Sequence record: NC_041917.1
Direction: 5' to 3' (one strand)
DNA length: 64,000 nt
In this document: positions 1 to 64,000 of the stretch, one piece after another
Position numbering within the stretch: the first letter of the stretch is position 1
Layout of the letters: each line of letters opens with the position of its first letter
The notes under the pieces: model-generated
What the model was told of the DNA's origin: nothing
The model's database searches: none
The model's input: the letters and a program-made list of their open reading frames with translations, nothing else
Translations under genes and position numbers: made by a program

Positions 1-268
1 TATCTTCTCCTGAAGTCGCATAGTACTTCGCACTTTTTGTTCAATCACCTTTTTTCAAAAATGATAACATGAGGTTCAGGAAAATCTCGAAGGTACGTGA
101 AATCAAATACGAATTCTAAAAAATTTGGAGTACCCTCTAGACTTTTGCTGAGATCTCGAAAGTACAAAAAACATATAAGGAAGTGTGAAAATTTTATTGA
201 ATTGAAAAGTACTAAAGTACTATTTTGTACTGTACAAAAACACAGTACAAAAATAATTGAAATAAACC

Positions 269-297
269 TTGACGTGTTACGGGTGCGATGATATGAT
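269..297 (+). promoter_or_regulatory. sigma70-like promoter with no downstream ORF
   Basis: TTGACG(269-274)-17 nt-TATGAT(292-297). Confidence 0.7.
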
Positions 298-303
298 GTA
301 TCC

Positions 304-470
304 AAGATGAAGAACACAGTTAGACACCTCTCTCGTTGACGCTGTATGAATCATCTAGTACTGGTAAATTGCCGAACATGTTGCCGCATGTTATTACTGG
401 TACGAAATGGGAATACCTTATTCCCCTCTCTCTTTCTCGCTATTGTTCAGGAAAGATTTAGTACTGAACG
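304..470 (+). ncRNA. candidate structured ncRNA
   Basis: Follows the promoter; helices 305-310/351-356, 358-367/394-403, 375-380/387-392, 409-415/419-425, 445-450/464-469; no ORF. Confidence 0.4.
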
Positions 471-748
471 TTTGGAAGTAATACTGTACTAATTAGGATA
501 GTACTTTATAATGAGTTCTCATGAAGCACACGCTGGAGAATATATTATAAAGTACTATCCTTTTTTGCATTGTACTATAAGAATAGAAGTACTAATAGAG
601 TACCTTTTGATAGATGGATTTGTTTTGAGGATTGTCTGAATTTTGGGTGTACTATCCCTATCTGCTATCTATAGATGGATAGACTTCTGGCAGTGTAGAT
701 GTATAGATGGTTGAACGTCTAGACAGCTATCCTTCTGGATGGCTAAAT

Positions 749-788
749 GTCTAAACGTCTAGATGGTTATCCCTCTAGACGTTTAGAC
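749..788. repeat. perfect 15-bp inverted repeat
   Basis: GTCTAAACGTCTAGA(749-763)/TCTAGACGTTTAGAC(774-788), 10-nt loop. Confidence 0.95.
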
Positions 789-982
789 GGCTAAACGCTT
801 TTTTGTCTCGATTTTCCATTAGTTCCCCTTCCGCGTCTAGTTAGTACTAGGCAGAATCGAAAGGCGTCTTTTCGTGTTGACAGAGCTATATTATCAAACG
901 GTGATCCATTATGCAAGGACTTTTTTCAATAAAAATAAATTTGACAAGTACAAACCGGATGTAGTACTATAATCACAACAAA

Positions 983-1007
983 GAGAAATTTGTAGCCCAC
1001 AGGGTGC
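983..1007 (+). repeat. promoter-locked element E1
   Basis: GAGAAAT-TTGTAG-CCCACAGGGTGC; promoter TTGACA 941/TACTAT 965-970. Confidence 0.85.
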
Positions 1008-1070
1008 CAAGATCCGCCTATTAGAAATTAAATGCGAATGAGAATCATTACCGATTATAGGTATATCTCC

Positions 1071-1096
1071 GCACCCTCTGGGGTATCCGATTTCTC
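1071..1096 (-). repeat. promoter-locked element E2
   Basis: Minus strand GAGAAAT-CGGAT-ACCCCAGAGGGTGC; minus promoter TTGCAT(1137-1132)-17-TATTAT(1114-1109). Confidence 0.9.
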
Positions 1097-1520
1097 TCGT
1101 CTGAAATAATAATATCAAAGTACGGTATAAGATGCAAGGACTTTTTTCGTTTTTGGTGAAAATAGTTTAGATCGTTGTATACGTATAAAGGAAAGGATTT
1201 AAAAGGCGAACAGGTGGAGCGGGGCGAAGGTATAGCAGTACTATATAAACGCCGTGTAATGGTTCCTATGCGTTATATGGGGGCATGTACACGTATAAAG
1301 GAAAGAAACCCTATAGCAGAACTATTTTTAAAAAGATTGCATAAAGTACTTGCAAAGGTTTACCGGTATGATAATATCTATCTCGTCAACACGACACCGC
1401 TCTTTAACAACTTGCTAGACAATTACTTGATAGTGATTCTTCTCTTTAGAAATAAGGAAAAAGAAAAACAAAAAAGTACTTGACGGCAAGAATGGAAAGT
1501 GTAGAATGTTGGTTATCGAA

Positions 1521-1651
1521 AGGCGGTAAGGTTCGCCGGATGATAGGAAAGGGTAACAGGGCAAAATAAAGTACTGTTGCAGTGTGAAGCCGAAAGTGCT
1601 CACATAGCCTTATAAAAAGCTTACTAACTGTAAGTGACCTATCTACCGCCT
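1521..1651 (+). ncRNA. candidate multibranch ncRNA
   Basis: Promoter TTGACG 1480/TAGAAT 1502; AGGCGGTA 1521-1528 and GATAGG 1542-1547 pair with contiguous CCTATC-TACCGCCT 1638-1651; three internal hairpins. Confidence 0.6.
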
Positions 1652-1785
1652 AACGATGTAACAAAAAAAAGTTTCTAAGAAGTTGAAAAAAGTACTTGAC
1701 GGATAGAAACGAAACGTAGTAATATGTGTTCAAGCCAAACGGCTTACCAAACAAACTAAACTAAACTTTTAAGAGGATTTAAATC

Positions 1786-2448
1786 ATGACTACTACCAAC
1801 AACGCAAAAGCTACCCGTATCACTCTGAACTCTATCGTTTTCGCCAATGCTCCAGTACTGGCAGCGGTTGCCGAAGGTGAACAGCCTCACAGCAAAGAAG
1901 TGATCGCACAGCACAAAACGCAGGTAGCGGAGTTTGTTGCAAATCAGGGTAAAGAACTGGCTGGCTACATTCTCGGCAAAGTTGAAACTCCTGACGTGAT
2001 TCTGGCGATTCTGAAAGAAGCCGCTAAACAGGTTCCAGCAGTACAGAAACAACTGGCAGAAGAAGCCGCGAAAGCCGAAGCCGAAGCCGCAGAACAGCGT
2101 AAAAAAGACGCTGAAGCCGCTGAAGCGAAACGCAAAGCTGATGAAGAAGCACTTCAGGCCGAAAAAGATAAAATGTTGAAAATCCTTACTGATAGCGGTC
2201 TGGATCTGGAAATCGCTCAAACAATGGTCGCCGCTGGCCTGAAAGCAAAAGCACCAGCGAACGCACCGAAAAACAGCTACGAACGTGTAGCGGTAACGGT
2301 GAACGGCAAAGGTTATGATGTTCCAGTACGTGGGAACATGAGCGAAGAACTCAAAGCACTGGTTGCTAAAGACGGCGGGGATCGTGAAGCGTTTATCAAC
2401 AAATACCGCAACGAACCAGCAGCAGCAGAAACCAACACCGCCGAATAA
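1786..2448 (+). CDS. coiled-coil protein with H-NS-like C-terminal half
   Basis: GAGGA SD, own promoter; KMLKILTDSGLD..GLKAKA..VNGKGYDVPVRGNMSEELKALVAKDGGDREAFI parallels H-NS as recalled from memory. Confidence 0.5.
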   Translation: MTTTNNAKATRITLNSIVFANAPVLAAVAEGEQPHSKEVIAQHKTQVAEFVANQGKELAGYILGKVETPDVILAILKEAAKQVPAVQKQLAEEAAKAEAEAAEQRKKDAEAAEAKRKADEEALQAEKDKMLKILTDSGLDLEIAQTMVAAGLKAKAPANAPKNSYERVAVTVNGKGYDVPVRGNMSEELKALVAKDGGDREAFINKYRNEPAAAETNTAE

Positions 2449-2468
2449 TATCACGGCGTAACGCGAAA

Positions 2469-2486
2469 GGGGGCTAACTAGCCCCC
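2469..2486 (+). terminator. GC hairpin after 1786 gene
   Basis: GGGGGC-TAACTA-GCCCCC; weak U-tract. Confidence 0.5.
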
Positions 2487-2578
2487 TAAGCCGTTCTAAC
2501 AGTACTGTAATGCAATCGGTTATAGTACTGTTAAAACGTCTTAGAAACGATCCTACGGCGTTCTACAATACCTTTTAA

Positions 2579-2863
2579 GTGAGAGTAAACGCTATGGAAC
2601 TAAAACCCATTACAGAGTTAATTGATCCTAAGACAAGGATCGCCCGAACGATGAACGCCGTTAGCAGTACTAAACAAGTATATAGCGGCTATCTGGCTTT
2701 TGTTGTAGATGGGAAGATCCTACAACGCAGGATCTATGATATGGCTTATAATAGCCTTTATGATTCCTGTATGTATATAGTACACCAGAAAGTTAACTAT
2801 GCCGTTAATGTATCAGCTAAACCAATTAGCGGGGCGTTTAACGTTGAATCCTTAACTGTATAA
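2579..2863 (+). CDS. hypothetical protein
   Basis: ORF track; start uncertain. Confidence 0.45.
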   Translation: MRVNAMELKPITELIDPKTRIARTMNAVSSTKQVYSGYLAFVVDGKILQRRIYDMAYNSLYDSCMYIVHQKVNYAVNVSAKPISGAFNVESLTV

Positions 2864-2933
2864 AATTTAGTTTTATTCATAAATATTAAAGCCGCATTGA
2901 TTGGCAATGCGGCTTTTTATTATGGATTAAATT

Positions 2934-3350
2934 ATGAGATACAAAAAACCTGAACCTGTACATATTCAAGGAAAATGCGTTATAGATGGATGTGACAATC
3001 TACAGGCAGTAGTTAAGAAAAACAAATACGGGGCAAGATGTAGCAAACATCTTAGGGAATCATGGCAATCTAATGATCCTGAAATTTTCAAGTATCTAAG
3101 CATTAAAAGATTATATGGATTAGAAAAAGAAGACTATATAAAACTACTTGAATCACAAGATTATAAGTGTTACATTTGTGGAACTCATCAAGATGATAGC
3201 AGTAGAGAAGTATTATATGTTGACCATGATCACAGTACTAATAAAATCCGTGGGTTATTATGTCATCATTGTAATACTGGTATAGGAAATTTTAAAGATG
3301 ATCCTGAACTCTTACAACGTGCTATAGACTATTTGAAAAAGAATTCATAA
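2934..3350 (+). CDS. endonuclease VII-family HNH endonuclease
   Basis: CYICG..VDHDH.T.KIRGLLCHHCNTGIGNFKDD signature. Confidence 0.85.
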   Translation: MRYKKPEPVHIQGKCVIDGCDNLQAVVKKNKYGARCSKHLRESWQSNDPEIFKYLSIKRLYGLEKEDYIKLLESQDYKCYICGTHQDDSSREVLYVDHDHSTNKIRGLLCHHCNTGIGNFKDDPELLQRAIDYLKKNS

Positions 3351-3415
3351 AGTACTTGCAATAAGTTTTAAGTACTGTAGAATATCCTATATCGAAACAA
3401 CACGGAGTAAATGAA

Positions 3416-3640
3416 ATGAGATTAAGTAAACTGTTAGCGGAGTTGTCGAAGGTTGCAGAACTTGCGAAAGTACACGGCAACAATGATCCTGATATTTCTT
3501 TTTGGCATGATGAAATTGAAACAATCGAACATTTAGAAGTATCATTCCCGCAAGATCTGGATGATGCCAGAATACCGACTAAAGTACTATCGGAAACTGA
3601 GAAAGGAAACTTTTCATTTAGATTAGTACTACCAGAATAA
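3416..3640 (+). CDS. hypothetical early protein
   Basis: Own promoter, GGAG SD. Confidence 0.75.
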   Translation: MRLSKLLAELSKVAELAKVHGNNDPDISFWHDEIETIEHLEVSFPQDLDDARIPTKVLSETEKGNFSFRLVLPE

Positions 3641-3699
3641 TCTTTACAAAAATGGGGTTGACAGCCAGCCCCAAAAAATGCAATAATACATACAAGCCA

Positions 3700-3725
3700 G
3701 AGAAATGGCGTAACCCACAGGGTGC
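3700..3725 (+). repeat. promoter-locked element E3
   Basis: GAGAAAT-GGCGTA-ACCCACAGGGTGC; TTGACA 3658. Confidence 0.85.
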
Positions 3726-3770
3726 GGAGATCCGTCCGTAGAAAATTCAGTACTTAATAGATATATCTCG

Positions 3771-3796
3771 GCACCCTCTAGGGTATCCGATTTCTC
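3771..3796 (-). repeat. promoter-locked element E4
   Basis: 3771-3800 is 29/30 identical to 1071-1100; minus promoter TTGCTT(3837-3832)-17-CATAAT(3814-3809). Confidence 0.9.
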
Positions 3797-3941
3797 TCGT
3801 ATGTAAGTATTATGCCAGTACTGAGAACATAAAGCAAGGGGTAAACGAAAATAAAAATTAAAATTCAAATGAAAAAGTACTTGCAATAAGTTTTAAGTAC
3901 TGTATACTTACCTTATCGAAACAAATGAAAGGATTTAAGAA

Positions 3942-4334
3942 ATGGAACGTAATGAGCAATTTAGATTAGTTCTTGAAGTACTGGAAAACATGCAAGCTTG
4001 TTTAGATGTTAATGATACATATGTGCGTATCAATGGCAAGAGTTTTAATCTTAATCGACATGCGGGGATCTGCTGGCATGTTCTCGCCTATACTCCTAAT
4101 TGTGATTATTCAGGTATTGGATTAGAATATCTTTCCCCGTTGTTTGTTAGTATGGGCTTACATCCTCATTATCCTGTAGAAATGCAGATCGTTAATGAGT
4201 TAGATCAAGCCCGTTGGATTCATTCAAAAGCAACAGATCAATATAATATCTTGGGCGAAGAAGGAAAGATCCGCCGTAAACTTTTAAAGGATTTGATTCA
4301 GTACTATAAAAAAGAGCTTGCAATTGAATCGTAA
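3942..4334 (+). CDS. hypothetical early protein
   Basis: Own promoter, AAGGA SD. Confidence 0.8.
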   Translation: MERNEQFRLVLEVLENMQACLDVNDTYVRINGKSFNLNRHAGICWHVLAYTPNCDYSGIGLEYLSPLFVSMGLHPHYPVEMQIVNELDQARWIHSKATDQYNILGEEGKIRRKLLKDLIQYYKKELAIES

Positions 4335-4373
4335 TACTGTATAATCTTTTATATCGAAACGGGAGATATAAAC

Positions 4374-4829
4374 ATGAATAGCAAACAATTTCAAGATGCA
4401 ACAAGAGAAGCCTTTTTGAAGTACTTCCCAAATGGCTACATTGGTATTTCTAAATTGTCAATGGGTGGCGGTTGTGGTATCTTCTGCGGGTTGATTGGTG
4501 ACATTAATGATGTGGGCGGGAAGATCCGCATGAATGACCCAATGACAGTACGGGCATTCATTCATGATAATTTTTCATTCAATGACGAAACAACTGATTT
4601 AGAAAATGTTGTTATCGAATTCGATGGATCTTGGATCTCAGTACTTCCAGACAATCCACACAATTATTGTCAATCTCACAAGGTGCCTAGTCGCAAGATT
4701 AACGCGGAGCCGTCAAAGGCATTAATTAATCTAGATAAGTACTTTAAACGCTTAAAGGATAGTGTAACCGAACAAGCTGGATTGAATCGTATTATTCAGC
4801 AAGAAAAGATCCCCGCAAAATATCTATAA
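4374..4829 (+). CDS. hypothetical early protein
   Basis: Own promoter, GGAG SD. Confidence 0.8.
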   Translation: MNSKQFQDATREAFLKYFPNGYIGISKLSMGGGCGIFCGLIGDINDVGGKIRMNDPMTVRAFIHDNFSFNDETTDLENVVIEFDGSWISVLPDNPHNYCQSHKVPSRKINAEPSKALINLDKYFKRLKDSVTEQAGLNRIIQQEKIPAKYL

Positions 4830-4904
4830 TATATTGTCAAAAGTACTTGCATTAAAGTAGCGAGTACTTTACAATAAGTTATCGTTAAGTGAGAGGATAA
4901 AGAA

Positions 4905-5039
4905 ATGTCAAAGATTGAAGCTTACAGAGCTGGACTGTATATGTTTACAGTACCGCCAGTAATAACCAATGCATGGAAAGAAGTTGATTGGATCAATTTT
5001 ATTGATTCTAATGGTAAATGGATGGTTCCTGTAGTATAA
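4905..5039 (+). CDS. small hypothetical protein (44 aa)
   Basis: GAGAGG SD, own promoter; not in ORF track. Confidence 0.6.
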   Translation: MSKIEAYRAGLYMFTVPPVITNAWKEVDWINFIDSNGKWMVPVV

Positions 5040-5059
5040 TTTTAATTGAGGGTTTTACT

Positions 5060-5464
5060 ATGTTTTTACATGTACGCGGTTTTACTGGTGGCGGTTTCTG
5101 CTTTATGATTGATGATAAAGCGGTATCAGTACAAGAAGCATTGATCCAGAATGGTGGACGTTTCCACAAGGCAACAATAAACGCATTGAACAGAAAGAAC
5201 CTTTTTAATGAGTCAGATTTAAAAGCCTTTGAAGAACTGGCAGAATCATTACATAAAGGTTTAACTCCTTGCTCCATTCGTCAAATCCTGCGTAATGATT
5301 ACGGGATCGACGTGTTAAAAACTGATTACCTTATGTTATCATCTTCTCAGGTTGAAGATCTTAAAACTGTTTATAAGTACGCACGTTATAAGGTTCCTAC
5401 TGGTTACGTATTGAAACATTCGCCAATGTACTACTTTTACAGGTATTTGAGCAACGTAAAATAA
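5060..5464 (+). CDS. hypothetical early protein
   Basis: GAGG SD; start moved to ATG 5060. Confidence 0.75.
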   Translation: MFLHVRGFTGGGFCFMIDDKAVSVQEALIQNGGRFHKATINALNRKNLFNESDLKAFEELAESLHKGLTPCSIRQILRNDYGIDVLKTDYLMLSSSQVEDLKTVYKYARYKVPTGYVLKHSPMYYFYRYLSNVK

Positions 5465-5519
5465 TTTAAAAAAGGGGTTGACTACGGTCAGCCCTTTGTA
5501 GTACTATAGTATCACTCCA

Positions 5520-5546
5520 GCGAAATGGACTAACCCTATAGGGTGC
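5520..5546 (+). repeat. promoter-locked element E5
   Basis: GCGAAAT-GGACTA-ACCCTATAGGGTGC; 5514-5592 identical to 15714-15792. Confidence 0.95.
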
Positions 5547-5653
5547 AGTACTGTACCTATAATAAAAATAATTAAAATTCAAATGAAAAAGTACTTGCAT
5601 TAAGTATTGAGTCATGTATAATCATTATATCGAAAGCAAACGAGGGTTTAACG

Positions 5654-5830
5654 ATGGATCATTTAATCGCATTACTTAATGCCTTTTGTATTAAACATGG
5701 GTTAGTACCTGCTAGTGCCGATGAAATGCTAATCGAGTATTTGGGTACTGAAAATCCAGATCCTGCAATTGTTTCATGGTTACAAGCTTATATTGTACTG
5801 TGGGACTGTACAAGTGATTTAGGTTTATAA
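5654..5830 (+). CDS. small hypothetical protein (58 aa)
   Basis: GAGG SD, own promoter. Confidence 0.65.
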   Translation: MDHLIALLNAFCIKHGLVPASADEMLIEYLGTENPDPAIVSWLQAYIVLWDCTSDLGL

Positions 5831-5902
5831 TTAAAATAGTACTTGCAATAATATGTGAGTACTGTATAATTCTTTATATCGAAAACAAACGAGGATTTTT
5901 AA

Positions 5903-6331
5903 ATGAGAACATGTAAAGAGTGTGGTAATGATTGCAAGTTAGATGTAAATGAAATCGTTAACCATTATAACGAAGATGGGAAGATTGATTTTGATTTAGA
6001 TGCGGATCATGTTGCAATTCCTGAATTAACTGACGCCGAAAGTAATATGCAAAATCCAGTACTACAAACGGCATTCAATTTTTCCGGTGATGTACCTTGC
6101 ATTAACTACGGGTTCAATTCTGGCGGTTATGAAAAATTCCAGTACTTTATTTGTGCTGATGGTGGTTGTTTAGGGATCGGGACTGTAATTAATGAGTTCC
6201 ATAAAGTGAACTTTAATGATCCTGATGATAAGCAATGGTATATCGTAGGGGTTGAAGTTAATTACGAAAATACCGAACTGGTAGACGATCACACAGGGGA
6301 TTATATACCAGCAGCGTACAGCGAAGACTAA
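5903..6331 (+). CDS. conserved phage hypothetical protein
   Basis: GAGGA SD; DGGCL..VNYENTEL.DDHTG.YIPAAY pattern familiar from phage hypotheticals. Confidence 0.8.
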   Translation: MRTCKECGNDCKLDVNEIVNHYNEDGKIDFDLDADHVAIPELTDAESNMQNPVLQTAFNFSGDVPCINYGFNSGGYEKFQYFICADGGCLGIGTVINEFHKVNFNDPDDKQWYIVGVEVNYENTELVDDHTGDYIPAAYSED

Positions 6332-6371
6332 ACAAAAGCAACGGGGATCTATGATCCCCTTTTGAGGTTAT

Positions 6372-6635
6372 ATGAATTTACATTATTGTACCAGAAAATT
6401 AGTTGTTGCTTTTGATTGTAGTTCTGATAAAATACATTGTGTAATATACAGAAAGGGAACACCACGCACAGATCACTGGAAAGTACTGCAATCCTATACA
6501 ATGCAACGTAAAGGGTTTAAGCACCTTGATAGCAGGACACAAAAGGCATGTTTACGGCAAGTACTTAAAGTTATGCGTAATCGTATTACACAGGCGTTAC
6601 ATGTTGCATTAACTACCAAGGATATGATAGAATGA
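6372..6635 (+). CDS. hypothetical protein
   Basis: GAGG SD. Confidence 0.7.
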   Translation: MNLHYCTRKLVVAFDCSSDKIHCVIYRKGTPRTDHWKVLQSYTMQRKGFKHLDSRTQKACLRQVLKVMRNRITQALHVALTTKDMIE

Positions 6636-6799
6636 AATATGTAATCTATTATGATCGCAGTACTAAAAGCTGGTGGGGGTACTGGATTGATGAAAATGAA
6701 AATCAGTTAGGTGAAGCTGTTTTTGAATATCAAAAAGAAGATTGCCTGATACTCTTAGGAGAAGTCAAGGAAAATCGTCGGAATTTAATTCAAAAATAA
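6632..6799 (+). CDS. small hypothetical protein (55 aa)
   Basis: ATGA overlap with upstream stop. Confidence 0.6.
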   Translation: MKYVIYYDRSTKSWWGYWIDENENQLGEAVFEYQKEDCLILLGEVKENRRNLIQK

Positions 6800-6853
6800 A
6801 TGAAAAAAGTACTTGCATTCATGTGAGTACTTTTATATAATACTTATATCGAA

Positions 6854-6880
6854 GCGAAATTCGAATTACCCACAGGGTGC
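6854..6880 (+). repeat. promoter-locked element E6
   Basis: GCGAAAT-TCGAATT-ACCCACAGGGTGC; TTGCAT 6813-17-TATAAT 6836. Confidence 0.9.
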
Positions 6881-7028
6881 GGAAGTATATCTATGAAAAA
6901 AAGAATTAAAATTTAAATGAAAAAGTACTTGCATTAGATCGTGGGTATGGTATTATAACTACATCGAGAGGCGGCAATCTCTTGATAATAAAATTAATCA
7001 AATAACTTTTAAGAGAGAGAGAAAGAAA

Positions 7029-7337
7029 ATGTCTAAAGCAAACGCGATAGTATCAATGATCCCTGCAATCCTTCCAATCGGTACTGTAGTAGTTCACAAT
7101 TACGGTGAGTTCACTCATGGTACTATTGTATCTCATGTTGCTGGTGATATGTATGAAGTATTCTTTCCTGTTGAGAACTGCCCACAAACTGCAAAGTACT
7201 TGACAGATGTTAATTCTCGTGTACGTAAAATTCGCTTAAATGCTGGTTTCTTTATCAGCCGCTTTAACTCACTTGCAGCAGTTAAGATCGCACAGAAGAA
7301 GTATAAAAAATCTGGTCTAAAACTGGAAAGCATTTAA
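7029..7337 (+). CDS. hypothetical protein, paralogue of 13449-13781
   Basis: Shared GT.VVHNY..F.HGTI and GFF.S motifs. Confidence 0.85.
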   Translation: MSKANAIVSMIPAILPIGTVVVHNYGEFTHGTIVSHVAGDMYEVFFPVENCPQTAKYLTDVNSRVRKIRLNAGFFISRFNSLAAVKIAQKKYKKSGLKLESI

Positions 7338-7417
7338 TTGTAAAATCATTCACAAAAGTACTTTACTTATATCGTAGAGTACTTTATAATGAAGTTACTA
7401 AGTAAGAGGAAGCAAAT

Positions 7418-7486
7418 ATGAAACGCTGGCATGAAGTACTGTTGTTTGTTTTGTTTATTCTAGTAACTTGTGTAAATTTTAATTGA
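7418..7486 (+). CDS. 22-aa hydrophobic peptide
   Basis: Own promoter, AAGAGG SD; MKRWHEVLLFVLFILVTCVNFN. Confidence 0.5.
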   Translation: MKRWHEVLLFVLFILVTCVNFN

Positions 7487-7496
7487 GAGGTTCAAA

Positions 7497-7736
7497 ATGT
7501 CTTTATATAAAGTAGTAGTGAACTGTATTAGTGTTGGTATGGCTGGATCTCATACTCTGTTAGTATCTGGCGACTTCCCGCATATTAACGAGGCAAGAAT
7601 AGGGATCAATGAGTGGGTGGCTAATGAGTACGCCGGACGCTTAGATGTTAACGTAACATTTTTGAATCATTCAGATCAAATTTATGTTACTGATTTGAAA
7701 TCATCAGATTATGATAAAGTTATTATAATGCGTTAA
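7497..7736 (+). CDS. hypothetical protein
   Basis: GAGG SD. Confidence 0.7.
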   Translation: MSLYKVVVNCISVGMAGSHTLLVSGDFPHINEARIGINEWVANEYAGRLDVNVTFLNHSDQIYVTDLKSSDYDKVIIMR

Positions 7737-7790
7737 CTATATTATCAAAAGTACTTGCAAATAGAAAGCGAGTACTTTATAATGAAGTTA
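7733..7790 (+). promoter_or_regulatory. duplicated early promoter bracketed by two AGTACT sites
   Basis: 58 nt identical to 8362-8419; TTGCAA 7755-17-TATAAT 7778. Confidence 0.9.
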
Positions 7791-7812
7791 CTTTAAGTAA
7801 GAGGATATTGAA

Positions 7813-8061
7813 ATGGAAAATGAAAACATCTTTACAGTTTATGCTTCTGATGCAATAACTCATATTCATCTCATTGATGAAATTGTAAAAAATACGGATG
7901 TAAAAGTATTAGCAGGTAATCCTGATGGATTATACTTTGATAATCCAATGCCGTCTATTACTTACAGTACCAAATTGAGTTATGAAGATTTTAAGAAAGT
8001 ACTGGACAAATCAACCTCATTAGAGTATCATCTTTGTATAGAAGAAGATTGGTATTGTTAA
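7813..8061 (+). CDS. hypothetical protein
   Basis: Own promoter, GAGGA SD. Confidence 0.75.
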   Translation: MENENIFTVYASDAITHIHLIDEIVKNTDVKVLAGNPDGLYFDNPMPSITYSTKLSYEDFKKVLDKSTSLEYHLCIEEDWYC

Positions 8062-8086
8062 TTAACTTTTAAGTGAGATATAATTA

Positions 8087-8365
8087 ATGAAAGCATACGA
8101 ACATAAGACCATGACAGTTGCGGATCTTATTGCTAAACTGGAAAGTACTTATCCGAACAAAAACGCCGTTATCGTTGCGGATCTATGGGACGAAGACGAT
8201 ATTCGTGAAGTAGCACAGGATATTAATATTCAGCTCGACCGCGAAGAATGTCGAGTAGTAGCGGCTTATCTGGATGATACCGCAGATAAGACAAATGGTT
8301 ATAATGATGATAACATTAAGTTAGCCATTTATCAAGTTATTAATTTGGGGCTTATTAATCCTTAA
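8087..8365 (+). CDS. hypothetical protein
   Basis: ORF track, GAG SD. Confidence 0.75.
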   Translation: MKAYEHKTMTVADLIAKLESTYPNKNAVIVADLWDEDDIREVAQDINIQLDREECRVVAAYLDDTADKTNGYNDDNIKLAIYQVINLGLINP

Positions 8366-8455
8366 CTATATTATCAAAAGTACTTGCAAATAGAAAGCGA
8401 GTACTTTATAATGAAGTTATTGAATCGGTACTTATTAACTAAGAGGAAGTATATC

Positions 8456-8659
8456 ATGGCTCAAAAAGATCGTCGTTACTCAATCGCAGCGGAGTTTACT
8501 GGTCACATCTCAGGTAAGAAGCGTCAAGTACTGCGTTTCTGTGGGGCGTGGGTATCGGATCATGCGACACGTCACGAAGCCGAACAAGAGATCGTGAAGT
8601 GGAAAGCCAGCGGTGAAGTGCCAGCGGTTCAATCACAGCGTGTGCTGGTGGAAGCGTAA
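8456..8659 (+). CDS. small conserved phage protein
   Basis: GAGGA SD; start moved to ATG 8456; YSIAAEFTG..VLRFCG. Confidence 0.75.
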   Translation: MAQKDRRYSIAAEFTGHISGKKRQVLRFCGAWVSDHATRHEAEQEIVKWKASGEVPAVQSQRVLVEA

Positions 8660-8735
8660 CACATTATCAAAAGTACTTGCAAACAGAAAGCGAGTACTTT
8701 ATAATGGTTACACTATTAAGCGAGAGGATAACAAA

Positions 8736-9035
8736 ATGAAATTTACAGTACAAGTCGAAGGGGTTGATCTAGTATCAGTCGTCGCAGCATTACAAGAAGC
8801 CGCTAGACTTATCGAAGATGGGAATACTTCTGGATTTGATCGCAATGAAGATGGGAATTTTTATTTTGTAGAAGGCGATCAGCACTTGTTTAGTACTGGT
8901 GAATCATGTACAATGCATACAGCCGTTTGTGAAATGGTGGAGCGTTTACATCAAGGCAATCATTATGATAATGATGAAGAACGCCAAGCTGATATTGATG
9001 TGATGAATAAATTACAAAAAGTAACAGGACGCTAA
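8736..9035 (+). CDS. hypothetical protein
   Basis: GAGAGG SD; start moved to ATG 8736. Confidence 0.75.
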   Translation: MKFTVQVEGVDLVSVVAALQEAARLIEDGNTSGFDRNEDGNFYFVEGDQHLFSTGESCTMHTAVCEMVERLHQGNHYDNDEERQADIDVMNKLQKVTGR

Positions 9036-9040
9036 ACAAC

Positions 9041-9070
9041 AAGTACTGGTGAAATATCCAGTACTGTTTT
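9041..9070 (+). terminator. intrinsic terminator
   Basis: AGTACTGG-TGAAATAT-CCAGTACT followed by T run. Confidence 0.7.
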
Positions 9071-9104
9071 TATATACAGCTTATTCTTTAATAGATACAT
9101 TTTC

Positions 9105-9131
9105 GCACCCTGTGGGTCAAAGACATTTCGC
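9105..9131 (-). repeat. promoter-locked element E7
   Basis: Minus strand GCGAAAT-GTCTTTG-ACCCACAGGGTGC; TTGACA(9173-9168)-17-TATTAT(9150-9145). Confidence 0.9.
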
Positions 9132-9261
9132 TGTCTATGAAGTAATAATACAGTACTTTGGTAATGGTGTCAAGGATTAAATTAAAATTAAAACGAAAAA
9201 AAGCACTTGTAATTATCATGAAGTACTGTATAATCTTTTATATCGAAACGGGAGAATTGAA

Positions 9262-9564
9262 ATGAGATTTATCAAATACAGTTTGATAGGGTATTTTGGT
9301 ATGGCATTACTTTGTACTGTACTTGTTATATGCATTACCGTATTAGATTATTTCGATGGTGATTTTTACGTTAAGTATATCTATGGTGGTTCACATTTCC
9401 GTTATGTAATTGAATTTGCATTACCTGCGATATTTAAAAGTAGCTTTTGGGGCGTACCGTGTGCTATACTGATAGCATGGAAAGTTGATCGTATCAAGGC
9501 GAATGATATGAATAACCATAGTATTAAAGAGCATTTTGGTATTGACTACCCTAAGAAGGATTGA
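9262..9564 (+). CDS. putative membrane protein
   Basis: Two hydrophobic segments; own promoter. Confidence 0.7.
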   Translation: MRFIKYSLIGYFGMALLCTVLVICITVLDYFDGDFYVKYIYGGSHFRYVIEFALPAIFKSSFWGVPCAILIAWKVDRIKANDMNNHSIKEHFGIDYPKKD

Positions 9565-9568
9565 TATA

Positions 9569-9814
9569 ATGAGTACCACATTGAAAGCACTGGTGTCATT
9601 ATTATTCTCAGTACTGTTAACATTCTTATTGTTAACGGAGGCAAGAGATGGTATTGTATGGCGGTTAACAATGTTAGCATATGAAATTGAAGATACTTGG
9701 TATTCTTTCTTGACATATGGTAGCAATGGAGTGTATGCTATATTTCTAGCTGGTATACTTTACATTTTATTTTGTTTAATGTTTGCTATGATGGGAGATA
9801 GTCATGAGAGTTGA
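9569..9814 (+). CDS. putative membrane protein
   Basis: Two hydrophobic segments; AAGGA SD. Confidence 0.65.
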   Translation: MSTTLKALVSLLFSVLLTFLLLTEARDGIVWRLTMLAYEIEDTWYSFLTYGSNGVYAIFLAGILYILFCLMFAMMGDSHES

Positions 9815-9968
9815 GCCAATCAGTAGAATTATTAAGTTAGCAAGTAGTACTGTCAAGAATGAATATCCAAAAAATATTGTTGACAGTACTAGCAGTACGG
9901 TGGTACATTTAGGTCAAGCAACAACGGGTTGCTATGATAAACGTGGTTTAATAAAATGAGGATTGAAA

Positions 9969-10826
9969 ATGGGTAAGCATATTTTTTGGGGTTGTTTAGG
10001 TCTGATTGGTTTACTCGCCATTGGTGCGTTGTTGGGTTCGTTCTATACGGTAGACCAACAGGATCGCGGTGTAGTACTGACTAACGGTAAAATTACAGAA
10101 ATTGCCGAGCCTGGTCTGAACTGGAAAAAGCCATTCGTTACATCGGTGATTGAAATTCCGGTAACTGGTCAGAACAAAAGTTATCCGAACCTTAAAGCGT
10201 ACAGCCGCGATCAGCAGCCAGCAGATATGTCGGTTTCCGTATCGTTCGCCGTTCCAGCGGGTAAAGTGGGGGATCTGTATAGTACTTTCGGGACTATCGA
10301 AAACCTTACAGCACGTGTAATTGACCGTCAAGTACCGCAAGCAGTTGAAAACGTATTTGGTCAGTTTAACGCGATTACCGCCGTACAGGATCGTAATAAG
10401 TTAGTTACTAACTTAAACATTGCAATTAAAAAGGCGATGGAAAACTATCCGGTAATTATTGAATCGGTACAGGTTGAAAACTTATCATTCAGCCCTGCAT
10501 ATGAAAAATCAATTGAAGAACGTATGCAAGCCGAGATCGCAGTAACTAAACGTGAGCAGGACTTTGCACAGGCTAAGATCTCAGCGTCAATCACGGTTGC
10601 CAACGCACAGGCCGAAGCTGATAGCCAGCTTGCTAAGGCAACAGCAGCAGCGAAAGCGACACGCCTACAGGGTGAAGCTGATGCAGCAGCAATTAAGGCG
10701 AAGTCTGACGCACTTAGCAATAATCCGCAACTCGTACAGTTGGCAGCAGTTGACAAGTGGGATGGCGTACTACCTACACAAATGGTTCCAGGTTCTACCG
10801 TTCCATTCGTGAATCTCAACAAGTAA
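9969..10826 (+). CDS. SPFH/band-7 (prohibitin-like) protein
   Basis: N-terminal TM, YTVDQQDRGVV..G..EPGLNWK.PF, coiled-coil, KWDG.LP tail. Confidence 0.9.
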   Translation: MGKHIFWGCLGLIGLLAIGALLGSFYTVDQQDRGVVLTNGKITEIAEPGLNWKKPFVTSVIEIPVTGQNKSYPNLKAYSRDQQPADMSVSVSFAVPAGKVGDLYSTFGTIENLTARVIDRQVPQAVENVFGQFNAITAVQDRNKLVTNLNIAIKKAMENYPVIIESVQVENLSFSPAYEKSIEERMQAEIAVTKREQDFAQAKISASITVANAQAEADSQLAKATAAAKATRLQGEADAAAIKAKSDALSNNPQLVQLAAVDKWDGVLPTQMVPGSTVPFVNLNK

Positions 10827-10958
10827 TTGTATCACAAAAAGCCTCGCAAAGTCGAGGCTTTTTTATTATGAACACAATTAAAATTCAAATGTAAAAGTAC
10901 TTGTATTATATGGCTGATGCTGTTATAGTACTTATATCGAAGCACAGGAGATAATCAA

Positions 10959-11138
10959 ATGGAAGAACTATTGAAGTACTGGAAACGGTTTAGTAATGTA
11001 CCAGTTAATAACAATGACGAGATAGAAGAAAGTTTCTTGCATTTTGATATTGGTACTGATAGAATAGATGTGTGGCAATGGTTCGAAGCACAACATTCTG
11101 ATTTTAATGTATCAAAACTTTTAAGTGGAGAAGTATAA
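10959..11138 (+). CDS. small conserved phage protein (59 aa)
   Basis: CAGGAG SD, own promoter; NDEIEESFLHF..GT.R.DVWQWFE. Confidence 0.7.
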   Translation: MEELLKYWKRFSNVPVNNNDEIEESFLHFDIGTDRIDVWQWFEAQHSDFNVSKLLSGEV

Positions 11139-11563
11139 TGAAAGTACTTTATATTAGTCAAGCCCCACAAGAAGTACAAAAAGCTTTTGGGCATGTACGG
11201 GCGTTGTTTCCTGATGTAAGTCAAGTACTTTATGATCAGGATTGTCGCTGGTGCTATGAAGGGGAAAACAATTACTTCCCTGATTTCGACACAAAAGAAG
11301 TTGATACAAATATACTTGAATCCGGTGCTGATTCACAGTATAATATTGAAGTACCAGTACTTTACAAGATGTTTAAAGAAGTGCTGGTGGCTAAGTGTGA
11401 AGTACCAGATAAGCCAACGGTAACACTTACACAGATCGACCATGATTTGTGGGAAGTAAATGTAGGCGTGGCTGCACATACATGGGAAACTTTAGAATCT
11501 GGTTTAGCAGAATTTAAAGATTCGATTAATGAATATCAATTAAAAATTCCACGTTCTATGTAA
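11138..11563 (+). CDS. hypothetical protein
   Basis: TAATG coupling to upstream gene. Confidence 0.75.
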   Translation: MKVLYISQAPQEVQKAFGHVRALFPDVSQVLYDQDCRWCYEGENNYFPDFDTKEVDTNILESGADSQYNIEVPVLYKMFKEVLVAKCEVPDKPTVTLTQIDHDLWEVNVGVAAHTWETLESGLAEFKDSINEYQLKIPRSM

Positions 11564-11639
11564 TTATTACCAAAAGTACTTGACAGAAGTTATCGAGTAC
11601 TTTATAATAATCACATCAACCACACAAGAGGCACTAAAA

Positions 11640-11960
11640 ATGGAAAAGACAGTATATTGCGGCACAAGAACATTGGCACGTGAAGCAGCAAAAGAACTCA
11701 ACGGCAAATTTAAAGATATGGGCAAAGATGCTCCATATGGTGAACGTTGGGTAGTACTGATTGAAGTTCCAGACGTTCAAGAAGAAGTACATACTCAATT
11801 CGTTGATACTCTGCCAGAAGATGCAGTACGTGTACTGAATCAACCAACAGGCTTTAAAGGTGAACAGACGTTGAAGACTTCCAATAACAAGCCTGTACGG
11901 GTGTTGTGGCGTCGTTCTAAAGTTACTATGCGACTAGCCGCACATCTGGCGAAAGCTTAA
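11640..11960 (+). CDS. hypothetical protein
   Basis: GAGG SD; start moved to ATG 11640. Confidence 0.75.
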   Translation: MEKTVYCGTRTLAREAAKELNGKFKDMGKDAPYGERWVVLIEVPDVQEEVHTQFVDTLPEDAVRVLNQPTGFKGEQTLKTSNNKPVRVLWRRSKVTMRLAAHLAKA

Positions 11961-12012
11961 CAGTAACCGATTGGGGGCGTTATATGCCCCCTTAATTAAG
12001 TGAGTACACTAC

Positions 12013-12255
12013 ATGAAAAAGGTTCAAGTAGATAGTACACAATTACGAATACATTTCAAGGCACAAACAAAAGTACTTGACAAAGCTATTCGTGTTGTGA
12101 AAGAATACAACACTGGTAAAGTAAGGCCAAGACGATTAGGGTGTGGATTGTTTTCAGTACTGGATGTTTCCCGTAACGAGCGAATCGTTATTAAAGATAA
12201 CACACTGAATCTAATGACGCATGAACAATATAATAAATTCGTTGAACGCCGTTGA
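12013..12255 (+). CDS. small basic protein, possible ParE/RelE-like fold
   Basis: 80 aa, basic; SVLDV..NERIV..LMTHEQYN resembles ParE-like family tail. Confidence 0.4.
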   Translation: MKKVQVDSTQLRIHFKAQTKVLDKAIRVVKEYNTGKVRPRRLGCGLFSVLDVSRNERIVIKDNTLNLMTHEQYNKFVERR

Positions 12256-12307
12256 CATAATCCCCTAAATACGTATATAATAACTTATACGATTAGGGGA
12301 TTTTATT

Positions 12308-12775
12308 ATGCCTGGAAAATTCAGATCCAAGAGTGGTGCTACACTAGCAGGACACTCTGATAAATGGAGCGATGAGAATCGTTCAGCAAGTAGCCATGAA
12401 GCGGGGCAAGGCAGTAAAGGCAGTCGCAATCAAGGTACTGGCATTCAAGGAAAAGTTAACGCAATGCCATCACAGGGAATAGATACTTCCCGCATGGATA
12501 AATCAGAAAAGCTAAAGTACTTTAATTCATTAGGGTTACTACAGCCAGAACAAAAGCAAGAACTTTCTATAAAAACATGGCCTGATACTTTACGTAAAGT
12601 ATTCAAAGACGAGCCAGTATATATCAAAGACATTACCGCCGCTTTAAAATCAGTACCGCAAGCAAACTACCCGCAAGCAGTACAAGCAGGATTCAACGCC
12701 ACACAAGAGACAATGAATCAAACCGATGATGTTTATGACATATACGCCGCTATCATGCAAGCCATTCAGGGTTAA
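12308..12775 (+). CDS. hypothetical protein with Gly/Ser-rich N-terminus
   Basis: Own promoter and SD. Confidence 0.75.
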   Translation: MPGKFRSKSGATLAGHSDKWSDENRSASSHEAGQGSKGSRNQGTGIQGKVNAMPSQGIDTSRMDKSEKLKYFNSLGLLQPEQKQELSIKTWPDTLRKVFKDEPVYIKDITAALKSVPQANYPQAVQAGFNATQETMNQTDDVYDIYAAIMQAIQG

Positions 12776-12841
12776 AAAAAGGGTTGACTTAGGTCAGCCC
12801 TTTTGCTATTGTATCAGTACTTAAACAAAAGGAACAAAATC

Positions 12842-13192
12842 ATGAGAAAACTTCTTTTAGCTACATTACTCTTTGCTGGTGCTGTAAACGCACAAACTTA
12901 TGTTTGCAACACTTACACAGTATATCAGGGTGTTGGGAATGGTCAGTACAATAAAATTGATAACAGTACGCCATCATTCAGTACTATCATCGAAACATCA
13001 CGCGATGTAATTAAAGTGTATGTTAAAGGTGAAGAAAGTACTTATACCGAATTCTGGAAAGATTACAATGATTATCGTAATGATACCGGATTGATTAAAC
13101 AGTCTGGTAATGAATTCGAAATCAAAACAGCGATTGAAGATCCTACAGGAACCGCATACATTCCAGTAAAAATAGAATACCATTGCAAATAA
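12842..13192 (+). CDS. exported protein with signal peptide
   Basis: MRKLLLATLLFAGAVNA; AAGGA SD. Confidence 0.75.
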   Translation: MRKLLLATLLFAGAVNAQTYVCNTYTVYQGVGNGQYNKIDNSTPSFSTIIETSRDVIKVYVKGEESTYTEFWKDYNDYRNDTGLIKQSGNEFEIKTAIEDPTGTAYIPVKIEYHCK

Positions 13193-13247
13193 TTAAAATA
13201 AAGACTTGACTCGTTCAGGTCTTTTTTTGTATACTATATTCAATCCA

Positions 13248-13274
13248 GCGAAATGGACTAACCCTATAGGGTAC
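13248..13274 (+). repeat. promoter-locked element E8
   Basis: GCGAAAT-GGACTA-ACCCTATAGGGTAC; TTGACT 13206/TATACT 13230. Confidence 0.9.
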
Positions 13275-13448
13275 ATAAATGTATCTATTAGATATAGTAC
13301 TGGATGTTTGTACAGTACTAAAAGAATTTAAAAATAAGATGAAAAAGTCCTTGCATTAAAATACAGATTTGCTATTATAACTACATCGAGAGGCGGCAAT
13401 CTCTTGGTAAACAAACTTTAAAACATTTTAATTGAGAGAGAAATAAAC

Positions 13449-13781
13449 ATGGCTAACTTCAACGCACAGAACAAAGTAGACCGTACTCCTGCTCACACTT
13501 TAGAAGTAGGTACAATCGTAGTACACAACTACACTACATTCTGTCATGGTACTATTACTGGCTATGCTCCAGATGGTGCTTACCATGTTTATTTCCCTAC
13601 TGATATGGCACCTAACATGCCTAAGTATCAAGCTAACACAGTAGAAGCCACGCAAAACCGTACCCGTACATTGACGGCTGGATCTGGTTTCTTTGTAAGC
13701 AAACACAAGTCATTCGCGTCTATTCGTGAACTGCAACGCAAGTACCGCCAGAAAGGTGCTGCACTGGAAATGTTAGCATAA
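13449..13781 (+). CDS. hypothetical protein, paralogue of 7029-7337
   Basis: Shared motifs and identical 34-nt leader. Confidence 0.85.
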   Translation: MANFNAQNKVDRTPAHTLEVGTIVVHNYTTFCHGTITGYAPDGAYHVYFPTDMAPNMPKYQANTVEATQNRTRTLTAGSGFFVSKHKSFASIRELQRKYRQKGAALEMLA

Positions 13782-13853
13782 CAAATTAAAAAGGGGTTGA
13801 CAATGTTCAGCCCCTTTGTTATAGTATCAGTACTTAAACGAGAGGATAACAAT

Positions 13854-14075
13854 ATGTTTACTGCATTAGAATCTTTGGTTAGAGAAGAAGTTTCGGAAGA
13901 AGAAGTAAAAGCAGGTTTAAAACTGCGTGATCTTTGCATCCAGAATGATCTGGATATTCCCGAAGTACTAATGACGTTGCATTACTTCAATGGTATTGAA
14001 CCAAAATTAATCATTGACAAAGTATCAGCGTTAAACACGCCGTTAATTGAAAATGCAATGCATGTACTGCATTAA
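13854..14075 (+). CDS. hypothetical protein
   Basis: GAGAGG SD; start moved to ATG 13854. Confidence 0.75.
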   Translation: MFTALESLVREEVSEEEVKAGLKLRDLCIQNDLDIPEVLMTLHYFNGIEPKLIIDKVSALNTPLIENAMHVLH

Positions 14076-14197
14076 TGAAAACTATTATTAATGCAATCAT
14101 TCTATCATTTATAATGATACTAGTACAACGTCAAACATCCTTCCCACTGCTTTGTATTATAGCAGTACTGACAGGATTGTTAATTTATAAATGGTAA
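14075..14197 (+). CDS. 40-aa membrane peptide
   Basis: TAATG coupling; hydrophobic. Confidence 0.5.
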   Translation: MKTIINAIILSFIMILVQRQTSFPLLCIIAVLTGLLIYKW

Positions 14198-14248
14198 AAA
14201 TAAAGGCTTGACACGTTCAAGCCTTTTTGTTATAGTACTATCACTCCA

Positions 14249-14275
14249 GCGAAATGGACTAACCCTATAGGGTGT
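14249..14275 (+). repeat. promoter-locked element E9
   Basis: GCGAAAT-GGACTA-ACCCTATAGGGTGT; TTGACA 14208-17-TATAGT 14231. Confidence 0.9.
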
Positions 14276-14404
14276 AGTACTGTATCTATAATAAAATAAT
14301 TAAAATTTAAATGAAAAAAGTACTTGCATTAAGTTTTAAGTACTGTATAATGTTTTACATAGGGTAAGCAATACCGCTTACCCATATTAAGTGAGAGAAT
14401 CAAA

Positions 14405-14986
14405 ATGAAATTTACTGAACTGAATGCTGAACAACAAGCTAGAGCAATTGAAGTACATCGTGATATTAATTTGGATGATAATAGTATCTGGTGCGACTTC
14501 ATTCAAGAGCGTTTTCATTCAGAACTAAATGAGTTTGGTTTTGAAGAAGTCGAATCACGTTATAGTGGTTTTTGTTCACAAGGTGACGGGGCAAGCTTTA
14601 CCGCTGATAACGTTGATATTGAAAAGTTCTTGCGTAAAACGAAACGCTGGACACACTATCGTTCATTACATGAATTCATTCGCATTAATGATATTACATG
14701 TATAGTTGTACGTGATAACGGTTCGCGTTATGTTCACTACAACACAACCGAAGCCACGTTAAGCGGTAACTGGTATATAGATCTTAGCCCAAAACAAGAA
14801 TCATTGTATACTGAATTAGAAAAAGAGATCGATGATTTTATAACGGAGAAAGGTCAAGAATATTATTCAGAACTTGACAAGCATTATTATCATCTATTGG
14901 AAGATGAACAAGTCAAGGAAACAATAATAGCTAATGAAATGGAATTTGAAGAAGATCCACGCGAAAGCTGCGTAACTTATATCTAA
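14405..14986 (+). CDS. conserved phage/MGE protein with YSGFCSQGDGASF motif
   Basis: Motif recalled from a family often auto-annotated as a TA antitoxin. Confidence 0.6.
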   Translation: MKFTELNAEQQARAIEVHRDINLDDNSIWCDFIQERFHSELNEFGFEEVESRYSGFCSQGDGASFTADNVDIEKFLRKTKRWTHYRSLHEFIRINDITCIVVRDNGSRYVHYNTTEATLSGNWYIDLSPKQESLYTELEKEIDDFITEKGQEYYSELDKHYYHLLEDEQVKETIIANEMEFEEDPRESCVTYI

Positions 14987-15051
14987 ATTCAAAATAGGGA
15001 TTGACAAGTTCAATCCCTTTTGATACTCTATCAGTACTGAAACGGAGTTAT

Positions 15052-15174
15052 ATGAAAAAGAAATATATAGTTCTGTACAGTACTTTAAACGAAGCTTACA
15101 TTCAAGGCCAAAAAATGGAACGCATTGTTCAAGTACTGATTGTTATTTTATTCATTTTGTACTGGATACTGTAA
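15052..15174 (+). CDS. 40-aa peptide with C-terminal TM
   Basis: Own promoter, GGAG SD. Confidence 0.5.
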   Translation: MKKKYIVLYSTLNEAYIQGQKMERIVQVLIVILFILYWIL

Positions 15175-15324
15175 TGAGAATAATCAAGTACTACAATGGT
15201 GTAAGTATTAAAATGATTGATACCGATCATTTTGTAGTACAGAAAGGCCGTATAAAAATTACTTGCAAACGTGCCGTAATTGCATTATACTATTTCTATC
15301 AACTAATCATTAAGTGAGAAGAAA

Positions 15325-15660
15325 ATGAGAAAACCAAACGTAGAATTACTTTGCGATTCACATCATGGCGTTTACATTCCGCAAATTATGATCCATCGTC
15401 TTAAAGACAATGGTTGGCGTAATATTCCACTTAATGCCGTGGAAGTACTTTCGCATCCAGATAATGAAGATTATTGGGATACATGGAATCAAGTACTTGA
15501 CAATGCTGAATGGCATGATGAATACACTACACAAGTCTTTAAGCTACATCATGATGGTGACTTGTGGGCGTATTGTGAAGCGTCAATGTCGCCTACAGAG
15601 TATCATAACATGTTCGGTGAATATCCTGAATGGTTCAATGAAGAACTCGAAGAAGCTTAA
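15325..15660 (+). CDS. conserved phage hypothetical protein
   Basis: DSHHGVYIPQ..YWDTW..VLDNA..DGDLW. Confidence 0.8.
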   Translation: MRKPNVELLCDSHHGVYIPQIMIHRLKDNGWRNIPLNAVEVLSHPDNEDYWDTWNQVLDNAEWHDEYTTQVFKLHHDGDLWAYCEASMSPTEYHNMFGEYPEWFNEELEEA

Positions 15661-15719
15661 AAGAATTACAAAAAGTACTTGACTACGGTCAGGTACTTTG
15701 TTATAGTTATATTACTCCA

Positions 15720-15746
15720 GCGAAATGGACTAACCCTATAGGGTGC
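15720..15746 (+). repeat. promoter-locked element E10
   Basis: Identical to E5; TTGACT 15679-17-TATAGT 15702. Confidence 0.95.
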
Positions 15747-15873
15747 AGTACTGTACCTATAATAAAAATAATTAAAATTCAAATGAAAAAGTCCTTGCAT
15801 TAGAATATCAGTACTGTATAATCTTTTACATAGACAGGAGATAGTCTCTTGTCAAAGCAAAGGAATTACAATC

Positions 15874-16221
15874 ATGATTAGCATCCAATCTACTCTTAAT
15901 GACCTGATCGCACATCGTGAACGCCTGTTGAATGAATCCATCAAACATGCGTCAACTATTGGTTATGTGTATATTAGACCATTTAACTTAGGCTTGCTGG
16001 TGGAACAATTACCCGAAGGTGTACAAGTCGGGCCAGCGATGGGCGATGAACTCCCTACTATCTTCTCTGAACGTATGGCTAATGCCAATCTTTCTCTTGT
16101 AAAGAGTATTGCAAAAGAGCCAGAAGTCAAATTTGTTTCTATCCAAAAATATATTTCAGATTCACTTGAAAGTACTGAAAACACTATCAAGATGATTCAA
16201 TCATTACAACCAGAAATTTAA
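15874..16221 (+). CDS. hypothetical protein
   Basis: Own promoter, hairpin leader, AAGGA SD. Confidence 0.8.
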   Translation: MISIQSTLNDLIAHRERLLNESIKHASTIGYVYIRPFNLGLLVEQLPEGVQVGPAMGDELPTIFSERMANANLSLVKSIAKEPEVKFVSIQKYISDSLESTENTIKMIQSLQPEI

Positions 16222-16276
16222 TTAAAAATAGGGGTTGACGAGAGTCAGCCCTTTTTGCTATAATAATTCCAATGAA

Positions 16277-16303
16277 GCGAAATTCACTAACCCTATAGGG
16301 TGC
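16277..16303 (+). repeat. promoter-locked element E11
   Basis: GCGAAAT-TCACTA-ACCCTATAGGGTGC; TTGACG 16235/TATAAT 16259. Confidence 0.9.
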
Positions 16304-16438
16304 GGAAGTGTATCTATATCTTTTAGTACTGTATATCTGTACAGCAAAAATAAATTAAAAATAAGATGAAAAACAGCTTGCAATGTAATGCTGGTGGATG
16401 TATTATATCTATATCGAAACAGCAACGGGGTACAAGAA

Positions 16439-16678
16439 ATGGCTAATAAAGAATTTGAATTTAAAGTTAGAAAATGGTCAGATACTAATGCTAGACCGTT
16501 TGATGTAGTACTGTTGGACTATCTCAAAAACAATCAGCATTATCAACCTAACGTTGAATTCAGTACTGAAGCCTTAGCCAATCAACATTTGGTTTCGTTG
16601 CAAAATTCAGTACTTAACAATCCTGATAGTGTTAACTTTATTCGTGATCATTGGCCTGTTGATGGTGGCATCGAATAA
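16439..16678 (+). CDS. hypothetical protein
   Basis: Start moved to ATG 16439. Confidence 0.7.
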   Translation: MANKEFEFKVRKWSDTNARPFDVVLLDYLKNNQHYQPNVEFSTEALANQHLVSLQNSVLNNPDSVNFIRDHWPVDGGIE

Positions 16679-16761
16679 AAATTTAAACGTAAAAAGTACT
16701 TGACTACATCAGTTGAGTACTTTAAAATAGAATCTTAATCAACGCAATAGGAAACGAAATC

Positions 16762-17655
16762 ATGAAAATGTACAAAGGTATCGCAGGTAAAGCAATCAAA
16801 GAAAACCGTCCACTGCTAAGATCAGAACTGGAACTGGTTGTTCCTTCTATCTTTTCAAGTACTGGACACGAATCACGTTCAGCACGGTTCGCACCTGTTG
16901 CAACAATTGACGTTGTTGACCGCTTAGCAAAGGAAGGTTATCAACCATTCTTTGCGATTCAGTCAAATGTACGTGACGAATCTAAACGTGAATTTACTAA
17001 ACATATGCTGCGTTTCCGTCAGCATGATGGCAAAACATCCGGCGAATCTAATGAGATCATTCTCGTTAACGCCAACGATGGCACAAGTGCCTATCAATTG
17101 ATGGCTGGTCAATTCCGTTTCGTTTGTGCTAATGGTCTAGTTATGGGCAATATGAAGCATAACACAAAGATCTATCACAAAGGTAACAACATCATGGATG
17201 ACGTTATCGAGGGCGTTTACACTGTAGTAAAAGACTTTGATAACATCGAACGTTACAAACATGAAATGCAACGTATCCAGCTTAATGATGTTGAGCGTAA
17301 GACATTCGCCACCGCTGGCTACCTCATGAAAGAAGGTTTGCCAGAAAGTGGTTCACTGGATGACGCTGTTTATAACCCATTACAGTTGTTATCACGCAAT
17401 GGCCTGAACAGCCTTGACCAGTACGATAACAGCTTATACAGTACTTTTAACACTGTACAGCAGCACTTAATTAACGGCGGTCAACGCTCATTCATGGAAG
17501 ATCGTAACGGTCGCACCCGCCGCCGTTCAAGCCGTGGAGTTACTAATATCAATAAGAACATTGACATTAATAGTAACTTATGGCAACTCGCTACTGCACT
17601 GGTAGAAAAGAATACTAAGGTTGTGCATGATATTGTTGACGCACAATTATCATAA
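16762..17655 (+). CDS. DUF932/DUF945-family protein
   Basis: KHMLRFR..EIILVNANDGTSAYQLMAGQFRFVCANGLV. Confidence 0.85.
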   Translation: MKMYKGIAGKAIKENRPLLRSELELVVPSIFSSTGHESRSARFAPVATIDVVDRLAKEGYQPFFAIQSNVRDESKREFTKHMLRFRQHDGKTSGESNEIILVNANDGTSAYQLMAGQFRFVCANGLVMGNMKHNTKIYHKGNNIMDDVIEGVYTVVKDFDNIERYKHEMQRIQLNDVERKTFATAGYLMKEGLPESGSLDDAVYNPLQLLSRNGLNSLDQYDNSLYSTFNTVQQHLINGGQRSFMEDRNGRTRRRSSRGVTNINKNIDINSNLWQLATALVEKNTKVVHDIVDAQLS

Positions 17656-17743
17656 TAATTAAGTACTAAAATCATGTAAGGGGTTGACACTTGTCAGCCC
17701 CTTTTGCTATACTTCTTTTACACCAACCGGAAAGGAAAAACAA

Positions 17744-18091
17744 ATGTTAGATGTATATGTAAGATCAGATTTAGTTTCAAATGGTCGCAATGAGTTCGGT
17801 ACTGAACAAGAAAAAACAGAGTACTATATCATTGCTGAATCATCAAGCGGTCAACGTATTAGATTAGATAGTGTATCAATTGTTAATAGAGAATACACTG
17901 ATTCACAATGTACTGAGTACTTAGAACGTATCGTTACTAAAATTAATAATCATTTAGCTGGTGGCGGAAAATTAAATCTAGATTACTGGTACGAAATTGA
18001 TCCTTGCTATGGTTCACAACGTTACATTGATTTAGATAGTACTGGTTACTTCTATAAGCGTGAGAAACGCGAAGATTCTTATAAAAATTAA
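17744..18091 (+). CDS. hypothetical protein
   Basis: AAGGA SD; promoter/leader duplicated at 18097. Confidence 0.75.
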   Translation: MLDVYVRSDLVSNGRNEFGTEQEKTEYYIIAESSSGQRIRLDSVSIVNREYTDSQCTEYLERIVTKINNHLAGGGKLNLDYWYEIDPCYGSQRYIDLDSTGYFYKREKREDSYKN

Positions 18092-18158
18092 TACTAAGGG
18101 GTTGACAATAGTCAGCCCCTTTTGATATACTTCTTTTACACCAACAAAGGAAAGTATT

Positions 18159-18356
18159 ATGACTAGACAAGAAATAATTAAAGCGGCTAACAAAGTACTG
18201 TCATACAACCATCTCGAAATGATGGAAGCTATGGAAAGAGTACTAGGCACGTTTGGCGAAGATAATAAAGATGAATTCGCCGCTGTCTATGATGAAGTAC
18301 AGGATATTTTATATCCTCATGGTACTGGTGAAGATGCAGTATACTGCGAAAATTAA
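18159..18356 (+). CDS. hypothetical protein
   Basis: Own promoter, AAGGA SD. Confidence 0.75.
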   Translation: MTRQEIIKAANKVLSYNHLEMMEAMERVLGTFGEDNKDEFAAVYDEVQDILYPHGTGEDAVYCEN

Positions 18357-18417
18357 TATTTGACAACCGCTGTCAGTACTGATATACTGACAGCATATTA
18401 AACGAGAGGATACAATC

Positions 18418-18597
18418 ATGGTACAAGTAGATATGACTGAATTGCGTAAACGCTGGTATGATCTGGCACGTGCGGGTACTGCGATCACTGGTGATAACAG
18501 AACGCTATTCAATACACTGGATGGCTGGCAGCGTCAAGAACTAAAGAATGCATATGTTCAGGGCATGACTGATGAAGTTCAGACATGGGATGAATAA
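18418..18597 (+). CDS. small hypothetical protein (59 aa)
   Basis: GAGAGG SD, own promoter. Confidence 0.65.
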   Translation: MVQVDMTELRKRWYDLARAGTAITGDNRTLFNTLDGWQRQELKNAYVQGMTDEVQTWDE

Positions 18598-18652
18598 TTA
18601 AAAAGAAAGGCTTGACTTCGGTTGAGCCTTTTGTTATAGTACTATCAATGCA

Positions 18653-18679
18653 GCGAAATGCACTAACCCTATAGGGTGC
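18653..18679 (+). repeat. promoter-locked element E12
   Basis: GCGAAAT-GCACTA-ACCCTATAGGGTGC; TTGACT 18612-17-TATAGT 18635. Confidence 0.9.
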
Positions 18680-18784
18680 CAAGATCCGCCCGTAAAATAT
18701 ATTAAAATTCAAATGAAAAAGTACTTGACTTATATCTACTGAAATTGTATTATGTATCTATTGAAAGCAAACGAGGGCAATACC

Positions 18785-19057
18785 ATGAGAGTTACTACAC
18801 TGATTAAGAAGCTGTTCGGTAAAGATTCAATCTCTGACTACATGGAAGTACTGGATGATGATGAAAAGAAATCAGTACTTGAGTACTACTCTATTCAAAT
18901 GGATGAAGATGCAAGCGAACCAGATTACTTTGTTAAGTACTGGCAGGATGGATTATATACTGTCAAAGATATTAATGGTAATGTTATCGTGCATACATAT
19001 AATGTGCGACTGCTAAAAGAAAAGTTAAAAGTACTTGCAAACAAGTCTAAGGTTTAG
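18785..19057 (+). CDS. hypothetical protein
   Basis: GAGG SD; start moved to 18785. Confidence 0.7.
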   Translation: MRVTTLIKKLFGKDSISDYMEVLDDDEKKSVLEYYSIQMDEDASEPDYFVKYWQDGLYTVKDINGNVIVHTYNVRLLKEKLKVLANKSKV

Positions 19058-19113
19058 TATTATATATTCATCGGGAGGCAATACCGCTTCCCTTCTTAAT
19101 CAGGAGCTTCACC

Positions 19114-19515
19114 ATGAACTTCACTACTAACTCTTTCAATGATGTACTGGTACTGGCTAAAACCTTCGGCGTTGCTGCACTGGATTATGCAGTACAGAAC
19201 AACACTATTAACATTGCATTCCCTGCACTGGTCAGAGAATGTAAGAGATGGGCAACTCGTCAAATCATTGAATTGCAGAATGTCAATGATGGCAATGTAG
19301 AGTACAGTATTGATGCTGTATTCAAGGCAGAGTTAGTACTGGATCAGTACGATACTAACCTGAATGACATTACTGTTGTTCGTACAGGGTTCGGTGCTTA
19401 CACTAAGCCAGTGCGTCAGGCAATGCAGGACGGCGACATTAACGCGGATACATTAGAGTATATCCTTAATGATGTACGCCAGCGTAATGAAGCACGTAAG
19501 GTGCTCGGCCTCTAA
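19114..19515 (+). CDS. hypothetical protein
   Basis: CAGGAG SD, hairpin leader. Confidence 0.8.
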   Translation: MNFTTNSFNDVLVLAKTFGVAALDYAVQNNTINIAFPALVRECKRWATRQIIELQNVNDGNVEYSIDAVFKAELVLDQYDTNLNDITVVRTGFGAYTKPVRQAMQDGDINADTLEYILNDVRQRNEARKVLGL

Positions 19516-19584
19516 CAAAGTACTTGACAATACATCAAGCCACTGGCATACTGTCGGTGGCTTTGTCTATTAGGAGATACCAAC

Positions 19585-19791
19585 ATGTTTAATGTAGTAG
19601 GTTGTTTAGGCGTTACCATCGGTCAGGCTGATAGCATTGATACAGCCATCACTCTAGTACAGTCACAGATAACAGTGAGCGATAAGAAGCGTACAGCTAT
19701 GCGTAACGCACTGCAACGCCTCAAGGTAGGCCAGCAGTATCAGATAGACTACGGCGGCACTGGCTGCACCGTACAGCGTGTAGAAGGGTAA
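19585..19791 (+). CDS. hypothetical protein
   Basis: AGGAG SD, own promoter. Confidence 0.75.
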   Translation: MFNVVGCLGVTIGQADSIDTAITLVQSQITVSDKKRTAMRNALQRLKVGQQYQIDYGGTGCTVQRVEG

Positions 19792-20007
19792 GCAGTACTA
19801 TGTTATACCCATTTTTATATTAATTCAAAAAATATCTTATACAAAATAAAAGTACTTGACTTTTAAAATGTATAAGGTATTGGTTAACTTTTCTGTATAT
19901 AACGTTGAAGGACTATGCAAATTTTTTTGCTTACTAAAGGCCAGTAATGCTTAGCACCCCTATAATCGGGGTATAGGTATTACTGGCTATACTATTTGGA
20001 GTAAATT

Positions 20008-20577
20008 ATGGAATATGAAAAGATAAAAGAAATGTTTTTAAAAGTTTGGCCTATACTAATTCCACTCATGCCCCCATTAAATCAGTACAGTACTCCTATT
20101 GATAATGAATACTTCGCGGAGTACATAACCTTCTCCCCGAATCATATCTTCAGGATATACGGTAATGGTGGTACTAAGTTATCTGACATACTATTTGAAA
20201 TCAGTTACAATACTGAAACGAAATACTTCAGTACTTTTACTGAGGACACTATACGTATTGCACACTGGAAGAAAGATTTACCTCGTTTCTACGCCCTTCA
20301 TGATCCAGATAACTCTAAGGAGAATGGTCAGGGATATACTTTCATCCAGTACCCATGTGATACTGATTATTTCTTTCAGAGGATGACAGTACAAAATACG
20401 TTAGAATATGAAGAATATGAATTATGGGATACTGAAGTAATGGTTATGCAAGAAGTACTCTCTGATCATCCTGCATTAAGTATAGGTTTAGTACTACGTG
20501 ATGAGTATCTTACACCTGATGATGTAATTAAGATAGGCGTAGAGTTCTTTGAAAAGATGTGGGAAAATAAAAAATGA
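20008..20577 (+). CDS. tandem paralogue 1 (FQxxT family)
   Basis: YPCDTDYFFQRMT. Confidence 0.8.
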   Translation: MEYEKIKEMFLKVWPILIPLMPPLNQYSTPIDNEYFAEYITFSPNHIFRIYGNGGTKLSDILFEISYNTETKYFSTFTEDTIRIAHWKKDLPRFYALHDPDNSKENGQGYTFIQYPCDTDYFFQRMTVQNTLEYEEYELWDTEVMVMQEVLSDHPALSIGLVLRDEYLTPDDVIKIGVEFFEKMWENKK

Positions 20578-21233
20578 TTAAACTTATACAATTCGTTAAT
20601 GTATGTAAGTCATTAATAGAATGGCATAGTTTACGGACTTCCAACACATCCATTGTTATGAATGATGATAGAATACAATTAAGTACTGGTAATGAGTATC
20701 GTGTACTGTCAGGTGAATCTGGAGCTATTGCAACTAGGTTAGAATTTTATCTATCAGAATATAGACAGGATGTTACATTAGTCCGATTATCGAGACATAT
20801 GGATTTACACATAAAATTAAGAGATGATTATTATTTCTTAATGAATGAAGATAATCTTTTACAATTTGGCATACTCAAAGAAACTACTGGAGTATTGAGA
20901 AAGCTTGCTGAGTACCTTCCATTTCTCGATAAAGATACACCGTACAACCATGATACCTTAGAAGCTTTAGAGTTTCAGTACTTGACTAAGTACAGTATTA
21001 ATGAAGTACAAGCAATGATTGTTTATCATTTACTTCGAGAGTACAGGAAAGATTACCCAGCACATACATTAACTTCAAAGTACACTCCATCGTTAGCAAT
21101 TAATTTTAAAGTACTTGAGGAATGCACAGTACAAGAGTTGCTAGAGATGAACAATCATATACGGAATAAAATAGATGAACTTCAACTTCAAGTACTATCC
21201 AAAATTGAAAGAAATATTAAAACTAATGTCTAA
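20574..21233 (+). CDS. tandem paralogue 2
   Basis: LEALEFQYLTKY; ATGA overlap. Confidence 0.8.
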   Translation: MIKLIQFVNVCKSLIEWHSLRTSNTSIVMNDDRIQLSTGNEYRVLSGESGAIATRLEFYLSEYRQDVTLVRLSRHMDLHIKLRDDYYFLMNEDNLLQFGILKETTGVLRKLAEYLPFLDKDTPYNHDTLEALEFQYLTKYSINEVQAMIVYHLLREYRKDYPAHTLTSKYTPSLAINFKVLEECTVQELLEMNNHIRNKIDELQLQVLSKIERNIKTNV

Positions 21234-21774
21234 GTTCAATACTAACATTACGGATGATATAGAGTATCGTGATGATATATTATCAGTAAGATTGGTGAGA
21301 GTACGTGATGATCGTATGACATTTGATATACATGCAATTGGTTTTGATTATAATTATCCAGTACTTATCATGACGTGGTGTTATAATAACGATGTAGATA
21401 TTTTTTCTAGATTTTTCTACAGTACAGATACATTTATAAGTGCAGTTTATAGTACTACTAATATGAGCAAGTTCCATTATGAAGTTAATGAAAGTATTCA
21501 TGTAAAGAAGGTATGCAAGTTGGATTATCCTTTACGGGAAGAACAAGTGTTTCAGGAGTTGACTAGATTTAATTTACCGTCCGAAGAATCAATTACGACA
21601 TTCATGGATACATCTTATGAAGTACTGAATGGTAGTACTAAGTTTAGTTCTTTCTCTTTTCATCCACATAGTTTAGATGCAAAAAATGAAACAGAGATGG
21701 ATAATATGGTACAATCTATATTGGAAAGGTTAGAGAAGTTGTATCTTGAAAATGACGCAATTTTAAAAGACTAA
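21226..21774 (+). CDS. tandem paralogue 3
   Basis: YPLREEQVFQELTRF; start moved to 21226. Confidence 0.8.
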   Translation: MSKFNTNITDDIEYRDDILSVRLVRVRDDRMTFDIHAIGFDYNYPVLIMTWCYNNDVDIFSRFFYSTDTFISAVYSTTNMSKFHYEVNESIHVKKVCKLDYPLREEQVFQELTRFNLPSEESITTFMDTSYEVLNGSTKFSSFSFHPHSLDAKNETEMDNMVQSILERLEKLYLENDAILKD

Positions 21775-21893
21775 ATAAATGTTATCTTAAAAATTGTTGT
21801 ATAAAAAATAGTCAAAAAAATTTCCGCTTCTAATGATTGCTGTCAAGATAAAATGGCGGGGTCGAGGGGGCGTCGGGAGCGTGGGAAGTAATT

Positions 21894-22490
21894 ATGGAAT
21901 CGATGATAGTACTAAAAGATTTTTACGAAAAGTTTGCTGCACCGATAGCTGATGCTGGATTATTGAGTACTGCAAAGAACACCAAGACCTTAGAATGGGG
22001 AGGTCGAGTTAAGGGGTTAAGATATACATTTACCAGTACTGATTCTTATACAAGTGTTAAGTTAGTAGATGAAACTGATTATACCTTTGCATTAGATGCA
22101 GTATGTTATCGTGAACAAAACGGTGCTATCAATGCAACTCGTACATTTTTCACGAGTCCTACATGGACAGAGATATACACTGGTACAGGATTTAGTACTA
22201 CAAAAATTAATGTATGTCACCGAGATGAAAGTGAATTTCGTCGGGACATGAACTATCCGATATTAGAAGAAGAATACTTTCAGAATAGTACTAGGATTGA
22301 ATTAGAAGAAGAATCTTTCTATCAGTACTTCATGGGATTTGAACCAGCAGCTATAGAGTTATGTTTAAAATTCTCCCACGTTGATAATGGTGTAGAGTTA
22401 GCGAGGACAGTGCTAAATGATACTACTTTAATTAATAACATATTAATGCAATTGAATATTCTTATCATGACATATAAGAGACAAAAATGA
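21894..22490 (+). CDS. tandem paralogue 4
   Basis: YPILEEEYFQNSTRI. Confidence 0.8.
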   Translation: MESMIVLKDFYEKFAAPIADAGLLSTAKNTKTLEWGGRVKGLRYTFTSTDSYTSVKLVDETDYTFALDAVCYREQNGAINATRTFFTSPTWTEIYTGTGFSTTKINVCHRDESEFRRDMNYPILEEEYFQNSTRIELEEESFYQYFMGFEPAAIELCLKFSHVDNGVELARTVLNDTTLINNILMQLNILIMTYKRQK

Positions 22491-22999
22491 GTGAGAAGAT
22501 TTATAAACAGGCTAGAAAGTACTGTGATAAGTTTTTAAGATTACACAAAGTACTTTCTGGCGTACATGAGAAAATTAAAAAGAATTCGTGGAGAAATTCA
22601 CCCTTTAGTACTAATCGGTACATGGTAAATCTAGACAATAATAAGACGGGAATTATAATGAAAATGGCTAGGGGAAAATATAATTCTTATGAAGTACATT
22701 ATCATCTAGCACCATATACACACAGAGATTCACAGCGTAGAAATAATTTTTATGTTATTACGGATCATACTAAATTTATACATTGTAGTACTAAAACAGT
22801 TCAAGACTTACGTGATGTATCAGTTTATGATGAATGTTTAGCATTTCAATTAAGTACTGTATATACGGACAGTGAATTATTTGATTATTATTGTTGTTCG
22901 ATGTTACATACTGCGGGTTTTCGTGGAGCGTGTAGGACTAATGTTCATCATAGTACATGGAAAGCTTTATATCTACAAGCTTTAAGTATTGGTGGCTGA
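22487..22999 (+). CDS. tandem paralogue 5
   Basis: YDECLAFQLSTVY. Confidence 0.8.
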   Translation: MSEKIYKQARKYCDKFLRLHKVLSGVHEKIKKNSWRNSPFSTNRYMVNLDNNKTGIIMKMARGKYNSYEVHYHLAPYTHRDSQRRNNFYVITDHTKFIHCSTKTVQDLRDVSVYDECLAFQLSTVYTDSELFDYYCCSMLHTAGFRGACRTNVHHSTWKALYLQALSIGG

Positions 23000-23000
23000 T

Positions 23001-23588
23001 ATGCAAGAGTATAAAATTTTGACAGATATTGCTTCTGAACTATATAAGATTCGGAACAAAACAATAGAATATTCTGTATCTGATGGAATAGCTGCATCTT
23101 TATGGCCTGAGAGGAAGCCATTCACATCGTACACATTTAAAGTAAGTGGTCCATTAGAGACATATACATCTAAGTACTATAAATTTGTATTAAGCAGTAT
23201 GCACCATTCAGAAAACGCAGTTGCTTTTGCGGAGTTATGTACACTTGAGGTTTGTTTTGATACGGCTTGGTATATTAATAGTATCGATCATCACAGGGGT
23301 AGAATATCATTAAACAATGTTAACATGGATGTTTTATCCATATGTCATGATAGTACTGACAATTCTGCTATGATAGTACTTAGAGATGAAGTAATTACAG
23401 AAGAATGGTTATTTCAATTAATGACTAAGTTTGATATTCCATTTTATGAAGACGTATTAGTACTGAACAGTATAAGGACGGATTTATTTAAATTTCCATA
23501 TAATGTTAGTTTTTGTATAAGGTATTCAAAAGAACATTTACAGAATTTTTTGTTTAAGATTAAGGATTTTTTACATGACCAGAGCTGA
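23001..23588 (+). CDS. tandem paralogue 6
   Basis: ITEEWLFQLMTKF. Confidence 0.8.
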   Translation: MQEYKILTDIASELYKIRNKTIEYSVSDGIAASLWPERKPFTSYTFKVSGPLETYTSKYYKFVLSSMHHSENAVAFAELCTLEVCFDTAWYINSIDHHRGRISLNNVNMDVLSICHDSTDNSAMIVLRDEVITEEWLFQLMTKFDIPFYEDVLVLNSIRTDLFKFPYNVSFCIRYSKEHLQNFLFKIKDFLHDQS

Positions 23589-24144
23589 ATTAATTCAGAG
23601 TAGTACTATGTATCGTCTTCTTGGTGCTTATAAAATCTTCAAAGAGAAGGAAAAAAAGTACAAGGGGAAGTTATATAATTTTACTTTATATGATTACAAC
23701 GATAGTGGTTATGATTTAGAATGTTCGCATCATGGATTATATATTTGGCCTAATGGTGAAGACAGAGATGATAATCAAATCTTTAGTATTGAATACTTGA
23801 AAGATGACCAATGGTGGGTTCAATCATTATTGAATGACTATGAGTTTTCTATTACTCCACGCGAGGCAGTTGAAATCAATGTTGGTGATCATTTAGACCT
23901 TGACAAAAGCAACCTATATGTGTATAATCATCAGGATGAAGAAGAATTATTTGAGGAATATCCAGAAGAATGGTTTTTTCAACAACTGACCGTACAGGAC
24001 ATAATTCCTTTTGAACAATTTAAAGAAGAAGTTAAGTTCTGTAAGAAAATACTTTCTCACGGTATAGATGAGTATGATAGAATCTTTATCTTTAATTTAG
24101 AGAAATTTAATATCAATCTGTTAGAAGGGTTTAAGGAAATATGA
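23575..24144 (+). CDS. tandem paralogue 7
   Basis: YPEEWFFQQLTVQD. Confidence 0.8.
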   Translation: MTRAELIQSSTMYRLLGAYKIFKEKEKKYKGKLYNFTLYDYNDSGYDLECSHHGLYIWPNGEDRDDNQIFSIEYLKDDQWWVQSLLNDYEFSITPREAVEINVGDHLDLDKSNLYVYNHQDEEELFEEYPEEWFFQQLTVQDIIPFEQFKEEVKFCKKILSHGIDEYDRIFIFNLEKFNINLLEGFKEI

Positions 24145-24569
24145 TAGTTTTCCATGCTAGTACTGTTCAGATTACAAACTTTTACATTCCTTACGGTGGA
24201 TTACATTTAGGTGGTATGCACAGTGCTTTGGAATGTGCCTTACGGAAGGTCTATACAGGCCGTGAAGCTGGTATTGATGTGGATACGGTGTACATTCACC
24301 GTTGTTTTCTTAAAGCACTGAAGCCGTTTGAGGCTGATGATATGGGAAGTGATGCATCATGGAAGCGATTAAATCAGACATTAATAGCTACTGCTACAGA
24401 TTTCGATTGTATTAAATATACGAACAAGTACGAGGTTGACGTTGTTCCATCCTATTGTTTATTTGATGCGAGTTTAGTTGAAATCCTTGATTGTAGTACT
24501 ATGCATATGGATATGGCAGAAGATATATTACATGGGACATACACAGATGACTACCGGTACGAGTACTAA
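24141..24569 (+). CDS. ADP-ribosyltransferase-like (ART-PolyVal-like) protein
   Basis: VFHAS..GLHLG..DCIKYTNKYE..SYCLFD pattern. Confidence 0.6.
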   Translation: MIVFHASTVQITNFYIPYGGLHLGGMHSALECALRKVYTGREAGIDVDTVYIHRCFLKALKPFEADDMGSDASWKRLNQTLIATATDFDCIKYTNKYEVDVVPSYCLFDASLVEILDCSTMHMDMAEDILHGTYTDDYRYEY

Positions 24570-25122
24570 AGAAGTACTTTTAGATAAAGAGTTTCGAATT
24601 TCAATGAAGATGTTTGATTTCATGAAGAAGATAAATTTAATATTCATGAATGATTATAAAAATGAATTAGAAACTTCACACAGTATTAGTGTTGGTGATG
24701 ATACAAGTTATACGCTAAAAATGATCAAAGATAAGGCATTTTACATTACCAGAACACGCTCAGAATTTTATTCACAAATATTATTACATGTTGAATATGA
24801 ATCGTATTATACTGGAAGAAACTATTTTGGAGCAGGAAGAACGTACTTACATTTTTCACCACTATTGAATAGTGATTGTATAGTACAAGATAGTGCTTAT
24901 ATTTTGAAGTACCCATATGATTTTGATGAGGCGGCACATTTTCAGGCAATGACACAAAATCATATAACTATTGAAGAAAATTACATGTACGCATCTGAAT
25001 TAATGAAAGCAGTACATTCAGATTCATTTATTTGGGCTGAAATAGTTACTTCTGAAATTGAAGAAGATGAGTACGAGTATTTTGAGAAATTGATAAAATA
25101 TTTCAGGGATTCGATATGCTAA
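24547..25122 (+). CDS. tandem paralogue 8
   Basis: YPYDFDEAAHFQAMTQN; start moved to 24547. Confidence 0.8.
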   Translation: MTTGTSTKEVLLDKEFRISMKMFDFMKKINLIFMNDYKNELETSHSISVGDDTSYTLKMIKDKAFYITRTRSEFYSQILLHVEYESYYTGRNYFGAGRTYLHFSPLLNSDCIVQDSAYILKYPYDFDEAAHFQAMTQNHITIEENYMYASELMKAVHSDSFIWAEIVTSEIEEDEYEYFEKLIKYFRDSIC

Positions 25123-25562
25123 ACATAATTGAAAACATTGATCCAATTAATTACATCATTCAGGATGTATTAAATAACATCAATGGATTAGAGTTAACTC
25201 CACGTAATAATTTTTATATTGGTGAAGGATACTCACTTGACATACAAGAAGTTCGTAAGAATTCGTATAAGTTAAAAGTACGAACAAATAATTTACAAGA
25301 TTTATGTAATATTGCGTTTGATAAGAAGAATCTTATTATTCGTTACAGTCCTGAGTTTTTCTTTGTACAAGAAGGTGCAGCGTTAAGCACGAACTTGTTT
25401 GAGGGACTGTTTAGTTTAGAGGAACTACCTAATGCGTTCAGGAATAATAGTACTGTATTCGGATTAGGTGTAGAATTTGATCATGCTACAATGATGGAAA
25501 CCATTGAACTGTGCCGTAGAATTCGTGATGATTTCTTGCGGAAAATTGCTACGCAAAAATAA
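25116..25562 (+). CDS. probable tandem paralogue 9
   Basis: LEELPNAFRNNSTVF, a degenerate motif. Confidence 0.65.
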   Translation: MLNIIENIDPINYIIQDVLNNINGLELTPRNNFYIGEGYSLDIQEVRKNSYKLKVRTNNLQDLCNIAFDKKNLIIRYSPEFFFVQEGAALSTNLFEGLFSLEELPNAFRNNSTVFGLGVEFDHATMMETIELCRRIRDDFLRKIATQK

Positions 25563-25642
25563 AAGACACTCATGGATGAGTTATAAATACTTTTAGAGCA
25601 CTAAAAGATGTGCTAAAAATACAAGTTCAAGGGAGTGAACAC

Positions 25643-26122
25643 ATGAATAATCTTATTCAAAAAGACAGCGGGCCGATTGATGATGTGATCACTCAAGACG
25701 CTTTTGAAGTACATGGACTAATGTTTAATATTAAAGATATTGTGCAATGTCTGTTTTTGTGCAGTGCAACTATGCATGAATTTTTTAATAACCCAATGTG
25801 TAATTGTTTTGCTGTTACTATTAACAGTAATGATAAATGGGTTATGGCTACACCCATGACAATGAATACTGAATTCAATGAATGTGTAATGCGTAACAAC
25901 AAAGAAAAAACTCCACAATCTGAAGTAGAAAAACTACGTAACACGTATACTAAACCTGATGAGAAACACATACTTATGTTTTTATCGAAGGGATATGTTA
26001 TGGATAATTTTACTGTACAAGAGAGTTATCATGATTTTCTCTTTACAGAAGGTGAACCACATGTTATGATTACTGCGGAAGACATTGAGAGTCTAACATT
26101 AAAAAATCCTTACTTGGAGTAA
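25643..26122 (+). CDS. hypothetical protein
   Basis: GGGAG SD; start moved to 25643. Confidence 0.75.
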   Translation: MNNLIQKDSGPIDDVITQDAFEVHGLMFNIKDIVQCLFLCSATMHEFFNNPMCNCFAVTINSNDKWVMATPMTMNTEFNECVMRNNKEKTPQSEVEKLRNTYTKPDEKHILMFLSKGYVMDNFTVQESYHDFLFTEGEPHVMITAEDIESLTLKNPYLE

Positions 26123-26125
26123 AAA

Positions 26126-26293
26126 ATGGCGAAGTCAAAGAAGAAAGTACAAGAAGCACCTGATGTTCAAAATTTTGTTGCTAAACATATGAATACTTTC
26201 AACAAAGCAAAAACTTTTGTAGATCAAAAGAAAGAATTTAAAAATGGTAAAACCAAACACAAAGGACGTGGCTATGAAGGCACGTCCTTTTAG
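26126..26293 (+). CDS. small basic conserved phage protein (55 aa)
   Basis: GGAG SD; NFVAKHM..FNKAKTF.D.KK..KHKG. Confidence 0.7.
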   Translation: MAKSKKKVQEAPDVQNFVAKHMNTFNKAKTFVDQKKEFKNGKTKHKGRGYEGTSF

Positions 26294-26311
26294 CATTTCA
26301 GGGGTATACTA

Positions 26312-27181
26312 ATGTTAGATTTTAAAAAGCATTCAGTACAAGAAATATTAGATTACGCACGTGAACAAAATCGTAATACTGATACAAGAAGTTTTGTACT
26401 TGGGTATGATAACGAATGTAATGTAATGTTATTATCAAAATGGCAAGATATTGGTGATTGTAGAGCTAAGGTTTATCCTAAAGGATTTTCTGTACAGCGT
26501 GAACAGAAATATATCTTCTATTATAGTAAGTATAATAATTTTACAACTTATAGTTTTGAAAATGTTTCTTTCAGTACTAAGTACAATAAGAAAACCAAGA
26601 CTGAAGAAATTAAAACTAAGATGTACAAATTAAGTAACAAGACTGTTGATATACAAACTGACAGTCAAACTTATACAACTACGTATGAAGATTTACGTAT
26701 TAAAGAACGATTATTCAGAAATGGGTGTAGTACAATTGATGTAGATTTTCCTATAGTACTTTATCAGAACGGTGTTGTTAGTAGTAGGACTTTTGGTGGT
26801 ACTCACATATATGAAAAATATAATAGTAAAGGCGTTTGTACTTTATGTAACTTTAGCTTTTACTATAAGGGAAATCATGCAACTGTTCAAATGTATTATG
26901 ATAAAAAGAAAGGTGCAACATTTTGGATGAATTCTGGTACTGGTAAAACACATTTATATGTAAGAGATAATATAAGAATTCCAGAAATTAAAGAAGCAGG
27001 TATTGAGTACTTGTTTAATGATTTGAATATGTGGAATATAGATTTACTTATGTTCGGTGCAGAAAATTTTGAATGTATCGAGTTCGCCAAAAAACATCTT
27101 ATTCAATTACTCGACAAACATAAAAACCGTTTTGGTACAGCATTGGAAAAAATAAGGATACAGAGTGAAAAGAAAGATTAA
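26312..27181 (+). CDS. hypothetical protein
   Basis: ORF track. Confidence 0.75.
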   Translation: MLDFKKHSVQEILDYAREQNRNTDTRSFVLGYDNECNVMLLSKWQDIGDCRAKVYPKGFSVQREQKYIFYYSKYNNFTTYSFENVSFSTKYNKKTKTEEIKTKMYKLSNKTVDIQTDSQTYTTTYEDLRIKERLFRNGCSTIDVDFPIVLYQNGVVSSRTFGGTHIYEKYNSKGVCTLCNFSFYYKGNHATVQMYYDKKKGATFWMNSGTGKTHLYVRDNIRIPEIKEAGIEYLFNDLNMWNIDLLMFGAENFECIEFAKKHLIQLLDKHKNRFGTALEKIRIQSEKKD

Positions 27182-27488
27182 ATTCAAAGATGGTGCTCCA
27201 AAATACATATGGCTCGGTAATCGAGGATTTCCTAACAAACATGAAGTACTGACATGGCATGATGAATCGATAATCCGAGTTAGTGATGCTCCTAGTTATC
27301 GTGGTGCATTGGAGAGAATTTATACCTTTAGTAAGCTTACTAACAATGAAACAGAAACTGCAAAATACGAATTCGCATTATGTCATTACTTAGATGATGA
27401 AGATGAGGACACGTTTTATCTTTTATTACAACCATTCAGTGAGTGGCATAAAATGATTGATATGGACAATAAAGATGAAACAACATAA
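27165..27488 (+). CDS. hypothetical protein
   Basis: ORF track, GTG start. Confidence 0.65.
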   Translation: MKRKIKFKDGAPKYIWLGNRGFPNKHEVLTWHDESIIRVSDAPSYRGALERIYTFSKLTNNETETAKYEFALCHYLDDEDEDTFYLLLQPFSEWHKMIDMDNKDETT

Positions 27489-27532
27489 TTTTTTTTGGTA
27501 TAATATACGCACCTAAACATGAGGTATAAACA

Positions 27533-27928
27533 ATGAACAAAACGCATTCAACATCACTAAAAGCTATTACTGGTGTAATACTAATTAACAAAGACGGTGA
27601 AGATCATTTGTACTGCATTGATGATATGCAGCATACAAAGCACTTTACTATTGGTCAAATTTTCAATGCAGTACGAGTACTGTATGGTAAAGAAGTACAT
27701 GAGTACGGTAAATTATGGCCTCACTATAAAGTTGATGAGGTAGTTTCGAATGATTGGAAAGCAATTCAGTCAGCAATGGAAAGTTGCACATCAGATTATG
27801 ATTTCCTAGTTGAAGCATGTAAACAGCTTAACGAGGAAGTACCTGAGATTGTACCACGAGATAAAGTACAACAACGTTTAGAAATGTATAAAGAGACAGT
27901 AATTAAGATTGCATCTCAAGCACAATAA
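27533..27928 (+). CDS. hypothetical protein
   Basis: GAGG SD, promoter upstream. Confidence 0.75.
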   Translation: MNKTHSTSLKAITGVILINKDGEDHLYCIDDMQHTKHFTIGQIFNAVRVLYGKEVHEYGKLWPHYKVDEVVSNDWKAIQSAMESCTSDYDFLVEACKQLNEEVPEIVPRDKVQQRLEMYKETVIKIASQAQ

Positions 27929-27949
27929 TTTATTATAAAGGAATATAAT

Positions 27950-28300
27950 ATGTCAAATGGAAGCGACAACAAATTCAATATGTTCGATGGTCTAGATGTA
28001 GAAAAAACTCGTAAAGTTCTTCACGATGAAGACCATGAAACAAGTACTGGTGAAGTATCTGAAGTACCTGATGAAATTGTAAGTATTACAATGAAGACAG
28101 ATACTCGTAAGAAATATGCAGCAGCAGTTGTTGCACGTTCGCAGGAAGAATATGACACATATGTTATTGGTCATTATTTCGAAACACTAATTCATCCAGA
28201 AACTAAGCAAGAGTACCAAGTTAAAGTTACTGTACTTAAACCTGAAGTTAATCCAATGGAATTAATGCGTCCTGCATACGCTTACAGTACTAATCACTAA
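27950..28300 (+). CDS. hypothetical protein
   Basis: AAGGA SD; terminator downstream. Confidence 0.75.
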   Translation: MSNGSDNKFNMFDGLDVEKTRKVLHDEDHETSTGEVSEVPDEIVSITMKTDTRKKYAAAVVARSQEEYDTYVIGHYFETLIHPETKQEYQVKVTVLKPEVNPMELMRPAYAYSTNH

Positions 28301-28345
28301 TAATAAAAAAGGGGCTATATGCCCCTTTTCGCATAGGAAAAATAA

Positions 28346-28681
28346 ATGAGTACAGGTCAAATTGTTACGTTAGCTTATATGCTGGTAGGTATTGTAGTAA
28401 GTTTATACATTGTATTATCGTATATTCGTGGTGTATTTGAGTACATAAAACAGTTATATACGGCTAGGTATGTAAAACCAAGGGAAATTAAAATACAATT
28501 CGGCAATAGTTTACATAGTACAAATTATGAACATTGGACAATTGTAATAGGAATTTCATTTCTACTAACTATTATGCATATTTTTTGTGCATTATTTATA
28601 TGGCCTGTATTCTCTGTGTGGTTGATTAGTTATACGATACGTGTGGCACGAGAAAAGAACTTTGGTTCTGGAGATTATTAA
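28346..28681 (+). CDS. membrane protein
   Basis: Two hydrophobic segments. Confidence 0.7.
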   Translation: MSTGQIVTLAYMLVGIVVSLYIVLSYIRGVFEYIKQLYTARYVKPREIKIQFGNSLHSTNYEHWTIVIGISFLLTIMHIFCALFIWPVFSVWLISYTIRVAREKNFGSGDY

Positions 28682-29454
28682 TGTTATCAATTAAAGATTT
28701 AATAACATGTCAACGTACTTGGGATGATAAAATAAGAACAATCGCAAACATGATTGATCCTAAGTTACTATCCATTTTATCATATGAAGACATATTCAAT
28801 GACAAGTACAAGGATGATACTCTACAAGAAAAATATACAGAAATAGTTTATCCATTAATTGTAGAGTATAAAAAAGAATTTAAAGAATTAAGAGACAAAT
28901 ATCTATTGGATTATATTAATGATATGGGTAATGTACTTGATTCATTGGGCTATTATGTGGATTCAGGTGAAGAAGCAGGTAATGTACTTGATTCAATTAC
29001 TAATGATTTCATTCCATGTGTTGAAATTGAACATGTATGGAATTATGTATACAATGAACTTCAGATAGATATTCATCGACCGTTTTGGGTAAGAAGTGGA
29101 TACAGTTTAGTTGGTAATAATGAATATGTATCAGTAGAGAGTAATAGTTCTCCATCAAAATTCATTGAATACAATAGAAATAAATTTAATAGAAGTTATG
29201 GTGAAAAGCGAATAGATATATTTAAAAGATCGGTACGTCAGGCTGATGAACTATTTGATTATGATATTCATATTCAACCTCTTTCTAAATTCGAAGATGA
29301 TAAATTACCTAACAATTATAATGATGCAGTACGTAGGCATTTAATTTTACGTCATGCATTAGAAAATCAAAATTTAATAGAAGACAATGCACATTACATA
29401 TCAAAGATTACAGAAGAAGGTGAAGTGCAGTTCTTGGTAACGGGATATTTTTAA
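28681..29454 (+). CDS. hypothetical protein
   Basis: TAATG coupling. Confidence 0.75.
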   Translation: MLSIKDLITCQRTWDDKIRTIANMIDPKLLSILSYEDIFNDKYKDDTLQEKYTEIVYPLIVEYKKEFKELRDKYLLDYINDMGNVLDSLGYYVDSGEEAGNVLDSITNDFIPCVEIEHVWNYVYNELQIDIHRPFWVRSGYSLVGNNEYVSVESNSSPSKFIEYNRNKFNRSYGEKRIDIFKRSVRQADELFDYDIHIQPLSKFEDDKLPNNYNDAVRRHLILRHALENQNLIEDNAHYISKITEEGEVQFLVTGYF

Positions 29455-30239
29455 TGTTTTTAAAATTCTTTTTAACACTCAATAATTCAACAGGTAGATT
29501 GGTTGGTGGAAATTCAGGAAAAAATAAATTACTAGTTAGTACTCATAACGATCACAAAAAGGAACGGCATGAGACTATAACATTTAACAATGTACTAGAT
29601 TCATTCATGCGTTCCATTGATAATCCTACTCGTTTCGACTTCGGTCTTAATCAGACTAGAGAAATATTAATCAACATTTCTGATGAAGCAATGTTCCAAT
29701 TAGAAACATTATCTGTACCAGAAAATTGTTATTGTACCTATAATTTAAATACTAAGTTAATTGGATTTGGTAACAATATGGCTGAAGCAGAAGAAGCGAC
29801 ACAGGAAGATAATTTTGGATGGGGATACAAATCTAAAAGTTCTAATAATGATTTATTCTTTAATTATTTTGTTGAGATGCCAACAGTACTACCTTATAAA
29901 TTTACTGTACCTGATGTATTTTATGAGCAAGTACTTCAAGAACTGAAACCATATATTGTTAATGAAAAACTTCATATATTCAAAGGATTCAGTGATTTTG
30001 TACTAAAGAGCAGTAAAGAAATAACTGAGTATTTTGATAATTATTATACTGAAGTTTATGATGAATCTAAGATACGTTCATTATCACCATTTAAGAAGTC
30101 CGAGATGCGTAAAGTGATTGAATGGTTCATGGAGGATGATATTGACATTGTAGCCAATAAAGAATCCTTAGCTATTGAGTATGGTACTATAGGTATTTTG
30201 TGTAGAAAAATAATGAATGTTTCGGGTGAAACGTTCTAA
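29454..30239 (+). CDS. hypothetical protein
   Basis: TAATG coupling. Confidence 0.75.
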   Translation: MFLKFFLTLNNSTGRLVGGNSGKNKLLVSTHNDHKKERHETITFNNVLDSFMRSIDNPTRFDFGLNQTREILINISDEAMFQLETLSVPENCYCTYNLNTKLIGFGNNMAEAEEATQEDNFGWGYKSKSSNNDLFFNYFVEMPTVLPYKFTVPDVFYEQVLQELKPYIVNEKLHIFKGFSDFVLKSSKEITEYFDNYYTEVYDESKIRSLSPFKKSEMRKVIEWFMEDDIDIVANKESLAIEYGTIGILCRKIMNVSGETF

Positions 30240-30260
30240 AAAAATGTGTTATAATATATA

Positions 30261-30287
30261 GGACAGCAAGATAAGCTGTCCTTTTTT
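30261..30287 (+). terminator. intrinsic terminator
   Basis: GGACAGC-AAGATAA-GCTGTCC-TTTTTT. Confidence 0.75.
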
Positions 30288-30920
30288 AATTGAGAAAAAC
30301 TCTGAATGGCCTTGTTAAACAAGGAAGTTTTAACCCTGATCCTATCGAAAAGTAGATGGCAGATGAGTAGATCATTCAGTACGAACAGCAAAAGAAACCC
30401 GTTAGAAGTACGTGCAGTCAATCAAATGCGACATAAGACACTGAGATCACGGCAATGCGGCTGTATAAAGCATGACAGTACTACATAAGTTCATGCCTAG
30501 ATAGACATATAGGATCGCACCTACCTAATGTATAAGGGAGTCAAAAAAATGCGATTGATTTATTACAATATAGATCCGTCCAGAATTTGACAAGTACTGA
30601 AGCTGTTCATGTAGCTTTTGTACTAAGTGTAGTAAGACTACGACCGTTGTATAGAACCGCGATAGGGAGAAACCGGACAACCCGCTTCCGCTCAATTAAG
30701 AAATTCGTGACATGAAATTGCTATGACTATCATCGTCAGTTTTATTCTTCCCTCCCGATGGGGGGATGAAAATGCATCAACAAATCTCGTCAGTACTATT
30801 AAGTAAGTAACTATAAAATGTAAATTCAGAATGAACGTAGTGCTAACGAAGTTCAGAATGAATTTACTGGAACATCGCAAGATGTTCCTTGTATAATGAG
30901 AATCAGCAAAGTACTGATTC
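30286..30920 (+). ncRNA. candidate large structured ncRNA, family unassigned
   Basis: ~650 nt without a credible long ORF; many helices including a GNRA hairpin at 30869-30888. Confidence 0.5.
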
Positions 30921-30939
30921 TATGTAAAGTGAGATGTAA

Positions 30940-31467
30940 ATGAAAGTTGTATACAAATGCAAAAATACGGACACAGTACTTGATTCCGTAGATATGAGTA
31001 CGTTTAATGGTTATATTATTCAAGTGGAGAAAGGAAACAAAATCAGCAATATTACAGAGGTTTATAAGAATGTAGTACTTGCTAAGATTAGTTTACGTCC
31101 CTCCAAAACACCACTCATACACAAAGTTGAATACAATGGTCATATAGAATACCGTTACAATAACAACAATGTTAGTAGTGTTTATTATGAATTTAATGAT
31201 AAAAAATATGGAGAGTACTTAAAATTTGATTTGAATGGAATACTTTTGGATAGGATTTTCTATTACGAAGGAAAGGATGTAACTTCAGATATAATTCAAT
31301 TTCTTGGTTACACTGATGATTTATCTTCATTTAAGAATTATGAATTTAAAGAAGATGAACTGTTTAACATCATGATGAAGTACGGTTTTTATTTTAGATT
31401 TCGCAATGAATCGGAACGGGATAGTTCTGAATTTGACCGTATCACAGAGTACTGTCAACACATATAA
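30940..31467 (+). CDS. hypothetical protein
   Basis: ORF track. Confidence 0.75.
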   Translation: MKVVYKCKNTDTVLDSVDMSTFNGYIIQVEKGNKISNITEVYKNVVLAKISLRPSKTPLIHKVEYNGHIEYRYNNNNVSSVYYEFNDKKYGEYLKFDLNGILLDRIFYYEGKDVTSDIIQFLGYTDDLSSFKNYEFKEDELFNIMMKYGFYFRFRNESERDSSEFDRITEYCQHI

Positions 31468-31475
31468 GGAAATAT

Positions 31476-32015
31476 ATGGAAGATAATGAAAAACAACAAT
31501 CAGTACATTTTAGTTCTGCATCTAATACATGGGATACTCCTGATGAATTTTATCAGAAACTAAATGCTGTTTGGAATTTCACATTAGATCCTGCTGCAAT
31601 GGCAGAAACAGCTAAATGTGAAAAGTACTATACACCTGAAACTGATGGATTAGCTCACTCATGGAGTGGTGAAACTGTTTGGTGTAATCCCCCTTATGGT
31701 CGTGAAATAAAGAAATGGTTTAAAAAGTTCGATGAAGAATTCAAAGAAAATGGAACTACTATTATTGCATTACCACCAGCAAGAACAGATACTTTGTACT
31801 TTCACAAGTACGTACAAGAATCAGCAACAGCAATATGCTTTGTAAAAGGCCGATTAAAATTTGACAATAGAAATCTTCCTTCATGGACAGAAGACGGTTC
31901 TCATAAAAAATCTGGTGCACCTTTTCCTAGTATGCTTGTTATATATGATAATGATTTAACAGACGATAAAATTAAAGTACTACAAGAATTAGGTTTCGTA
32001 GTGCGTCCTTGGTAA
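31476..32015 (+). CDS. phage DNA N6-adenine methyltransferase (small Dam-phage family)
   Basis: WDTP..F..LDPAA..DGL..SW..VWCNPPYG..K.W..PARTDT..F. Confidence 0.9.
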   Translation: MEDNEKQQSVHFSSASNTWDTPDEFYQKLNAVWNFTLDPAAMAETAKCEKYYTPETDGLAHSWSGETVWCNPPYGREIKKWFKKFDEEFKENGTTIIALPPARTDTLYFHKYVQESATAICFVKGRLKFDNRNLPSWTEDGSHKKSGAPFPSMLVIYDNDLTDDKIKVLQELGFVVRPW

Positions 32016-32021
32016 TTACTT

Positions 32022-32573
32022 ATGAATAAAACTTGTATAATGATGTATGGGAGAATGAATCCAGTACATTTAGGTCATGGCTTATTATTTGATGTATGTT
32101 TAAGTACCATGAATCAAATACCAAATTCTGAAATACGAATTTACATGAGCACTACTGTAGATAGTATAAGTAATCCTATTCCTCATTGTTTTAAAATGAA
32201 TATGGTTCAAGATTACTTTCCAAGTATTTTTCCTTATATGCAACAGGCACAAGAAGGAACATTATTTGGTACATTAGAAAAGATAGATACTGAGTTTGAT
32301 AATTTAGTACTAGTATGTGGTGAAGATAGATATGAACATTTTAATAATGTACTTCACAAATATAATGGTACTTTATATGAATTTGATGAATTATCTGTTC
32401 GCACTTATGGTGGTCCTCGTGAGTATAATAAGTACAGTGCTACAAATTTGAGACAGGCTATACGAGATAATAATTACAAGGAATTTTGTACCTTCTTGCC
32501 TAATAGGGGTGAAGCTATGAATGAGAAGTACTACGAAATTATTTCTCATTTTATGGGAGTAAACAACTATTGA
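32022..32573 (+). CDS. cytidylyltransferase-like (HxGH) protein
   Basis: GRMNPVHLGH, GEDR, SAT..R motifs. Confidence 0.8.
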   Translation: MNKTCIMMYGRMNPVHLGHGLLFDVCLSTMNQIPNSEIRIYMSTTVDSISNPIPHCFKMNMVQDYFPSIFPYMQQAQEGTLFGTLEKIDTEFDNLVLVCGEDRYEHFNNVLHKYNGTLYEFDELSVRTYGGPREYNKYSATNLRQAIRDNNYKEFCTFLPNRGEAMNEKYYEIISHFMGVNNY

Positions 32574-32854
32574 TGCTTTATAAATTGAATCAAATGTTTT
32601 GGGATGAGAATGAAAGTACTGGTTATAGGCATGTTAGTGTTGAATATAATGGTCGTGTACTAATGGCTGTAACCGCCCACAACGTGTCAAAGGTGTGGTC
32701 ATCTAGGATTATTCCAATGGGATTTTCATTTGAACTGGATGAGGTAGAAGCGTTTTCAGGACTATTTGAAGTACTTCCTTCGTTGATGAAATTCATGTGT
32801 ACTGAATCATTAAGTTCAGAAGAAATGCAGAATTTTCTCTTGACAATCCAGTAA
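32573..32854 (+). CDS. hypothetical protein
   Basis: TGATG coupling. Confidence 0.7.
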   Translation: MLYKLNQMFWDENESTGYRHVSVEYNGRVLMAVTAHNVSKVWSSRIIPMGFSFELDEVEAFSGLFEVLPSLMKFMCTESLSSEEMQNFLLTIQ

Positions 32855-32900
32855 AAGTATTATACAATCTATGAACAACAAAAATTAAGAAGGTAAATGA

Positions 32901-33482
32901 ATGAGCAGTTTAATGACCAAAACTTTTGCTAAGTACTTGCGTTTAGGAATCACACCTAGACCAGTTCGTGGTAATTGGAAAGATGGCGATTACATGTATA
33001 GCATCTATCATGGTGATGTTCAGTACGCCATTGATGATACTGGAGACTATGAGATTGACCACGATGTTGATTATATCTTAGATTGTTTACAATCTAGAGC
33101 AACAATTATTGATCGTAATCACAAATTGATTAGTGAAATCTATGAGCATCTAATGGGTGTACTAGACACTGATATTTGGGTACGAGTTGGTGTAGGTATG
33201 CAGCTTAATGTTGTTTTTGGTTCAGTGGATGGAGAAATTGCTACGTTCATGATGGACTTTGAAGATATGGAAGCATTCAATAAGTTAGTTGAAGAAATCA
33301 AAGCTCAAATCTTGGAAGAAACAAATAAAGAACCGATAGTTGAACAATCAGACTATTTTACTTTAATCTTACATAACCGTGTGGATATTAAATTGTTCAA
33401 AGGTTACTATAACCCAAAAGTTCGTATCCATTTTATGGATGAGTTCGAAGATGATGACGGAGATGATGATGAAGAAGACTGA
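32901..33482 (+). CDS. hypothetical protein with acidic tail
   Basis: ORF track, AAGG SD. Confidence 0.75.
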   Translation: MSSLMTKTFAKYLRLGITPRPVRGNWKDGDYMYSIYHGDVQYAIDDTGDYEIDHDVDYILDCLQSRATIIDRNHKLISEIYEHLMGVLDTDIWVRVGVGMQLNVVFGSVDGEIATFMMDFEDMEAFNKLVEEIKAQILEETNKEPIVEQSDYFTLILHNRVDIKLFKGYYNPKVRIHFMDEFEDDDGDDDEED

Positions 33483-34167
33483 TTACACAAAATTACGTAC
33501 TAAGATCCTTGGAATTATTGAGGGTCTAACGATGTTTGATAGTAAGTACTTTAACGTTCGCCGTGCCTTAGTGTATGCAGAACATGTACATTGCAATCAA
33601 CGCCGAGATGGTACTCCTGAATTTTCACATCAACTTGAAATGCTTTCTCTAGCATTGAGTTTGCATAACTCTCTATTGAAACCATATGAAGTTTATATGG
33701 CTATTATCATTCATGATACAATTGAGGATTATCCACATACTCAACCAGAACTGGCTCAGATGTTTCCTGATGTAGTTAATTATAGTCGAATCTTATCTAA
33801 ATTTAATGATTCAGATTTAAGCACGTACTATAATTATTTTGCACAAATTGCAGCATGTGAAGTGTGTTCTGTTGTAAAATTGATTGACCGTATTCATAAT
33901 CTTAGTACTGCACCTGGTGTATTCAGCACTGCAAAGATTGGAGAGTACTGTGACGAGGTAGATATGTATTTCCTTAGTATGATGCATATTGCAAAAAGTA
34001 ATTTCAATCAACGAGAAGTATATGAAGTACTTAAATTTATTCTTCAAAATGAAGTCCGTACTATTCGTGCATTTTTACGTTTAGCGGAAGCAAAGGAAGA
34101 AGAAGAACGTAAGACAGTCAGTGCATCTGAATTAGTCCAACGTCTAAAAAGGAATGAACGAAAATGA
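33469..34167 (+). CDS. stand-alone RelA/SpoT-type HD hydrolase (SAH/Mesh1-like)
   Basis: H.NQRRDG.P..SH, IIHDTIED, VKLIDRIHNL; start moved to ~33469. Confidence 0.85.
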   Translation: MKKTDYTKLRTKILGIIEGLTMFDSKYFNVRRALVYAEHVHCNQRRDGTPEFSHQLEMLSLALSLHNSLLKPYEVYMAIIIHDTIEDYPHTQPELAQMFPDVVNYSRILSKFNDSDLSTYYNYFAQIAACEVCSVVKLIDRIHNLSTAPGVFSTAKIGEYCDEVDMYFLSMMHIAKSNFNQREVYEVLKFILQNEVRTIRAFLRLAEAKEEEERKTVSASELVQRLKRNERK

Positions 34168-35219
34168 GTTTTGAAAAACAACGTAATATTATTACACGTA
34201 CACTAGGCGAAGATAATATTCGCCTTTTAACTACCACTAAAGCTATTTTAGCAGGTGGTGCAATAACTTCTATCTTTAGTGGGAAAGACATTAATGATTT
34301 TGACATTTACTTTCGTAGAATAGAAGATTTAATTACATTTATTCGTAATGCTTATTGTGATGAAGATAATCTATCTGATGAAGAATTTGTAGATTTAGCA
34401 CCATTTTCATTAATATGTACAAGCTATACTAATCGTAGTATTACTTTTAATGTTGATGAATTAAAGATTCAATTAATTCATTTTGATTATTTTGATTCTA
34501 TTCAGAAAATTTTTGATAGTTATGATTTCCATCATAACATGGGAGCATATGATTTCAGTACTTCAGAGTTTGTTCTGGATGAGCATTTCTTAACAGATAT
34601 TGCAGAACGTAGACTTACTTTTAATGCAGGTACTAAGTACCCAATTATGAGTACTTTGCGTGTTTCCAAATATGTTGATCGTGGATATAAGATTTCTAAG
34701 AAGGAAATGTTCAAGATTGCACTAGCAGTTGCTAAACTAAACATTGAATCATGGGAAGAATTAGAAGATCAGCTAAGTGGTTTTTATGGAATTGATGTTC
34801 GTAAAATGTTTGATAAGACGCAAGAATTTAGTATTGATACTGCTATTGAAATGCTAGATTTAGTTGAAGAATTACCAGAGCAAAGTACTGATATTCATCC
34901 TACATTGAAAGATCTTCTATTTAATATTGAAGGTTCTCCGATTAAAGATCAACGTATCTTTTTCAAACAAGTACAAGATAACGGGATAAATTTTGTGTCT
35001 TTACATAGTGGAACTGAAACATTTGGTACAGATCAAATAACCGCATGTGATGGGATGGCAGTATATTGTACTTTTGAAGAAGCGAACAGTACATATTTCT
35101 TCAGAAAAAATTTCCATATTGCTATTTTGCAATTAGTGGAAGGTGAAGTTGAAATGAAGGGTGATAGTCTAGTACTTACTGGTGCAGTAAAACTTTTGGG
35201 AACAAAGGAGCCAACTTAA
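34164..35219 (+). CDS. nucleotidyltransferase (tRNA-NT/poly(A) polymerase-like head)
   Basis: LAGGAITS..INDFDIYF..FDSYDF. Confidence 0.75.
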   Translation: MSFEKQRNIITRTLGEDNIRLLTTTKAILAGGAITSIFSGKDINDFDIYFRRIEDLITFIRNAYCDEDNLSDEEFVDLAPFSLICTSYTNRSITFNVDELKIQLIHFDYFDSIQKIFDSYDFHHNMGAYDFSTSEFVLDEHFLTDIAERRLTFNAGTKYPIMSTLRVSKYVDRGYKISKKEMFKIALAVAKLNIESWEELEDQLSGFYGIDVRKMFDKTQEFSIDTAIEMLDLVEELPEQSTDIHPTLKDLLFNIEGSPIKDQRIFFKQVQDNGINFVSLHSGTETFGTDQITACDGMAVYCTFEEANSTYFFRKNFHIAILQLVEGEVEMKGDSLVLTGAVKLLGTKEPT

Positions 35220-35386
35220 TGTGGTACTTAGAAGTTTGTCAAGATAATTCAGAAACATCGTATGAAACGGTGTTTACTGGATTATATAATACAAAGAAAG
35301 AAGCAGAGGATGAAGGAGCTACTTGGTTTAGGGGTTTAAAGATTATTAAATTCGTACCAATTAGGTCTGAAACCAAAACAGTTTAA
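35219..35386 (+). CDS. small hypothetical protein
   Basis: TAATG coupling, GGAG SD. Confidence 0.55.
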   Translation: MWYLEVCQDNSETSYETVFTGLYNTKKEAEDEGATWFRGLKIIKFVPIRSETKTV

Positions 35387-35427
35387 GGGAGTAATGTAGC
35401 AAGTTTATTCACAAGGAGTGTGGAGCG

Positions 35428-36159
35428 ATGGTAGATCGTATTAAATTTGCAACTGAAATGGCGAACGAGTTGAACATGGCTAATTTTCAGTCTTTAACAT
35501 CCGTAATGGCAGAATACGCAACTGCTGGTGCGGTAGATGGTGTTCAATGTGGTCAAGCTAATATGTTAGCTGATGTATATAGTACTTTAAGTAGTACACA
35601 ATATTCAGTAAAAACATATAAGGATGACTTTGTTTCGTTATATATGAACGGTGTAGTTCAAGAAGAACGTAGATATACTGATCCAATTATTGAACGTAGA
35701 GTAGCGGGTGTTTCTGATCCTAATGGAGAACCGCATATTGTACTTCAGGAAGTACTTCAAGATATTCGTGAGAATGAAGAAAAGAGTAAAGACTTTTACA
35801 GTGTGCAAAACACTGAGACTGTATTACTTGGATATAGTGAAGATGATCAATATTTCTATTTTAGATTGACCGAAATGCCATATGAATATGAACCTCCTGC
35901 TATAGTAGATGTAAAATACTTTACGGATCGTAGCAAGAACTTTAATAAACATGTTGGTAACCGTACATCAATTGTTGGTTTCAATGAAGATGGTATTCAG
36001 ATTTATGAATGGGTACATCCTAATAACCAAACATACACGAGATGTTTGAAGAAGCGTTATTGTTTAGAAGATGCTGATTCATTCTATTTCAAAATAGAAA
36101 AACAATCATATTCACGTCCTGATAATTCAGTACTAATGGGTATGGTTCATATTTGCTAA
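35428..36159 (+). CDS. hypothetical protein
   Basis: GGAG SD. Confidence 0.75.
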   Translation: MVDRIKFATEMANELNMANFQSLTSVMAEYATAGAVDGVQCGQANMLADVYSTLSSTQYSVKTYKDDFVSLYMNGVVQEERRYTDPIIERRVAGVSDPNGEPHIVLQEVLQDIRENEEKSKDFYSVQNTETVLLGYSEDDQYFYFRLTEMPYEYEPPAIVDVKYFTDRSKNFNKHVGNRTSIVGFNEDGIQIYEWVHPNNQTYTRCLKKRYCLEDADSFYFKIEKQSYSRPDNSVLMGMVHIC

Positions 36160-36206
36160 CTAAAATGCCCTGATAGTATCGGGGCATTATTTTATCTGGA
36201 ATATTC

Positions 36207-36500
36207 ATGATAGATTTAAACAAAACGGATTATGTAACTATACTAATAGAGGCAGCTAAAATTCTGGATGGAACTTTAGTACAAAAACCTACTGGTGAAG
36301 TAATTTATACATTAGAAACTGAAAAACCCAATAAAACATATACTTATAATGATTGGGGTAGATATGAAAAAGAATACGGAATGGTTTACTTGAAGCATGA
36401 AAATGGTGTATACTATTCTTATCCAAAGAATAAAATGTTAAAAGTTACGATTTACAAGTACGATTTACAAAAATATATTGACGAAACGTGCGAATATTGA
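36207..36500 (+). CDS. hypothetical protein
   Basis: ORF track. Confidence 0.7.
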   Translation: MIDLNKTDYVTILIEAAKILDGTLVQKPTGEVIYTLETEKPNKTYTYNDWGRYEKEYGMVYLKHENGVYYSYPKNKMLKVTIYKYDLQKYIDETCEY

Positions 36501-36561
36501 TTGACATGGGCTGTCAATCGGTGATATGATGTGCATCTACTTAATTACGAGAGATAAAGAA

Positions 36562-37722
36562 ATGACTAATAAAACCAGTACAGAAATCATGTTTGATGAT
36601 CTGATGACCTTGACTGCAAAAAACGATGCGTTTATGTGGAAAGACTTCACCTCTGTAGGTGGTGGTACTTTTCGTATCTTCTCTTATCGTCTTGCGAGTT
36701 ATTCTGACTTTTTAGAGCGAAATGCTTTAGAATGTCGTGGCAGTATGTTCCTAATTAATGAAGATTGTACATATAATCGTGTTGCATCTCGGACTCCACA
36801 AAAGTTCTTTAATGCATATGAAAATCCGTTCACTATGTATGATAAAAGTATTCTTAGTAATGAGATTGCGATTGTTATGGATAAGCTTGACGGTTCTATT
36901 ATTAGTACTTTCATGGATGTAGATTATATTGTCCGTACTAAATCACATGCATCTTTAAATTCTGATCATGCTTTAAACAGTACTGCATTGCTTCATAAAG
37001 ATAAAGAATTTTACGAAGAAGTATATCAGGCAGAAATTTGCGGATATACGGTTAATATGGAGTATACATCTCCAGAGTTTCGTATTGTTCTTCCATATCA
37101 AGAAGATGGTTTAACAGTATTAAATTTACGTCATCGCCATGATGGAACGTTGTTAATCGGTAAAGAATTGGAAGCTACATTCCCATTACTTTATGCCAGT
37201 TCTGTATTTGCGAAGTACGGTGAAATTGACAGTACTTTTCCAATGCGTGAAACATTGTATGAAAGTATTGAAGCAGTTCGCTCTATGACTGACATTGAGG
37301 GATATGTATTGATCCTTAAAGATGGTCGTATGTGCAAGATTAAAACTGATTGGTACAGTGCATTACATTTTACTAAGGATAGTATTAATGTTGATTCTCG
37401 TCTGTACGAAGCAGTAATTAATGGTGGTTCTGACGATTTAAAACAAATGTTCGGTACTGATTTGTACAGTATGAAAAAGATTGAAAAAATGGAACAGCTT
37501 GTTTTTTCTTGCTATAATAAGCTAGTACATGATGTTGAAACGTTTGTAGAAGCGAACAAACACATGGAACGAAAAGACTATGCTTTAAAAGTTCAGGCAG
37601 AATTACCAAATGAGCTTGGAAAACCAGGTCTAGCATTTAGTCTTTATAATTCTAAGCCCGTAGATTATAAAGGTACGATGTTAAAATACATGAAGGAAGT
37701 CCTTAAAGATTTCGAAGTTTAA
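36562..37722 (+). CDS. rnlA: T4-like RNA ligase 1
   Basis: ECRG..F, KFFNAYEN, MDKLDGSII, EGYV, KIKTDWY. Confidence 0.92.
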   Translation: MTNKTSTEIMFDDLMTLTAKNDAFMWKDFTSVGGGTFRIFSYRLASYSDFLERNALECRGSMFLINEDCTYNRVASRTPQKFFNAYENPFTMYDKSILSNEIAIVMDKLDGSIISTFMDVDYIVRTKSHASLNSDHALNSTALLHKDKEFYEEVYQAEICGYTVNMEYTSPEFRIVLPYQEDGLTVLNLRHRHDGTLLIGKELEATFPLLYASSVFAKYGEIDSTFPMRETLYESIEAVRSMTDIEGYVLILKDGRMCKIKTDWYSALHFTKDSINVDSRLYEAVINGGSDDLKQMFGTDLYSMKKIEKMEQLVFSCYNKLVHDVETFVEANKHMERKDYALKVQAELPNELGKPGLAFSLYNSKPVDYKGTMLKYMKEVLKDFEV

Positions 37723-37750
37723 GGACGTAATAGCCTAACAAGGAGTAGTG

Positions 37751-37987
37751 ATGGCTAAACCGAAGTATAATTCAAAGAAGGGCGATGTACGAACTCCTGA
37801 AGAACATAGAAAAATATTAGAAGAAATTGACGCTTTGCAAAGTGAACGCTCAAGGAAAGGAGTTGTGAAAAGTGCAAAGCGTCTTAAAAATACTTTTGGT
37901 GTTAGTAGTACTATGTATAAGAAGGAACGTAAGCCAAAAAACAAAAAACCAAAGATTTATGATTTAGGAAGATATGCACGTGAATAA
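37751..37987 (+). CDS. small basic protein
   Basis: AGGAG SD. Confidence 0.7.
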   Translation: MAKPKYNSKKGDVRTPEEHRKILEEIDALQSERSRKGVVKSAKRLKNTFGVSSTMYKKERKPKNKKPKIYDLGRYARE

Positions 37988-38204
37988 TCCTCGTAGAATT
38001 GATCTTACAAAGGTTATGTACCATGAACGTGAATTTTATCTTATTCCATCTAGCGTCCTAACCGTTTATGATAAAATCGAAATGGTAAGATACGTTAAAG
38101 CAATTGGTGATACAGCCTTTATTGTCGATAACGAAATGTACTTCGATGAGGGAGCATTTTTCAACTTGACGATGAAGTACTGTGACAAATACGTATTCAT
38201 CTAA
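37974..38204 (+). CDS. hypothetical protein
   Basis: ORF track. Confidence 0.65.
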   Translation: MHVNNPRRIDLTKVMYHEREFYLIPSSVLTVYDKIEMVRYVKAIGDTAFIVDNEMYFDEGAFFNLTMKYCDKYVFI

Positions 38205-38216
38205 AAGGAGATTTCC

Positions 38217-38441
38217 ATGAAAGTAGAAGTAGAACATAGTATTATTCAAGACATGTCGGTAATTAAATTTTTATCTTTAAAAGATTATCACCGAGCACTT
38301 GACTTTTTAGATACGAATGGGTTATCATGGACACCTCTTAAATATAGTTCTCGCTTAGACACCGCTAGTATACGTGTCAGTGAGGGCGTATTAAACATCA
38401 TTACAAATAAATTTGGAATAGGAAAATCATGCCAACATTAA
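38217..38441 (+). CDS. hypothetical protein
   Basis: AGGAG SD. Confidence 0.7.
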   Translation: MKVEVEHSIIQDMSVIKFLSLKDYHRALDFLDTNGLSWTPLKYSSRLDTASIRVSEGVLNIITNKFGIGKSCQH

Positions 38442-39355
38442 CAGTAACAGTAGGACTTCCAGGATGTGGTAAAACCACTTGGGCGAACGAGCAAGTACGT
38501 ACCGCACGGTCTAAGACTGTGAACGTAAATCTTGATGACCTTCGCCAAACAATGGCTGGTTCCCATAGTAACTACAAGTTCCGTAAAGACAACGAACAGT
38601 ACGTGCAAGACGCACAGTACAGTGCAGCGGAACATGCAGCAGCTAATAACTGGAACATCATTGTATCCGACACGAACTTGAATCCTACAGTTCGTGGAAA
38701 GTGGAAAGAATTTGCCAAAAAGCATAATTACACTTATAAAGAACAAAGCTTCTTAGAAGAATTCAAGAAAGATAAAACTTTCTCTCATGATTTCTTTGCA
38801 GTTAAAGGTTTTGTTAAACAGTGTAAAGACCGCAACCTTATGCGTGAGAAATCTGTACCAGAAGATGTAATTGATGGTATGGCTGAAAAGTACTTCTATA
38901 GTGCAATGAAGGTTCAGACACCAACTTTACAAGATTTGGAAGAAGCGATCATTGTAGATATTGATGGTACTCTTGCACATATGGACGGTAAACGTGGCCC
39001 ATACGAAGAAAATAAAGTACTTGTAGATTCACCAGATCCTGAAGTAATTTTGTCAGTACTGGCAGAAAAGAACTTTCTCGGTCGTACAGTGATCATCATG
39101 AGTGGTCGTCATGAAACCTGTAAAGAAGATACTGAAGCATGGTTGGATAAGTATGCTATTCCATACGATCATATCTTCATGCGTGGTGCTGAAGATAGCC
39201 GCTCGGACGACATTGTGAAGTACGAACTTTACATGGAAAATGTACACAACAAATTCAAAGTTGTTAAAGTCTTTGATGATCGCGATCAGGTGGTCGTAAT
39301 GTGGCGGCGTTTGTTGGGTCTTAAAGTTTATCAGGTTGGTTTTGGTAACTTCTAA
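38429..39355 (+). CDS. pseT: polynucleotide 5-kinase/3-phosphatase
   Basis: GLPGCGKTTW P-loop plus DIDGTLA HAD motif, VFDDRDQVV. Confidence 0.95.
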   Translation: MPTLTVTVGLPGCGKTTWANEQVRTARSKTVNVNLDDLRQTMAGSHSNYKFRKDNEQYVQDAQYSAAEHAAANNWNIIVSDTNLNPTVRGKWKEFAKKHNYTYKEQSFLEEFKKDKTFSHDFFAVKGFVKQCKDRNLMREKSVPEDVIDGMAEKYFYSAMKVQTPTLQDLEEAIIVDIDGTLAHMDGKRGPYEENKVLVDSPDPEVILSVLAEKNFLGRTVIIMSGRHETCKEDTEAWLDKYAIPYDHIFMRGAEDSRSDDIVKYELYMENVHNKFKVVKVFDDRDQVVVMWRRLLGLKVYQVGFGNF

Positions 39356-39409
39356 TATAAAGGGGATAGAAATATCCCCTATTTTAATTAAGATAAAGGA
39401 GATTGTACT

Positions 39410-39607
39410 ATGTCAGTTAGTGTTATATATAGAATTAAAAAACTAAATCATGTATATGATTATGATATTATTATCCATGAAGATAATTATTATTTTGAAA
39501 AAGGTTCTACCCTTGTTCATGGTGGTGGTATTAGAGAAGTACTTGAACTAAAATATCCAACTGATCAGTTCAGAATTAATGTAGAAATTGCAATCCATAA
39601 GGATTAA
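39410..39607 (+). CDS. hypothetical protein
   Basis: AGGAG SD. Confidence 0.65.
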   Translation: MSVSVIYRIKKLNHVYDYDIIIHEDNYYFEKGSTLVHGGGIREVLELKYPTDQFRINVEIAIHKD

Positions 39608-39609
39608 TT

Positions 39610-39981
39610 ATGAATAAGCATTTGTTCAATAGAGTACTTAAAAAAATAAAGGTTTATTCTGAAGAAATTAAAATTAATTCAGCATTTGATCCTTTTGAAT
39701 ATGGGGAAACTGATATTTCTGATGAGTTTTGGGGTGAGGTTTATAATATTAATAAATTATATGCTTATATCACTTTATTGAACGATTTAGATGATGAATC
39801 ATGTATTGACATTTATAGTACTTATAATATAGCTACAGATTCGTATGTATCATTGAATGAAATTAATTCTAAAGATTTGGCAATAGATATTAGTAATATT
39901 ATTAAGTATCTCGATGAACATTCAGAACATTTTGATGAAGATGGGTGGAGAGGAAGAATGGGATGGGGATGGAAAAAGTAG
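39610..39981 (+). CDS. hypothetical protein
   Basis: C-terminal GWRGRMGW resembles GWRHRLGW of 40781 ORF. Confidence 0.7.
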   Translation: MNKHLFNRVLKKIKVYSEEIKINSAFDPFEYGETDISDEFWGEVYNINKLYAYITLLNDLDDESCIDIYSTYNIATDSYVSLNEINSKDLAIDISNIIKYLDEHSEHFDEDGWRGRMGWGWKK

Positions 39982-40172
39982 TATATCTATTTTATTACAC
40001 CAGCTATGAAATAGTAGATCATGATGAAGATGGTGCAGTATATTCAAATGAACGTAACGATTTAGGAGCGTTCTACGATTTTCAAACAGGATTAGAGTAC
40101 TATCAACATATGTACCCTAGTAAACAAATACAATATCAAACTATCCAGATAATGGATTCAATTGAGGAATAA
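39969..40172 (+). CDS. hypothetical protein
   Basis: Start moved to 39969. Confidence 0.6.
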   Translation: MEKVVYLFYYTSYEIVDHDEDGAVYSNERNDLGAFYDFQTGLEYYQHMYPSKQIQYQTIQIMDSIEE

Positions 40173-40174
40173 TT

Positions 40175-40342
40175 ATGGGCTTTATTGCTTTTCTAATTTG
40201 GCTTTTTCTGATGGTGATTACCTTCATTAAAGCACGTGACTTCGGTCGTTCTAAGCTACTATGGGTTATTATTGGTTTAGTACTATCACCAATTCTAGCA
40301 CTTATCGGTCTACTAATTTTGGGGAAATCTGATGACAATTGA
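40175..40342 (+). CDS. small membrane protein (55 aa)
   Basis: GAGGA SD; two hydrophobic segments. Confidence 0.6.
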   Translation: MGFIAFLIWLFLMVITFIKARDFGRSKLLWVIIGLVLSPILALIGLLILGKSDDN

Positions 40343-40733
40343 AATTAAACTAAACGATAAAACATATGAACTTCCAACTGATATTGATATTATGGATGAA
40401 CCAGATGATGAACGTGTCATTAAACTAAGCCTTACTCGTGAAGGTATGACTGAAGGTATCTGGATCGTTATTCATGAAAAAGACCTAGAAGATTATCAGA
40501 ATAATGTAGTAGATGAAGAATATACCCGCGTATGCTCTCTATCTAATCATGCAGTTTGTGGTATTCCTTGGGGTGCATATGTTCCTTATAAACTTCAGGG
40601 TGGTGATCGACCGATTGCAGTATTTGAAGATATTATCAATACTGAAACTGATGAAGTCTTTTTCCCTGCTAAAGTACTAGCAGCTTACAAAGAAGCAAAT
40701 CCAGAATCTGAAGAAGATTCAGAAGAAGAATAA
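40332..40733 (+). CDS. acidic hypothetical protein
   Basis: ORF track. Confidence 0.75.
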   Translation: MTIEIKLNDKTYELPTDIDIMDEPDDERVIKLSLTREGMTEGIWIVIHEKDLEDYQNNVVDEEYTRVCSLSNHAVCGIPWGAYVPYKLQGGDRPIAVFEDIINTETDEVFFPAKVLAAYKEANPESEEDSEEE

Positions 40734-40780
40734 AGTAACATTCTAGCCGGAGAGATCCGGCTTTTTCTATAGGTATAGAT

Positions 40781-41134
40781 ATGAGCGAAAGACAATTTGG
40801 TGGATACCAACGAGAACTAGAACTTCATGGTAGAATCGACAATTCAGATTCACGTGAATCATTTTATAGCAACTTAATGGTAATTTATGAACTAGTAGTA
40901 GATTTTGATGATGATTATTGGGAAGATGATGAAGATGCAGATCCCAATGACATGTTCAGAAATTACACATCATTAACTCCTGAAGTACTAGAACATATTC
41001 GTACTGGAATTAAAATCGATGGCGAAAGTGCTAGTGGTGAAATTGATTTCATGTTTGATATGTTAGAAGGGGGTGACATGAATGATTCATTCGGAACAGA
41101 AGGTTGGCGTCATCGTTTGGGATGGGATGAATGA
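40781..41134 (+). CDS. acidic hypothetical protein
   Basis: ORF track. Confidence 0.75.
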   Translation: MSERQFGGYQRELELHGRIDNSDSRESFYSNLMVIYELVVDFDDDYWEDDEDADPNDMFRNYTSLTPEVLEHIRTGIKIDGESASGEIDFMFDMLEGGDMNDSFGTEGWRHRLGWDE

Positions 41135-41340
41135 CAGTACTTTCTATTATATGCATCGTATATTGTATCGGTGCTCTATTAACATTTATAGTCGGTGGCT
41201 ATGTATCAGGTTCATTTAAAGATGGAATATTTGGTATAATTTTCGCTGCCGCTTTTGCATTCTTTTGGTTCTATACTATTCCTGCAATGTTCTATGAAGA
41301 ATATGGTAGAGAACAAAGGAAGAAACGGAGAAAGAAATGA
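41131..41340 (+). CDS. membrane protein
   Basis: Two TM segments, basic tail. Confidence 0.7.
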   Translation: MTVLSIICIVYCIGALLTFIVGGYVSGSFKDGIFGIIFAAAFAFFWFYTIPAMFYEEYGREQRKKRRKK

Positions 41341-41579
41341 AAAAATTATTAGCAGTATTAGTATTGGCATTTACCATAACTGGTTGTGATGGTAGTGCGG
41401 AAGACCGCACAGGAAATTATACATTACCATCTGGATTACAAGACTGTCAAATATATCGTCTTGCAGCAGATGGTATTGGGAAAACTTTATATGTAGTACG
41501 TTGTCCTAATTCAAACACATCAACTACCTTTAGTTCTGGAAAAAATGACTCCACTACTGTCTCAAATATTGGAGGTTAA
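41337..41579 (+). CDS. lipoprotein
   Basis: MKKLLAVLVLAFTITGC lipobox. Confidence 0.8.
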   Translation: MKKLLAVLVLAFTITGCDGSAEDRTGNYTLPSGLQDCQIYRLAADGIGKTLYVVRCPNSNTSTTFSSGKNDSTTVSNIGG

Positions 41580-41580
41580 T

Positions 41581-41937
41581 ATGTCTAAAGTTTATGTAGC
41601 ACTTGATGGTACTGAATTTAGTACAAAGGAAGCAGTATTAGAATACCAAAAGCTATCTGAATTAGCAGGTATTGAATATACTGAAAAACGTAAAGAATTT
41701 TTAATTCTTCGAAATCTATCATTAAATGCATTGGATGCAGTACTTCAGTTTCAAGAAGAATGTCCACATGAATATGTAACTCTTAAAGCATGTTCAGATA
41801 CTGGAAATTATGATCGTTCTCAAGATTCATATTGGTATGAAATACGCTGTAAATGTTGTGAAAAATATTGGACAGAAGATCAGTCAGATTCTCAATATAG
41901 AGGTTCTAGTGATTCTAAAGTTGAAAGGATACGATAA
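41581..41937 (+). CDS. hypothetical protein with Cys motifs
   Basis: GGAGG SD; CPHE..CKCC. Confidence 0.75.
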   Translation: MSKVYVALDGTEFSTKEAVLEYQKLSELAGIEYTEKRKEFLILRNLSLNALDAVLQFQEECPHEYVTLKACSDTGNYDRSQDSYWYEIRCKCCEKYWTEDQSDSQYRGSSDSKVERIR

Positions 41938-42188
41938 TGATTGTAGCAATGCATATTAAAAGTGAATCGTGTGATCACTATTTGGAATTATTTGTTGATA
42001 AAACAGTAGAGCAAATAAAAGAAGAATTATATGACAATATGGAAATGTATGAACCAGTATGTGATTATGCAGTAACCTTTGATGATAGTACTACAAAATC
42101 TGAAAGAAAAGAAGTAAATGATATGCTATCAGATTGGTATGATGATTCATGGAATCGGAATGAAGATGACGGTGATGAAGATGAATAA
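41937..42188 (+). CDS. acidic hypothetical protein
   Basis: TAATG coupling. Confidence 0.7.
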   Translation: MIVAMHIKSESCDHYLELFVDKTVEQIKEELYDNMEMYEPVCDYAVTFDDSTTKSERKEVNDMLSDWYDDSWNRNEDDGDEDE

Positions 42189-42435
42189 AGAAAAGGTAGG
42201 AATAGAATTCACTCTACTTAATAGTTGGGAAGGGTGGGATGAACATGGTGTAGCTGATTTATATTTTTATGATGTAAAGCTAAAGCCAGAAGTATTTGGT
42301 GAAGATTTTCTTAAACAATACGAAGGTAAGAAAATGGATTTAGGTATGTACCTTTCTATTTCAGTTATTGAAGTATATGTGGAAGGAGAAGATGAACCAG
42401 TACTAATTAAAGACGTGAAGTTGAGTCTAATCTGA
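42181..42435 (+). CDS. hypothetical protein
   Basis: Start moved to 42181. Confidence 0.7.
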   Translation: MNKEKVGIEFTLLNSWEGWDEHGVADLYFYDVKLKPEVFGEDFLKQYEGKKMDLGMYLSISVIEVYVEGEDEPVLIKDVKLSLI

Positions 42436-42468
42436 GTCGTAGACTCAGTTTTAATTGAGGAAATAATA

Positions 42469-43065
42469 ATGAACAAAGAACAAATTGAACAAGAGATTTC
42501 TGATTTAACAAACCGTAATACTGAAATTCGTACAATTATCAATCCATATGAAACTGAATTAAGTTCTAATTGGAAACGTATTGAACGTTTAAATGATCGT
42601 TTAAGTGCTATTGTTTCCTCTCAGTTGGAAACGGAAGAAGAACAAATCCCTTACTTCTTACAGGCAGAAAATGGCATGGAACACTACCGTAAGAGTCAAC
42701 AATTTTTTGATTCTATGGGTTTCATGAGTAGCGGTTATTACCCTGAAACAAATCAAAAATGTTTGCAAATTGTCTTGTATAAAGACCGTTGTCGTGATAC
42801 AATGATGAAAGATTCAATCAAAAAAGTACTTCCATTTATTTTACCTGCTCAAGATGATACAGTAGGTGAGGTAAAACGGTTTGGTTTATTTGAACATACT
42901 CTTTCAGAAGGTGGATCTTATAATGTTCGTTATGTTGTAAGTACTGGTGAATGGCAATTAACCATAATGCGTTGGAGTCGGTTTAGTGTAGTATATTATA
43001 ATACTGATTTAGATGCATTTATTGAATATTGTTCACAGAATCATTATTATACGGAAGAATATTAA
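42469..43065 (+). CDS. conserved phage hypothetical protein
   Basis: GAGGA SD; GYYPETNQ..FEHTLSEGG. Confidence 0.8.
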   Translation: MNKEQIEQEISDLTNRNTEIRTIINPYETELSSNWKRIERLNDRLSAIVSSQLETEEEQIPYFLQAENGMEHYRKSQQFFDSMGFMSSGYYPETNQKCLQIVLYKDRCRDTMMKDSIKKVLPFILPAQDDTVGEVKRFGLFEHTLSEGGSYNVRYVVSTGEWQLTIMRWSRFSVVYYNTDLDAFIEYCSQNHYYTEEY

Positions 43066-43066
43066 T

Positions 43067-43318
43067 ATGATATTATTTGCTATTCTATATTCAATGGGTT
43101 TTATTTTTACTATTTTGTATTATATTGTTTATAACATAAATTGTGTCGAGAATGGAGAAGTTTCATTCAGTGATATTATTTTTTGTTCAGTACTATCATC
43201 AGTTGGTTGGTTGTTAGTTCCAATGATTGGATTGGCTGAATTAATTGAAAAAAATTATGGTGAAGGTATTAGTAAATTTTTTAATACTCCACTATTTAAA
43301 TCTAAGGATGTAACATGA
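43067..43318 (+). CDS. membrane protein
   Basis: Hydrophobic segments. Confidence 0.65.
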   Translation: MILFAILYSMGFIFTILYYIVYNINCVENGEVSFSDIIFCSVLSSVGWLLVPMIGLAELIEKNYGEGISKFFNTPLFKSKDVT

Positions 43319-44094
43319 GTCATGTAAAAGTTCTGGATATTCCAGATGAAAAAAATGTTTACATCATTGGTGATATTCACGGTAATTTTGATTTATTTCA
43401 AAAAACGCTGCACGAAATAGGAATCACCGATGATGATGTACTAATTAGCGTTGGTGACCTAGTTGATAGAGGTCGCAATAATGCAAAAATGTTATTTGAG
43501 TTTTTGAATAAAGAAAATAGACATATGGTACTTGGAAATCACGAAGATATGATGATGCGTGGGCGTACTAGTAGAGAATGGTATTTCAACTGGTTGCAAA
43601 ACGGTGGACAAACAACACTAGATGAAATTGGTGCACCAGGTATCGACCATTTCTGTACTTTATTAGAAGATGTTCCACATTTAATTGAAGTAAACCATCG
43701 TGGATATAAATTAGGTATTGCACATGCGGGAATACCACATTATCCAAGTATTAATGATTGGGAAACTATTAAACAATGGACTGAAGATAATGGTGAATAT
43801 CGTTATCAACTTCTATGGGATCGTGATGCAATTCAAATGGCAAGATATGATTTTGAACTTTCTGAAAAAGAAAAATTAGAACGTATCGTGGCTGGGGTTG
43901 ATTATGTAATTCATGGTCATACTGGTGTTCCACACAAATTTGCTTTTGGTAATCGTGTGTGGATTGATACTCAATTCCGTAGTGGTCAATTTACTATTGC
44001 AACAATGGACGATGATCATCTGATGAAGTACTATACTATAGTTCCAGATGAATGGGGTTCAGATGTTGGTTATGAAATAAGGGAAACAAAATAA
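43315..44094 (+). CDS. Ser/Thr protein phosphatase (calcineurin-like, lambda-PP type)
   Basis: GDIHG, GDLVDRG, LGNHE, HGHT. Confidence 0.9.
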   Translation: MSHVKVLDIPDEKNVYIIGDIHGNFDLFQKTLHEIGITDDDVLISVGDLVDRGRNNAKMLFEFLNKENRHMVLGNHEDMMMRGRTSREWYFNWLQNGGQTTLDEIGAPGIDHFCTLLEDVPHLIEVNHRGYKLGIAHAGIPHYPSINDWETIKQWTEDNGEYRYQLLWDRDAIQMARYDFELSEKEKLERIVAGVDYVIHGHTGVPHKFAFGNRVWIDTQFRSGQFTIATMDDDHLMKYYTIVPDEWGSDVGYEIRETK

Positions 44095-44576
44095 TGCGTT
44101 TATACAGTATCACAAATATGTATACCGATGGAATTCATGCAGGTATTCAAACACAGCATAGTACAGTAAGACTATTTGTAAAATATGACAAATCTAGAGG
44201 TGATTATTTCCCACAAGAAGATATGTTATATGATTGGGCATATGATCATGAAACTACTGTAGTACTAAATGGTGGTATGCATGATTCACTTATGGAAGTA
44301 CTAAATCAATTGCAAGAATGGGAACGCCATAATGCAAATGAAGTACTACCATTTGCTCCATTTTTTGAACCAGGTATTAATAATGCATTAACTAGTATCA
44401 GTATTATTATGCCACAAGATGCAATTGATTTTATGTCTGAAATTCGTGCAAAGAAACCACGAAATGATATTATGACTCCAGAGTATACAGAGTTGTATCA
44501 TAATATTCATGTAGCTTACGGGCGTCATGCATTTAAACTATTTGAACTAGTTGCATTCCTACCACTTGCAAAATAA
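44094..44576 (+). CDS. PTH2-like (peptidyl-tRNA hydrolase 2 fold) protein
   Basis: GIHAGIQTQH..W..TTVVLNGG..FFEPGINNALTSI. Confidence 0.5.
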   Translation: MRLYSITNMYTDGIHAGIQTQHSTVRLFVKYDKSRGDYFPQEDMLYDWAYDHETTVVLNGGMHDSLMEVLNQLQEWERHNANEVLPFAPFFEPGINNALTSISIIMPQDAIDFMSEIRAKKPRNDIMTPEYTELYHNIHVAYGRHAFKLFELVAFLPLAK

Positions 44577-44586
44577 GGTAAATCAA

Positions 44587-45819
44587 ATGAGTACTAAAAT
44601 TCCTGAGAAGTTTTATGTTTCTCGTGTATATCGTAGTGCAGAAGAAATTCTAGGTTTCATGGTTGTGGCTGATAATGAAAGTACTAAAACTTTCCAGAAA
44701 GCCAAAGAAAGGGCTGATGGATGGACACGACATAATAAGAATCCGTTGGATGCTATCTATGTAGACAACAAACCACGTTCTGGTTTCCGTTTAGTTACAA
44801 ATGTAAGTCGTTATAGTACTTCCAATGTGGTATGGCGTATTATGCACCCTGAAGGTTTTGAATTTGAAATCACTTCTGATAACATGTGTGATCTTTTAGA
44901 AACTAATACTATTGTTGAAGGTGAATTTCAAGATGAATTATTCTTCACACACAATCGTAAATTAGTTAATCAGAAGACTAAACTCTTTGCTGAAATGATT
45001 CGCCAAGAAGAAAAGAAAAAAGCCACAATTGAGAAAGTTAAAGAACTGGAACCTGGATGTTTAATTAGTGTACCAAATCAGTACAGTTATCGTAATCCAC
45101 CACCGCCACCAGATAAGTATGTGTATTGTGGTAAGTTCCATTCTATTACAGTTAATCGTAATAAGCCTATGGTTCTTGGTGCAAAAAGCTCACTACGTTA
45201 TGTGGTTCGTGAAGTTAGTACTGGTAATTATTACTGTCTATCTAAAATTTCTGATGCATTTACCCCACTTGAACATTATGCAGATATTGATCGTGAAAAA
45301 GTCATTAAGGAATTTAATGAACAAATCCGCAGTGATAAAGTTCAAATTGTACGTTATTATCAATCTGGTTATGTTGAGAATGCAATTGAACCTTTGTTAA
45401 TTAATGATAAGCCATTTACAAAAGATAAATTAAAAATGGAATTCATTAAACAACCTATGAAAGATATTTCAGTAATTGATGATACAAAAATCTATGTTTA
45501 TAATGAACAACGAGTTTTTGGATTCGGACTTATGAATAATGGTGGTCATTGGTATGTTAGCACAGATAAAAATGCGTACAGTAATCATAGCATGGTAGCT
45601 TCTAAACTATTAGTATATCCAATTTCGTCTATTAATGAACAAAATGTTCCACAAATCTCAGTGGATTTATCTGAACATAAAGGAATTGATCATTATAGTA
45701 GTAGTGGTAATGTATTTGGTGTACGTGATCGTTATGGTCGTAGTGGTAGTAAACCAGAACTACGTCACGTTGATATTCCAGAAAACATTGAAGTAGGATA
45801 TTACACACTAGGGGAATAA
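44587..45819 (+). CDS. conserved phage hypothetical protein
   Basis: WRIMHPEGFEFEITSDN motif; start moved to 44587. Confidence 0.8.
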   Translation: MSTKIPEKFYVSRVYRSAEEILGFMVVADNESTKTFQKAKERADGWTRHNKNPLDAIYVDNKPRSGFRLVTNVSRYSTSNVVWRIMHPEGFEFEITSDNMCDLLETNTIVEGEFQDELFFTHNRKLVNQKTKLFAEMIRQEEKKKATIEKVKELEPGCLISVPNQYSYRNPPPPPDKYVYCGKFHSITVNRNKPMVLGAKSSLRYVVREVSTGNYYCLSKISDAFTPLEHYADIDREKVIKEFNEQIRSDKVQIVRYYQSGYVENAIEPLLINDKPFTKDKLKMEFIKQPMKDISVIDDTKIYVYNEQRVFGFGLMNNGGHWYVSTDKNAYSNHSMVASKLLVYPISSINEQNVPQISVDLSEHKGIDHYSSSGNVFGVRDRYGRSGSKPELRHVDIPENIEVGYYTLGE

Positions 45820-45846
45820 TATTCCCCACCGTTATAAGGAAATAAC

Positions 45847-47262
45847 ATGTCAGTACTTGATATTATTTTAAAAATTAAAAAAACAGCCAGTACTAATTCG
45901 AAGAAAGATATTCTTAAAGAAAATATTGATAATGAAGATTTAAAGCGTGTAATTAAACTCGCCCTTGAACCTTCTATTGTTAGTGGTATTAAGAAAATTC
46001 CAGAACCAATTAGTACTGACAAAAATCTTACTCTTTCTGAAGCTCTAACCTCATTAGATGCACTTTACACTCGTACTGTAACTGGTAATGCAGCCCGTCA
46101 ATTTCTTGGTGAACTATTAGGTTCAGTAAATGAATTTGATGCAGACATTATTCGCCGCGTAGTACTAAAGAATTTAGATTGTGGTATTCAAGAAAAAAAT
46201 GCTAATGATGTATTTGGTAAACAATTTATCAAAGATGAACCTTATATGAGGTGTTCATTAGTAGATGAAAAAACTGTTAAGAATATTACATCTTTCAAAA
46301 CTCATGGATATGCAGTTATTGAAACAAAAATGGATGGTCAATATCTTAACAGTACTATTGTAAATGATTCATTATTGTGTACCTCACGTAATGGTAAAAT
46401 TTATGATTTTCTTGGCATGAAAGATGAAGATATGATTCGTCTAGCAAAAAATGTTCAAGCATTGGATTCCCGATTCAGTTCTGGTGTAGTGTTTAATGGT
46501 GAATGTTTAATCATGGGTGATGATGGTAAAGTAGTTAACCGTGAAACTGGTAATGGTATTATTCAGAAAGCTGGTAAGGATACAATGTCCGATTCAGAAG
46601 CAATGCGTGTAGTATTTGTATTGTGGGATGTTATACCATATGATGCATTTTGTAATGGTATTTGGGAAGTTGAAAGACAAGAACGCCGTGAACTATTAGA
46701 GAAAGCGATTAGTACGTTGGAATCAGAATTTGTTCGTTTAGTACATTATCGTAAAGTAAAAGATATTGGAGAAGCTTTTGATTTTAATACTGAAATGATT
46801 GATGCTGGTGAAGAAGGTTCAGTACTAAAATGTGAAAGTGGAATCTGGAAATCTCACACCTCACCAAAACAATTGAAAATGAAATTGAAAATGCAATTTG
46901 ATTTACGTATTATTGGTTTCAATGAAGGTGAAGGTAAACGTAAAGGAATGCTTGGTGCAATTCTTTTAGAATCTGAAGATGGAGTTATCACCGTTGGATG
47001 TGGTACGGGAATCAAAGAAAAAGATAACGAGTGGACATTCCAAAGTATTTGGGATAAACGTGATGAGTTGATGGGAAAAATCGTAATGGTTGAAAGCACC
47101 TCATTAACAAAAGATAAGCGTACTGGTAAAATGAGTATCTTCCTACCTTCTTTCCAAGAATTCCGATTCGATAAAGATGTAGCTGATACATATGAACGTA
47201 TTCTTGAAATTCGTGAATCTGCTGTACATGTTCTTCGTGAAAAATTGGCAAGGTTAGAATGA
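45847..47262 (+). CDS. lig: ATP-dependent DNA ligase (T4 gp30-like)
   Basis: ETKMDGQY, FNGEC, LWDVI, EGSVLK, KLKMK, GCGTG. Confidence 0.95.
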   Translation: MSVLDIILKIKKTASTNSKKDILKENIDNEDLKRVIKLALEPSIVSGIKKIPEPISTDKNLTLSEALTSLDALYTRTVTGNAARQFLGELLGSVNEFDADIIRRVVLKNLDCGIQEKNANDVFGKQFIKDEPYMRCSLVDEKTVKNITSFKTHGYAVIETKMDGQYLNSTIVNDSLLCTSRNGKIYDFLGMKDEDMIRLAKNVQALDSRFSSGVVFNGECLIMGDDGKVVNRETGNGIIQKAGKDTMSDSEAMRVVFVLWDVIPYDAFCNGIWEVERQERRELLEKAISTLESEFVRLVHYRKVKDIGEAFDFNTEMIDAGEEGSVLKCESGIWKSHTSPKQLKMKLKMQFDLRIIGFNEGEGKRKGMLGAILLESEDGVITVGCGTGIKEKDNEWTFQSIWDKRDELMGKIVMVESTSLTKDKRTGKMSIFLPSFQEFRFDKDVADTYERILEIRESAVHVLREKLARLE

Positions 47263-47636
47263 TAATTTACACTAAAAGTACTTATATGGAGCCTAGACAG
47301 GCTCTATATTTTGTTCCATATTTGGATAAACATAGTTCATTACATGGTATTATTGATACAAAATTAATTTTTCAAAGTGATTTTATATCAATCATAGATA
47401 TTGATAAAAACGCACACAAAGTAATGAAAAATAGGTACGAACCACTTGACAGCATGTGGAATTCTGGTACACTATTATCTCGAATCCGAGATGAAATTCA
47501 AATAGGTTCAGAGACTGAAGGGGCGGCATATTCTTATAGTCGTAAATTCAAGTACAGTAATAAATTTGATATTTCATTGTGCGAAAACTTTGAAGAATAT
47601 ATAAAGGCTCTCTATGAAATTCACAGAAATTTCTGA
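47259..47636 (+). CDS. hypothetical protein
   Basis: ATGA overlap. Confidence 0.7.
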   Translation: MIIYTKSTYMEPRQALYFVPYLDKHSSLHGIIDTKLIFQSDFISIIDIDKNAHKVMKNRYEPLDSMWNSGTLLSRIRDEIQIGSETEGAAYSYSRKFKYSNKFDISLCENFEEYIKALYEIHRNF

Positions 47637-48417
47637 TATTCACGGCGAAATTGATTTTATTAAAGAATTACCAGATCAAAAAGATACTATTCTTTTGATT
47701 CCTGGTGATATTCATGAAGTAAAAACATACTCTGCGTATCGTTCTATTGTAGAAGTACTTGTTAATAAGTACAAAGATGTTGTTATGGTTCCAGGAAACC
47801 ACGAATATTACCGTAGTAACATAACTAAAGTACATCGTAAATTAAAAGAACTTGATGATGAGTTTAGTAATTTTCATTTCCTACAAGATGACTTTCGGGT
47901 ATTCGAAGATGGAACTGATAAAGTACTTGTTCTTGGTGGTACATTGTGGACTGATTTTGATGGTGGGAATCCGTTAAGTAAGATTATGGCAAAATCGATG
48001 ATGAATGATTATCGCTATATTCGTCATGGGACTCCTGAATATTATTGGGGTCGTAAATTGATTCCTGATGACGTTGAATTTTTCCATTTCAAAACCAAAC
48101 AATTTATCAAAAATTGTGTTGACAAACACCGTGGAATGTGCGATAATCTAAAAATAGTGGTGATGACCCACCATGCACCAAGTTTTCAAAGTGTTGATTC
48201 ACGATATGCGAATGACAGTTCGAACGGGTTTTATTGTTCTAACATGGATTACTATGTTGGTGATATTAATGCCAACGTTTGGGTACATGGTCATGTACAT
48301 TCATCTCATGATTATATGATTGGTGATACCCGTATTATTTGTAATCCACGTGGTTATGGAAATGTTCACACAAATGAAAATAAAAAATTTGACAGTACTC
48401 TAACATTTGAGGTATAA
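47614..48417 (+). CDS. metallophosphoesterase
   Basis: ISDIH, PGDI, PGNHEYY, TLWTD, THHAPS, HGHVH. Confidence 0.9.
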   Translation: MKFTEISDIHGEIDFIKELPDQKDTILLIPGDIHEVKTYSAYRSIVEVLVNKYKDVVMVPGNHEYYRSNITKVHRKLKELDDEFSNFHFLQDDFRVFEDGTDKVLVLGGTLWTDFDGGNPLSKIMAKSMMNDYRYIRHGTPEYYWGRKLIPDDVEFFHFKTKQFIKNCVDKHRGMCDNLKIVVMTHHAPSFQSVDSRYANDSSNGFYCSNMDYYVGDINANVWVHGHVHSSHDYMIGDTRIICNPRGYGNVHTNENKKFDSTLTFEV

Positions 48418-48419
48418 TC

Positions 48420-48845
48420 ATGGGTAGTTCAGATTCGTTAATCAAACTAATGTCAATGGTTGCTAATAAAACACAAGTAACTATTAACGATCAAGCCATG
48501 TCATTTAGTGAAATGACCATCAAGAGAACATCTGATGGTGGAACTGTTGTTATGATTGATGGTGTTCCGGCTATCGGTGATGATGTAGTCATTAACATTG
48601 AAGTAAATGGTGATGTTGAATCTATTATGTTAGGTTCAGGTACAATTACTTGTGCCAATGTTACCAATGGTATTAAAACAGTTTCAGGGGATGTATTCTG
48701 TGAGAATGTTCATGGGAATATTACCAGTACATCAGGGGATGTACAATGTGATGATGTAGCTGGGAACGTAAGTACTGTTTCTGGTGATGTAGATTGTGAC
48801 GATATTGGCGGGAACGCAAGTACAATATCTGGCGACATTAACTAA
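48420..48845 (+). CDS. beta-helix repeat protein (DUF4097-like)
   Basis: Repeats of (T/V)SGDV.C..V.GN.ST. Confidence 0.7.
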   Translation: MGSSDSLIKLMSMVANKTQVTINDQAMSFSEMTIKRTSDGGTVVMIDGVPAIGDDVVINIEVNGDVESIMLGSGTITCANVTNGIKTVSGDVFCENVHGNITSTSGDVQCDDVAGNVSTVSGDVDCDDIGGNASTISGDIN

Positions 48846-48857
48846 TAAGGATAAATT

Positions 48858-49517
48858 ATGACTACTAATACTATTTCTATTCCATACGTACTAGAGCGTT
48901 CTAGTGAAGGTGAACGTTCTTATGATCTAGCATCTCGTATGATGCAAGATCGCATCATCATGATTGACCATCAATTTGATGAAGCAATGGCACACGTTGT
49001 TAAAATGCAGTTAATGTATCTTGATGCACGTAGTAGTCAACCAATTTCTATCTACATTTCAAGTCCTGGTGGTTCAGTACATGACGGTCTTGGTATTCGT
49101 GATGTAATTGGTAACTGTCGTTCACCTATCAAAACTATTGTTATGGGATATGCTGCAAGTATGGGATGCTATCTACAATCAGTTTGTGGTACTAAAGGCC
49201 AACGTCTTGCTGGACAAAACGCTTTTATCATGGCACACCAAGTATCCAGTGGTACTAAAGGTCTAGTAACTGATCAAGAAATTGCATTGAATCATACTAA
49301 ATCTTTGAACAAACTACTAACTTCACAAATTGCTGAAGCATGTGGTGTCTCTCATGAACAATTCCTAAAAGATTGTGATCGTGATTTGTGGCTAAATGCA
49401 GAAGAAGCTCTTAACTATGGTGAGTTCGGATTCATCGATGGTATTTTGGTTGGTGAACGTAATGAAAAAGGTCAATACAAAGTTAAACGCCGTAATGACG
49501 TGATTGATTGGGTATAA
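48858..49517 (+). CDS. clpP: ClpP-family protease
   Basis: DRII, YISSPGGSV, AASMG (Ser), MAHQ (His), DRD (Asp). Confidence 0.92.
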   Translation: MTTNTISIPYVLERSSEGERSYDLASRMMQDRIIMIDHQFDEAMAHVVKMQLMYLDARSSQPISIYISSPGGSVHDGLGIRDVIGNCRSPIKTIVMGYAASMGCYLQSVCGTKGQRLAGQNAFIMAHQVSSGTKGLVTDQEIALNHTKSLNKLLTSQIAEACGVSHEQFLKDCDRDLWLNAEEALNYGEFGFIDGILVGERNEKGQYKVKRRNDVIDWV

Positions 49518-49520
49518 CGA

Positions 49521-49808
49521 ATGTCTAAAAAACTAATTCGTGGGGGAGAAGTCCCCCAATCTGCTGAAGTATTAAGTACTTCAGAATTTATGGATGTTGC
49601 ACTGGAACAAATTTCCAGTACTGCATTATCAGTAAAGGGTTCCAACGAAGCTGAACCAGTTCTAACAGCTATGTCAGATATTTTGGATTTAATGTGTTCG
49701 TTCTTAAAAGCAAAGAATATTGAACCAAACGCATTATTTGAACATGCAGAAGTACTAAGGGAAACAGAAGGAACTTTCGAAAAGAAAGTAGCAGTAACTA
49801 AGGAGTAA
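49521..49808 (+). CDS. degenerate MazG-like (PRA-PH-like) protein
   Basis: KLIR N-terminus, SDILDL, R..EGTFEK.V C-terminus. Confidence 0.45.
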   Translation: MSKKLIRGGEVPQSAEVLSTSEFMDVALEQISSTALSVKGSNEAEPVLTAMSDILDLMCSFLKAKNIEPNALFEHAEVLRETEGTFEKKVAVTKE

Positions 49809-49812
49809 TACA

Positions 49813-50259
49813 ATGGCTAATAACGATCAATACAAAACAGGGTATGATTTCTTTCAGAAAAGTACTGAACTTCTATCCCCTGAACAGTTGAAACAAATGC
49901 ACCCTCTATTTCGTCGTGGGTATCGTACTGCACAAGAAGATTTGATGAAGAAATCAAATAAAACATTCCCAACAGTACTTAGTGATATTCCACGTAGACC
50001 TGTAACATTTGTTCCTGACGTGAAAGATATTCTCGCGGCTACTCGTCGCCCTCGTATGAATAAACTACATCTTCCACAAATGGAACCAATTTTGAATCTA
50101 TTAGTATCATCTGTAGAACGTGAAAAAGATAAAATTACACGTTATGCTGATGTTGTTCGTCTAGTTGATGAGAAATTTAATATTATTTTACAGTACGGTT
50201 ATGATAGTGGTGTTCTAAATGAGCATGATTTAAAGCAGTATAACTACGACCCAAAGTAA
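49813..50259 (+). CDS. hypothetical protein
   Basis: AGGAG SD. Confidence 0.75.
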   Translation: MANNDQYKTGYDFFQKSTELLSPEQLKQMHPLFRRGYRTAQEDLMKKSNKTFPTVLSDIPRRPVTFVPDVKDILAATRRPRMNKLHLPQMEPILNLLVSSVEREKDKITRYADVVRLVDEKFNIILQYGYDSGVLNEHDLKQYNYDPK

Positions 50260-50306
50260 TTAAAAAGGCCACTTAACTGTGGCCTTAAATATTTTAAGGA
50301 TTATTT

Positions 50307-50858
50307 GTGAGATTACAACCTTATACACCAGAACAAACAGATCAACTACTAGCAGATATTAAATTTATTGCAACACATGCAGTAATTGTAAATGTTGAAG
50401 CAGTGGAAATTCTAGAAAAGAAATATGCAGAGTACTTAGAGCATTTTCGATGGACACTTTTTAAGTGGAAACCATTAGATAAAAAAGGATTTGTAGAATC
50501 ATTGTATATCTATAAATCTTATATTATTGAAAACAAACCATCTGATGGATATTCACGAAGTACTTTTCAAGAACACTTTTTGAATGAACCAAGTAAATTT
50601 TATCGTGGTGAAACATTTCATTTTCGTTTATATCAACACCAATTAGAAAAATATGGTGTACCATTAATTACAGATGATGAAAATAAAATAATTAAGATTG
50701 CATCAGAATTAACTGATTTCATGTTCGATTATGACTTTCATAAAAAATACTCAGTACTTGTAAATTATGCACATCGTCCGTTTGAATTTGATGAAGTAGA
50801 TATTGGTTGGATTGAAAGAGTAAAGCGTTATAAGAAATTAGTGGAGTATAATCTATGA
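50307..50858 (+). CDS. hypothetical protein, trio member 1
   Basis: HRPFEFDEVD. Confidence 0.75.
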   Translation: MRLQPYTPEQTDQLLADIKFIATHAVIVNVEAVEILEKKYAEYLEHFRWTLFKWKPLDKKGFVESLYIYKSYIIENKPSDGYSRSTFQEHFLNEPSKFYRGETFHFRLYQHQLEKYGVPLITDDENKIIKIASELTDFMFDYDFHKKYSVLVNYAHRPFEFDEVDIGWIERVKRYKKLVEYNL

Positions 50859-51382
50859 ATTACCAATTATCAGAAGAACAAAGTCGTGATGTTATATTGC
50901 AGTTAGAAAATTATATTCCCATAATTAATAAACTAAATGAAGTTGCATATAATTTCATGATGAATTATTATAAAACCTATGTTACTAATGGTCAATATTT
51001 TTTTGGATATATGTCGGAAGATAAGTTTTTCAAAAAGTTAGGTTCAAGAAGTGAATTTTTTGCTGTATATATTGAAGATGAAAATATTCATAGAGTGAGA
51101 GCAAGTACTCTTTTTATGGGATTTAATAATAAATTTTTGCGTAAACATGGAATTATTATTGAACCAGTTGATGCAGAAGTTATTTTTGAATCAGTTGCCT
51201 GTCCACGTCAAGATGCTTCTATTATTAATAAAGTACGAACTTTACAACATTTCCTTTCTGAATATGCAAATGTTCCGTTCAAGTTAGGTACAGAAGAATT
51301 AGAATTATATGAAAGAATTAAAACTGTAAATGCGAAACGTATAAAAGTACTTTCAGATGTTGGAGTAGAATATGATTTATAA
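50855..51382 (+). CDS. hypothetical protein, trio member 2
   Basis: NVPFKLGTEE. Confidence 0.75.
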   Translation: MNYQLSEEQSRDVILQLENYIPIINKLNEVAYNFMMNYYKTYVTNGQYFFGYMSEDKFFKKLGSRSEFFAVYIEDENIHRVRASTLFMGFNNKFLRKHGIIIEPVDAEVIFESVACPRQDASIINKVRTLQHFLSEYANVPFKLGTEELELYERIKTVNAKRIKVLSDVGVEYDL

Positions 51383-51866
51383 AAAATTATCACCAAGAGA
51401 AACATCTATTTGGATTAAAAACATTAATAAAGTTATAGACTTAAATGAACAGCTAATGATAATGGTTCGTGCTCGTTATAATTTTATGGATGCTGAATAT
51501 CAAGAAAAGTACTATTCAGGTTGGAAACGATTCTTTTATGAAAGTCGTTGTCATATTGTTTTTGGTAATATATACCAACATGGATCTTGGTTCTTTAAAC
51601 TAAACAAGATGACTCCTTGGACTCGTGCTGAATTGAATATGGATTATCATACTGATAACTATTATGAAAATTGGAAGCGTAAGCTAAAAATGACAAAAGA
51701 ACGTTGGACTAAATATGCAGAACAACCATTCCAAGTTGAAGAAAAGGATGTAATCTTTTATCAGGAAATGGTGGAATTTCACCAAAAAACAATTAAAATT
51801 GCCGAAAAGCTAGGGATAGAATATGAAACATACAACTTGGATGAAGATCGCAAAGATAGTTGCTGA
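51372..51866 (+). CDS. hypothetical protein, trio member 3
   Basis: EQPFQVEEKD. Confidence 0.75.
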   Translation: MIYKKLSPRETSIWIKNINKVIDLNEQLMIMVRARYNFMDAEYQEKYYSGWKRFFYESRCHIVFGNIYQHGSWFFKLNKMTPWTRAELNMDYHTDNYYENWKRKLKMTKERWTKYAEQPFQVEEKDVIFYQEMVEFHQKTIKIAEKLGIEYETYNLDEDRKDSC

Positions 51867-52293
51867 TGAAAGTAAATGTATTTCTCAACATGTTGGTGCG
51901 GTTATTGTAAAAAATGACCGTATTGTAAGTACTGGATATAATGGAACACCATCTAAGCAACAAAACTGTTGTGATGCAAATTCTCATTTAGTCAATGACG
52001 GGTTTCAAGATTGGGTATCCGATGATGCCCGACATGAGCACCACTCATGGAGCCAGCTTCACGAGCTACATGCAGAGCACAATGCTCTTTTGTATGCAAA
52101 TCCACTTGACAGAGATGGAGCAACGTTGTATTGTACTCTACAGCCTTGCTTTGTGTGTTCATTGCTCATTGCGGGATCGGGAATTAAACATGTGATTTAT
52201 GAGACTGAATATCATCGTACACCAGTAGAAGCACTTGACGTTTTGAAAAATGCTGGTATAATTGTTGAAAGACTTTCGGACATTGAGGAATAA
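51823..52293 (+). CDS. cd: dCMP deaminase
   Basis: VGAVIV..GYNG, HAEHNA, PCFVC. Confidence 0.93.
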   Translation: MKHTTWMKIAKIVADESKCISQHVGAVIVKNDRIVSTGYNGTPSKQQNCCDANSHLVNDGFQDWVSDDARHEHHSWSQLHELHAEHNALLYANPLDRDGATLYCTLQPCFVCSLLIAGSGIKHVIYETEYHRTPVEALDVLKNAGIIVERLSDIEE

Positions 52294-52296
52294 AAA

Positions 52297-52569
52297 ATGA
52301 AATTGATTATCTTTTTTGCTATTGCCCTTATCGTATTTGCTATTTTAGCAATGATCATAAAGTCCACATTAGATAGCAAAGATGTGTCTTATGGTAAAAA
52401 GAAAAACACTCGTAACTTTAAGGTTCGCTTTGATGCGGCGGCGGAAAAGTACTATATTGTGAACGAGCTTCAAACTCATGACGAACCAGTTGTTAATTGG
52501 TTAGGTAAACGTGTAATGTACAAAGAAAAGCCAAAAGCAGAATTTGTAACTGAAAAATTGAATGCATAA
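52297..52569 (+). CDS. membrane-anchored protein
   Basis: N-terminal TM. Confidence 0.75.
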   Translation: MKLIIFFAIALIVFAILAMIIKSTLDSKDVSYGKKKNTRNFKVRFDAAAEKYYIVNELQTHDEPVVNWLGKRVMYKEKPKAEFVTEKLNA

Positions 52570-52597
52570 AAAAAGGAGCCTATGGCTCCTTTTTTGT
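52568..52597. terminator. bidirectional intrinsic terminator
   Basis: A-tract GGAGCC-TAT-GGCTCC T-tract between convergent genes. Confidence 0.85.
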
Positions 52598-52615
52598 TTT
52601 TAAGTAATCGTAAAA

Positions 52616-53521
52616 TTAAGCAGTTACTGTTACGACACACGTATCGGTTTTAGAACCGTCAGTTGTTGTCACAGTAATAGTACTTGTACCAACTGCTACA
52701 GCAGTAATTAAACCACTTGAGCTAACAGTTGCTGTTGCTGGAGTACCAGAAACATAAGTTACTGCCTTATTACTTGCAGTAGATGGGGCAATAGTTGCAG
52801 TTAGTTGTTGGGTTGTAGTTCCAGCTAGGCTTAGAGATACAGTTTTTGGTGCTAGGGTAACTCCGGTTACAGCAGTTGTCACAGTTACTACACAAGTATC
52901 GGTTTTAGAACCGTCAGATGTTGTAGCAGTGATTGTTGCAGAACCGTTAGCTACAGCAGTAACCAAGCCAGTACTTGAAACCGTAGCCTTTGTTGCATCA
53001 TCAGAAGACCATGCAATAGATTTATCGGTTGCATCAGATGGTGCTACCGAAGCATCTAGTTGAGAAGTAGCCCCAACTTTTAGTGCAAGTGTATCAGGAG
53101 TTACAGTTACTCCAGTTACAGCCACAGGGTCTTGACCCTGACCTTGATAGTTAGTTAAGAATACTGCACTACCATCTTGTAGAACAACTTTGTTTAGAAG
53201 TAAGCGAACTGCGAAACCTACAACATCACCAGCAGCATCTTTAATGCTAATGCAGAAAGTACCATTAGCTAAGTTGTCAGCTATATCAGAATTAGAATCC
53301 GCTGGATCTAAATCTACACCGGTTTTATCTACACCAGTAATTTTTACGAAAGGATAAACGGTTGCACCGTCAGCAGAAAGCAAATCAAACATATTGATTG
53401 AACGTTGCTTACTGATGCGTACATTTGTTAATTTAGTACCATCGGCTAGAACAGCAGCATCAACGTTGATGCCATCTACACCGAATGGTGACTTATTACG
53501 ACCAGCAATTGGTTTTCCCAT
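52616..53521 (-). CDS. Ig-like (Big_2) domain virion protein
   Basis: Two Big_2 repeats (V.P..ASNK.V.W.S..ATVSS.GL.TAV..G...IT.TT.DG.KT..C.VTV). Confidence 0.9.
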   Translation of the reverse strand: MGKPIAGRNKSPFGVDGINVDAAVLADGTKLTNVRISKQRSINMFDLLSADGATVYPFVKITGVDKTGVDLDPADSNSDIADNLANGTFCISIKDAAGDVVGFAVRLLLNKVVLQDGSAVFLTNYQGQGQDPVAVTGVTVTPDTLALKVGATSQLDASVAPSDATDKSIAWSSDDATKATVSSTGLVTAVANGSATITATTSDGSKTDTCVVTVTTAVTGVTLAPKTVSLSLAGTTTQQLTATIAPSTASNKAVTYVSGTPATATVSSSGLITAVAVGTSTITVTTTDGSKTDTCVVTVTA

Positions 53522-53712
53522 AATTAATCTCCTAGAGAATCATTTATATAATAATATTTATCCAGCCAAGGACTAATATATATTTATTAGGATTTCCTTG
53601 ACATAAATGTGAAGATTTGATATACTCTTTTGGTCTTAGAGACAATTAAATCTGAAGTATTTACTGAAAAAAAGTTGAAACATCAGAAAAAAATCTGTTA
53701 TAATATAAACAT

Positions 53713-53757
53713 CAAAGCGATGTAGCTTTGGCAACAATGACTAAGGGAGTCTTAGAA
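53713..53757 (+). promoter_or_regulatory. double-hairpin leader of NAD gene 1
   Basis: CAAAGC-GATGTA-GCTTTG and CTAAG-GGAGT-CTTAG with SD in loop; promoter TTGAAA 53675/TATAAT 53699. Confidence 0.8.
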
Positions 53758-54825
53758 ATGAAAAATGAAAAAGTATATGTATATATTGGTCGCTTCCAAA
53801 TGGCACATAAAGGCCATGAGGAAACAATTAAACATGCACTAGAAAATGCAGACCGTTTGGTAATTCTTGTTGGTTCGTCTGACCTTGCACGTGATCCTAA
53901 AAATCCGTTCAGTTTCACAGAACGTCAACAGGTACTGGATGCTATGAGTACTCGTTTAGCACAAGAAGAATGGGCTAAAGGGCGTTCGGTTAAGATTAAC
54001 ATCTTACCAATCCACGATTACGTTTATAACAACAGCAAATGGTTAAAAGAAGTACATGAACAGGTTAAATCTGTAACTGTCAGTTCTGATATTACTATTA
54101 CTGGTTGTCAGAAAGAAGCTGACGAAAGTACTTTCTATTTGAACTTCTTTCCACAATGGAAACAGGATTTCATTGAAGAACTTAAAGTTGATGAAGCAAC
54201 TATCAACAGTACTGAGATTCGTAATCAATTCTTCAGTACTAAACAAGTTCCAACGATTCTTCCAGAAGAAACTCAAGAGTTCCTAGAGAAGTTCATGCAC
54301 ACTAAACCAATGGTGTTTGATAATTTGATTGGTGAATTTAACTTCATTAATCGTTATCGTTCTGAAATGATCGAAAAGTTACCATTTAAAACTATCCCAT
54401 TTATTACTGGTGATGCTTTGGTAATTTGTGCTGGTCATGTTCTATTGGTTAAACGCCGCACATTCCCAGGAAAAGGTCTATATGCACTTCCTGGTGGATT
54501 CTTCGATTCTGAACAAGATGGTGATCAAGTAGATGCCGCGATTCGTGAATTAAAAGAAGAAACCAAAATTGATGTTCCAGTAAAAGTACTTTATGGTTCT
54601 ATCCGTGAAAGTATGGAATTTGGTGATAAAAACCGTTCTCTACGCTGGCGTATCATTACTAAGTGTGCGTACATCCAACTTCAGGACAATACTTTACCAA
54701 AAGTAAAAGGTGCTGATGATGCTGAAAAAGCATTCTGGATGCCACTTGGTGATTTGGTTAACAACCGTGATAAATTCTTTGAAGACCATTTGAGTATCAT
54801 TGATACTTTCTTAGGTATTCTGTAA
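53758..54825 (+). CDS. nadM: bifunctional NMN adenylyltransferase/ADP-ribose NUDIX hydrolase
   Basis: GRFQMAHKGH, NPFSF.ER, INSTEIR; ALPGGF..AIRELKEET NUDIX box; start 53758. Confidence 0.93.
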   Translation: MKNEKVYVYIGRFQMAHKGHEETIKHALENADRLVILVGSSDLARDPKNPFSFTERQQVLDAMSTRLAQEEWAKGRSVKINILPIHDYVYNNSKWLKEVHEQVKSVTVSSDITITGCQKEADESTFYLNFFPQWKQDFIEELKVDEATINSTEIRNQFFSTKQVPTILPEETQEFLEKFMHTKPMVFDNLIGEFNFINRYRSEMIEKLPFKTIPFITGDALVICAGHVLLVKRRTFPGKGLYALPGGFFDSEQDGDQVDAAIRELKEETKIDVPVKVLYGSIRESMEFGDKNRSLRWRIITKCAYIQLQDNTLPKVKGADDAEKAFWMPLGDLVNNRDKFFEDHLSIIDTFLGIL

Positions 54826-54868
54826 GAAATATTGGAGTACTTCGGTACTCCATTTTAAGTGAGGTCTA

Positions 54869-55390
54869 ATGCTTTACTGTCAACCGAATAGTTTTTATGA
54901 TGAAATGATGTATGTATCAGAAAATAATGAGAGATTTTTAAAGAAACTCGCATTGACAGAATACAAAATACCTGATACAGTACTAAATCTTGAACCTATT
55001 GGATACCTAATAAAAATAGTTCTTACTGAACCAGATTTTTATGGCAATGATAAAATTATTGCATTACGAACTTTTGGTGTTAATGATTCATTAACAATGA
55101 CACCAAATTGTACTTATATGAGTGTTTATTATGCAATGATTGCAGAAGGTTCATTACTTATATCTAAACCAACCACTTCATATGTTTATATGAATGATGA
55201 AGGTGAAACGATATATAAGACTTCTGATGAGTATGGTGATGAATATCATTATCGAATAGAAGATATTGCAAAAAGTAAAAGTAATGATATATATGCATTA
55301 GATGCTTATGTATATTATAGCTCTAGATTATTTCGTCCAGATAATATCATGGCGAAAATACCAACATTTTTATTAAAAAACATGGCATAA
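54869..55390 (+). CDS. hypothetical protein inserted between NAD genes
   Basis: GAGG SD. Confidence 0.7.
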   Translation: MLYCQPNSFYDEMMYVSENNERFLKKLALTEYKIPDTVLNLEPIGYLIKIVLTEPDFYGNDKIIALRTFGVNDSLTMTPNCTYMSVYYAMIAEGSLLISKPTTSYVYMNDEGETIYKTSDEYGDEYHYRIEDIAKSKSNDIYALDAYVYYSSRLFRPDNIMAKIPTFLLKNMA

Positions 55391-55400
55391 GCCATCAACC

Positions 55401-55445
55401 TGAAAGCGTTGTAGCTTTCACACCTATACTAAGGGAGTCTTAGAT
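55401..55445 (+). promoter_or_regulatory. double-hairpin leader of NAD gene 2
   Basis: TGAAAGC-GTTGTA-GCTTTCA and CTAAG-GGAGT-CTTAG. Confidence 0.8.
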
Positions 55446-56924
55446 ATGAAAAACTTAAATGTAAACTTTATTCTTAATGTTGATTCTTACAAAACTGGTC
55501 ACGGTTTTATGATGAAAGATGGCGTTGTAGCTCTCGAATCAAACATCATTGCCCGTAAACCATCCAAATTCACTACACATGTTGTGATGATGGGTATTCA
55601 GTACTACCTTCAAGAGTACTTGGATATTGTTATCACTGTAGATGACATTGACGAAGCAGAACATGAAACAAACCAACGTGGTGATGATTTTGATCGCGGC
55701 TTTTGGGAGCATATTGTAGAAGTGCATGGTGGTAAAATTCCATTGCATATTCGTGCTATTCCAGAAGGTACATTGGTTCCTGTTGGTTGTCCTTTAGTAC
55801 GTTCTTTCAGTACTGATGAACGTGTAGCAGTTATTGCAAGCTACATTGAAACTCAGTTACAACGTGCAATTTGGTTCCCAACAACTGTTGCAAGTAATGC
55901 TCGTAGCATTAAAGAATTTTTAGCAGATACTATGGAACGTCATGCTGGTCATCGTTTTGTAGATTATCATCTTCATAACTTCGGGGATCGTGGTGCATCA
56001 AGTTTCGAATCAGCAATTCTTGCTGGTATGTCCCATTCAACGGTATTCAGTGGTTCTGATTGTTTATCTGCTAACCGTTACATCAAACATTACTATAATA
56101 CTGACAAAGCATATTTGACCAGTGTTACTGCAAGTGAACATAGTGCAACTTGTTCTAACTCTGATGCAGACAAACGTGATGACTTCAATATGGCAGTCAA
56201 AATGGTTCGTTTGTGGGAGAAGAAAGTTGACAAGTACATTGCAAATGGTTCTGTTGGTGTACCACCAATTGTTTCAGTAGTAATCGATACTTACGATGCG
56301 TACCGTTTCGTTCGTGATTATATCGGTACTCGGTTAAAAGCGACAATTGAAGAAATCGGGAAACGTTGCCCTGGTGCTAAACTTGTTATGCGTCCAGATA
56401 GTGGCGACCCAACAACTATGCCAATCGAAATCATCGAACTATTGATGGAAAAATTTGGTAGTACTGTAAATGCACAGGGATTCAAAGTACTTCCAGCATT
56501 TATCGGTGTTATCCAAGGTGATGGCATCAATGAAACCAGTATTCGTCAGATTGTTTCTAATCTAGATGACAAAAAACTTTCTATTGAAAACCTTGTTTTC
56601 GGTATGGGTGGTAAACTTGTTCATCCTGAAGCTGGTCGTGATACTTATTCTTTCGCAATGAAAGGATCTGCACAGCAACTTGAAGATGGTACTTGGGAAG
56701 ATTTATTCAAAGACCCAATTACCGATGTTGGTAAACGTTCTCTCCGTGGTCGTGTAACGACTTATGAATGCACCAATACTCACAAAATCATTGCTGAGCG
56801 AATTGAATTACAAGAAGTCAATCCATTCTTGAAAGATATGATGGTTGATATGTACATTGACGGTGTTATCATGAATCTTAGTACTTTTGATGAAGTACGG
56901 GAACGTGCTAATAAAGGTCTATAA
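55446..56924 (+). CDS. nadV: nicotinamide phosphoribosyltransferase
   Basis: DSYKTGH, LHNFGDRG, ASEHS, VIDTYD, RPDSGDP, IQGDG. Confidence 0.95.
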   Translation: MKNLNVNFILNVDSYKTGHGFMMKDGVVALESNIIARKPSKFTTHVVMMGIQYYLQEYLDIVITVDDIDEAEHETNQRGDDFDRGFWEHIVEVHGGKIPLHIRAIPEGTLVPVGCPLVRSFSTDERVAVIASYIETQLQRAIWFPTTVASNARSIKEFLADTMERHAGHRFVDYHLHNFGDRGASSFESAILAGMSHSTVFSGSDCLSANRYIKHYYNTDKAYLTSVTASEHSATCSNSDADKRDDFNMAVKMVRLWEKKVDKYIANGSVGVPPIVSVVIDTYDAYRFVRDYIGTRLKATIEEIGKRCPGAKLVMRPDSGDPTTMPIEIIELLMEKFGSTVNAQGFKVLPAFIGVIQGDGINETSIRQIVSNLDDKKLSIENLVFGMGGKLVHPEAGRDTYSFAMKGSAQQLEDGTWEDLFKDPITDVGKRSLRGRVTTYECTNTHKIIAERIELQEVNPFLKDMMVDMYIDGVIMNLSTFDEVRERANKGL

Positions 56925-57016
56925 TATTTTGGGGGCTTTTGCCCCCTTCTTTTTAAGTTAAATAGAGTTATTAAAAGACAAATATAATCAATTTTATAAT
57001 TGAAAATGAGAAAAAT

Positions 57017-57217
57017 ATGAATATTTTTATGGCAGTACTAAGCATTTTCTGCTATATCTTTATAGGTTATCTGGCCTATCATGATCACAGAGAAAAGTTT
57101 AAAGAAGAACCAAATAAGAAAGTTAAGAAAGTACTTTATGCTACAACAGCGATAACATTATATGTTTTAATCGGATTCTTTTTAGCAGTACTTTTGTACT
57201 TGATTTTAACCATGTAA
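57017..57217 (+). CDS. small membrane protein
   Basis: Two TM segments. Confidence 0.7.
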   Translation: MNIFMAVLSIFCYIFIGYLAYHDHREKFKEEPNKKVKKVLYATTAITLYVLIGFFLAVLLYLILTM

Positions 57218-57226
57218 GGGAGTATA

Positions 57227-57673
57227 ATGGCTGGAAAAGGATTTGTGGGTCTATCACTGGATATTGACCAAGCTAAAGAAATTCAAAGAATATTTAAAAT
57301 TGCTGGTGTAGATTGCTTGACACCATCAAAATTTCATGTTACTGTTATGTACGATGAAGACGAGCCGGAAATTGATGTTCTTCCGAATGACAAAAAATAT
57401 TCTGCAACTATTACTGGCGTTGAACGTCTTGGTAAAGTAGGTTCAAAATATGAAGCTATTGCACTAATATTGGAATCATTTGACATTAGTCAACGGCATA
57501 AAGAACTAAAAAACGCTGGATTTAAACATAAATTTCCAGATTTTAAATGTCATATGAGTGTACTTTATCAACCATCAGATACCGATTTGGATTTGATTGA
57601 ATTGATATATAAACTTGGGGTATTACCAGAAGAATTGACATTTGGTAATGAACATTTAGGTAATACAAAATAA
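57227..57673 (+). CDS. acb1: 2H phosphoesterase, T4 gp57B/Acb1-like
   Basis: KFHVTVMY and RHKEL..AGFKHKFPDFKCHMSVLY match the two HxT/S motifs of gp57B. Confidence 0.75.
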   Translation: MAGKGFVGLSLDIDQAKEIQRIFKIAGVDCLTPSKFHVTVMYDEDEPEIDVLPNDKKYSATITGVERLGKVGSKYEAIALILESFDISQRHKELKNAGFKHKFPDFKCHMSVLYQPSDTDLDLIELIYKLGVLPEELTFGNEHLGNTK

Positions 57674-57683
57674 GTAGGTTGTT

Positions 57684-57899
57684 ATGAAAAACGACTTGAG
57701 CGATAATGAAAAACGACTGTACAGCGGGGCATGGGTAGATGAACATTCTTGTGCAAATAATAAAGTGACATGTATACGTTGCTTTGGTAGTTACATTATA
57801 CGTGAATCCCCACGCTCAGTACCAGGAACTGATGGATATTATATTAAAGAGCCACAGTGTCCTCATTGTAAATGTCGTTTATATTTTTCACATCTATAG
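57684..57899 (+). CDS. small zinc-ribbon protein
   Basis: CIRC..CPHC. Confidence 0.65.
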   Translation: MKNDLSDNEKRLYSGAWVDEHSCANNKVTCIRCFGSYIIRESPRSVPGTDGYYIKEPQCPHCKCRLYFSHL

Positions 57900-57907
57900 G
57901 AATACAA

Positions 57908-58699
57908 ATGGAACTCGAAAGCTTTCTTTTAAATCGTGGACAACCACGCCTAGTATTTGCAACTGGTGCTGGATTATCAAAAGAATCTGGTATTAATACT
58001 TTCCGTGACGCTGACGATGAAGGCTTGTGGGATCAGTACAATGTGGATGAGATTTGTAATATTGCAACTTTCCATATTAATTATCAAAAAGTACATCATT
58101 TTTATAATATGCTTCGTGTAAATTTAGCAAATGTTGAACCAAATATTGGTCACCATATAATTGCTGAATACCAACAACTATATGGTCATGACCGTGTATT
58201 ACATATTACTGCTAATGTTGATGATTTGGCAGAACGTGCTGGTGGTACAGCTATGCATGTTCATGGTAAACTGACTGAAGTGGTAGAACCATATAGTACC
58301 AATAGTGAGGATTATGAAGTACTGACCGTTGGTTATGAGAATTTCACACCAACACCAGGAATTATTTCTAAACCAAATATTGTAATGTTTGGAGAAGGTT
58401 ACTGGTTCACCGATGGTGTACGTAAACCAATTTATGATGATCTATATCGAGTACTTGATAATTTAACGTCACAAGATACCGTTATTATTATTGGATCATC
58501 TGATACTGTAATTCCTTGGTCTGTGTATGTTGGTTTAGCTACACCTGCTGAGACACTTAATGTGAATCCAGAAGCCCATGAAAAAGATGATTACTTTACT
58601 TATAATATGTACCAACCAATAAGTAATTCAGTAACAATGATCGATCAGTACGTTCATTCCCGTATGGATCGTCCTGATTATAGCAATGAAGAATACTAA
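57908..58699 (+). CDS. Sir2/sirtuin-family NAD-dependent enzyme
   Basis: TGAGLSKESGINTFRD, TANVDDL.ERAG, HVHG, KPNIVMFGE. Confidence 0.9.
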   Translation: MELESFLLNRGQPRLVFATGAGLSKESGINTFRDADDEGLWDQYNVDEICNIATFHINYQKVHHFYNMLRVNLANVEPNIGHHIIAEYQQLYGHDRVLHITANVDDLAERAGGTAMHVHGKLTEVVEPYSTNSEDYEVLTVGYENFTPTPGIISKPNIVMFGEGYWFTDGVRKPIYDDLYRVLDNLTSQDTVIIIGSSDTVIPWSVYVGLATPAETLNVNPEAHEKDDYFTYNMYQPISNSVTMIDQYVHSRMDRPDYSNEEY

Positions 58700-58708
58700 G
58701 GTTATTTT

Positions 58709-59617
58709 ATGATAGGTTATGAAGAAATTGAATTTGGTACACGCTCAGATCGTTTTGACTGTGTATTCGTGTGGATTTACGCACGTAATTGCACCCCGTA
58801 TACTGGCTACCCTTATAATGACATTCCAAATGTTAGTCTAGTACTAACAGAATTGCGGTATGACGGTTTATTTGGAGCAGTGGGTGGAGCAGTAGAAGCA
58901 GATGATTTGAATCTAGAAGTTGCAGTACATCGTGAAGCAATGGAAGAAATTGCATATGATTTGCCTATTGAACGTTTAGAACCTCTGGCAACATATAAAA
59001 ATAAAATGAGTGGTTCTCATATTCATAGTTTCTCATTAGAAGTAACTTATGAAGAACTGCTTGAAATACGTAAGAACGCATACAACGGCGAGCATTTTAA
59101 TGCTGAGAATGCAGGTATTAATTTACTTCATATTTGTCGGTACTTAAAAGGTGGAAAAGTCGAATGTGGTTGGAATACAATTCTTGAACAGAATTTTGTT
59201 AGTACTTCTAAATTAGAACTAATGAAACTTGCTCGTACTAAAAATCTTGTCATTAATTATGTTGATGACAGTAAAGCACATACGGGTTCTTACAAGATGT
59301 TTATTGATGATCTTCGTGATGTTGAACAGTACTATCCAAATGAAGAATTTGTTGTGGTACGTACATATCAAGAAGCTGTTCAATATGTCAAAGAACATGG
59401 TATGCCATCTTTTGTGTCATTTGATCATGATTTGGGTGATACTGTTAACAAAGATGAAGAAACAGGATATACATTTGCTAAGTACTTAGTGGATTATATG
59501 ATGGATAATCGGATTGCAGTACCTTTCGAATATCATGTTCATAGTGCAAATCCAGTTGGTGCCATGAATATTATGTCCTATTTGGAAAACGCATTTAAAT
59601 TTATTCGGAGTTTATAA
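58709..59617 (+). CDS. NUDT16-like NUDIX fused to cyclic-phosphate-processing receiver domain
   Basis: LRYDGLFGAVGG..LE..VHREAMEEI; C-terminal FIDDLR..SFDHDLG..TGY..HSANPVG. Confidence 0.75.
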   Translation: MIGYEEIEFGTRSDRFDCVFVWIYARNCTPYTGYPYNDIPNVSLVLTELRYDGLFGAVGGAVEADDLNLEVAVHREAMEEIAYDLPIERLEPLATYKNKMSGSHIHSFSLEVTYEELLEIRKNAYNGEHFNAENAGINLLHICRYLKGGKVECGWNTILEQNFVSTSKLELMKLARTKNLVINYVDDSKAHTGSYKMFIDDLRDVEQYYPNEEFVVVRTYQEAVQYVKEHGMPSFVSFDHDLGDTVNKDEETGYTFAKYLVDYMMDNRIAVPFEYHVHSANPVGAMNIMSYLENAFKFIRSL

Positions 59618-59919
59618 TGAAACGCATGTTTTGGTCAGCATTGTTAGCTGCATTTATAGTTTGGGTAATTTCTTGGGCGGTAACTTCAGGTAAAAGTACT
59701 GAACACCAAAACGTATATTATAATACTGGACAAATTGTTGCATTGGGTCAGTGTAAAGGTGGAGAATGTTCATACCAATATAAAGATAATACTGGCTCAT
59801 TGCAATATGCAACATCATCAAAACCAGTTAGTTTAGGCCAACTGGTATATCAAGAATGTTGGTACGAGGAAGCAAAAGGAGATCGCTGCTACGTCGAGTA
59901 CCAACCTAGCAAAAATTAA
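59617..59919 (+). CDS. membrane-anchored protein
   Basis: N-terminal TM, Cys pairs. Confidence 0.7.
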   Translation: MKRMFWSALLAAFIVWVISWAVTSGKSTEHQNVYYNTGQIVALGQCKGGECSYQYKDNTGSLQYATSSKPVSLGQLVYQECWYEEAKGDRCYVEYQPSKN

Positions 59920-59991
59920 TGGTATTTTAGAGTATTAAATACTATTAGTTAATACAAAGTGTTATGCACACAAACTATAAAAAGGATGTTT

Positions 59992-61446
59992 ATGAAACGA
60001 TATGTTCTTGACACAAACGTGATTCTTAGTGACCCACATGCAATTCTTGCATTTGAAGGTTCACATGTTATTCTTCCATTCACAGTACTAGAAGAATTAG
60101 ATTCCATTAAGAGTCGCAAAGTTGATATTAGTAGAGATGCACGTGTTGCGGTTCGCAATATTAGTGCTATTCTTGAAGGTGCAACTCATGAAGAAATTGC
60201 CACCACTGGTGTTCCAATTTCACGTACTCACACCAATATTCACGAGGATACCCGTCTTTTTGTTCTAACCATTGAAGAACTTGATGCAATTAAAACATTA
60301 ACTGGAACTACTTCAGATGATGTTGAATATGCAAAAAATGAAACTCTACGTAATAGCACTGTACCAGATGATAAAATTATTCTAGTTGCAAAACTAAGTA
60401 ATTCTGTACTAGTAACTCGTGATATTAATATGCGAATTAAAGCACTTGCATATGGTGTTGAAGTTCAAGATTATCGTCATGATGTAACAATCGAAGATTC
60501 TGATTTGATTCATACTGGTCACCATGAAGTTGAAGGTTCTATTTGGGATCGCCTTGGTACTGTTTATTCTGAACAACATGGCACCAAACTATTACACTTC
60601 GTACCAAAGGATCAAGTTGATTTCCTACCACCAAATATTTGTGTAGGCGATTTCGTTTATGACGAAGCTGATGTACTTTTTGTTTATGAAGGTGAAGGTG
60701 CACGTTTGGATGAGAATGATGAACCAATTGATGATGAGCAATATGTTGCCTTTATTGATGTTGGACAATCTTCTGCACTAAATCGTAAAGTTTGGCATAT
60801 CAAAGCTAAAAATATCCAACAAGCTATGGCAATTAACAGTATTATGGATAGTGATGTTCATATTACAGTACTATTAGGTTCAGCAGGTACTGGTAAGACT
60901 CTAATTACAATGGCATGTGCGTTAGATCTAGTAATGGAACTAAAGCATAAAAACAAACGTTATGAACGTATTATTTTCTCCAAAACCCAAGATTCCCAAT
61001 TCGAAGATATTGGTTTCTTACCAGGTACTGAAATGGAAAAAGTAATGCCATTCTGTGGTGCGGCAGTTGACGCATTGGAATATCTACACAAAGATGATGC
61101 AAATCCTCAAGGATCAATCGATGAGATTTTAAAACGTAATAAGTTCCAATTCAAAGCATTGAACTTCGTTCGTGGACGTAGTTTCATTAATACAATTCTT
61201 ATTGTAGATGAATTCCAAAATATTACTCCTGCACAAGCAAAAACCATTTTGACTCGTGCTGGTGAGAACTGTAAAGTAATCATTATGGGTAACTTATCTC
61301 AGATTGACAATAAGTTTGTAAGTCCAACTAATAGTGGATTAACTTATGTTACTGAGAAGTTCAAAGATTGGGAAGGTTGTAGAATCATTGAACTAGAAGG
61401 TGTTGTTCGTTCACCACTAGCTGCTTTTGCAGAAGAAAATCTATAA
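59992..61446 (+). CDS. phoH: PIN-PhoH family protein
   Basis: YVLDTNV PIN domain; GSAGTGKT, RGRS, IVDEFQN, GNLSQID. Confidence 0.93.
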   Translation: MKRYVLDTNVILSDPHAILAFEGSHVILPFTVLEELDSIKSRKVDISRDARVAVRNISAILEGATHEEIATTGVPISRTHTNIHEDTRLFVLTIEELDAIKTLTGTTSDDVEYAKNETLRNSTVPDDKIILVAKLSNSVLVTRDINMRIKALAYGVEVQDYRHDVTIEDSDLIHTGHHEVEGSIWDRLGTVYSEQHGTKLLHFVPKDQVDFLPPNICVGDFVYDEADVLFVYEGEGARLDENDEPIDDEQYVAFIDVGQSSALNRKVWHIKAKNIQQAMAINSIMDSDVHITVLLGSAGTGKTLITMACALDLVMELKHKNKRYERIIFSKTQDSQFEDIGFLPGTEMEKVMPFCGAAVDALEYLHKDDANPQGSIDEILKRNKFQFKALNFVRGRSFINTILIVDEFQNITPAQAKTILTRAGENCKVIIMGNLSQIDNKFVSPTNSGLTYVTEKFKDWEGCRIIELEGVVRSPLAAFAEENL

Positions 61447-61493
61447 TATTGTTGGGGATACTTATGTATCCCCGTTTTATTAAGGAAGAATAT

Positions 61494-61928
61494 ATGGAAA
61501 TATATCTATCAGGAATAGTATTGAAATTAAATGAACCAAATCATAATGGTAGAATTTATTCACAGAAAGAAGTTTCAAAAAATATTAGTAATTTGCAAAC
61601 TGATATATTAAGCGGGTCATTGCTTTCTGAAATTGATCCACTTGAGAGAACTACAACTATTAATTTAGATAATGTTGGTGGTTTAGTTGCACGATTAGAA
61701 ATTGTAAATGATAACTTAGAAAGTACTGTTCAAATATTACCAACGGTTAGAGGCCAGCAGCTTATTAGAATGTTGGAAGGTAATGGTGAAGTATTTTTAA
61801 GTTCTCGCGGTACTGGTCAAATTGATAGTGATGGAAATGTTACTAATTATGAATTAATTACAGTTGATATTTTACCATTCCACCTATGCGACGACCCCGA
61901 TAAAATTTGCAAAGTGATAGTGAAATAA
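61494..61928 (+). CDS. T4 gp21-like prohead protease homologue
   Basis: NHNGRIYS, ILPTVRG, LSSRGTG, YELITVD. Confidence 0.7.
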   Translation: MEIYLSGIVLKLNEPNHNGRIYSQKEVSKNISNLQTDILSGSLLSEIDPLERTTTINLDNVGGLVARLEIVNDNLESTVQILPTVRGQQLIRMLEGNGEVFLSSRGTGQIDSDGNVTNYELITVDILPFHLCDDPDKICKVIVK

Positions 61929-61988
61929 TTGAAACAGCAGTGAAAATTGTGGTATAATGTACCCATAACAAAAGAGAAGGAAACGAAG

Positions 61989-62243
61989 ATGGCTAAGCAA
62001 AACGATAAAGATGTAAAAAGTACCCGCAAAGAACTTATGTACAAAAACGAGCAGCTTGAGAATCTATTAGAGCTACGCCGCAAGGGTATTCTAACCCGTC
62101 AGCAGTTCCGTCTATTGACCTTTGATAAAGGTCTACAGGGCAGCACCAAGGGTTCTCCACTAATCGAAGTGTTCGAGTTGGAGAAACAAGGAAAGGGTAA
62201 ACCAGTCCTTGTCCAAAAAGTTCGTCAATGGACTCGCACTTAA
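61989..62243 (+). CDS. basic hypothetical protein
   Basis: Own promoter, AAGGA SD. Confidence 0.75.
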   Translation: MAKQNDKDVKSTRKELMYKNEQLENLLELRRKGILTRQQFRLLTFDKGLQGSTKGSPLIEVFELEKQGKGKPVLVQKVRQWTRT

Positions 62244-62371
62244 TTTCTGGCCTGTTTTGATATAAACAACATAAATAAGTTTACAATAATAAAAATATTT
62301 TTGACTCCATGTTGTTTATATTACATTCTTTTAAGGCCACGCAATGTGGCCTTTTTTATTGGAAAAATAAA

Positions 62372-63097
62372 ATGATTAACAAAGAAGAAGTAAGTAAAGC
62401 AGCAAGAGAAATTGTTCATCACATTATTCTAGATAATATCTATGGATATTTCGAAGAATTAGGTACACCAAATATTGTTGTGTACGGTTCATTCATCGAA
62501 ATGACTTCTGGTTTTGATGTGAAGCCAAATGATATTGATGTTACGATTGTACTTGATGGGGAGTTACCTGAACCACGTCATAAATCATTCTATTTAAACT
62601 TTGTTGAACTACCCATTAATGTAGAGTATATGAGTCGTGAATCATTTCAAAAAGAATTGCATTCATTTCAACCAAAATACTTTATGTGCACAGCTACTCC
62701 TGAACTAAGTGAAGAAATTGATTCTGTATGGAAGAATAAAGAAATTCACGAAGTACGTTCTGGTATAAGTTCAGTAACTTCCAAAGCCTTTGATAAAGGT
62801 CGTAAAAAACTACTAGTTGAAGATGACTATGATGAAGTACTAGGATTAAAAAATATCTATCATGCGTTTAAGTTTCCAATTTATGCTAAATGGTATTTCT
62901 ATCCAGAATTGGCTGAACGTGATTATATTACAGACATTCAGTACTTGAATGAGATTCATAAAGGAATTTATGAGGCTTACAATAATAGTACTGGCACATT
63001 AGAAGAACGTTGTGCGGCGGTTGTACAATTTGCTAAACCACATCATTTATCATTGATGACTGGCTTCCGCATACTATTTCCTAAAAAGGTAGAATAA
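62372..63097 (+). CDS. nucleotidyltransferase-domain protein
   Basis: VYGSF..NDIDV motif. Confidence 0.65.
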   Translation: MINKEEVSKAAREIVHHIILDNIYGYFEELGTPNIVVYGSFIEMTSGFDVKPNDIDVTIVLDGELPEPRHKSFYLNFVELPINVEYMSRESFQKELHSFQPKYFMCTATPELSEEIDSVWKNKEIHEVRSGISSVTSKAFDKGRKKLLVEDDYDEVLGLKNIYHAFKFPIYAKWYFYPELAERDYITDIQYLNEIHKGIYEAYNNSTGTLEERCAAVVQFAKPHHLSLMTGFRILFPKKVE

Positions 63098-63309
63098 TGA
63101 TAGTGTTTATAATTATTGGAATGGTTTTATTATTTCTATTTGGCCTCGCTGCTATTATTGGAAGTGTTATTATTCCAATGTATGTATGTGCATGGACAGG
63201 AAAAGTATCAAAGGGTGAGATTGCAATCAGTATTATAATGTTTGTAATTGGTGCATTTTCATGGTACTATGTGTTTTCTCATATGAGTCTCAACATAGGT
63301 ATTAGTTAA
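63097..63309 (+). CDS. membrane protein
   Basis: Hydrophobic segments. Confidence 0.7.
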   Translation: MIVFIIIGMVLLFLFGLAAIIGSVIIPMYVCAWTGKVSKGEIAISIIMFVIGAFSWYYVFSHMSLNIGIS

Positions 63310-63523
63310 TGGGTGAAATTATTTTTGCATTAATTGAATGTTTAGTTGAATTAATGTGTATGGGTGCAGCAGGATTTTGGATTGTTATGTGTATTTTAGC
63401 AATTGCTGCTGTTGCTGGTTTTGGTTATTGGGCATATATTTGTTAAGGAATTAAAATGATATTACTTATAAAAGGGCGAATGACTTTCCGATTATGAATT
63501 TTTAATCATAATAAGGAGGACAT

Positions 63524-64000
63524 ATGTTCTTTAAGCAAAAATTTAAAATCTGCTATGATAATGGCAATTTCGTAGAAGTTGATGATTTATTAGGATATAT
63601 TGGTTACACTTACGGTGCAGCCGAAGCATTCTACCAAAGAATGAAATTCACTGTTAAAATTGATAAAAGTAGCTTCTGGTCATATTCTCATTCAAGTATG
63701 AATGATTTGGTTGAAACATTTTACTTATTCACTGAAAACAATATCATGATTTCTCCTGAATTGTTTAAAGGTGAGTACTTAAAATATCGTAATCTAGAAA
63801 CTCAAATTTGGCACAGAAATCGTTTATATTCAATGAAACAATGGCGTCATTTCAATTATCGTCGCAGTCATACGACTACCTATGATCGTCGTATGGAAAC
63901 TATCGCAGAACGCCGAGCTATTGCTGGTGTTGTGAAAGAAGAAGGTGAACCAGAATTTCGTGGTCGCCGCCGTTGTATTCCTAATCCGTGGGATGATATA
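63524..64000 (+). CDS. conserved phage protein, truncated by window end
   Basis: AAGGAGG SD; open to the end; RGRRRCIPNPWDD. Confidence 0.7.
   Translation, partial: MFFKQKFKICYDNGNFVEVDDLLGYIGYTYGAAEAFYQRMKFTVKIDKSSFWSYSHSSMNDLVETFYLFTENNIMISPELFKGEYLKYRNLETQIWHRNRLYSMKQWRHFNYRRSHTTTYDRRMETIAERRAIAGVVKEEGEPEFRGRRRCIPNPWDDI

Follow-up and report, generated by a model that had tools for sequence, protein, structure and literature searches.

AGTACT, a selected palindromic word in the DNA of Serratia phage BF and RaK2-like jumbo phages, recurs at fixed positions in early promoters

Abundance of the word in phage BF and its relatives

The tetranucleotide GTAC, and above all the palindrome AGTACT built around it, is strongly over-represented in Serratia phage BF, a 357-kb RaK2-like jumbo myovirus, where selection appears to act on the DNA word rather than on codons or peptides. 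The window, that is, the whole 64,000-nucleotide stretch analysed here (bases 1-64000 of the phage; GC content 34.7%), contains 646 GTAC sites (1..64000), against about 201 expected at zero order and 388 under a maximal-order Markov model (ratio 1.66). In 286 of these sites the preferred flanks A...T complete the hexamer AGTACT, for which 100 dinucleotide-preserving shuffles gave 17.9 ± 3.6 copies and a maximum of 27. AGTACT is the most over-represented hexamer of the window; GTAC ranks third among tetranucleotides by Markov ratio, after the rare CGCC and CCGC, and is by a wide margin the most enriched one in codon shuffles. The excess of AGTACT amounts to about 13-fold over chance, above the tenfold level that marks palindromes of the highly iterated (HIP) type. 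Hand counts in the initial annotation (18 GTAC in 1-603 and 9 in 20001-20600) proved exact, and its expectation of roughly 2 per 600 nt is close to the recomputed value of about 1.9. The enrichment continues beyond the window, with 1251 GTAC (472 expected) and 512 AGTACT (50.5 expected) in the first 150 kb of the genome, from which about 2,700 GTAC and 1,100 AGTACT are extrapolated for the whole.

Such an excess is unexpected, since avoidance of short palindromes is a well-known trait of phage genomes. The avoidance that the initial annotation had noted for phages in general is extreme in BF: 28 of the 64 six-base palindromes are completely absent, as is GCGC, which occurs about 7 times per kb in E. 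coli. Restriction-site avoidance likewise represents genome-wide selection on short palindromes, but AGTACT has the opposite sign. The surprise is greater because the word is clade-wide in 350-kb phages, bends protein sequences and is wired into early promoters. Every RaK2-like relative sampled shows the enrichment (17 of 17 ligase loci, Kaldavass, EJP2 and RaK2), with 428 GTAC against 174 expected in Kaldavass, whereas T4 (0.49x), Felix O1 (0.74x) and E. coli (0.71x) do not. The density of AGTACT in the phage is about 57-fold that in sampled E. coli DNA, and RsaI/ScaI fingerprints combined with AGTACT density would offer a simple metagenome signature for the clade. No mention of the excess was found in the papers examined on the clade (RaK2, CBB, Kaldavass, Sharanji, fENko-Kae01 and a comparative survey of jumbo phages).

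Selection on DNA rather than on codons

The initial annotation had suggested selection on the DNA motif and had named disappearance of the enrichment under a codon-preserving shuffle as a refuting outcome; in the 120 annotated coding sequences it did not disappear (z = 17-41). Coding GTAC numbers 538, versus 332 ± 12 after synonymous-codon shuffling (z = 17) and 232 ± 14 after codon-order shuffling (z = 21), and coding AGTACT numbers 208, versus 54 ± 6 (z = 25) and 21 ± 4.5 (z = 41), respectively. GTAC is enriched in all three codon phases, is denser in intergenic (12.4/kb) than in coding DNA (9.7/kb), and reaches 72 copies against 27 expected even in intergenic DNA without promoter boxes; like HIP-type words, it thus occurs within genes in every frame and also outside them, more often than codon usage would produce. 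Only two genes of at least 400 nt have an observed/expected GTAC ratio below 1, and because nearly every gene is enriched, repeats or paralogues are not behind the effect.

Codon choice depends on context in the direction of the word. The valine codon GTA is used at 64.7% before C versus 42.3% before other bases (p = 8e-13), the tyrosine codon TAC at 55.9% following a G-ending codon versus 23.7% otherwise (p = 6e-18), and AGT-ACT encodes 79 of 121 Ser-Thr pairs, where 18.8 would be expected. Dipeptide frequencies are shifted as well, at 1.79x for ST versus 1.02x for the reversed TS and 1.66x for VL versus 0.94x for LV. The sites are also conserved: when AGTACT was compared with same-phase neighbouring hexamers in three relatives, its retention was 0.69 versus 0.36 in the first (p = 7e-7), 0.58 versus 0.25 in the second (p = 4e-7) and 0.53 versus 0.24 in the third (p = 1e-5), about twice that of the matched hexamers, as in a HIP-like element. 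In more distant relatives the conservation of individual sites fades while density stays. Context-dependent codon choice, shifted dipeptides and conserved sites together bear out the claim that the DNA word itself is selected.

Shape and spacing of the motif

The motif has GTAC as its core, flanked preferentially by A...T and, more weakly, by C...G further out. Base frequencies around GTAC (position -2: A.36, C.25, G.13, T.26; position +5: T.35, G.27, C.07, A.31) are mirror-symmetric despite a strand-skewed base composition. The word is also sharply defined, as the 12 one-mismatch neighbours at its inner four positions lie at 0.76-1.61x expectation, including the transition products AGTATT (1.03x) and AATACT (1.10x), and only the NGTACN variants are enriched (1.0-2.8x). 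Among near neighbours, AGTTCT, AGAACT and TGTACA are at most about 1.5-fold enriched, TGTACA not at all. GTAC sites are placed independently, in a roughly Poisson manner with a mean spacing of 99 bp, and neither helical phasing, nor an exclusion zone between sites, nor periodicity at lags up to 300 bp was found.

Several known kinds of word do not match this shape. A Chi-like asymmetric, orientation-biased word is rejected by the palindrome and its mirror-symmetric flanks, and a very-short-patch-repair-type product by its deamination/mismatch-product neighbours, which are not depleted (0.76-1.61x). Primases use trinucleotide sites such as GTT/GCT in T4 and the GTC type in T7; a corresponding GTA site is excluded here because only GTAC is enriched, GTAA, GTAG and GTAT being no more frequent than expected. 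The host nucleoid-occlusion factor SlmA binds a 12-bp site with an AGTACT core, in whose consensus a G lies directly 5' of AGTACT within outer GT...AC; in the phage, G at this position is depleted (0.13 versus 0.20 background) and no preference for T or G is seen further outward, so a SlmA-binding site was likewise rejected.

Early promoters and non-coding arrays

Ten early promoters in the window share a double-box layout in which one AGTACT abuts the -35 hexamer and a second copy lies 1 nt upstream of the -10, the two boxes being about 21 bp apart and bracketing both elements. All are on the plus strand. The sigma70-type promoter at 3351..3383 is representative, with AGTAC-TTGCAA at the -35, and the others lie at 3876..3908, 4842..4875, 5838..5870 (TTGCAA-16-TATAAT), 7750..7783 (TTGCAA-17-TATAAT), 8379..8412, 8672..8705, 11575..11608 (perfect hexamers, TTGACA-17-TATAAT), 14319..14351 and 16695..16728. 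About ten further early promoters in the window carry the -35-side box only, among them 1475..1507 (plus strand; TTGACG-16-TAGAAT) and those with boxes at 1345, 1691, 5590, 6924, 10896, 15674, 18720, 19519 and 19851; a few have the -10-side box only. An otherwise diverged contig (L126) contains nine promoters with the same double-box layout, and the boxes are absent from the TTGAAAC-type promoter class. The palindrome thus occupies fixed positions overlapping the core elements of one promoter class, as an operator would, and the resulting consensus should help the annotation and engineering of RaK2-like phages. The upstream AAAAAGTAC also fits the generic proximal UP-element consensus, so that the host RNA polymerase by itself might account for this box, and part of the box pattern could stem from shared ancestry of a duplicated promoter cassette.

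Nowhere in the window is GTAC denser than in a left-end non-coding array with 19 copies in 660 bp (1..660), and AGTACT arrays also occur in the homologous non-coding region of RaK2 (L034). A hairpin at 9042..9065, with arms AGTACTGG and CCAGTACT, contains self-complementary copies of the word able to pair with each other. The promoter boxes were also scored as stem.

A proposed protein reader of the word

Our leading, still tentative, reading is that AGTACT is a selected recognition word for a putative two-fold-symmetric DNA-binding protein, serving both as a self label and as an early-promoter operator. We infer that a protein specific to the clade, either phage-encoded or delivered with the virion, reads the word on double-stranded DNA. 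At a density about 57-fold that of E. coli DNA, AGTACT would therefore serve as a sequence-encoded label that concentrates its reader on phage DNA. At the double-box promoters the same reader may act as an operator-binding regulator, most simply in the shut-off or timing of early transcription. Each of the thousands of copies would confer a small independent benefit, and therefore density would be conserved while positions turn over slowly. Such a putative sequence-specific reader would probably be central to DNA handling or early-transcription timing.

The initial annotation had suggested a site for a phage DNA-organising or packaging protein. Its protein-site part is currently the favoured reading, given the palindromic form of the word, its sharp definition and its fixed place in early promoters; a binder did not emerge, and about 15 proteins scanned against Pfam (early, virion-annotated or other candidates, of 580 genes) revealed no DNA-binding domain. 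The dense left-end non-coding array hints faintly at packaging. A protein binding about 2,700 GTAC and 1,100 AGTACT sites on every replicating copy would need to be very abundant, and binding within genes could block transcription, which counts against a binder.

A broader and more doubtful proposal is that, in this T4-related jumbo clade without base hypermodification, chemical marking has been replaced by sequence-encoded identity in the form of a two-word code for self and non-self. Thousands of AGTACT copies would let phage proteins find, regulate or protect phage DNA, and as GCGC is common in the host and absent from the phage, a phage nuclease could destroy host DNA safely.

Alternative explanations

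It is less likely that AGTACT, instead of being bound by a regulator, is processed by a symmetric phage DNA enzyme. It might be a preferred cleavage site of a T4-type topoisomerase II (A|GTAC|T agrees with a 4-bp stagger and symmetric preferences at -1/+5), a site of transient nicking or recombination initiation, or a priming site; at high density it would let a 357-kb genome replicate, decatenate or recombine faster. Symmetry, sharpness, Poisson-like independent placement and a per-site benefit are more in keeping with a catalytic reader than with a binder acting stoichiometrically. Topoisomerase II, ligase and several nucleases are encoded by the clade, and the non-coding end regions that hold the dense arrays are possibly origins. 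However, T4, with the same topoisomerase family, is depleted in GTAC, a trinucleotide primase site is excluded, and the fixed positions at -35 and -10 are not accounted for by any of these enzymes. The Kaldavass nanopore study reported no nicks at the word, though nicks were detected in another phage (PMC11780129).

Less probable again is the self-mark of the initial annotation, in which GTAC/AGTACT is a target of DNA methylation or hypermodification and more sites would put a protective or self-identifying mark on more of the genome. A palindrome with a 4-6 bp core is typical of type II methyltransferase sites, and a GTAC-rich genome would be highly exposed to RsaI- or ScaI-type host enzymes unless protected. 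BF encodes several methyltransferases, and the RaK2 authors reported unusual restriction resistance (data not shown; PMC3622015); the lack of 28 of the 64 palindromic sites accounts for this resistance just as well. What chiefly weakens this reading is that Kaldavass shares the enrichment, yet native-versus-amplified nanopore sequencing found modification only at GATC, CCWGG and TGCAT, not at GTAC, a result from one relative and one method; its three predicted methyltransferases match the three modified motifs (PMC11780129). The three methyltransferases examined in the first 100 kb of BF offer a parallel, comprising a Dam-family N6-adenine enzyme (gp063, PF05869; 31476..32015, plus strand), an N6/N4-family enzyme (gp151) and the unclassified gp129, which has no significant Pfam match. 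Among them no GTAC-specific enzyme could be identified, and gp063 is more likely a GATC enzyme than a GTAC marker. In addition, AGTACT carries no footprint of deamination or very-short-patch repair, and BF has thymidylate synthase and dCMP deaminases with no hydroxymethylase annotated.

A functionless neutral drive, through context-specific mutation bias, biased mismatch repair or the spread of repeats, is very unlikely. Oligonucleotide frequencies are known to be distorted by biased repair, as when CCWGG becomes over-abundant in E. coli through very-short-patch repair, and group 2.2 jumbo phages have an additional, unusual split polymerase of the Pol III-like type (PMC7824862). Against this stand one-mismatch neighbours at expectation, conservation above matched neighbours, dipeptides bent toward the word, an 8-bp mirror-symmetric context implausible from a mutational process, fixed promoter positions and, for repeats, enrichment in nearly all genes.

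Least probable is a selected physical property with no protein reader, either a flexible TA hinge for bending in promoters and capsid or self-complementarity by which copies pair in mRNA or single-stranded DNA: promoter DNA is bent where the boxes sit, copies form the hairpin arms and the stem-scored promoter boxes noted above, and AGTACT may be among the few palindromes that host restriction does not counter-select, but the mechanically similar AGTTCT, AGAACT and TGTACA are scarcely enriched, helical phasing is lacking, T4 and Felix O1 package DNA without the word, and the promoter boxes, lying upstream of the transcription start, are not in RNA.

Comparison with known systems

The closest analogue is HIP1 (GCGATCGC), the cyanobacterial highly iterated palindrome, which is more than tenfold over-represented genome-wide, within genes in all frames and between them, is conserved between related genomes beyond background, and is kept by selection rather than neutrally replenished, its reader and function being unsettled (PMC5861425, PMC4390886). 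AGTACT shares this excess, distribution and conservation between relatives, and is likewise neither a peptide nor an RNA motif. Unlike HIP1, it is 6 bp long, AT-rich, found in a virulent phage clade rather than a cellular phylum, and built into a fixed position in a promoter class. Orphan methyltransferases methylate HIP1 (PMC4390886), which lends some support to a modification target, whereas the single relative assayed showed no modification at GTAC. HIP1 shows periodicity at 10-90 kb; the BF word was examined at lags up to 300 bp only. AGTACT offers a tractable phage counterpart to a 30-year-old puzzle.

In T-even self-marking, glucosyl-hydroxymethylcytosine is read by Alc and endonucleases II and IV. 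The present case resembles it in a T4-related lineage whose proteins would distinguish phage from host DNA, but the proposed label is a sequence word rather than a modified base, and its role as a label is putative. The clade lacks hydroxymethylase and glucosyltransferase genes (PMC3622015, PMC5259590).

The proposed reader, as an abundant genome binder that also regulates early promoters, would resemble SPO1 TF1 and phi29 p6. These abundant proteins bind stoichiometrically, coating the phage genome and repressing early promoters; TF1 recognizes phage DNA via hmU, a self feature. They recognize a modified base or bendability, not a defined palindrome such as AGTACT, and no homologue was identified in BF. 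Chi (GCTGGTGG) and the uptake sequences DUS/USS are likewise dense short words kept by many small selective effects, but they are asymmetric, orientation-dependent and about ten times sparser. Chi is separately enriched in BF.

Abundance and boundaries of AGTACT

The window spans bases 1-64000 of Serratia phage BF (NC_041917/KY630187; genus Eneladusvirus; genome 357,154 bp), a RaK2-like "group 2.2" jumbo myovirus with a distant relationship to T4. The window has a GC content of 34.7% and 120 annotated genes, nearly all on the plus strand and the majority hypothetical, and Rfam and tRNA scans detected no Rfam families or tRNAs in it. The GTAC excess that the initial annotation had derived from hand counts is well founded: recounting gave exact agreement, and the 646 GTAC copies in the window exceed both the 201 expected from base composition and the 388 expected under a maximal-order Markov model. 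The palindrome AGTACT is the most over-represented hexamer of the window: it has 286 copies, where dinucleotide-preserving shuffles give 17.9 ± 3.6. The base before GTAC is A in 65% of copies and the base after it is T in 59%, the outer flanks favour C on the 5' side and G on the 3' side, and these frequencies are mirror images of each other despite the compositional skew of the strand. A single substitution at any of the inner four positions of AGTACT gives hexamers that occur at 0.76-1.61 times expectation; of the 18 single-substitution variants, only those altered at an outer position (NGTACN) remain enriched, at 1.0-2.8 times.

GTAC is evenly spread along the window (11-30 per 2 kb), with approximately exponential spacing (mean 99 bp, CV 0.90). 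Over 150 kb of BF, pair correlation is close to 1 at every lag from 4 to 300 bp, apart from the codon period and a 21 bp spike caused by promoters; neither helical phasing nor arrays nor exclusion zones of the word were found in the spacing or in pair correlations up to 300 bp. On a larger scale, GTAC density declines from 10.8 per kb in the early-gene region (1-50 kb) to 7.6 (50-100 kb) and 6.6 (100-150 kb, where many structural genes lie), a trend that may reflect protein constraint or a stronger requirement for the word among the early genes. Of the eight genes of the window richest in GTAC, five (observed/expected 5-6.3) lie at 20008-25562, where about ten genes follow one another in tandem, encode products of 140-220 aa and in several cases have overlapping starts and stops; they look like a tandem gene family.

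The initial annotation had remarked that phages usually avoid short palindromes, and BF does so to an extreme degree. In its first 150 kb, 28 of the 64 six-base palindromes do not occur even once, including AT-rich ones with about 50 copies expected each, while other palindromes are near expectation; AGTACT is therefore the single large exception under very strong palindrome counter-selection, the opposite of restriction-site avoidance. GCGC is likewise missing (0 vs 130 expected). In 50 kb of Kaldavass, 27 of the same 28 hexamers are absent and GCGC is again lacking (0 vs 69 expected), as it is from EJP2 and all 17 DNA-ligase loci of related phages, compared with approximately 6.8 per kb in E. 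coli. Such all-or-nothing loss, uniform across hosts, suggests either a very broad restriction history or a phage-encoded nuclease that attacks these sites in host DNA. A separate excess concerns the E. coli Chi octamer GCTGGTGG, with nine copies and six of its complement in BF 1-150 kb (0.57 and 0.29 expected), and CTGGTG, over-represented 5.6-fold in the window; these may represent another word used in interaction with the host, or may follow from a preference for CTG-GTG and GGT codons.

Selection on the DNA word and conservation of its sites

Shuffling synonymous codons within genes did not abolish the enrichment: coding sequences contain 538 GTAC against 332 ± 12 after this shuffle and 232 ± 14 after shuffling codon order, and the corresponding values for AGTACT are 208 against 54 ± 6 and 21 ± 4.5. 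GTAC is enriched in all three codon phases. Selection on the DNA motif, as the initial annotation had suspected from disfavoured codon pairs, is evident in codon choice, which the neighbouring codon sets as the word requires. Valine is encoded by GTA in 64.7% of cases before C and in 42.3% otherwise; for tyrosine, the minor codon TAC is used in 55.9% of cases after a codon ending in G, up from 23.7%; and AGT-ACT encodes 79 of 121 Ser-Thr pairs (18.8 expected). Protein sequences themselves are bent toward the word, with the dipeptides ST and VL at 1.8 and 1.7 times expectation and their reversals TS and LV at 1.0 and 0.9. These conditional codon tests, together with the two shuffles, rule out a codon-usage artefact. 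Paralogues or repeats are ruled out as a cause because almost every gene is enriched, with just two exceptions among those of 400 nt or longer. GTAC is denser in intergenic than in coding DNA, and intergenic GTAC remains at 2.65 times expectation after removal of promoter boxes. An RNA-level motif is disfavoured by the mirror symmetry of the word, by the position of promoter boxes upstream of transcription starts and by its enrichment in non-coding DNA.

Individual sites are also retained. In aligned orthologous DNA, with same-phase hexamers within 45 nt as controls, AGTACT is kept about twice as often as its matched neighbours in Yen9-04 (0.69 vs 0.36, p = 7e-7), CBB (0.58 vs 0.25, p = 4e-7) and GAP32 (0.53 vs 0.24, p = 1e-5). 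More divergent relatives show a smaller edge (0.37 vs 0.23 and 0.25 vs 0.21) with density maintained. Identity per base is 0.85 within AGTACT and 0.79 in the background, and differences per site are bimodal, sites being either intact or several changes off, a pattern consistent with the word being selected as a unit and freed from constraint after its loss. Selection on HIP1, the highly iterated palindrome of cyanobacteria, was inferred by the same argument (PMC5861425). Very probably AGTACT is some kind of recognition element under selection at the level of DNA.

Distribution across phages

All 17 DNA-ligase loci (62-100% protein identity), a set that includes CBB, GAP32 and Yen9-04, are enriched for GTAC (2.2-2.9 times) and AGTACT (5-11 times), as are Kaldavass, EJP2 and a RaK2 fragment. 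A tail-sheath search clearly set this clade (72 records) apart from other T4-like phages. Outside it, GTAC stands at 0.49 times expectation in T4 and 0.74 in Felix O1, which also purges palindromes yet lacks GTAC enrichment, ruling out a host-driven effect general to enterobacterial phages. A ligase-profile search for distant relatives found one (27% identity), on a contig without enrichment (GTAC 0.48 times). In 50 kb sampled from E. coli K-12, GTAC is at 0.71 times expectation and AGTACT occurs at 0.06 per kb versus 3.4 in BF, a density about 57 times higher in phage than in host DNA. Since enrichment extends across the clade and is missing from the outside samples, it is an old, lineage-specific phage property and not host-imposed.

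Two viral contigs with clustered AGTACT, L041 and L061, the strongest non-clade examples examined among the IMG/VR matches listed, proved to be artefacts of GGT-ACT coding repeats. Long collagen-like Gly-X-Y repeat genes thus mimic GTAC enrichment in these unrelated contigs and constitute a trap for motif-density screens.

Early promoters and the left end

The first 20 kb contain approximately 21 intergenic sigma70-type promoters with one common consensus, in which an A-tract precedes an AGTAC that merges into the -35 hexamer (TTGCAA or TTGACA) and a second AGTACT box lies one base upstream of the -10 hexamer TATAAT. The two boxes are 20-21 bp apart, start to start; ten promoters have both and the remainder one, and these boxes make up some 40 of the window's 286 copies of AGTACT. 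The other promoter class of the window (TTGAAAC ... TATAAT) is without boxes. Nine two-box promoters of the BF layout occur in contig L126, though the contig has next to nothing else in common with the BF regions compared. No description of the enrichment or of the two-box promoter was found in the papers on RaK2, CBB, Kaldavass, Sharanji and fENko-Kae01 or in a jumbo-phage survey.

A conserved leader (TATCGAAA ... GAGG; 3383-3416, and for example 5870-5900 and 14351-14400) lies downstream of most early promoters, so that promoter and leader, about 70 bp in all, behave as one repeated cassette. Fused terminator-promoter modules lie at 12777-12804, 13200-13235, 14202-14236, 16230-16264, 17684-17713 and 18102-18131, with the TTGAC -35 element in the stem or loop of a GC-rich hairpin and the -10 hexamer after the T-run, an arrangement recalling the promoter-early stem-loops of T4-type phages. 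The left-end non-coding DNA holds an array of the word, 660 bp there containing 19 GTAC, and the homologous non-coding region of RaK2 has AGTACT arrays too. Iteron-like repeats with units TCTAGAC and GATGG occupy 669-790 and 1030-1052, and blocks common to the RaK2 region include GATTTTCCATTAGT and GAGAATCATT-type repeats. This repeat region, for which no Rfam match was found, may be an origin, packaging site or terminus element.

Possible roles of the word

Because the word is mirror-symmetric, sharply bounded, independently placed, conserved, lineage-specific and operator-like in one promoter class, a putative clade-specific homodimeric protein that binds double-stranded DNA and reads (c)AGTACT(g) is proposed. 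The approximately 57-fold density over host DNA would partition such a reader onto the phage genome, and the same protein would regulate early promoters, in the simplest case by shutting off early genes. This combination of self-partitioning and early-promoter regulation is put forward tentatively. It is weakened by the failure of domain searches to find a binder, by the very high abundance that so many sites would require of the protein, and by the resemblance of the upstream promoter box to a generic UP element. The proposed self-label role would be equivalent to that of glucosyl-hydroxymethylcytosine in T4, achieved through sequence rather than chemistry. HIP1 is the closest analogue, sharing over-representation, occurrence in all frames and site conservation; Chi and uptake sequences are asymmetric, and AGTACT works unlike them.

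AGTACT could instead be a site at which a symmetric enzyme such as topoisomerase II processes the DNA, or one used in nicking or recombination, which we regard as unlikely. A primase GTA site was rejected, and host SlmA sites were ruled out by the base composition of the word's flanks.

Somewhat less likely still is that GTAC/AGTACT is a modification target, the methylation or hypermodification mark first suggested for it. Kaldavass shares the enrichment, yet its modified motifs, from native versus amplified nanopore sequencing, are GATC, CCWGG and TGCAT and do not include GTAC; the phage has three predicted methyltransferases (PMC11780129). Three methyltransferases of BF were examined: gp063 (Dam-family, in the window), gp151 (N6/N4-family) and gp129, which had no significant family match in Pfam and NCBIfam scans. 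Few enzymes were reported to cut RaK2 DNA (PMC3622015), a resistance equally well accounted for by missing sites. Modification is accordingly rated as unlikely.

A neutral drive is improbable: no depletion was seen for any of the 18 neighbours of AGTACT, the transition products AGTATT and AATACT among them. A footprint of the deamination or very-short-patch-repair type is thus lacking, and biased repair of that kind is ruled out. A purely physical or self-pairing property of the word is marginally more improbable again.

Pfam and NCBIfam searches of the methyltransferases and some 15 early, virion-annotated or otherwise candidate proteins did not find a reader of the word. Two annotations drew attention in their own right. 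The product of gp213 (BF 124325-125665; 24325-25665 of BF segment L139), annotated as an HNH endonuclease, matches DUF2201 metallopeptidase and VWA-like domains and not HNH, so that the annotation looks wrong; by its domains it is probably a peptidase-vWA partner of the adjacent ATPase. The product of gp164 (BF 94016-94459; 44016-44459 of BF segment L002), a "starvation-inducible transcriptional regulator", matches DUF5856 with a weak ferritin/Dps-like match and may be a phage Dps-like DNA-protecting protein.

Follow-up and report, generated by a model that had tools for sequence, protein, structure and literature searches.

We identified an undescribed RNA family in the terminal-repeat region of Rak2-like jumbo phages, whose module of ~50 nucleotides (nt) begins at the first transcribed bases of a predicted strong, host-type early promoter; searches of Rfam and the literature did not find it. 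The window analysed, positions 1-64000 of the jumbo phage Serratia phage BF (KY630187; record NC_041917.1), contains 12 copies (E1 to E12), compared with 0.03 expected by chance from dinucleotide shuffles. The family, its lock to the promoter, the base-pair covariation, the confinement to the repeat region and the terminator contexts are direct observations, and the start sites, RNA ends and abundance of all copies are predictions. It is very probable that the module is a transcribed, functional RNA structure. Our tentative proposal is that it functions autonomously, as a tag or decoy that binds protein, and not as a cis leader.

Copies were located using the site pattern GAAA-N5-10-CCC-N3-4-GGGTR together with a regex scan of the 64-kb window, which placed the G of GAAAT at 985, 3702, 5522, 6856, 13250, 14251, 15722, 16279 and 18655 on the plus strand and at 9129, 3794 and 1094 on the minus strand. 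A covariance model was run over 1-64 kb of the BF genome and over its final 40 kb, from 317 kb on; it recovered the identical 12 copies (E values of 1e-13 to 1e-19), which span 0.97-18.7 kb, with no 13th copy elsewhere in the window and no match in the final 40 kb. An earlier, sequence-only reading of this DNA had counted twelve copies with none beyond 19 kb, and both methods agree with it within the window. The three copies that it took to be antisense are those on the minus strand, the other nine of the 12 being co-directional with genes, and its statement that most copies are trailed by T(A/G)TA(C/T)CTAT holds for 9/12, the exceptions (E1, E3 and E12) having CCGCCT, CCGTCC or CCGCCC in its place.

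All 12 copies follow a sigma70-type promoter (P1) with a -35 of TTGAC/TTGCA, a spacer of 17-18 nt and a TAtaaT-like -10. The distance from the -10 hexamer to the motif G is 12 nt in 11 copies and 13 nt in E7, the same values as previously claimed along with a promoter for each copy. E1 (941..1027, plus strand) has its -35 TTGACA at 941-946, its -10 TACTAT at 965-970 and its RNA module at 972-1027, and E2 (1051..1137, minus strand) has TTGCAT at 1137-1132, TATTAT at 1114-1109 and the module at 1107-1051. E1 and E2 form a convergent pair, E2 facing E1. E3 (3658..3745, plus strand; -35 TTGACA at 3658-3663 within the hairpin GGGGTTGACAGCCAGCCCC, -10 at 3682-3687, module 3689-3745) and E4 (3751..3837, minus strand; TTGCTT 3837-3832, CATAAT 3814-3809, module 3807-3751) are also convergent, and the E4 transcript has a predicted hairpin of ~120 nt (-47 kcal/mol, z -3.5). 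The minus-strand E7 unit (9034..9173; TTGACA 9173-9168, TATTAT 9150-9145, module 9142-9085) continues through a conserved linker into a terminator hairpin at 9065-9042 with a U-rich tail; it is a complete small transcription unit with a predicted RNA of ~105 nt. The other plus-strand units are E5 (5478..5566; TTGACT within a terminator-like hairpin, TACTAT 5502-5507, module 5509-5566), E6 (6813..6900; TTGCAT 6813-6818 in a promoter of the AGTACT-flanked type, TATAAT 6836-6841, module 6843-6900), E8 (13206..13294; TTGACT within a terminator-like hairpin at 13200-13224, TATACT 13230-13235, module 13237-13294), E9 (14208..14295; TTGACA within a hairpin at 14202-14226, TATAGT 14231-14236, module 14238-14295), E10 (15679..15766; TTGACT within a hairpin at 15672-15699, TATAGT 15702-15707, module 15709-15766), E11 (16235..16323; TTGACG within a hairpin at 16230-16253, TATAAT 16259-16264, module 16266-16323) and E12 (18612..18699; TTGACT 18612-18617, TATAGT 18635-18640, module 18642-18699).

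For every BF sense copy, a separate promoter precedes any gene. A P2-type promoter follows immediately downstream in 8/9, and for E1 the next promoter comes only ~500 nt downstream. P2 promoters, a type with an AT-rich upstream tract, AAAAGTACTTGCA and TATACT, lie on the plus strand between E3/E4 and BF_0005 (3873..3918), E5 and BF_0009 (5587..5632), E6 and BF_0013 (6921..6966), E8 and BF_0029 (13343..13388), E9 and BF_0031 (14316..14361), E10 and BF_0034 (15787..15832), and E12 and BF_0040 (18717..18762). As descriptions, the earlier statements that no ORF follows the module and that a second promoter does are correct. Module-less P1-type promoters at 12783, 13797, 17684 and 18102 in BF adjoin a ribosome-binding site directly. 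P2 transcripts, too, start with hairpins, which are unrelated in sequence; a hairpin at the 5' end thus seems to be a general habit of the region.

The predicted RNA starts at a conserved C-A (-1/+1) and has at most 2 unpaired nt before the first hairpin, H1, which begins at about +3 and comprises 4-5 bp and a purine-rich loop (GNGAAA in BF) whose sequence is conserved within a genus and differs between genera. About 3 nt past H1 lies an invariant core, RCCC-N3-4-GGGUG(C/G)-NRRRRU-(G/C)YRYCY, whose GGGU has two possible pairing partners, RCCC on its upstream side (H2) and YRYCY on its downstream side (H3); the two pairings are mutually exclusive and both are weak. Among 55 distinct sequences, H1 has compensatory changes at all four pairs, and its three inner pairs are never unpaired. 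H2 is paired at 4/4 positions in 55/55 sequences with a correctly located core, a count that leaves out one sequence with a mis-anchored core; its loops vary (3-4 nt), and there are two double compensations (ACCU/AGGU and ACUC/GAGU). H3 is 92% paired, mostly through G.U, and in XbC2 and Kaldavass a C-G pair is swapped for G-C. The general view of the sequence-only reading, a promoter-locked, non-coding, transcribed RNA element, holds because of the H1 covariation, the H3 G.U pairs (which form in the transcribed sense only) and the preserved -10 spacing.

The module was found at 8-12 matches per ~20 kb in Yersinia phage fHe-Yen9-03, XbC2, Kaldavass, RaK2, PBECO4 and Muenster, with identical promoter lock, and also in pEa_SNUABM_50, the outcome of the covariance-model scan of related jumbo phages that had been suggested earlier; at least five phage genera share it. 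Loss of the -10 spacing in homologues had been set beforehand as a refutation test, and the spacing is kept in five other genera. Across genera, the TTG of the -35 and the A and T of the -10 are invariant, CA is near-invariant at the expected +1, and the core is invariant while its flanks diverge. In the viral collection, named matches fell on contigs of 345-371 kb, one match on a 109-kb contig and three on contigs <7 kb. All eight Muenster matches lie within its terminal repeat as predicted by PhageTerm (1-20030), with no match at 20-37.8 kb. There were no matches in 5,426 Escherichia coli genomes; the strict pattern gave 11 scattered single matches in 596 Gb of bacterial genomes, the best of which has no promoter upstream. 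The module thus appears not to be host-derived. Genes downstream of modules had no informative domains.

Solitary minus-strand copies are conserved ~100-nt units closed by a terminator; in BF, RaK2 and Muenster, a hairpin and U run come 15-21 nt past the module. Conservation of the E7 unit of BF extends in four phages from the -35 through the terminator, past which similarity collapses. Some RaK2 and PBECO4 sense copies also have a hairpin and U run ahead of the next promoter's start. For seven of the nine BF sense copies, the next 220 nt hold no terminator-like hairpin. A hairpin was flagged for the other two, but after E3 it is the complement of E4, the partner copy, and after E5 it is a weak one in the next coding sequence. 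The transcripts therefore probably continue into the next gene. For BF and fHe-Yen9-03 together, no such hairpin lies within 220 nt in 14/17 sense copies, and the three flagged ones are unconvincing as terminators; most copies are therefore physically mRNA 5' leaders, which a cis role fits equally well.

We propose that the module acts in trans, as an autonomous RNA domain of the immediate-early phase whose 5' end is protected and whose core docks a protein. The 5'-terminal H1 would shield the triphosphate end from RppH and 5'-end-dependent RNase E, and the invariant core would be a putative docking site for a protein common to all these phages or their hosts. The 8-12 strong promoters per terminal repeat, and double that number per injected genome, may fire together, and within the first minutes the cell would then be flooded with the module. 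The module would take two forms: terminated small RNAs of ~100 nt (solitary minus-strand copies and some RaK2 and PBECO4 sense copies) and, for BF sense copies, a 5' domain on longer early transcripts.

A possible but doubtful alternative is that the module acts only on the transcript that it begins, with H1 stabilizing P1-initiated mRNAs and the core binding a factor, of host or phage origin, that sets when immediate-early mRNAs decay, are shut off or are processed. Each gene would then have two isoforms, a long one from P1 that is regulated and a short one from P2 that is not, with minus-strand copies as by-products or local antisense regulators. The predominance of co-directional copies in BF, most of them without a terminator-like hairpin before the next gene, agrees with this, as do the H1 position (the geometry of known 5' stabilizer hairpins) and the hairpins that also begin P2 transcripts. 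However, a full second promoter always intervenes between module and gene, module-less P1-type promoters drive genes directly, gene-less solitary minus-strand copies with their own terminator are kept across genera, and some RaK2 and PBECO4 sense copies meet a hairpin and U run before the next promoter's start. Processive antitermination like that of HK022 put or lambda nut, in which the nascent module, alone or with an H1-bound phage protein, is retained on RNA polymerase and P1-started polymerases read through many downstream terminator/promoter hairpins, is quite improbable. Two small hairpins directly 3' of an early promoter, a variable hairpin beside an invariant element (resembling boxB/boxA logic) and a terminator-like hairpin at the end of nearly every gene in the BF region would suit it, but the covariance-model scan of the HK022 early region stayed at noise level, sequences resembling boxA are missing around all copies and twelve copies are superfluous for processive modification. 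Moreover, read-through of the conserved terminators after solitary minus-strand copies would yield antisense RNA across upstream genes. The HK022 result and these terminators argue against the put-like RNAs of the sequence-only reading, and we found nothing in support of its RNAP-modifying system.

A DNA-level element, whether a ACCCTATAGGGT operator or cruciform, an R-loop origin formed by promoter and AT tract, or a PeSL-style recombination substrate, is highly improbable. ACCCTATAGGGT is a perfect 12-bp palindrome in seven BF copies, an AT-rich tract lies downstream of the module and the P1 hairpin-plus-promoter is PeSL-like. Against this, the loop varies between 3 and 4 nt and takes many sequences, two copies have compensatory stem changes and H1 changes in sequence with pairing kept, which does not fit a dimer-binding DNA palindrome and argues against the operator suggested earlier; H3 G.U pairs would be C.A mismatches on the opposite strand, module orientation is always fixed relative to the promoter, indels between BF and pEa_SNUABM_50 lie away from modules, and the core is invariant between genera with diverging flanks. 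Least probable is an anti-defence mimic, either a spacer-less type I-F crRNA (Racr-like) titrating Cas6f/Cas7f or a ToxI-like decoy for ToxN. A strong promoter directly upstream, as in Racr solitary repeats (PMC10651486), a small G+C hairpin with UAUA/ACA loops and GAAAU in 12/12 BF copies would speak for it. Using a type I-F repeat query verified in E. coli CRISPR arrays and local alignment against shuffles, 11/12 copies were at shuffle level (z -0.7 to 1.7). E11 reached z 3.5 against handle-plus-repeat, but its match, TTCACT, is the variable, covarying 3' arm of H1, and the base of the module stem is A-U in place of the C-G pair mutated in the RacrIF1 variant test (PMC10651486). The ToxI version also fails, with no 36-nt tandem arrays found and GAAAU absent in 9/9 PBECO4 and 6/7 RaK2 copies. 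H1 covariation has no role in either mimic.

Several known systems resemble the module in part. Like lambda nut and HK022 put, it is a promoter-proximal nascent hairpin structure in phage early transcripts with a variable hairpin and a conserved element, but it has no sequence or model similarity to them, sits at the extreme 5' end, occurs in 12 copies rather than two and, when solitary, is directly followed by terminators. Stem-loops of the ompA type stabilize E. coli mRNAs, with RppH and RNase E acting at the 5' end. The module shares their hairpin within ~2 nt of the 5' end and a stem of variable sequence and conserved pairing; unlike these stabilizers, which need no conserved sequence, it adds an invariant core and a loop conserved at genus level, and it also occurs in units without a downstream gene. 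Lambda oop and P22 sar, small antisense or regulatory RNAs of phages, each have a promoter and terminator of their own, and the E7-type unit is similarly a promoter-to-terminator RNA gene of ~105 nt on the strand opposite the genes; however, the overlap of E7 RNA with the upstream gene is confined to the terminator and spares the coding sequence, and the 5' domain of E7 RNA is common to 11 paralogues. Racr and solitary repeat units (PMC10651486) are also small phage RNA hairpins directly after a strong promoter, possibly dosage-based, but their defining criterion, CRISPR-repeat similarity, is at chance level in the module. PeSL cassettes of T4-like phages combine an AT-rich tract, a stem-loop that can serve the preceding gene as terminator and a sigma70 early promoter close to consensus, repeated many times amid small ORFan early genes (Arbiol et al. 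2010, PMC2839356; Comeau et al. 2014, PMC4122927). BF P1 and P2 promoters have the same composite design, but the BF stem-loop contains the -35 box instead of lying upstream of it, no indel was found at modules between close relatives, and where PeSLs end in a Shine-Dalgarno sequence and start codon, P1 is followed by a covarying RNA structure of ~50 nt and then by a second promoter.

The window matches positions 1–64000 of Serratia phage BF (KY630187, 357,154 bp, genus Eneladusvirus), a Rak2-like jumbo myovirus, at 100% identity by megablast. Over its first 19.5 kb the BF record lists 41 small plus-strand genes, nearly all hypothetical, and no regulatory or RNA features; the G+C content of this early stretch is 34–41%. 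Twelve copies (E1–E12) of a module of ~50 nt, predicted to fold as RNA, occur here at spacings of 70–4100 bp: nine on the plus strand (985, 3702, 5522, 6856, 13250, 14251, 15722, 16279 and 18655) and three on the minus strand (E2 at 1094, E4 at 3794 and E7 at 9129). A regular-expression scan and a pattern search agreed on these sites and no others in the 64 kb, as the sequence-only reading had counted, compared with 0.03 sites expected from dinucleotide-preserving shuffles of the window. A covariance model with 22 copies as input recovered exactly the 12 copies. It had no match between 19 and 64 kb, where that reading had seen none either, and searches with the model found no copy in the final 40 kb of BF.

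Each BF copy has its own promoter, with a −35 element of TTGAC(A/T/G) or TTGC(A/T)T, a spacer of 17–18 nt and a TAtaaT-like −10 element. The earlier measurements were reproduced: the first G of the motif lies 12 nt past the −10 hexamer in 11 copies and 13 nt past it in E7, and the trailing T(A/G)TA(C/T)CTAT is present in 9 of 12. In an alignment of 31 copies from five genera, including 60 nt of upstream sequence, the −35 TTG and the A and T of the −10 element are invariant, and a near-invariant C-A seven nt past the −10 box falls at the expected −1/+1. The fixed −10 spacing, on whose persistence in homologous genomes the sequence-only reading had staked its proposal, is retained there. A 5′ hairpin (H1) begins at the predicted +2 or +3, so that the RNA would carry at most two unpaired 5′ nucleotides.

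Structure was assessed in an alignment of 56 sequences which, being fitted to the covariance model, is biased toward the structure. In this model-fitted alignment 92.6% of H1 cells are paired, as against 35–54% when the partner column is slid. Both sides of H1 change at all four pairs (CCA/UGG, GCG/CGC, CAG/CUG, GAG/CUC, GAC/GUC and others, with pairing kept), and the inner three pairs are never unpaired. The H1 loop is a GNGAAA hexaloop in BF-like phages and AGAUAA, GAGAAC or others in RaK2 and PBECO4; a pseudoknot with the 3′ segment is possible in the latter two, where the loop is complementary to it (AGAUA with UAUCU), whereas BF-type copies lack this complementarity. Downstream of H1, the core RCCC-N3-4-GGGUG(C/G) is nearly invariant across the alignment. 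One possible partner for its GGGU is the upstream RCCC. This pairing (H2) is complete, four of four, in all 55 correctly anchored sequences (one was mis-anchored by our script); the loops are 3 or 4 nt long and of ten or more different sequences, and in two cases both sides have changed in compensation (ACCU/AGGU and ACUC/GAGU). The same GGGU can instead pair with a downstream (G/C)YRYCY (H3), fully in 33 sequences (6/6) and at five of six positions in 20; H3 is mostly G·U, and where BF has a C-G pair, XbC2 and Kaldavass have G-C. Given only the BF copies, RNAalifold chose H1 and H3, and single-sequence folding was divided between H2 and H3; the two may alternate as a switch, or just one may be real. 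Because the G·U pairs exist on the sense strand only and every copy has the same orientation relative to its promoter, the structure belongs to the transcript. Two other readings of the 3′ segment were rejected. A leader peptide in the xTG-TAT-CTA frame after GGGUG has a usable start in some copies only, and most stop after three codons. An internal second promoter, with the palindrome as −35 and TAYCTAT as −10, is contradicted by XbC2 and Kaldavass, which have CCGTCCAAAA there with H3 pairing kept.

The module recurs in relatives of BF. With one unit as blastn query, matches were found in 54 phage records, all large Rak2-like phages (hosts Erwinia, Yersinia, Escherichia, Salmonella, Klebsiella, Cronobacter, Pectobacterium and 'Xanthomonas') except for one partial, weak match covering 21% of the query in Vibrio phage VH1_2019. 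At E ≤ 0.001 the covariance model identified 11 copies in fHe-Yen9-03 (within the first 24.7 kb), 9 in XbC2, 8 in Kaldavass, 7 in RaK2 and 9 in PBECO4, with a few additional weaker matches (E up to 1) in these relatives. Erwinia phage pEa_SNUABM_50 has 12 copies, all syntenic with BF. Among viral contigs, a strict pattern matched contigs of 345–371 kb, a single 109-kb contig and three short fragments, all of them with several covariance-model matches. Klebsiella phage Muenster has 8 copies, all within the terminal repeat predicted by PhageTerm (1–20030), and none was found by the model in its 20–37.8 kb; by analogy, the BF copies would mark the terminal-repeat early region of BF. Among the ORFans of the Muenster repeat, a YeeU-like antitoxin and a YafQ-like RNase toxin are annotated (3055–3666 and 16393–16641), which fits a host-takeover or counter-defence set around the modules.

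The module was not found in the first 26 kb of PA5oct, a distant Pseudomonas relative. The terminal repeat of that phage carries two ncRNAs highly expressed in RNA-seq (8263–8498 and 21951–22401; PMC7318152), neither of which matches the module; repeat-borne non-coding RNAs may be more widespread in this phage group. A blastn search of 5,426 E. coli genomes returned no match, and the strict pattern, run over 596 Gb of bacterial genomes, gave 11 scattered single hits, close to chance expectation and all outside Enterobacterales; the best, in a Neisseria MAG, has no promoter upstream. A host origin was rejected on the E. coli null and the chance-level bacterial hits. Rfam 15 gave no hit at gathering score in the 64 kb, and no tRNA or tmRNA genes were found. 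The sole Rfam hit at E ≤ 10 overlapping a module copy is a weak one to the plant microRNA model MIR842 at 3684–3812 (21 bits, where the gathering score is 85; E 4.5), and it is explained by the long inverted repeat that E3 and E4 form. Sub-threshold hits on intergenic terminator-like hairpins at 10776–10894 and 2818–2925 (rimP leader, 35 bits; rnk leader, 34 bits; Phe/Leu leaders) are probably chance matches to hairpin-plus-U-run shapes. In the literature searched we found neither the motif strings of the module nor a transcriptome of any Rak2-like enterobacterial phage; the CBB paper gives RpoD-like promoters with UP elements only, and the RaK2 and Eneladusvirus papers do not discuss promoters. 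The module matches no known RNA family.

Copies occur in three genomic contexts. Upstream of the BF sense copies, the previous stop codon is followed by ~58 nt, an AT-rich tract, a hairpin bearing the −35 element, a T run and the −10 element; downstream of the module come an AT tract, a second promoter (AAAAGTACTTGCA...TATAAT), a short 5′ UTR, an RBS and ATG. This second promoter type (P2) intervenes after 8 of 9 sense copies, the next promoter after E1 being ~500 nt downstream, and the distance to the next start codon is 109–801 nt. For 10 genes adjoining modules, Pfam searches gave nothing informative. A terminator scan found none within 220 nt after 7 of 9 sense copies in BF and 7 of 8 in fHe-Yen9-03; the three flagged hits are the complement of the partner module (after E3) and weak hairpins at or past the next gene. 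RNAs from the terminator-less sense copies therefore probably continue into the gene. Some sense copies in RaK2 and PBECO4 have a hairpin and U run overlapping the next promoter. Hairpin-embedded TTGAC promoters of the module type (P1) that lack a module directly abut an RBS and gene at 12783, 13797, 17684 and 18102; since these drive genes directly, the module is an optional insert, and module plus promoter looks like an add-on upstream of an already complete unit.

Transcripts predicted from P2 promoters also start with hairpins, of unrelated sequence (6966–6995, 13388–13415, 14361–14392, 15832–15862 and 19073–19092; the loop GCAATACCGC is common to two), and 5′-terminal hairpins seem to be a general trait of early transcripts in BF. 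At P2-type promoters, two copies of the palindrome AGTACT flank the −35/spacer as an inverted repeat. AGTACT has 286 sites in the 64 kb (for example, at 22, 208 and 216), 16-fold above the 17.9 ± 3.6 expected, located within genes and also in promoters and terminators; other palindromes with this base composition have unremarkable counts in the window (ACTAGT, 9; TGTACA, 30), and GGTACC, GATATC and CTTAAG are absent from it.

The solitary context is represented in BF by E7 (minus strand), which runs into a bidirectional terminator at 9065–9042, giving a predicted RNA of ~105 nt. The equivalent solitary copies of XbC2, Kaldavass, RaK2 (two copies) and Muenster also have a hairpin and U run no more than ~20 nt downstream, and two such terminators are annotated independently in Muenster; in the PBECO4 solitary copy the tail past the hairpin is only weakly U-rich. 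In a four-phage alignment the E7 unit is conserved from its −35 element to the end of the terminator, with linker and hairpin 100% identical, and similarity is lost past the terminator. On this comparative evidence, the unit is a discrete orthologous small-RNA gene. In the third context, E1/E2 (941–1137) and E3/E4 (3658–3837) form convergent pairs whose members face each other 60–110 bp apart. Convergent pairs were found in all the relatives searched, those in XbC2, Kaldavass, RaK2 and PBECO4 being at equivalent places. Either transcript of a pair would include the antisense of its partner and form an imperfect hairpin of ~120 nt (−47 and −49 kcal/mol, with z −3.5 and −4.3), and the two RNAs would also be fully complementary to each other. 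The E1/E2 pair lies in 1–1785, which has no annotated gene, many AGTACT sites and P2-type promoters at 1472 and 1688 (+) and 1145 and 924 (−), the minus-strand ones predicted to transcribe leftward to the end of the record; this stretch may hold small genes or RNAs that lack annotation.

Taken together, comparative sequence analysis shows the module as a conserved, covarying, promoter-locked RNA structure, present in many copies and confined to the repeat region, which takes the form both of self-contained terminated units and of heads of longer transcripts. We favour reading it as an autonomous structured RNA domain that is produced as soon as infection begins. The 5′-terminal hairpin would protect the triphosphate end, as known 5′ stabilisers do, and the core, invariant in sequence while loops, stems and flanks vary, is a putative protein docking site. 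Our preferred reading, held tentatively, is that the module acts in trans as a tag or decoy. Action solely in cis, on its own transcript, is only somewhat less probable: the many sense copies that have no terminator speak for a leader role, and the obligatory second promoter and the conservation of an E7 unit without a gene speak for autonomy. A more specific form of the trans reading, which we regard as unlikely, is that these are immediate-early decoy RNAs: with 12 promoter-driven copies in each terminal repeat, ~24 per injected genome, a burst of one invariant hairpin would titrate a host RNA-binding factor before any phage protein is made. That factor could be an enzyme of RNA decay or a defence protein that is RNA-guided or cleaves RNA, and the module would then be a protein-free first line of takeover common to the Enterobacterales jumbo-phage clade.

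Phage early regions are usually read as promoters and small proteins without known function. Here the most conserved element of a 20-kb host-takeover region is a predicted RNA structure rather than a protein, fixed to the first transcribed bases of the predicted strongest promoters in 8–12 copies and kept in at least five genera while surrounding genes turn over. A trans role would make it a multi-copy small-RNA system acting before any phage gene is translated; a cis role would make it a new mark distinguishing immediate-early transcripts. Either way it offers an easily mutated handle on the start of infection in Rak2-like jumbo phages, and for genome annotation the covariance model supplies a marker of their terminal-repeat early region.

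The known systems proposed by the sequence-only reading do not account for the module. For mimicry of a type I-F crRNA, we confirmed the I-F repeat in annotated E. coli CRISPR arrays and aligned it, alone and as a handle-plus-repeat construct, to the 12 copies and to shuffled sequence. Eleven copies scored at shuffle level (z −0.7 to 1.7), and the exception, E11 (z 3.5), matches through TTCACT in an H1 arm that differs in every other copy. Racrs are defined by high identity to a CRISPR repeat (PMC10651486), which the module lacks in the I-F alignment and the E. coli blastn search; it does share their predicted promoter within 250 bp upstream, its own ending 12–13 nt upstream. A ToxI-like decoy fares no better: Tandem Repeats Finder detected no ~36-nt tandem array in 1–20 kb, and whereas ToxI conserves the AAAU cleavage motif of ToxN, GAAAU occurs in 12/12 BF copies but not family-wide (RaK2, 1/7; PBECO4, 0/9; XbC2, 5/9; Kaldavass, 4/8). 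We conclude, from these comparisons, that the module is very probably neither a CRISPR nor a ToxIN mimic. For the suggested put-like antitermination RNA, cmsearch without filters on HK022 22–32 kb, where the presence of put was assumed from gene order, showed no similarity to the module, the highest score being 7 bits (E 3.5). No boxA string (CGCTCTTTA-like) lies within or beside any copy, and terminators directly past solitary copies argue against a read-through function. Lambda boxB hairpins have a GNRA-like pentaloop bound by an N protein; the H1 loop is a GNGAAA hexaloop in BF-like phages and takes other sequences in RaK2 and PBECO4. Variable loop length, compensatory changes, H1 covariation and G·U pairs oppose the remaining proposal, a double-stranded DNA operator or origin.

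The promoter/terminator composite resembles PeSL cassettes. As in these, a near-consensus sigma70 early promoter with an A-rich tract upstream is present at all 12 copies and in the relatives, and a stem-loop is joined to the promoter, the BF hairpins with T run at 13200, 14202, 15672 and 16230 containing the −35 element. A PeSL ends in a Shine-Dalgarno sequence and start codon, however, an arrangement seen solely at the module-less P1 promoters and not in the module units, and a transcribed module with a tandem second promoter falls outside the PeSL definition. In the one pair compared, BF and pEa_SNUABM_50, we saw no PeSL-type shuffling: 12/12 copies are syntenic with no indel at modules. 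That single genome pair differs by two indels: ~0.5 kb at BF 2851–3348, with BF_0003, is replaced by ~66 bp in pEa_SNUABM_50, away from modules and starting by a strong bidirectional terminator (2888–2916), and the other (~3857–3918) adjoins the E4 promoter. In our rating, the module is best described as a phage family of promoter-proximal structured RNAs, or small RNAs, carried on PeSL-like cassettes.

Follow-up and report, generated by a model that had tools for sequence, protein, structure and literature searches.

Facing copies of a promoter and double-hairpin leader cassette in Serratia jumbo phage BF: candidate convergent units of the earliest genes

Introduction

What could be the role of two pairs of promoters that face each other near the left end of a jumbo phage genome? 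An earlier note on this DNA had described the pairs E1/E2 and E3/E4 as facing each other less than 200 bp apart, which the distances between their -35 boxes bear out (197 bp and 180 bp). The window, that is, the whole stretch of 64,000 nucleotides analysed, comprises bases 1-64000 of the Serratia jumbo phage BF (NC_041917.1; Eneladusvirus, Rak2-like). Rak2-like jumbo phages, which include BF, CBB, GAP32, the 121Q/PBECO4 group and the RaK2 group, are potential agents for phage therapy and biocontrol. We find that the two pairs are not isolated objects and represent the face-to-face form of a 12-copy, start-site-locked cassette. Related giant viruses from at least four genera have retained this layout, and for that reason it probably serves the earliest genes as a built-in brake or a small-RNA unit and does not act as a DNA switch.

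A promoter-locked double-hairpin cassette

A covariance model of the motif detects 12 copies in the 357 kb BF genome, all within 975-18697 and hence confined to the first 19 kb. Four of these are E1-E4; the remaining eight are single copies within 5512..18697, seven on the plus strand and one on the minus strand (Table 1). Each cassette opens with a sigma70-type promoter and its predicted +1 A, after which come two hairpins and a short tail; these hairpins and the tail make up the leader, i.e. the predicted first ~50 nt of the cassette RNA. Hairpin 1 begins at about +3 and combines a covarying stem with a G(C/A)GAAA loop, and hairpin 2 has the form ACCC-N3-4-GGGT. In every copy, this double-hairpin motif of ~33 nt spans +3 to +35.

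The motif is locked to its promoter. All 52 distinct copies from six phages, those on the minus strand included, have a promoter score of 8-11 of 12; among A positions in the first 22 kb, which served as background, 8% reach 8/12 and 0.9% reach 10/12. The predicted +1 A typically lies seven nt 3' of the -10 box (7 nt from the -10 end to the invariant A in 42 copies, 8 nt in 8 and 9 nt in 2). All four stem pairs of hairpin 1 show changes on both sides, with 97.5% of cells paired, and the closing pairs of hairpin 2 are in places G-U, which on the opposite strand would give A/C mismatches. It follows from this covariation and from the G-U pairs that the hairpins are strand-specific. Since seven of the eight single copies have neither a facing partner nor an antisense RNA (the exception being 9087-9139), the primary function of the motif would lie outside the pairs.

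In the single copies and in E3, a GGGG...CCCC-type stem encloses the TTGAC of the -35 box, and a T-run comes after most of these stems; E1, E2 and E4 have no stem around the -35 box. The 12 copies sit among 43 small ORFs, of which only 7 have a Pfam match with E no higher than 0.01, and the early intergenic spaces each contain a terminator hairpin. Neither the literature nor Rfam yielded a description or family for the double-hairpin motif: Rfam gave zero matches over the 64 kb at the gathering threshold, and chance microRNA-like matches only at E up to 5. The window holds no tRNA or tmRNA.

Table 1. Positions of the two pairs, neighbouring elements and single cassette copies in the window.
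Feature	Position	Strand	Details
Second leftward promoter	888..928	-	-35 TTGCAT 916-911; -10 TAATAT 893-888; back-to-back with E1
E1 promoter	941..970	+	-35 TTGACA 941-946; 18 nt spacer; -10 TACTAT 965-970; predicted +1 A 977
E1 leader motif	975..1025	+	covariance model 45.2 bits, E = 1e-8; hairpin 1 at 980-991, AAA / GAGAAA loop / TTT; hairpin 2 at 995-1005, GCCC-ACA-GGGT, closing pair G-U; then GC and tail starting AAGATCCGCC
Pair 1 inner segment	1006..1072		67 nt between hairpin-2 units
E2 leader motif	1053..1104	-	covariance model 40.9 bits, E = 1.6e-7; hairpin 1 at 1099-1088, CGA / GAGAAA / TCG; hairpin 2 at 1084-1073, ACCC-CAGA-GGGT
E2 promoter	1109..1152	-	A-tract; -35 TTGCAT 1137-1132; 17 nt spacer; -10 TATTAT 1114-1109; predicted +1 A 1102
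Terminator-like end of E4 RNA	3646..3672	-	E3 -35 hairpin, then ATTTTTGT (read from sequence)
E3 promoter	3654..3687	+	-35 TTGACA 3658-3663, embedded in GGGG...CCCC hairpin 3654-3672; -10 AATAAT 3682-3687 with extended TG; predicted +1 A 3694; score 11/12 matches
E3 leader motif	3692..3743	+	covariance model 46.1 bits, E = 6e-9; hairpin 1 at 3696-3709, GCCA / GAGAAA / TGGC; hairpin 2 at 3713-3723, ACCC-ACA-GGGT; tail after
Pair 2 inner segment	3724..3772		exactly 49 nt
E4 leader motif	3753..3804	-	covariance model 43.8 bits, E = 2.6e-8; hairpin 1 at 3799-3788; hairpin 2 at 3784-3773, ACCC-TAGA-GGGT
E4 promoter	3809..3837	-	-35 TTGCTT 3837-3832; 17 nt spacer; -10 CATAAT 3814-3809; predicted +1 A 3802
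gp005 proximal promoter	3860..3908	+	UP-like AAAATTCAAATGAAAAAGTAC; TTGCAA; 16 nt spacer; TATACT
Single cassette copies	5512-5564, 6846-6898, 13240-13292, 14241-14293, 15712-15764, 16269-16321, 18645-18697	+	covariance model
Orphan single copy	9087-9139	-	predicted RNA ~100 nt, ends in gp018 terminator

Anatomy and surroundings of the two pairs

The distances of 63 and 45 nt that the earlier note had placed between the motifs are correct when counted from GGGTGC to GCACCC; from GGGT to ACCC they amount to 67 and 49. The longer inner segment of pair 1 exceeds the standard 49 nt by an 18 nt centre with the mini-hairpin AATGA-gaa-TCATT, which is also present in the Yersinia phage and in Klebsiella KP13-7. 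The reverse arms of the two pairs (1071-1100 and 3771-3800) are indeed identical at 29 of 30 positions, and over the covariance model E4 and E2 share 85% identity. An A/T-rich, UP-like stretch precedes the E1 promoter on its 5' side.

Pair 1 has no minus-strand terminator. Transcripts from E2 would traverse the second leftward promoter, a 75% copy of the E2 promoter region that has a counterpart in CBB, GAP32 and XbC2; the leftward operon gp371-380 can be reached from E2 only across the genome end. For pair 2, the minus-strand E4 RNA is predicted to measure ~155 nt and to end at the hairpin around the -35 box of E3. On the minus strand this stem is weak (4 G-C pairs, a C/A mismatch, 2 pairs) and was not called by the consensus scan; GAP32 pair 2 displays the same terminator-like geometry. 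On the plus strand, the hairpin is followed by A6. There is no ORF downstream of E4, and gp005 has its own proximal promoter and is therefore independent of E3. Pair 2 lies 5' of gp005 in BF and 3' of the gp005 homologue in CBB and GAP32.

Conservation across jumbo phages

The earlier note had named a lack of conservation in relatives, together with transcription of one strand only, as refuting its case; the convergent arrangement is kept in relatives. Pair 1 is present in 8/8 related phages examined, where its position is unchanged across four genera and both of its promoters are preserved; its carriers are BF, pEa_SNUABM_47/12, fHe-Yen9-03, CBB, GAP32, XbC2, Kaldavass, vB_Ec-M-J and KP13-7. 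Five of the phages that bear pair 1 contain extra pairs, and pairs also occur in uncultured IMG/VR contigs. The E1 promoter is kept in the relatives infecting Yersinia, Pectobacterium, Cronobacter, Xanthomonas, Erwinia, E. coli and Klebsiella. In four genera, both promoters of each pair are conserved as promoters even where their sequence differs (TTGCAT, TTGACT or TTGACA boxes); those on the minus strand have kept their quality and changed their sequence between genera.

The spacing is fixed as well. Across genera, the gap between the hairpin-2 units is exactly 49 nt in 10/13 pairs, despite the spacer sequence being about half diverged. Members in the plus slot and members in the minus slot each form their own subfamily across genomes; in the Yersinia phage, both plus members bear a sequence of the single-copy type, and gene conversion is apparent there. 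Over 53 aligned positions, partner arms share 53-66% identity, compared with a family background of 0.60, and the unpaired centre of the pairs measures ~20-40 nt. No ORF is conserved across the pairs on either strand. In CBB and vB_Ec-M-J, whose ends are mapped, every cassette copy lies inside the ~22 kb terminal repeat.

Proposed convergent early transcription units

Tentatively, and at somewhat less than an even chance, we read each pair as two convergent early transcription units that form a directional brake or insulator through interference together with RNase III-sensitive antisense or hairpin RNA. Host RNA polymerase would initiate at both facing promoters. The predicted starts are opposed and lie 126 nt (977 vs 1102) and 109 nt (3694 vs 3802) apart, so that the two RNAs would be fully complementary over their 5' parts. 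An RNA that spans both arms could refold into an imperfect hairpin of ~35-40 bp, and the computed energies with both arms made favour this long hairpin (-43 vs -19 kcal/mol in pair 1, -39 vs -26 in pair 2). The promoters may interfere with each other through polymerase collision and through the dislodging of a polymerase waiting at the opposite promoter, while the resulting dsRNA or hairpin RNA could be cleaved by host RNase III. The net effect would be a brake or insulator on distal-promoter transcription between adjacent early units, whose downstream genes would each retain their own proximal promoter. Short non-coding RNAs would be the output of the minus-strand copies, and both E4 and the orphan 9087-9139 run into hairpin-plus-T-run ends.

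Interference between convergent promoters is an established mechanism (PMC5001618, PMC6593788, PMC4519249). The sequences show the anatomy, the lock to the promoter, the covariation of the hairpins, the conservation and the fixed spacing; the firing of both promoters, the ensuing interference or RNase III cleavage and the binding target of the 5' double hairpin are inferences. Promoter activity, RNA ends and relative strengths are predictions. Interference alone does not explain the exact 49 nt spacing. Moreover, the arms are no more complementary than chance pairs from the family, so selection may act on the cassettes alone and the overlap may be incidental.

Alternative explanations

A first alternative, which we hold to be unlikely but of some weight, is that each pair is a dedicated small-RNA gene. 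It would produce a stable long-hairpin RNA of ~110-130 nt from one or both strands as a regulator or decoy, the latter for instance of a host factor that binds dsRNA or RNA, and the second promoter would yield the mirror product. The long hairpin that the earlier note had seen on either strand was recovered for each unit and on each strand (-42 to -47 kcal/mol, z = -4.5 to -5.2), with 0/200 shuffles folding as well. Such stability on both strands, with z about -5, suits a small RNA, as do the absence of an ORF, the conserved unit length and the likeness of the orphan minus copy to a free-standing small RNA. This is countered by arm complementarity that is not kept beyond the family consensus, by the wholly unpaired tails of CBB pair 3, by plus-strand RNAs that have no defined 3' end and by the absence of an Rfam relative.

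The position of the motif at +3 to +35 in every copy would also fit a 5' double hairpin that modifies RNA polymerase in cis, by put/nut-like antitermination or by pausing, and an antisense overlap that has no role of its own. Pair 1 would then be the overlap of two distal promoters, rightward for gp001 and leftward for gp371-380 in concatemers or the right terminal repeat. A terminator hairpin for read-through in each early intergenic space, a leftward operon beyond the left end and a leftward promoter of proximal type downstream of E2 agree with this, and the phage appears to use antitermination signals, given a boxA-like site at 1398-1410 that is conserved in five phages. We nevertheless consider it rather improbable: E4 and 9087-9139 face no genes and are directly followed by hairpin/T-run ends, an arrangement that would be pointless for a polymerase resistant to termination, the motif has ~33 nt compared with ~70 nt for put, boxA is not adjacent, an N-like protein was not found and the 49 nt rule is left unexplained.

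Only a little less probable is that the pairs are by-products of cassette shuffling, in which recombination inserted a reversed copy that was tolerated and not selected, as in the PeSLs of T4-like phages. The cassettes resemble PeSLs in joining a GGGG...CCCC terminator stem to an early promoter (PMC2839356, PMC4122927), the plus members of the Yersinia phage carry the mark of gene conversion, and the side of the gp005 homologue that holds pair 2 differs between genera. A tolerated accident does not sit well with a pair 1 that has kept its site and both promoters in four genera, with exact spacing in 10/13 pairs, or with plus-slot and minus-slot members that are separate subfamilies across genomes.

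The pairs might also provide timed, class-wide shut-off or processing of pre-early transcripts, which we judge improbable. Here, the double hairpin would label every distal-promoter transcript of the terminal-repeat region, and the complement of this tag would be transcribed only at the face-to-face pairs. The anti-tag RNAs or hairpins would pair in trans with hairpin-2 and the conserved loop of all tagged RNAs and thereby expose them to RNase III, the fixed 49 nt spacer setting the RNA geometry.

T4 oriF and oriG are the model for a further, very doubtful proposal, a transcription-primed replication origin at which G-rich RNAs (GGGTGCGGAG) would form an R-loop over the A/T-rich centre and prime diverging leading strands. 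A G-cluster does come right after each start, the ~20 nt centre is A/T-rich, the site is in a large non-coding region where cumulative GC skew turns, and the phage group has a T4-type replisome (PMC5259590). However, the skew in this region just tracks gene orientation, two or three pairs and eight single copies lie within 20 kb, and the covariation of hairpin 1 speaks for a structured RNA whose loop is conserved, something that an R-loop primer would not require.

Among the four readings offered by the earlier note, antisense or dsRNA and transcriptional interference are consistent with the conservation of both promoters in four genera; neither a cruciform nor a pair of recombination sites bordering an invertible segment is supported. 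Although ~30 nt inverted repeats do flank a short segment, we reject this DNA-level element as highly improbable, the arms being 53-66% alike and at family background, the 20-40 nt centre unpaired, the inner segment devoid of promoter or gene, and its orientation, which the note had suggested comparing in relatives, the same in 13/13 pairs. Searches of the BF genome for serine (PF00239) and tyrosine (PF00589) recombinases gave zero matches with working positive controls, as did one for the Y1 transposase/RAYT family PF01797, whose control matched in 6 genomes. A type I toxin-antitoxin or cis-antisense pair was rejected too: the ORFs over the two BF pairs lie in different frames and are not kept in the Yersinia phage.

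Implications and comparison with known systems

Together with their family, the pairs mark out by sequence a class of earliest transcripts that is confined to the long terminal repeat. In T5, the terminal repeat region carries the pre-early genes. If both promoters fire, a conserved, repeated convergent unit of fixed geometry that has no coding output would amount to a new form of phage early-gene control, and two -10 boxes, two hairpin loops and one spacer length offer experimental handles on it. In jumbo-phage assemblies that are still unfinished, the cassette also offers a marker for locating the terminal repeat or early region.

Convergent promoters about 60-220 bp apart are known from coliphage 186 (pR/pL), P2 (Pe/Pc) and pCF10 (prgQ/prgX), and in these switches interference and antisense RNA both contribute. 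The BF pairs share the predicted layout of facing promoters. In the known switches, however, a repressor or peptide signal decides between two coding programmes, whereas pair 2 transcripts have no private coding target and each genome carries the unit two or three times. Unlike 186 pR/pL, the BF pairs do not have a gene set for each promoter and a balancing regulator, and none of the 43 early ORFs was recognised as a DNA-binding regulator. The early transcripts of T7 contain imperfect intergenic RNase III hairpins of 20-40 bp, similar in kind to those predicted here; these are single hairpins in one long transcript, not the product of two opposed promoters.

Early transcripts with lambda nut (boxA/boxB) or HK022 put likewise carry, within their first tens of nucleotides and 5' of terminators, small hairpins whose loops are rich in purines. 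The BF motif differs in being half the size of put and in having no adjacent boxA (the only boxA-like site lies 3' of a different promoter); some of its copies point at terminators and not at genes, and an N-like protein was not identified. With REPINs and BIMEs, the pairs have in common inverted doublets of hairpin repeats, a fixed spacer, one long fold and single copies alongside. They depart from REPINs in that BF has no RAYT, every copy is promoter-locked and the copies are gathered within 19 kb instead of dispersed.

The promoter-early stem-loop (PeSL) cassettes of T4-type phages (PMC2839356, PMC4122927) are likewise short, repeated intergenic cassettes that join a GGGG...CCCC terminator stem-loop to a strong sigma70-type early promoter, cluster among small genes of unknown function and bear signs of recombination and gene conversion between copies. 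In BF, by contrast, the -35 box lies inside the terminator stem and a start-site-locked double-hairpin leader follows, the family is limited to the terminal-repeat region and some copies stand face-to-face with a 49 nt spacer. The likeness to PeSLs such as those of RB49/phi1 is drawn at the level of layout, where the BF cassettes share with them both the stem-loop and promoter composite and the repetition within a plastic region of small ORFs.

Two convergent pairs in the left region of phage BF

Both head-to-head pairs, in which a plus-strand promoter cassette (E1 in pair 1, E3 in pair 2) faces a minus-strand one (E2 and E4, respectively), lie in DNA without annotation in the record of Serratia phage BF (KY630187/NC_041917), a Rak2-like jumbo myovirus of the genus Eneladusvirus with a genome of 357,154 bp. 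The window covers positions 1-64000 of that record, and a megablast with 800-4000 gave a 100% match at the same coordinates. The promoter boxes and spacings given for E1-E4 in the earlier note were all found to be correct when re-read in the sequence, and recomputation confirmed that the reverse arms of the two pairs are identical at 29/30 positions. The long hairpin proposed for either strand also stands: on both strands of both units the fold has a free energy of -42 to -47 kcal/mol, its z-score ranging from -4.5 to -5.2, and 0/200 shuffles fold equally well. No ORF across the pairs is conserved in comparison with relatives, Rfam returned no relevant match at gathering or permissive thresholds, and ARAGORN gave no match.

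Positions of the pairs and of neighboring features in the window (promoters and transcripts are predicted)
Feature	Position	Strand	Setting
Inverted repeat	479-577
Repeat block	690-800		about 0.7 kb from the record start
Terminator	780-797	+	end of the repeat block
Second leftward promoter	916-888	-	downstream of E2, back-to-back with E1
Pair 1 (E1/E2)	941-1137	+/-	inside a 1.8 kb gene-free stretch ahead of the first gene gp001 (1786-2448)
Proximal-type promoter	1351-1379	+	just upstream of gp001
boxA-like site	1398-1410	+	past promoter 1351-1379
gp003	2934-3350		between the two pairs
Pair 2 (E3/E4)	3658-3837	+/-	between gp004 (3416-3640) and gp005 (3942-4334)
E3 RNA		+	crossing the E4 arm and entering the gp005 region
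E4 RNA		-	through the E3 arm into the hairpin carrying the E3 -35
UP-like stretch	3860-3885		same before most early genes
gp005 own proximal promoter	3881-3908
Orphan cassette	9087-9139 (within 9040-9175)	-	between gp018 and gp019, facing no gene

A family of cassettes with a double-hairpin leader

E1-E4 belong to a family of 12 cassettes in BF, a number obtained from a genome pattern scan and again from a covariance model of the cassette (R1, 53 positions). All copies lie within 975-18697 of the 357 kb genome, nine on the plus strand and three (E2, E4 and the orphan) on the minus strand. A nearly invariant CA follows the predicted sigma70-type promoter of every copy. Among 52 distinct copies from six phages, the distance from the end of the -10 hexamer to the invariant A is 7 nt in 42, 8 nt in eight and 9 nt in two, and promoter scores reach 8-11 of 12; in the same promoter-rich 22 kb, the background of A positions reaching 8/12 is 8%, and 0.9% reach 10/12. 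Hairpin 1 begins at about +3 and combines the loop G(C/A)GAAA with a stem of 3-5 bp, the sequence of which is freely variable (CCA/TGG, GAA/TTC, GCA/TGC, AAA/TTT, CGA/TCG, GCCA/TGGC). Hairpin 2 (ACCC-N3-4-GGGT) lies 3-5 nt past hairpin 1 and is followed by GC and then by the tail GAGAT-NNN-yCTAT.

In 53 distinct sequences, both sides have changed in 4/4 pairs of hairpin 1, with 97.5% of cells paired; the covariation score is reached by no shuffle and collapses in slid controls. The underlying alignment was fitted to the model, but the raw sequences also show the compensatory stems plainly. Hairpin 2 is conserved in sequence, and its five G-U closing pairs become A/C mismatches if read on the opposite strand. 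The covariation argues for an RNA transcribed in the direction of its promoter. The double hairpin itself may serve RNA stability, tag this class of RNAs for a protein or act on the polymerase. A Pfam search of the 43 early ORFs (window 1-20577) yielded no RNA-binding candidate for it; the only families were DUF932 (one ORF, E = 6e-35), Band_7 (gp022), Endonuclease_7 (gp003), ParE_like (one ORF matching this toxin domain, E = 9e-13) and DUF5484, besides weak hits.

Other likenesses of the motif were discarded. Hairpin 2 contains CTATAGGG, and reading it as a T7-like promoter was rejected: the TATA is missing from the ACA-loop copies, and no single-subunit RNA polymerase was found, a weak negative given that the control genomes gave nothing either. 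Likenesses to a DnaA box, an IHF site, a CRISPR-repeat mimic and a preQ1-like aptamer were poor matches by eye only.

In no relative tested do cassettes occur outside the early or terminal-repeat region. Those of CBB occur at 986-20930 only and are repeated at the right end, all inside its terminal repeat of 22,456 bp (PMC5259590). Escherichia coli phage vB_Ec-M-J has eight distinct copies (1298-20128) within its annotated 21.5 kb direct terminal repeat, and fHe-Yen9-03, pEa_SNUABM_47, GAP32, XbC2, Kaldavass and Klebsiella phage KP13-7 carry between 7 and 14 copies within 18-24 kb. In BF, whose record annotates no terminal repeat, the proximal type of early promoter, an A-tract followed by GTACTTGCA, has 45/54 of its matches in the same 20 kb as the cassettes.

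Several further features of this region deserve mention. In the proximal promoters, the UP-like stretch has the sequence ATGAAAAAGTACTTGCA(T/A)TAA and therefore always holds a seven-codon mini-ORF (MKKYLH or MKKYLQ). This mini-ORF lacks a ribosome-binding site and probably arises as a by-product of constraints on the promoter. The repeat block lies near the record start, a position that matches the left physical end in CBB. It is made up of direct and inverted repeats, all short (TAGATGG, GTCTAGAC / CGTCTAGA; families D9 and I14), and could act in packaging or end recognition or as an iteron-like site. In the neighboring 42 nt inverted repeat (76% complementary, 15 nt gap), both arms contain GTACTTTATAAT, which forms the -10 region in early promoters of the proximal type. 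The repeat may represent a third unit of facing promoter-like elements, here lacking the double hairpin, but it shows no convincing -35. An origin of replication marked by GC skew was also considered, but the skew tracks gene orientation and is uninformative.

Conservation and spacing of the pairs

Pair 1 is found upstream of the gp001 homologue in BF, the Erwinia phages, fHe-Yen9-03, CBB, GAP32, XbC2, Kaldavass, vB_Ec-M-J and KP13-7, and thus in Eneladusvirus, Mimasvirus, Asteriusvirus and Alcyoneusvirus. A second pair is present in BF, its Erwinia-phage relatives, the Yersinia phage, CBB, GAP32 and XbC2, and a third in CBB and GAP32. Cassette clusters including convergent pairs also occur on uncultured IMG/VR jumbo contigs, where the pattern scan was so loose that most single matches are chance and multi-hit contigs alone were followed. 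The minus-strand promoters differ in sequence among genera (TTGCAT-17-TATTAT, TTGCAT-17-CATAAT, TTGACT-16-TATAAT, TTGACA-16-TATAAT), yet all remain good predicted promoters.

From the GGGT of the plus member to the ACCC of the minus member there are exactly 49 nt in 10/13 pairs, and the spacers share little sequence except the tails and an A/T-rich centre. The exceptions, pair 1 of BF and of the Yersinia phage (67 nt) and KP13-7 (60 nt), have an extra central mini-hairpin. In single plus copies, hairpin 2 lies 50 nt from the next promoter's -35 in 4/7 cases and 47, 76 and about 90 nt in the rest, so that the pairs are more constrained in length.

The plus members of both pairs in fHe-Yen9-03 (283-335 and 2547-2599 of the stretch compared) carry the single-copy-type sequence CCAG-C/A-GAAATGG ... 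ACCCTATAGGGT, whereas BF, CBB and GAP32 keep the pair-type sequence; this is evidence that gene conversion has acted among cassette copies.

The long hairpin and DNA-level alternatives

It does not seem to be the long hairpin that selection maintains. Complementarity between the arms is automatic because both are copies of one family, and the identity of partner arms over the model, 53-66%, is that of the family background (0.60). For the same reason RNAalifold on 12 pairs could not separate long-range from local pairing, and this partner-identity test was used instead. Minus members of different pairs in the same genome are 66-85% alike and plus members up to 89%, with BF E3 being 83-85% identical to the pair 1 plus members of CBB and GAP32. 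We conclude from these comparisons that the pairs either go back to a single ancestral pair or are subject to slot-specific constraints. Pairing between the arms in the long fold is limited to the loops and hairpin 2, the hairpin 1 stems being unable to pair with each other. A transcript that spanned both arms would strongly favor the long hairpin over the local ones (-43.3 vs -18.7 kcal/mol in pair 1, -39.1 vs -26.2 kcal/mol in pair 2).

The same identities lead us to conclude that the arms are not kept matched, as a cruciform or a recombination site would need. The cruciform suggested earlier, which is further at odds with the unpaired centre of 20-40 nt, a length that disfavors extrusion, is rejected. 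The suggestion of an invertible segment between paired recombination sites is likewise rejected: the orientation of the inner segment does not differ among the 13 pairs, and searches that included positive controls found neither a serine nor a tyrosine recombinase in the BF genome. RAYT/REPIN mobility was rejected, the Y1 transposase being absent from the BF genome (positive control included). The gene between the pairs, gp003, encodes an Endonuclease_7-family protein (Pfam E = 6e-25); since it is missing from Erwinia phage pEa_SNUABM_47 and lies ahead of the gp002 homologue in pEa_SNUABM_12, it seems to be a mobile, free-standing nuclease gene and not a partner of the pairs.

Predicted transcripts and a possible mechanism

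In pair 2 of BF and GAP32, a T-run follows the E3 -35 hairpin on the minus strand only. The E4 RNA is predicted to end there after about 155 nt, at a stem that is weak on the minus strand and uncalled by a consensus scan. The orphan, which the Erwinia and Yersinia relatives share, has a strong predicted promoter (TTGACA-17-TATTAT, 11 of 12) and would yield a non-coding RNA of about 100 nt running into the gp018 terminator hairpin. No terminator was found ahead of E2 on the minus strand, a second leftward promoter follows, and beyond the record start in this direction lies the leftward gp371-380 operon of the genome's right end. As far as these predicted elements go, the distal promoters of the two sides would thus be interleaved in a divergent control region with pair 1 at its centre.

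On the rightward side, a boxA-like CGCTCTTTAACAA, a near-perfect match to E. coli rrn and lambda boxA, is located about 15 nt into the transcript of the proximal-type promoter upstream of gp001, and fHe-Yen9-03, CBB, GAP32 and XbC2 keep CGCTCTTTAA at the corresponding position. The main early transcript may accordingly recruit host Nus factors, which would allow the many intergenic terminators to be read through.

Convergent polymerases are known to interfere through collision and the removal of waiting open complexes (PMC5001618, PMC6593788, PMC4519249). Both promoters of a pair would fire when the terminal-repeat DNA enters, and the facing polymerases, here 109-126 nt apart, would interfere in both ways. 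The complementary RNAs or the long hairpin could in addition serve as substrates for RNase III; no phage RNase III was found in BF, so any cutting of double-stranded RNA would fall to the host enzyme. The net effect would be to damp transcription from distal promoters across the pair via interference or RNase III, each flanking gene retaining its own promoter. We put this forward tentatively, as a proposal whose chances fall slightly short of even.

Relation to known systems

Neither the motif nor the pairs are described in the papers found on BF relatives, CBB, phAPEC6 and PeSLs. The closest known system is that of the PeSL terminator-promoter cassettes of T4-type phages (PMC2839356, PMC4122927), to which the present cassettes add a TSS-locked leader, restriction to the terminal repeat and units fixed in a face-to-face arrangement. 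REPIN doublets resemble the pairs in form only. The face-to-face promoters of coliphage 186 and pCF10 are alike in the working of the arrangement, but the BF pairs are without their coding targets and regulators.
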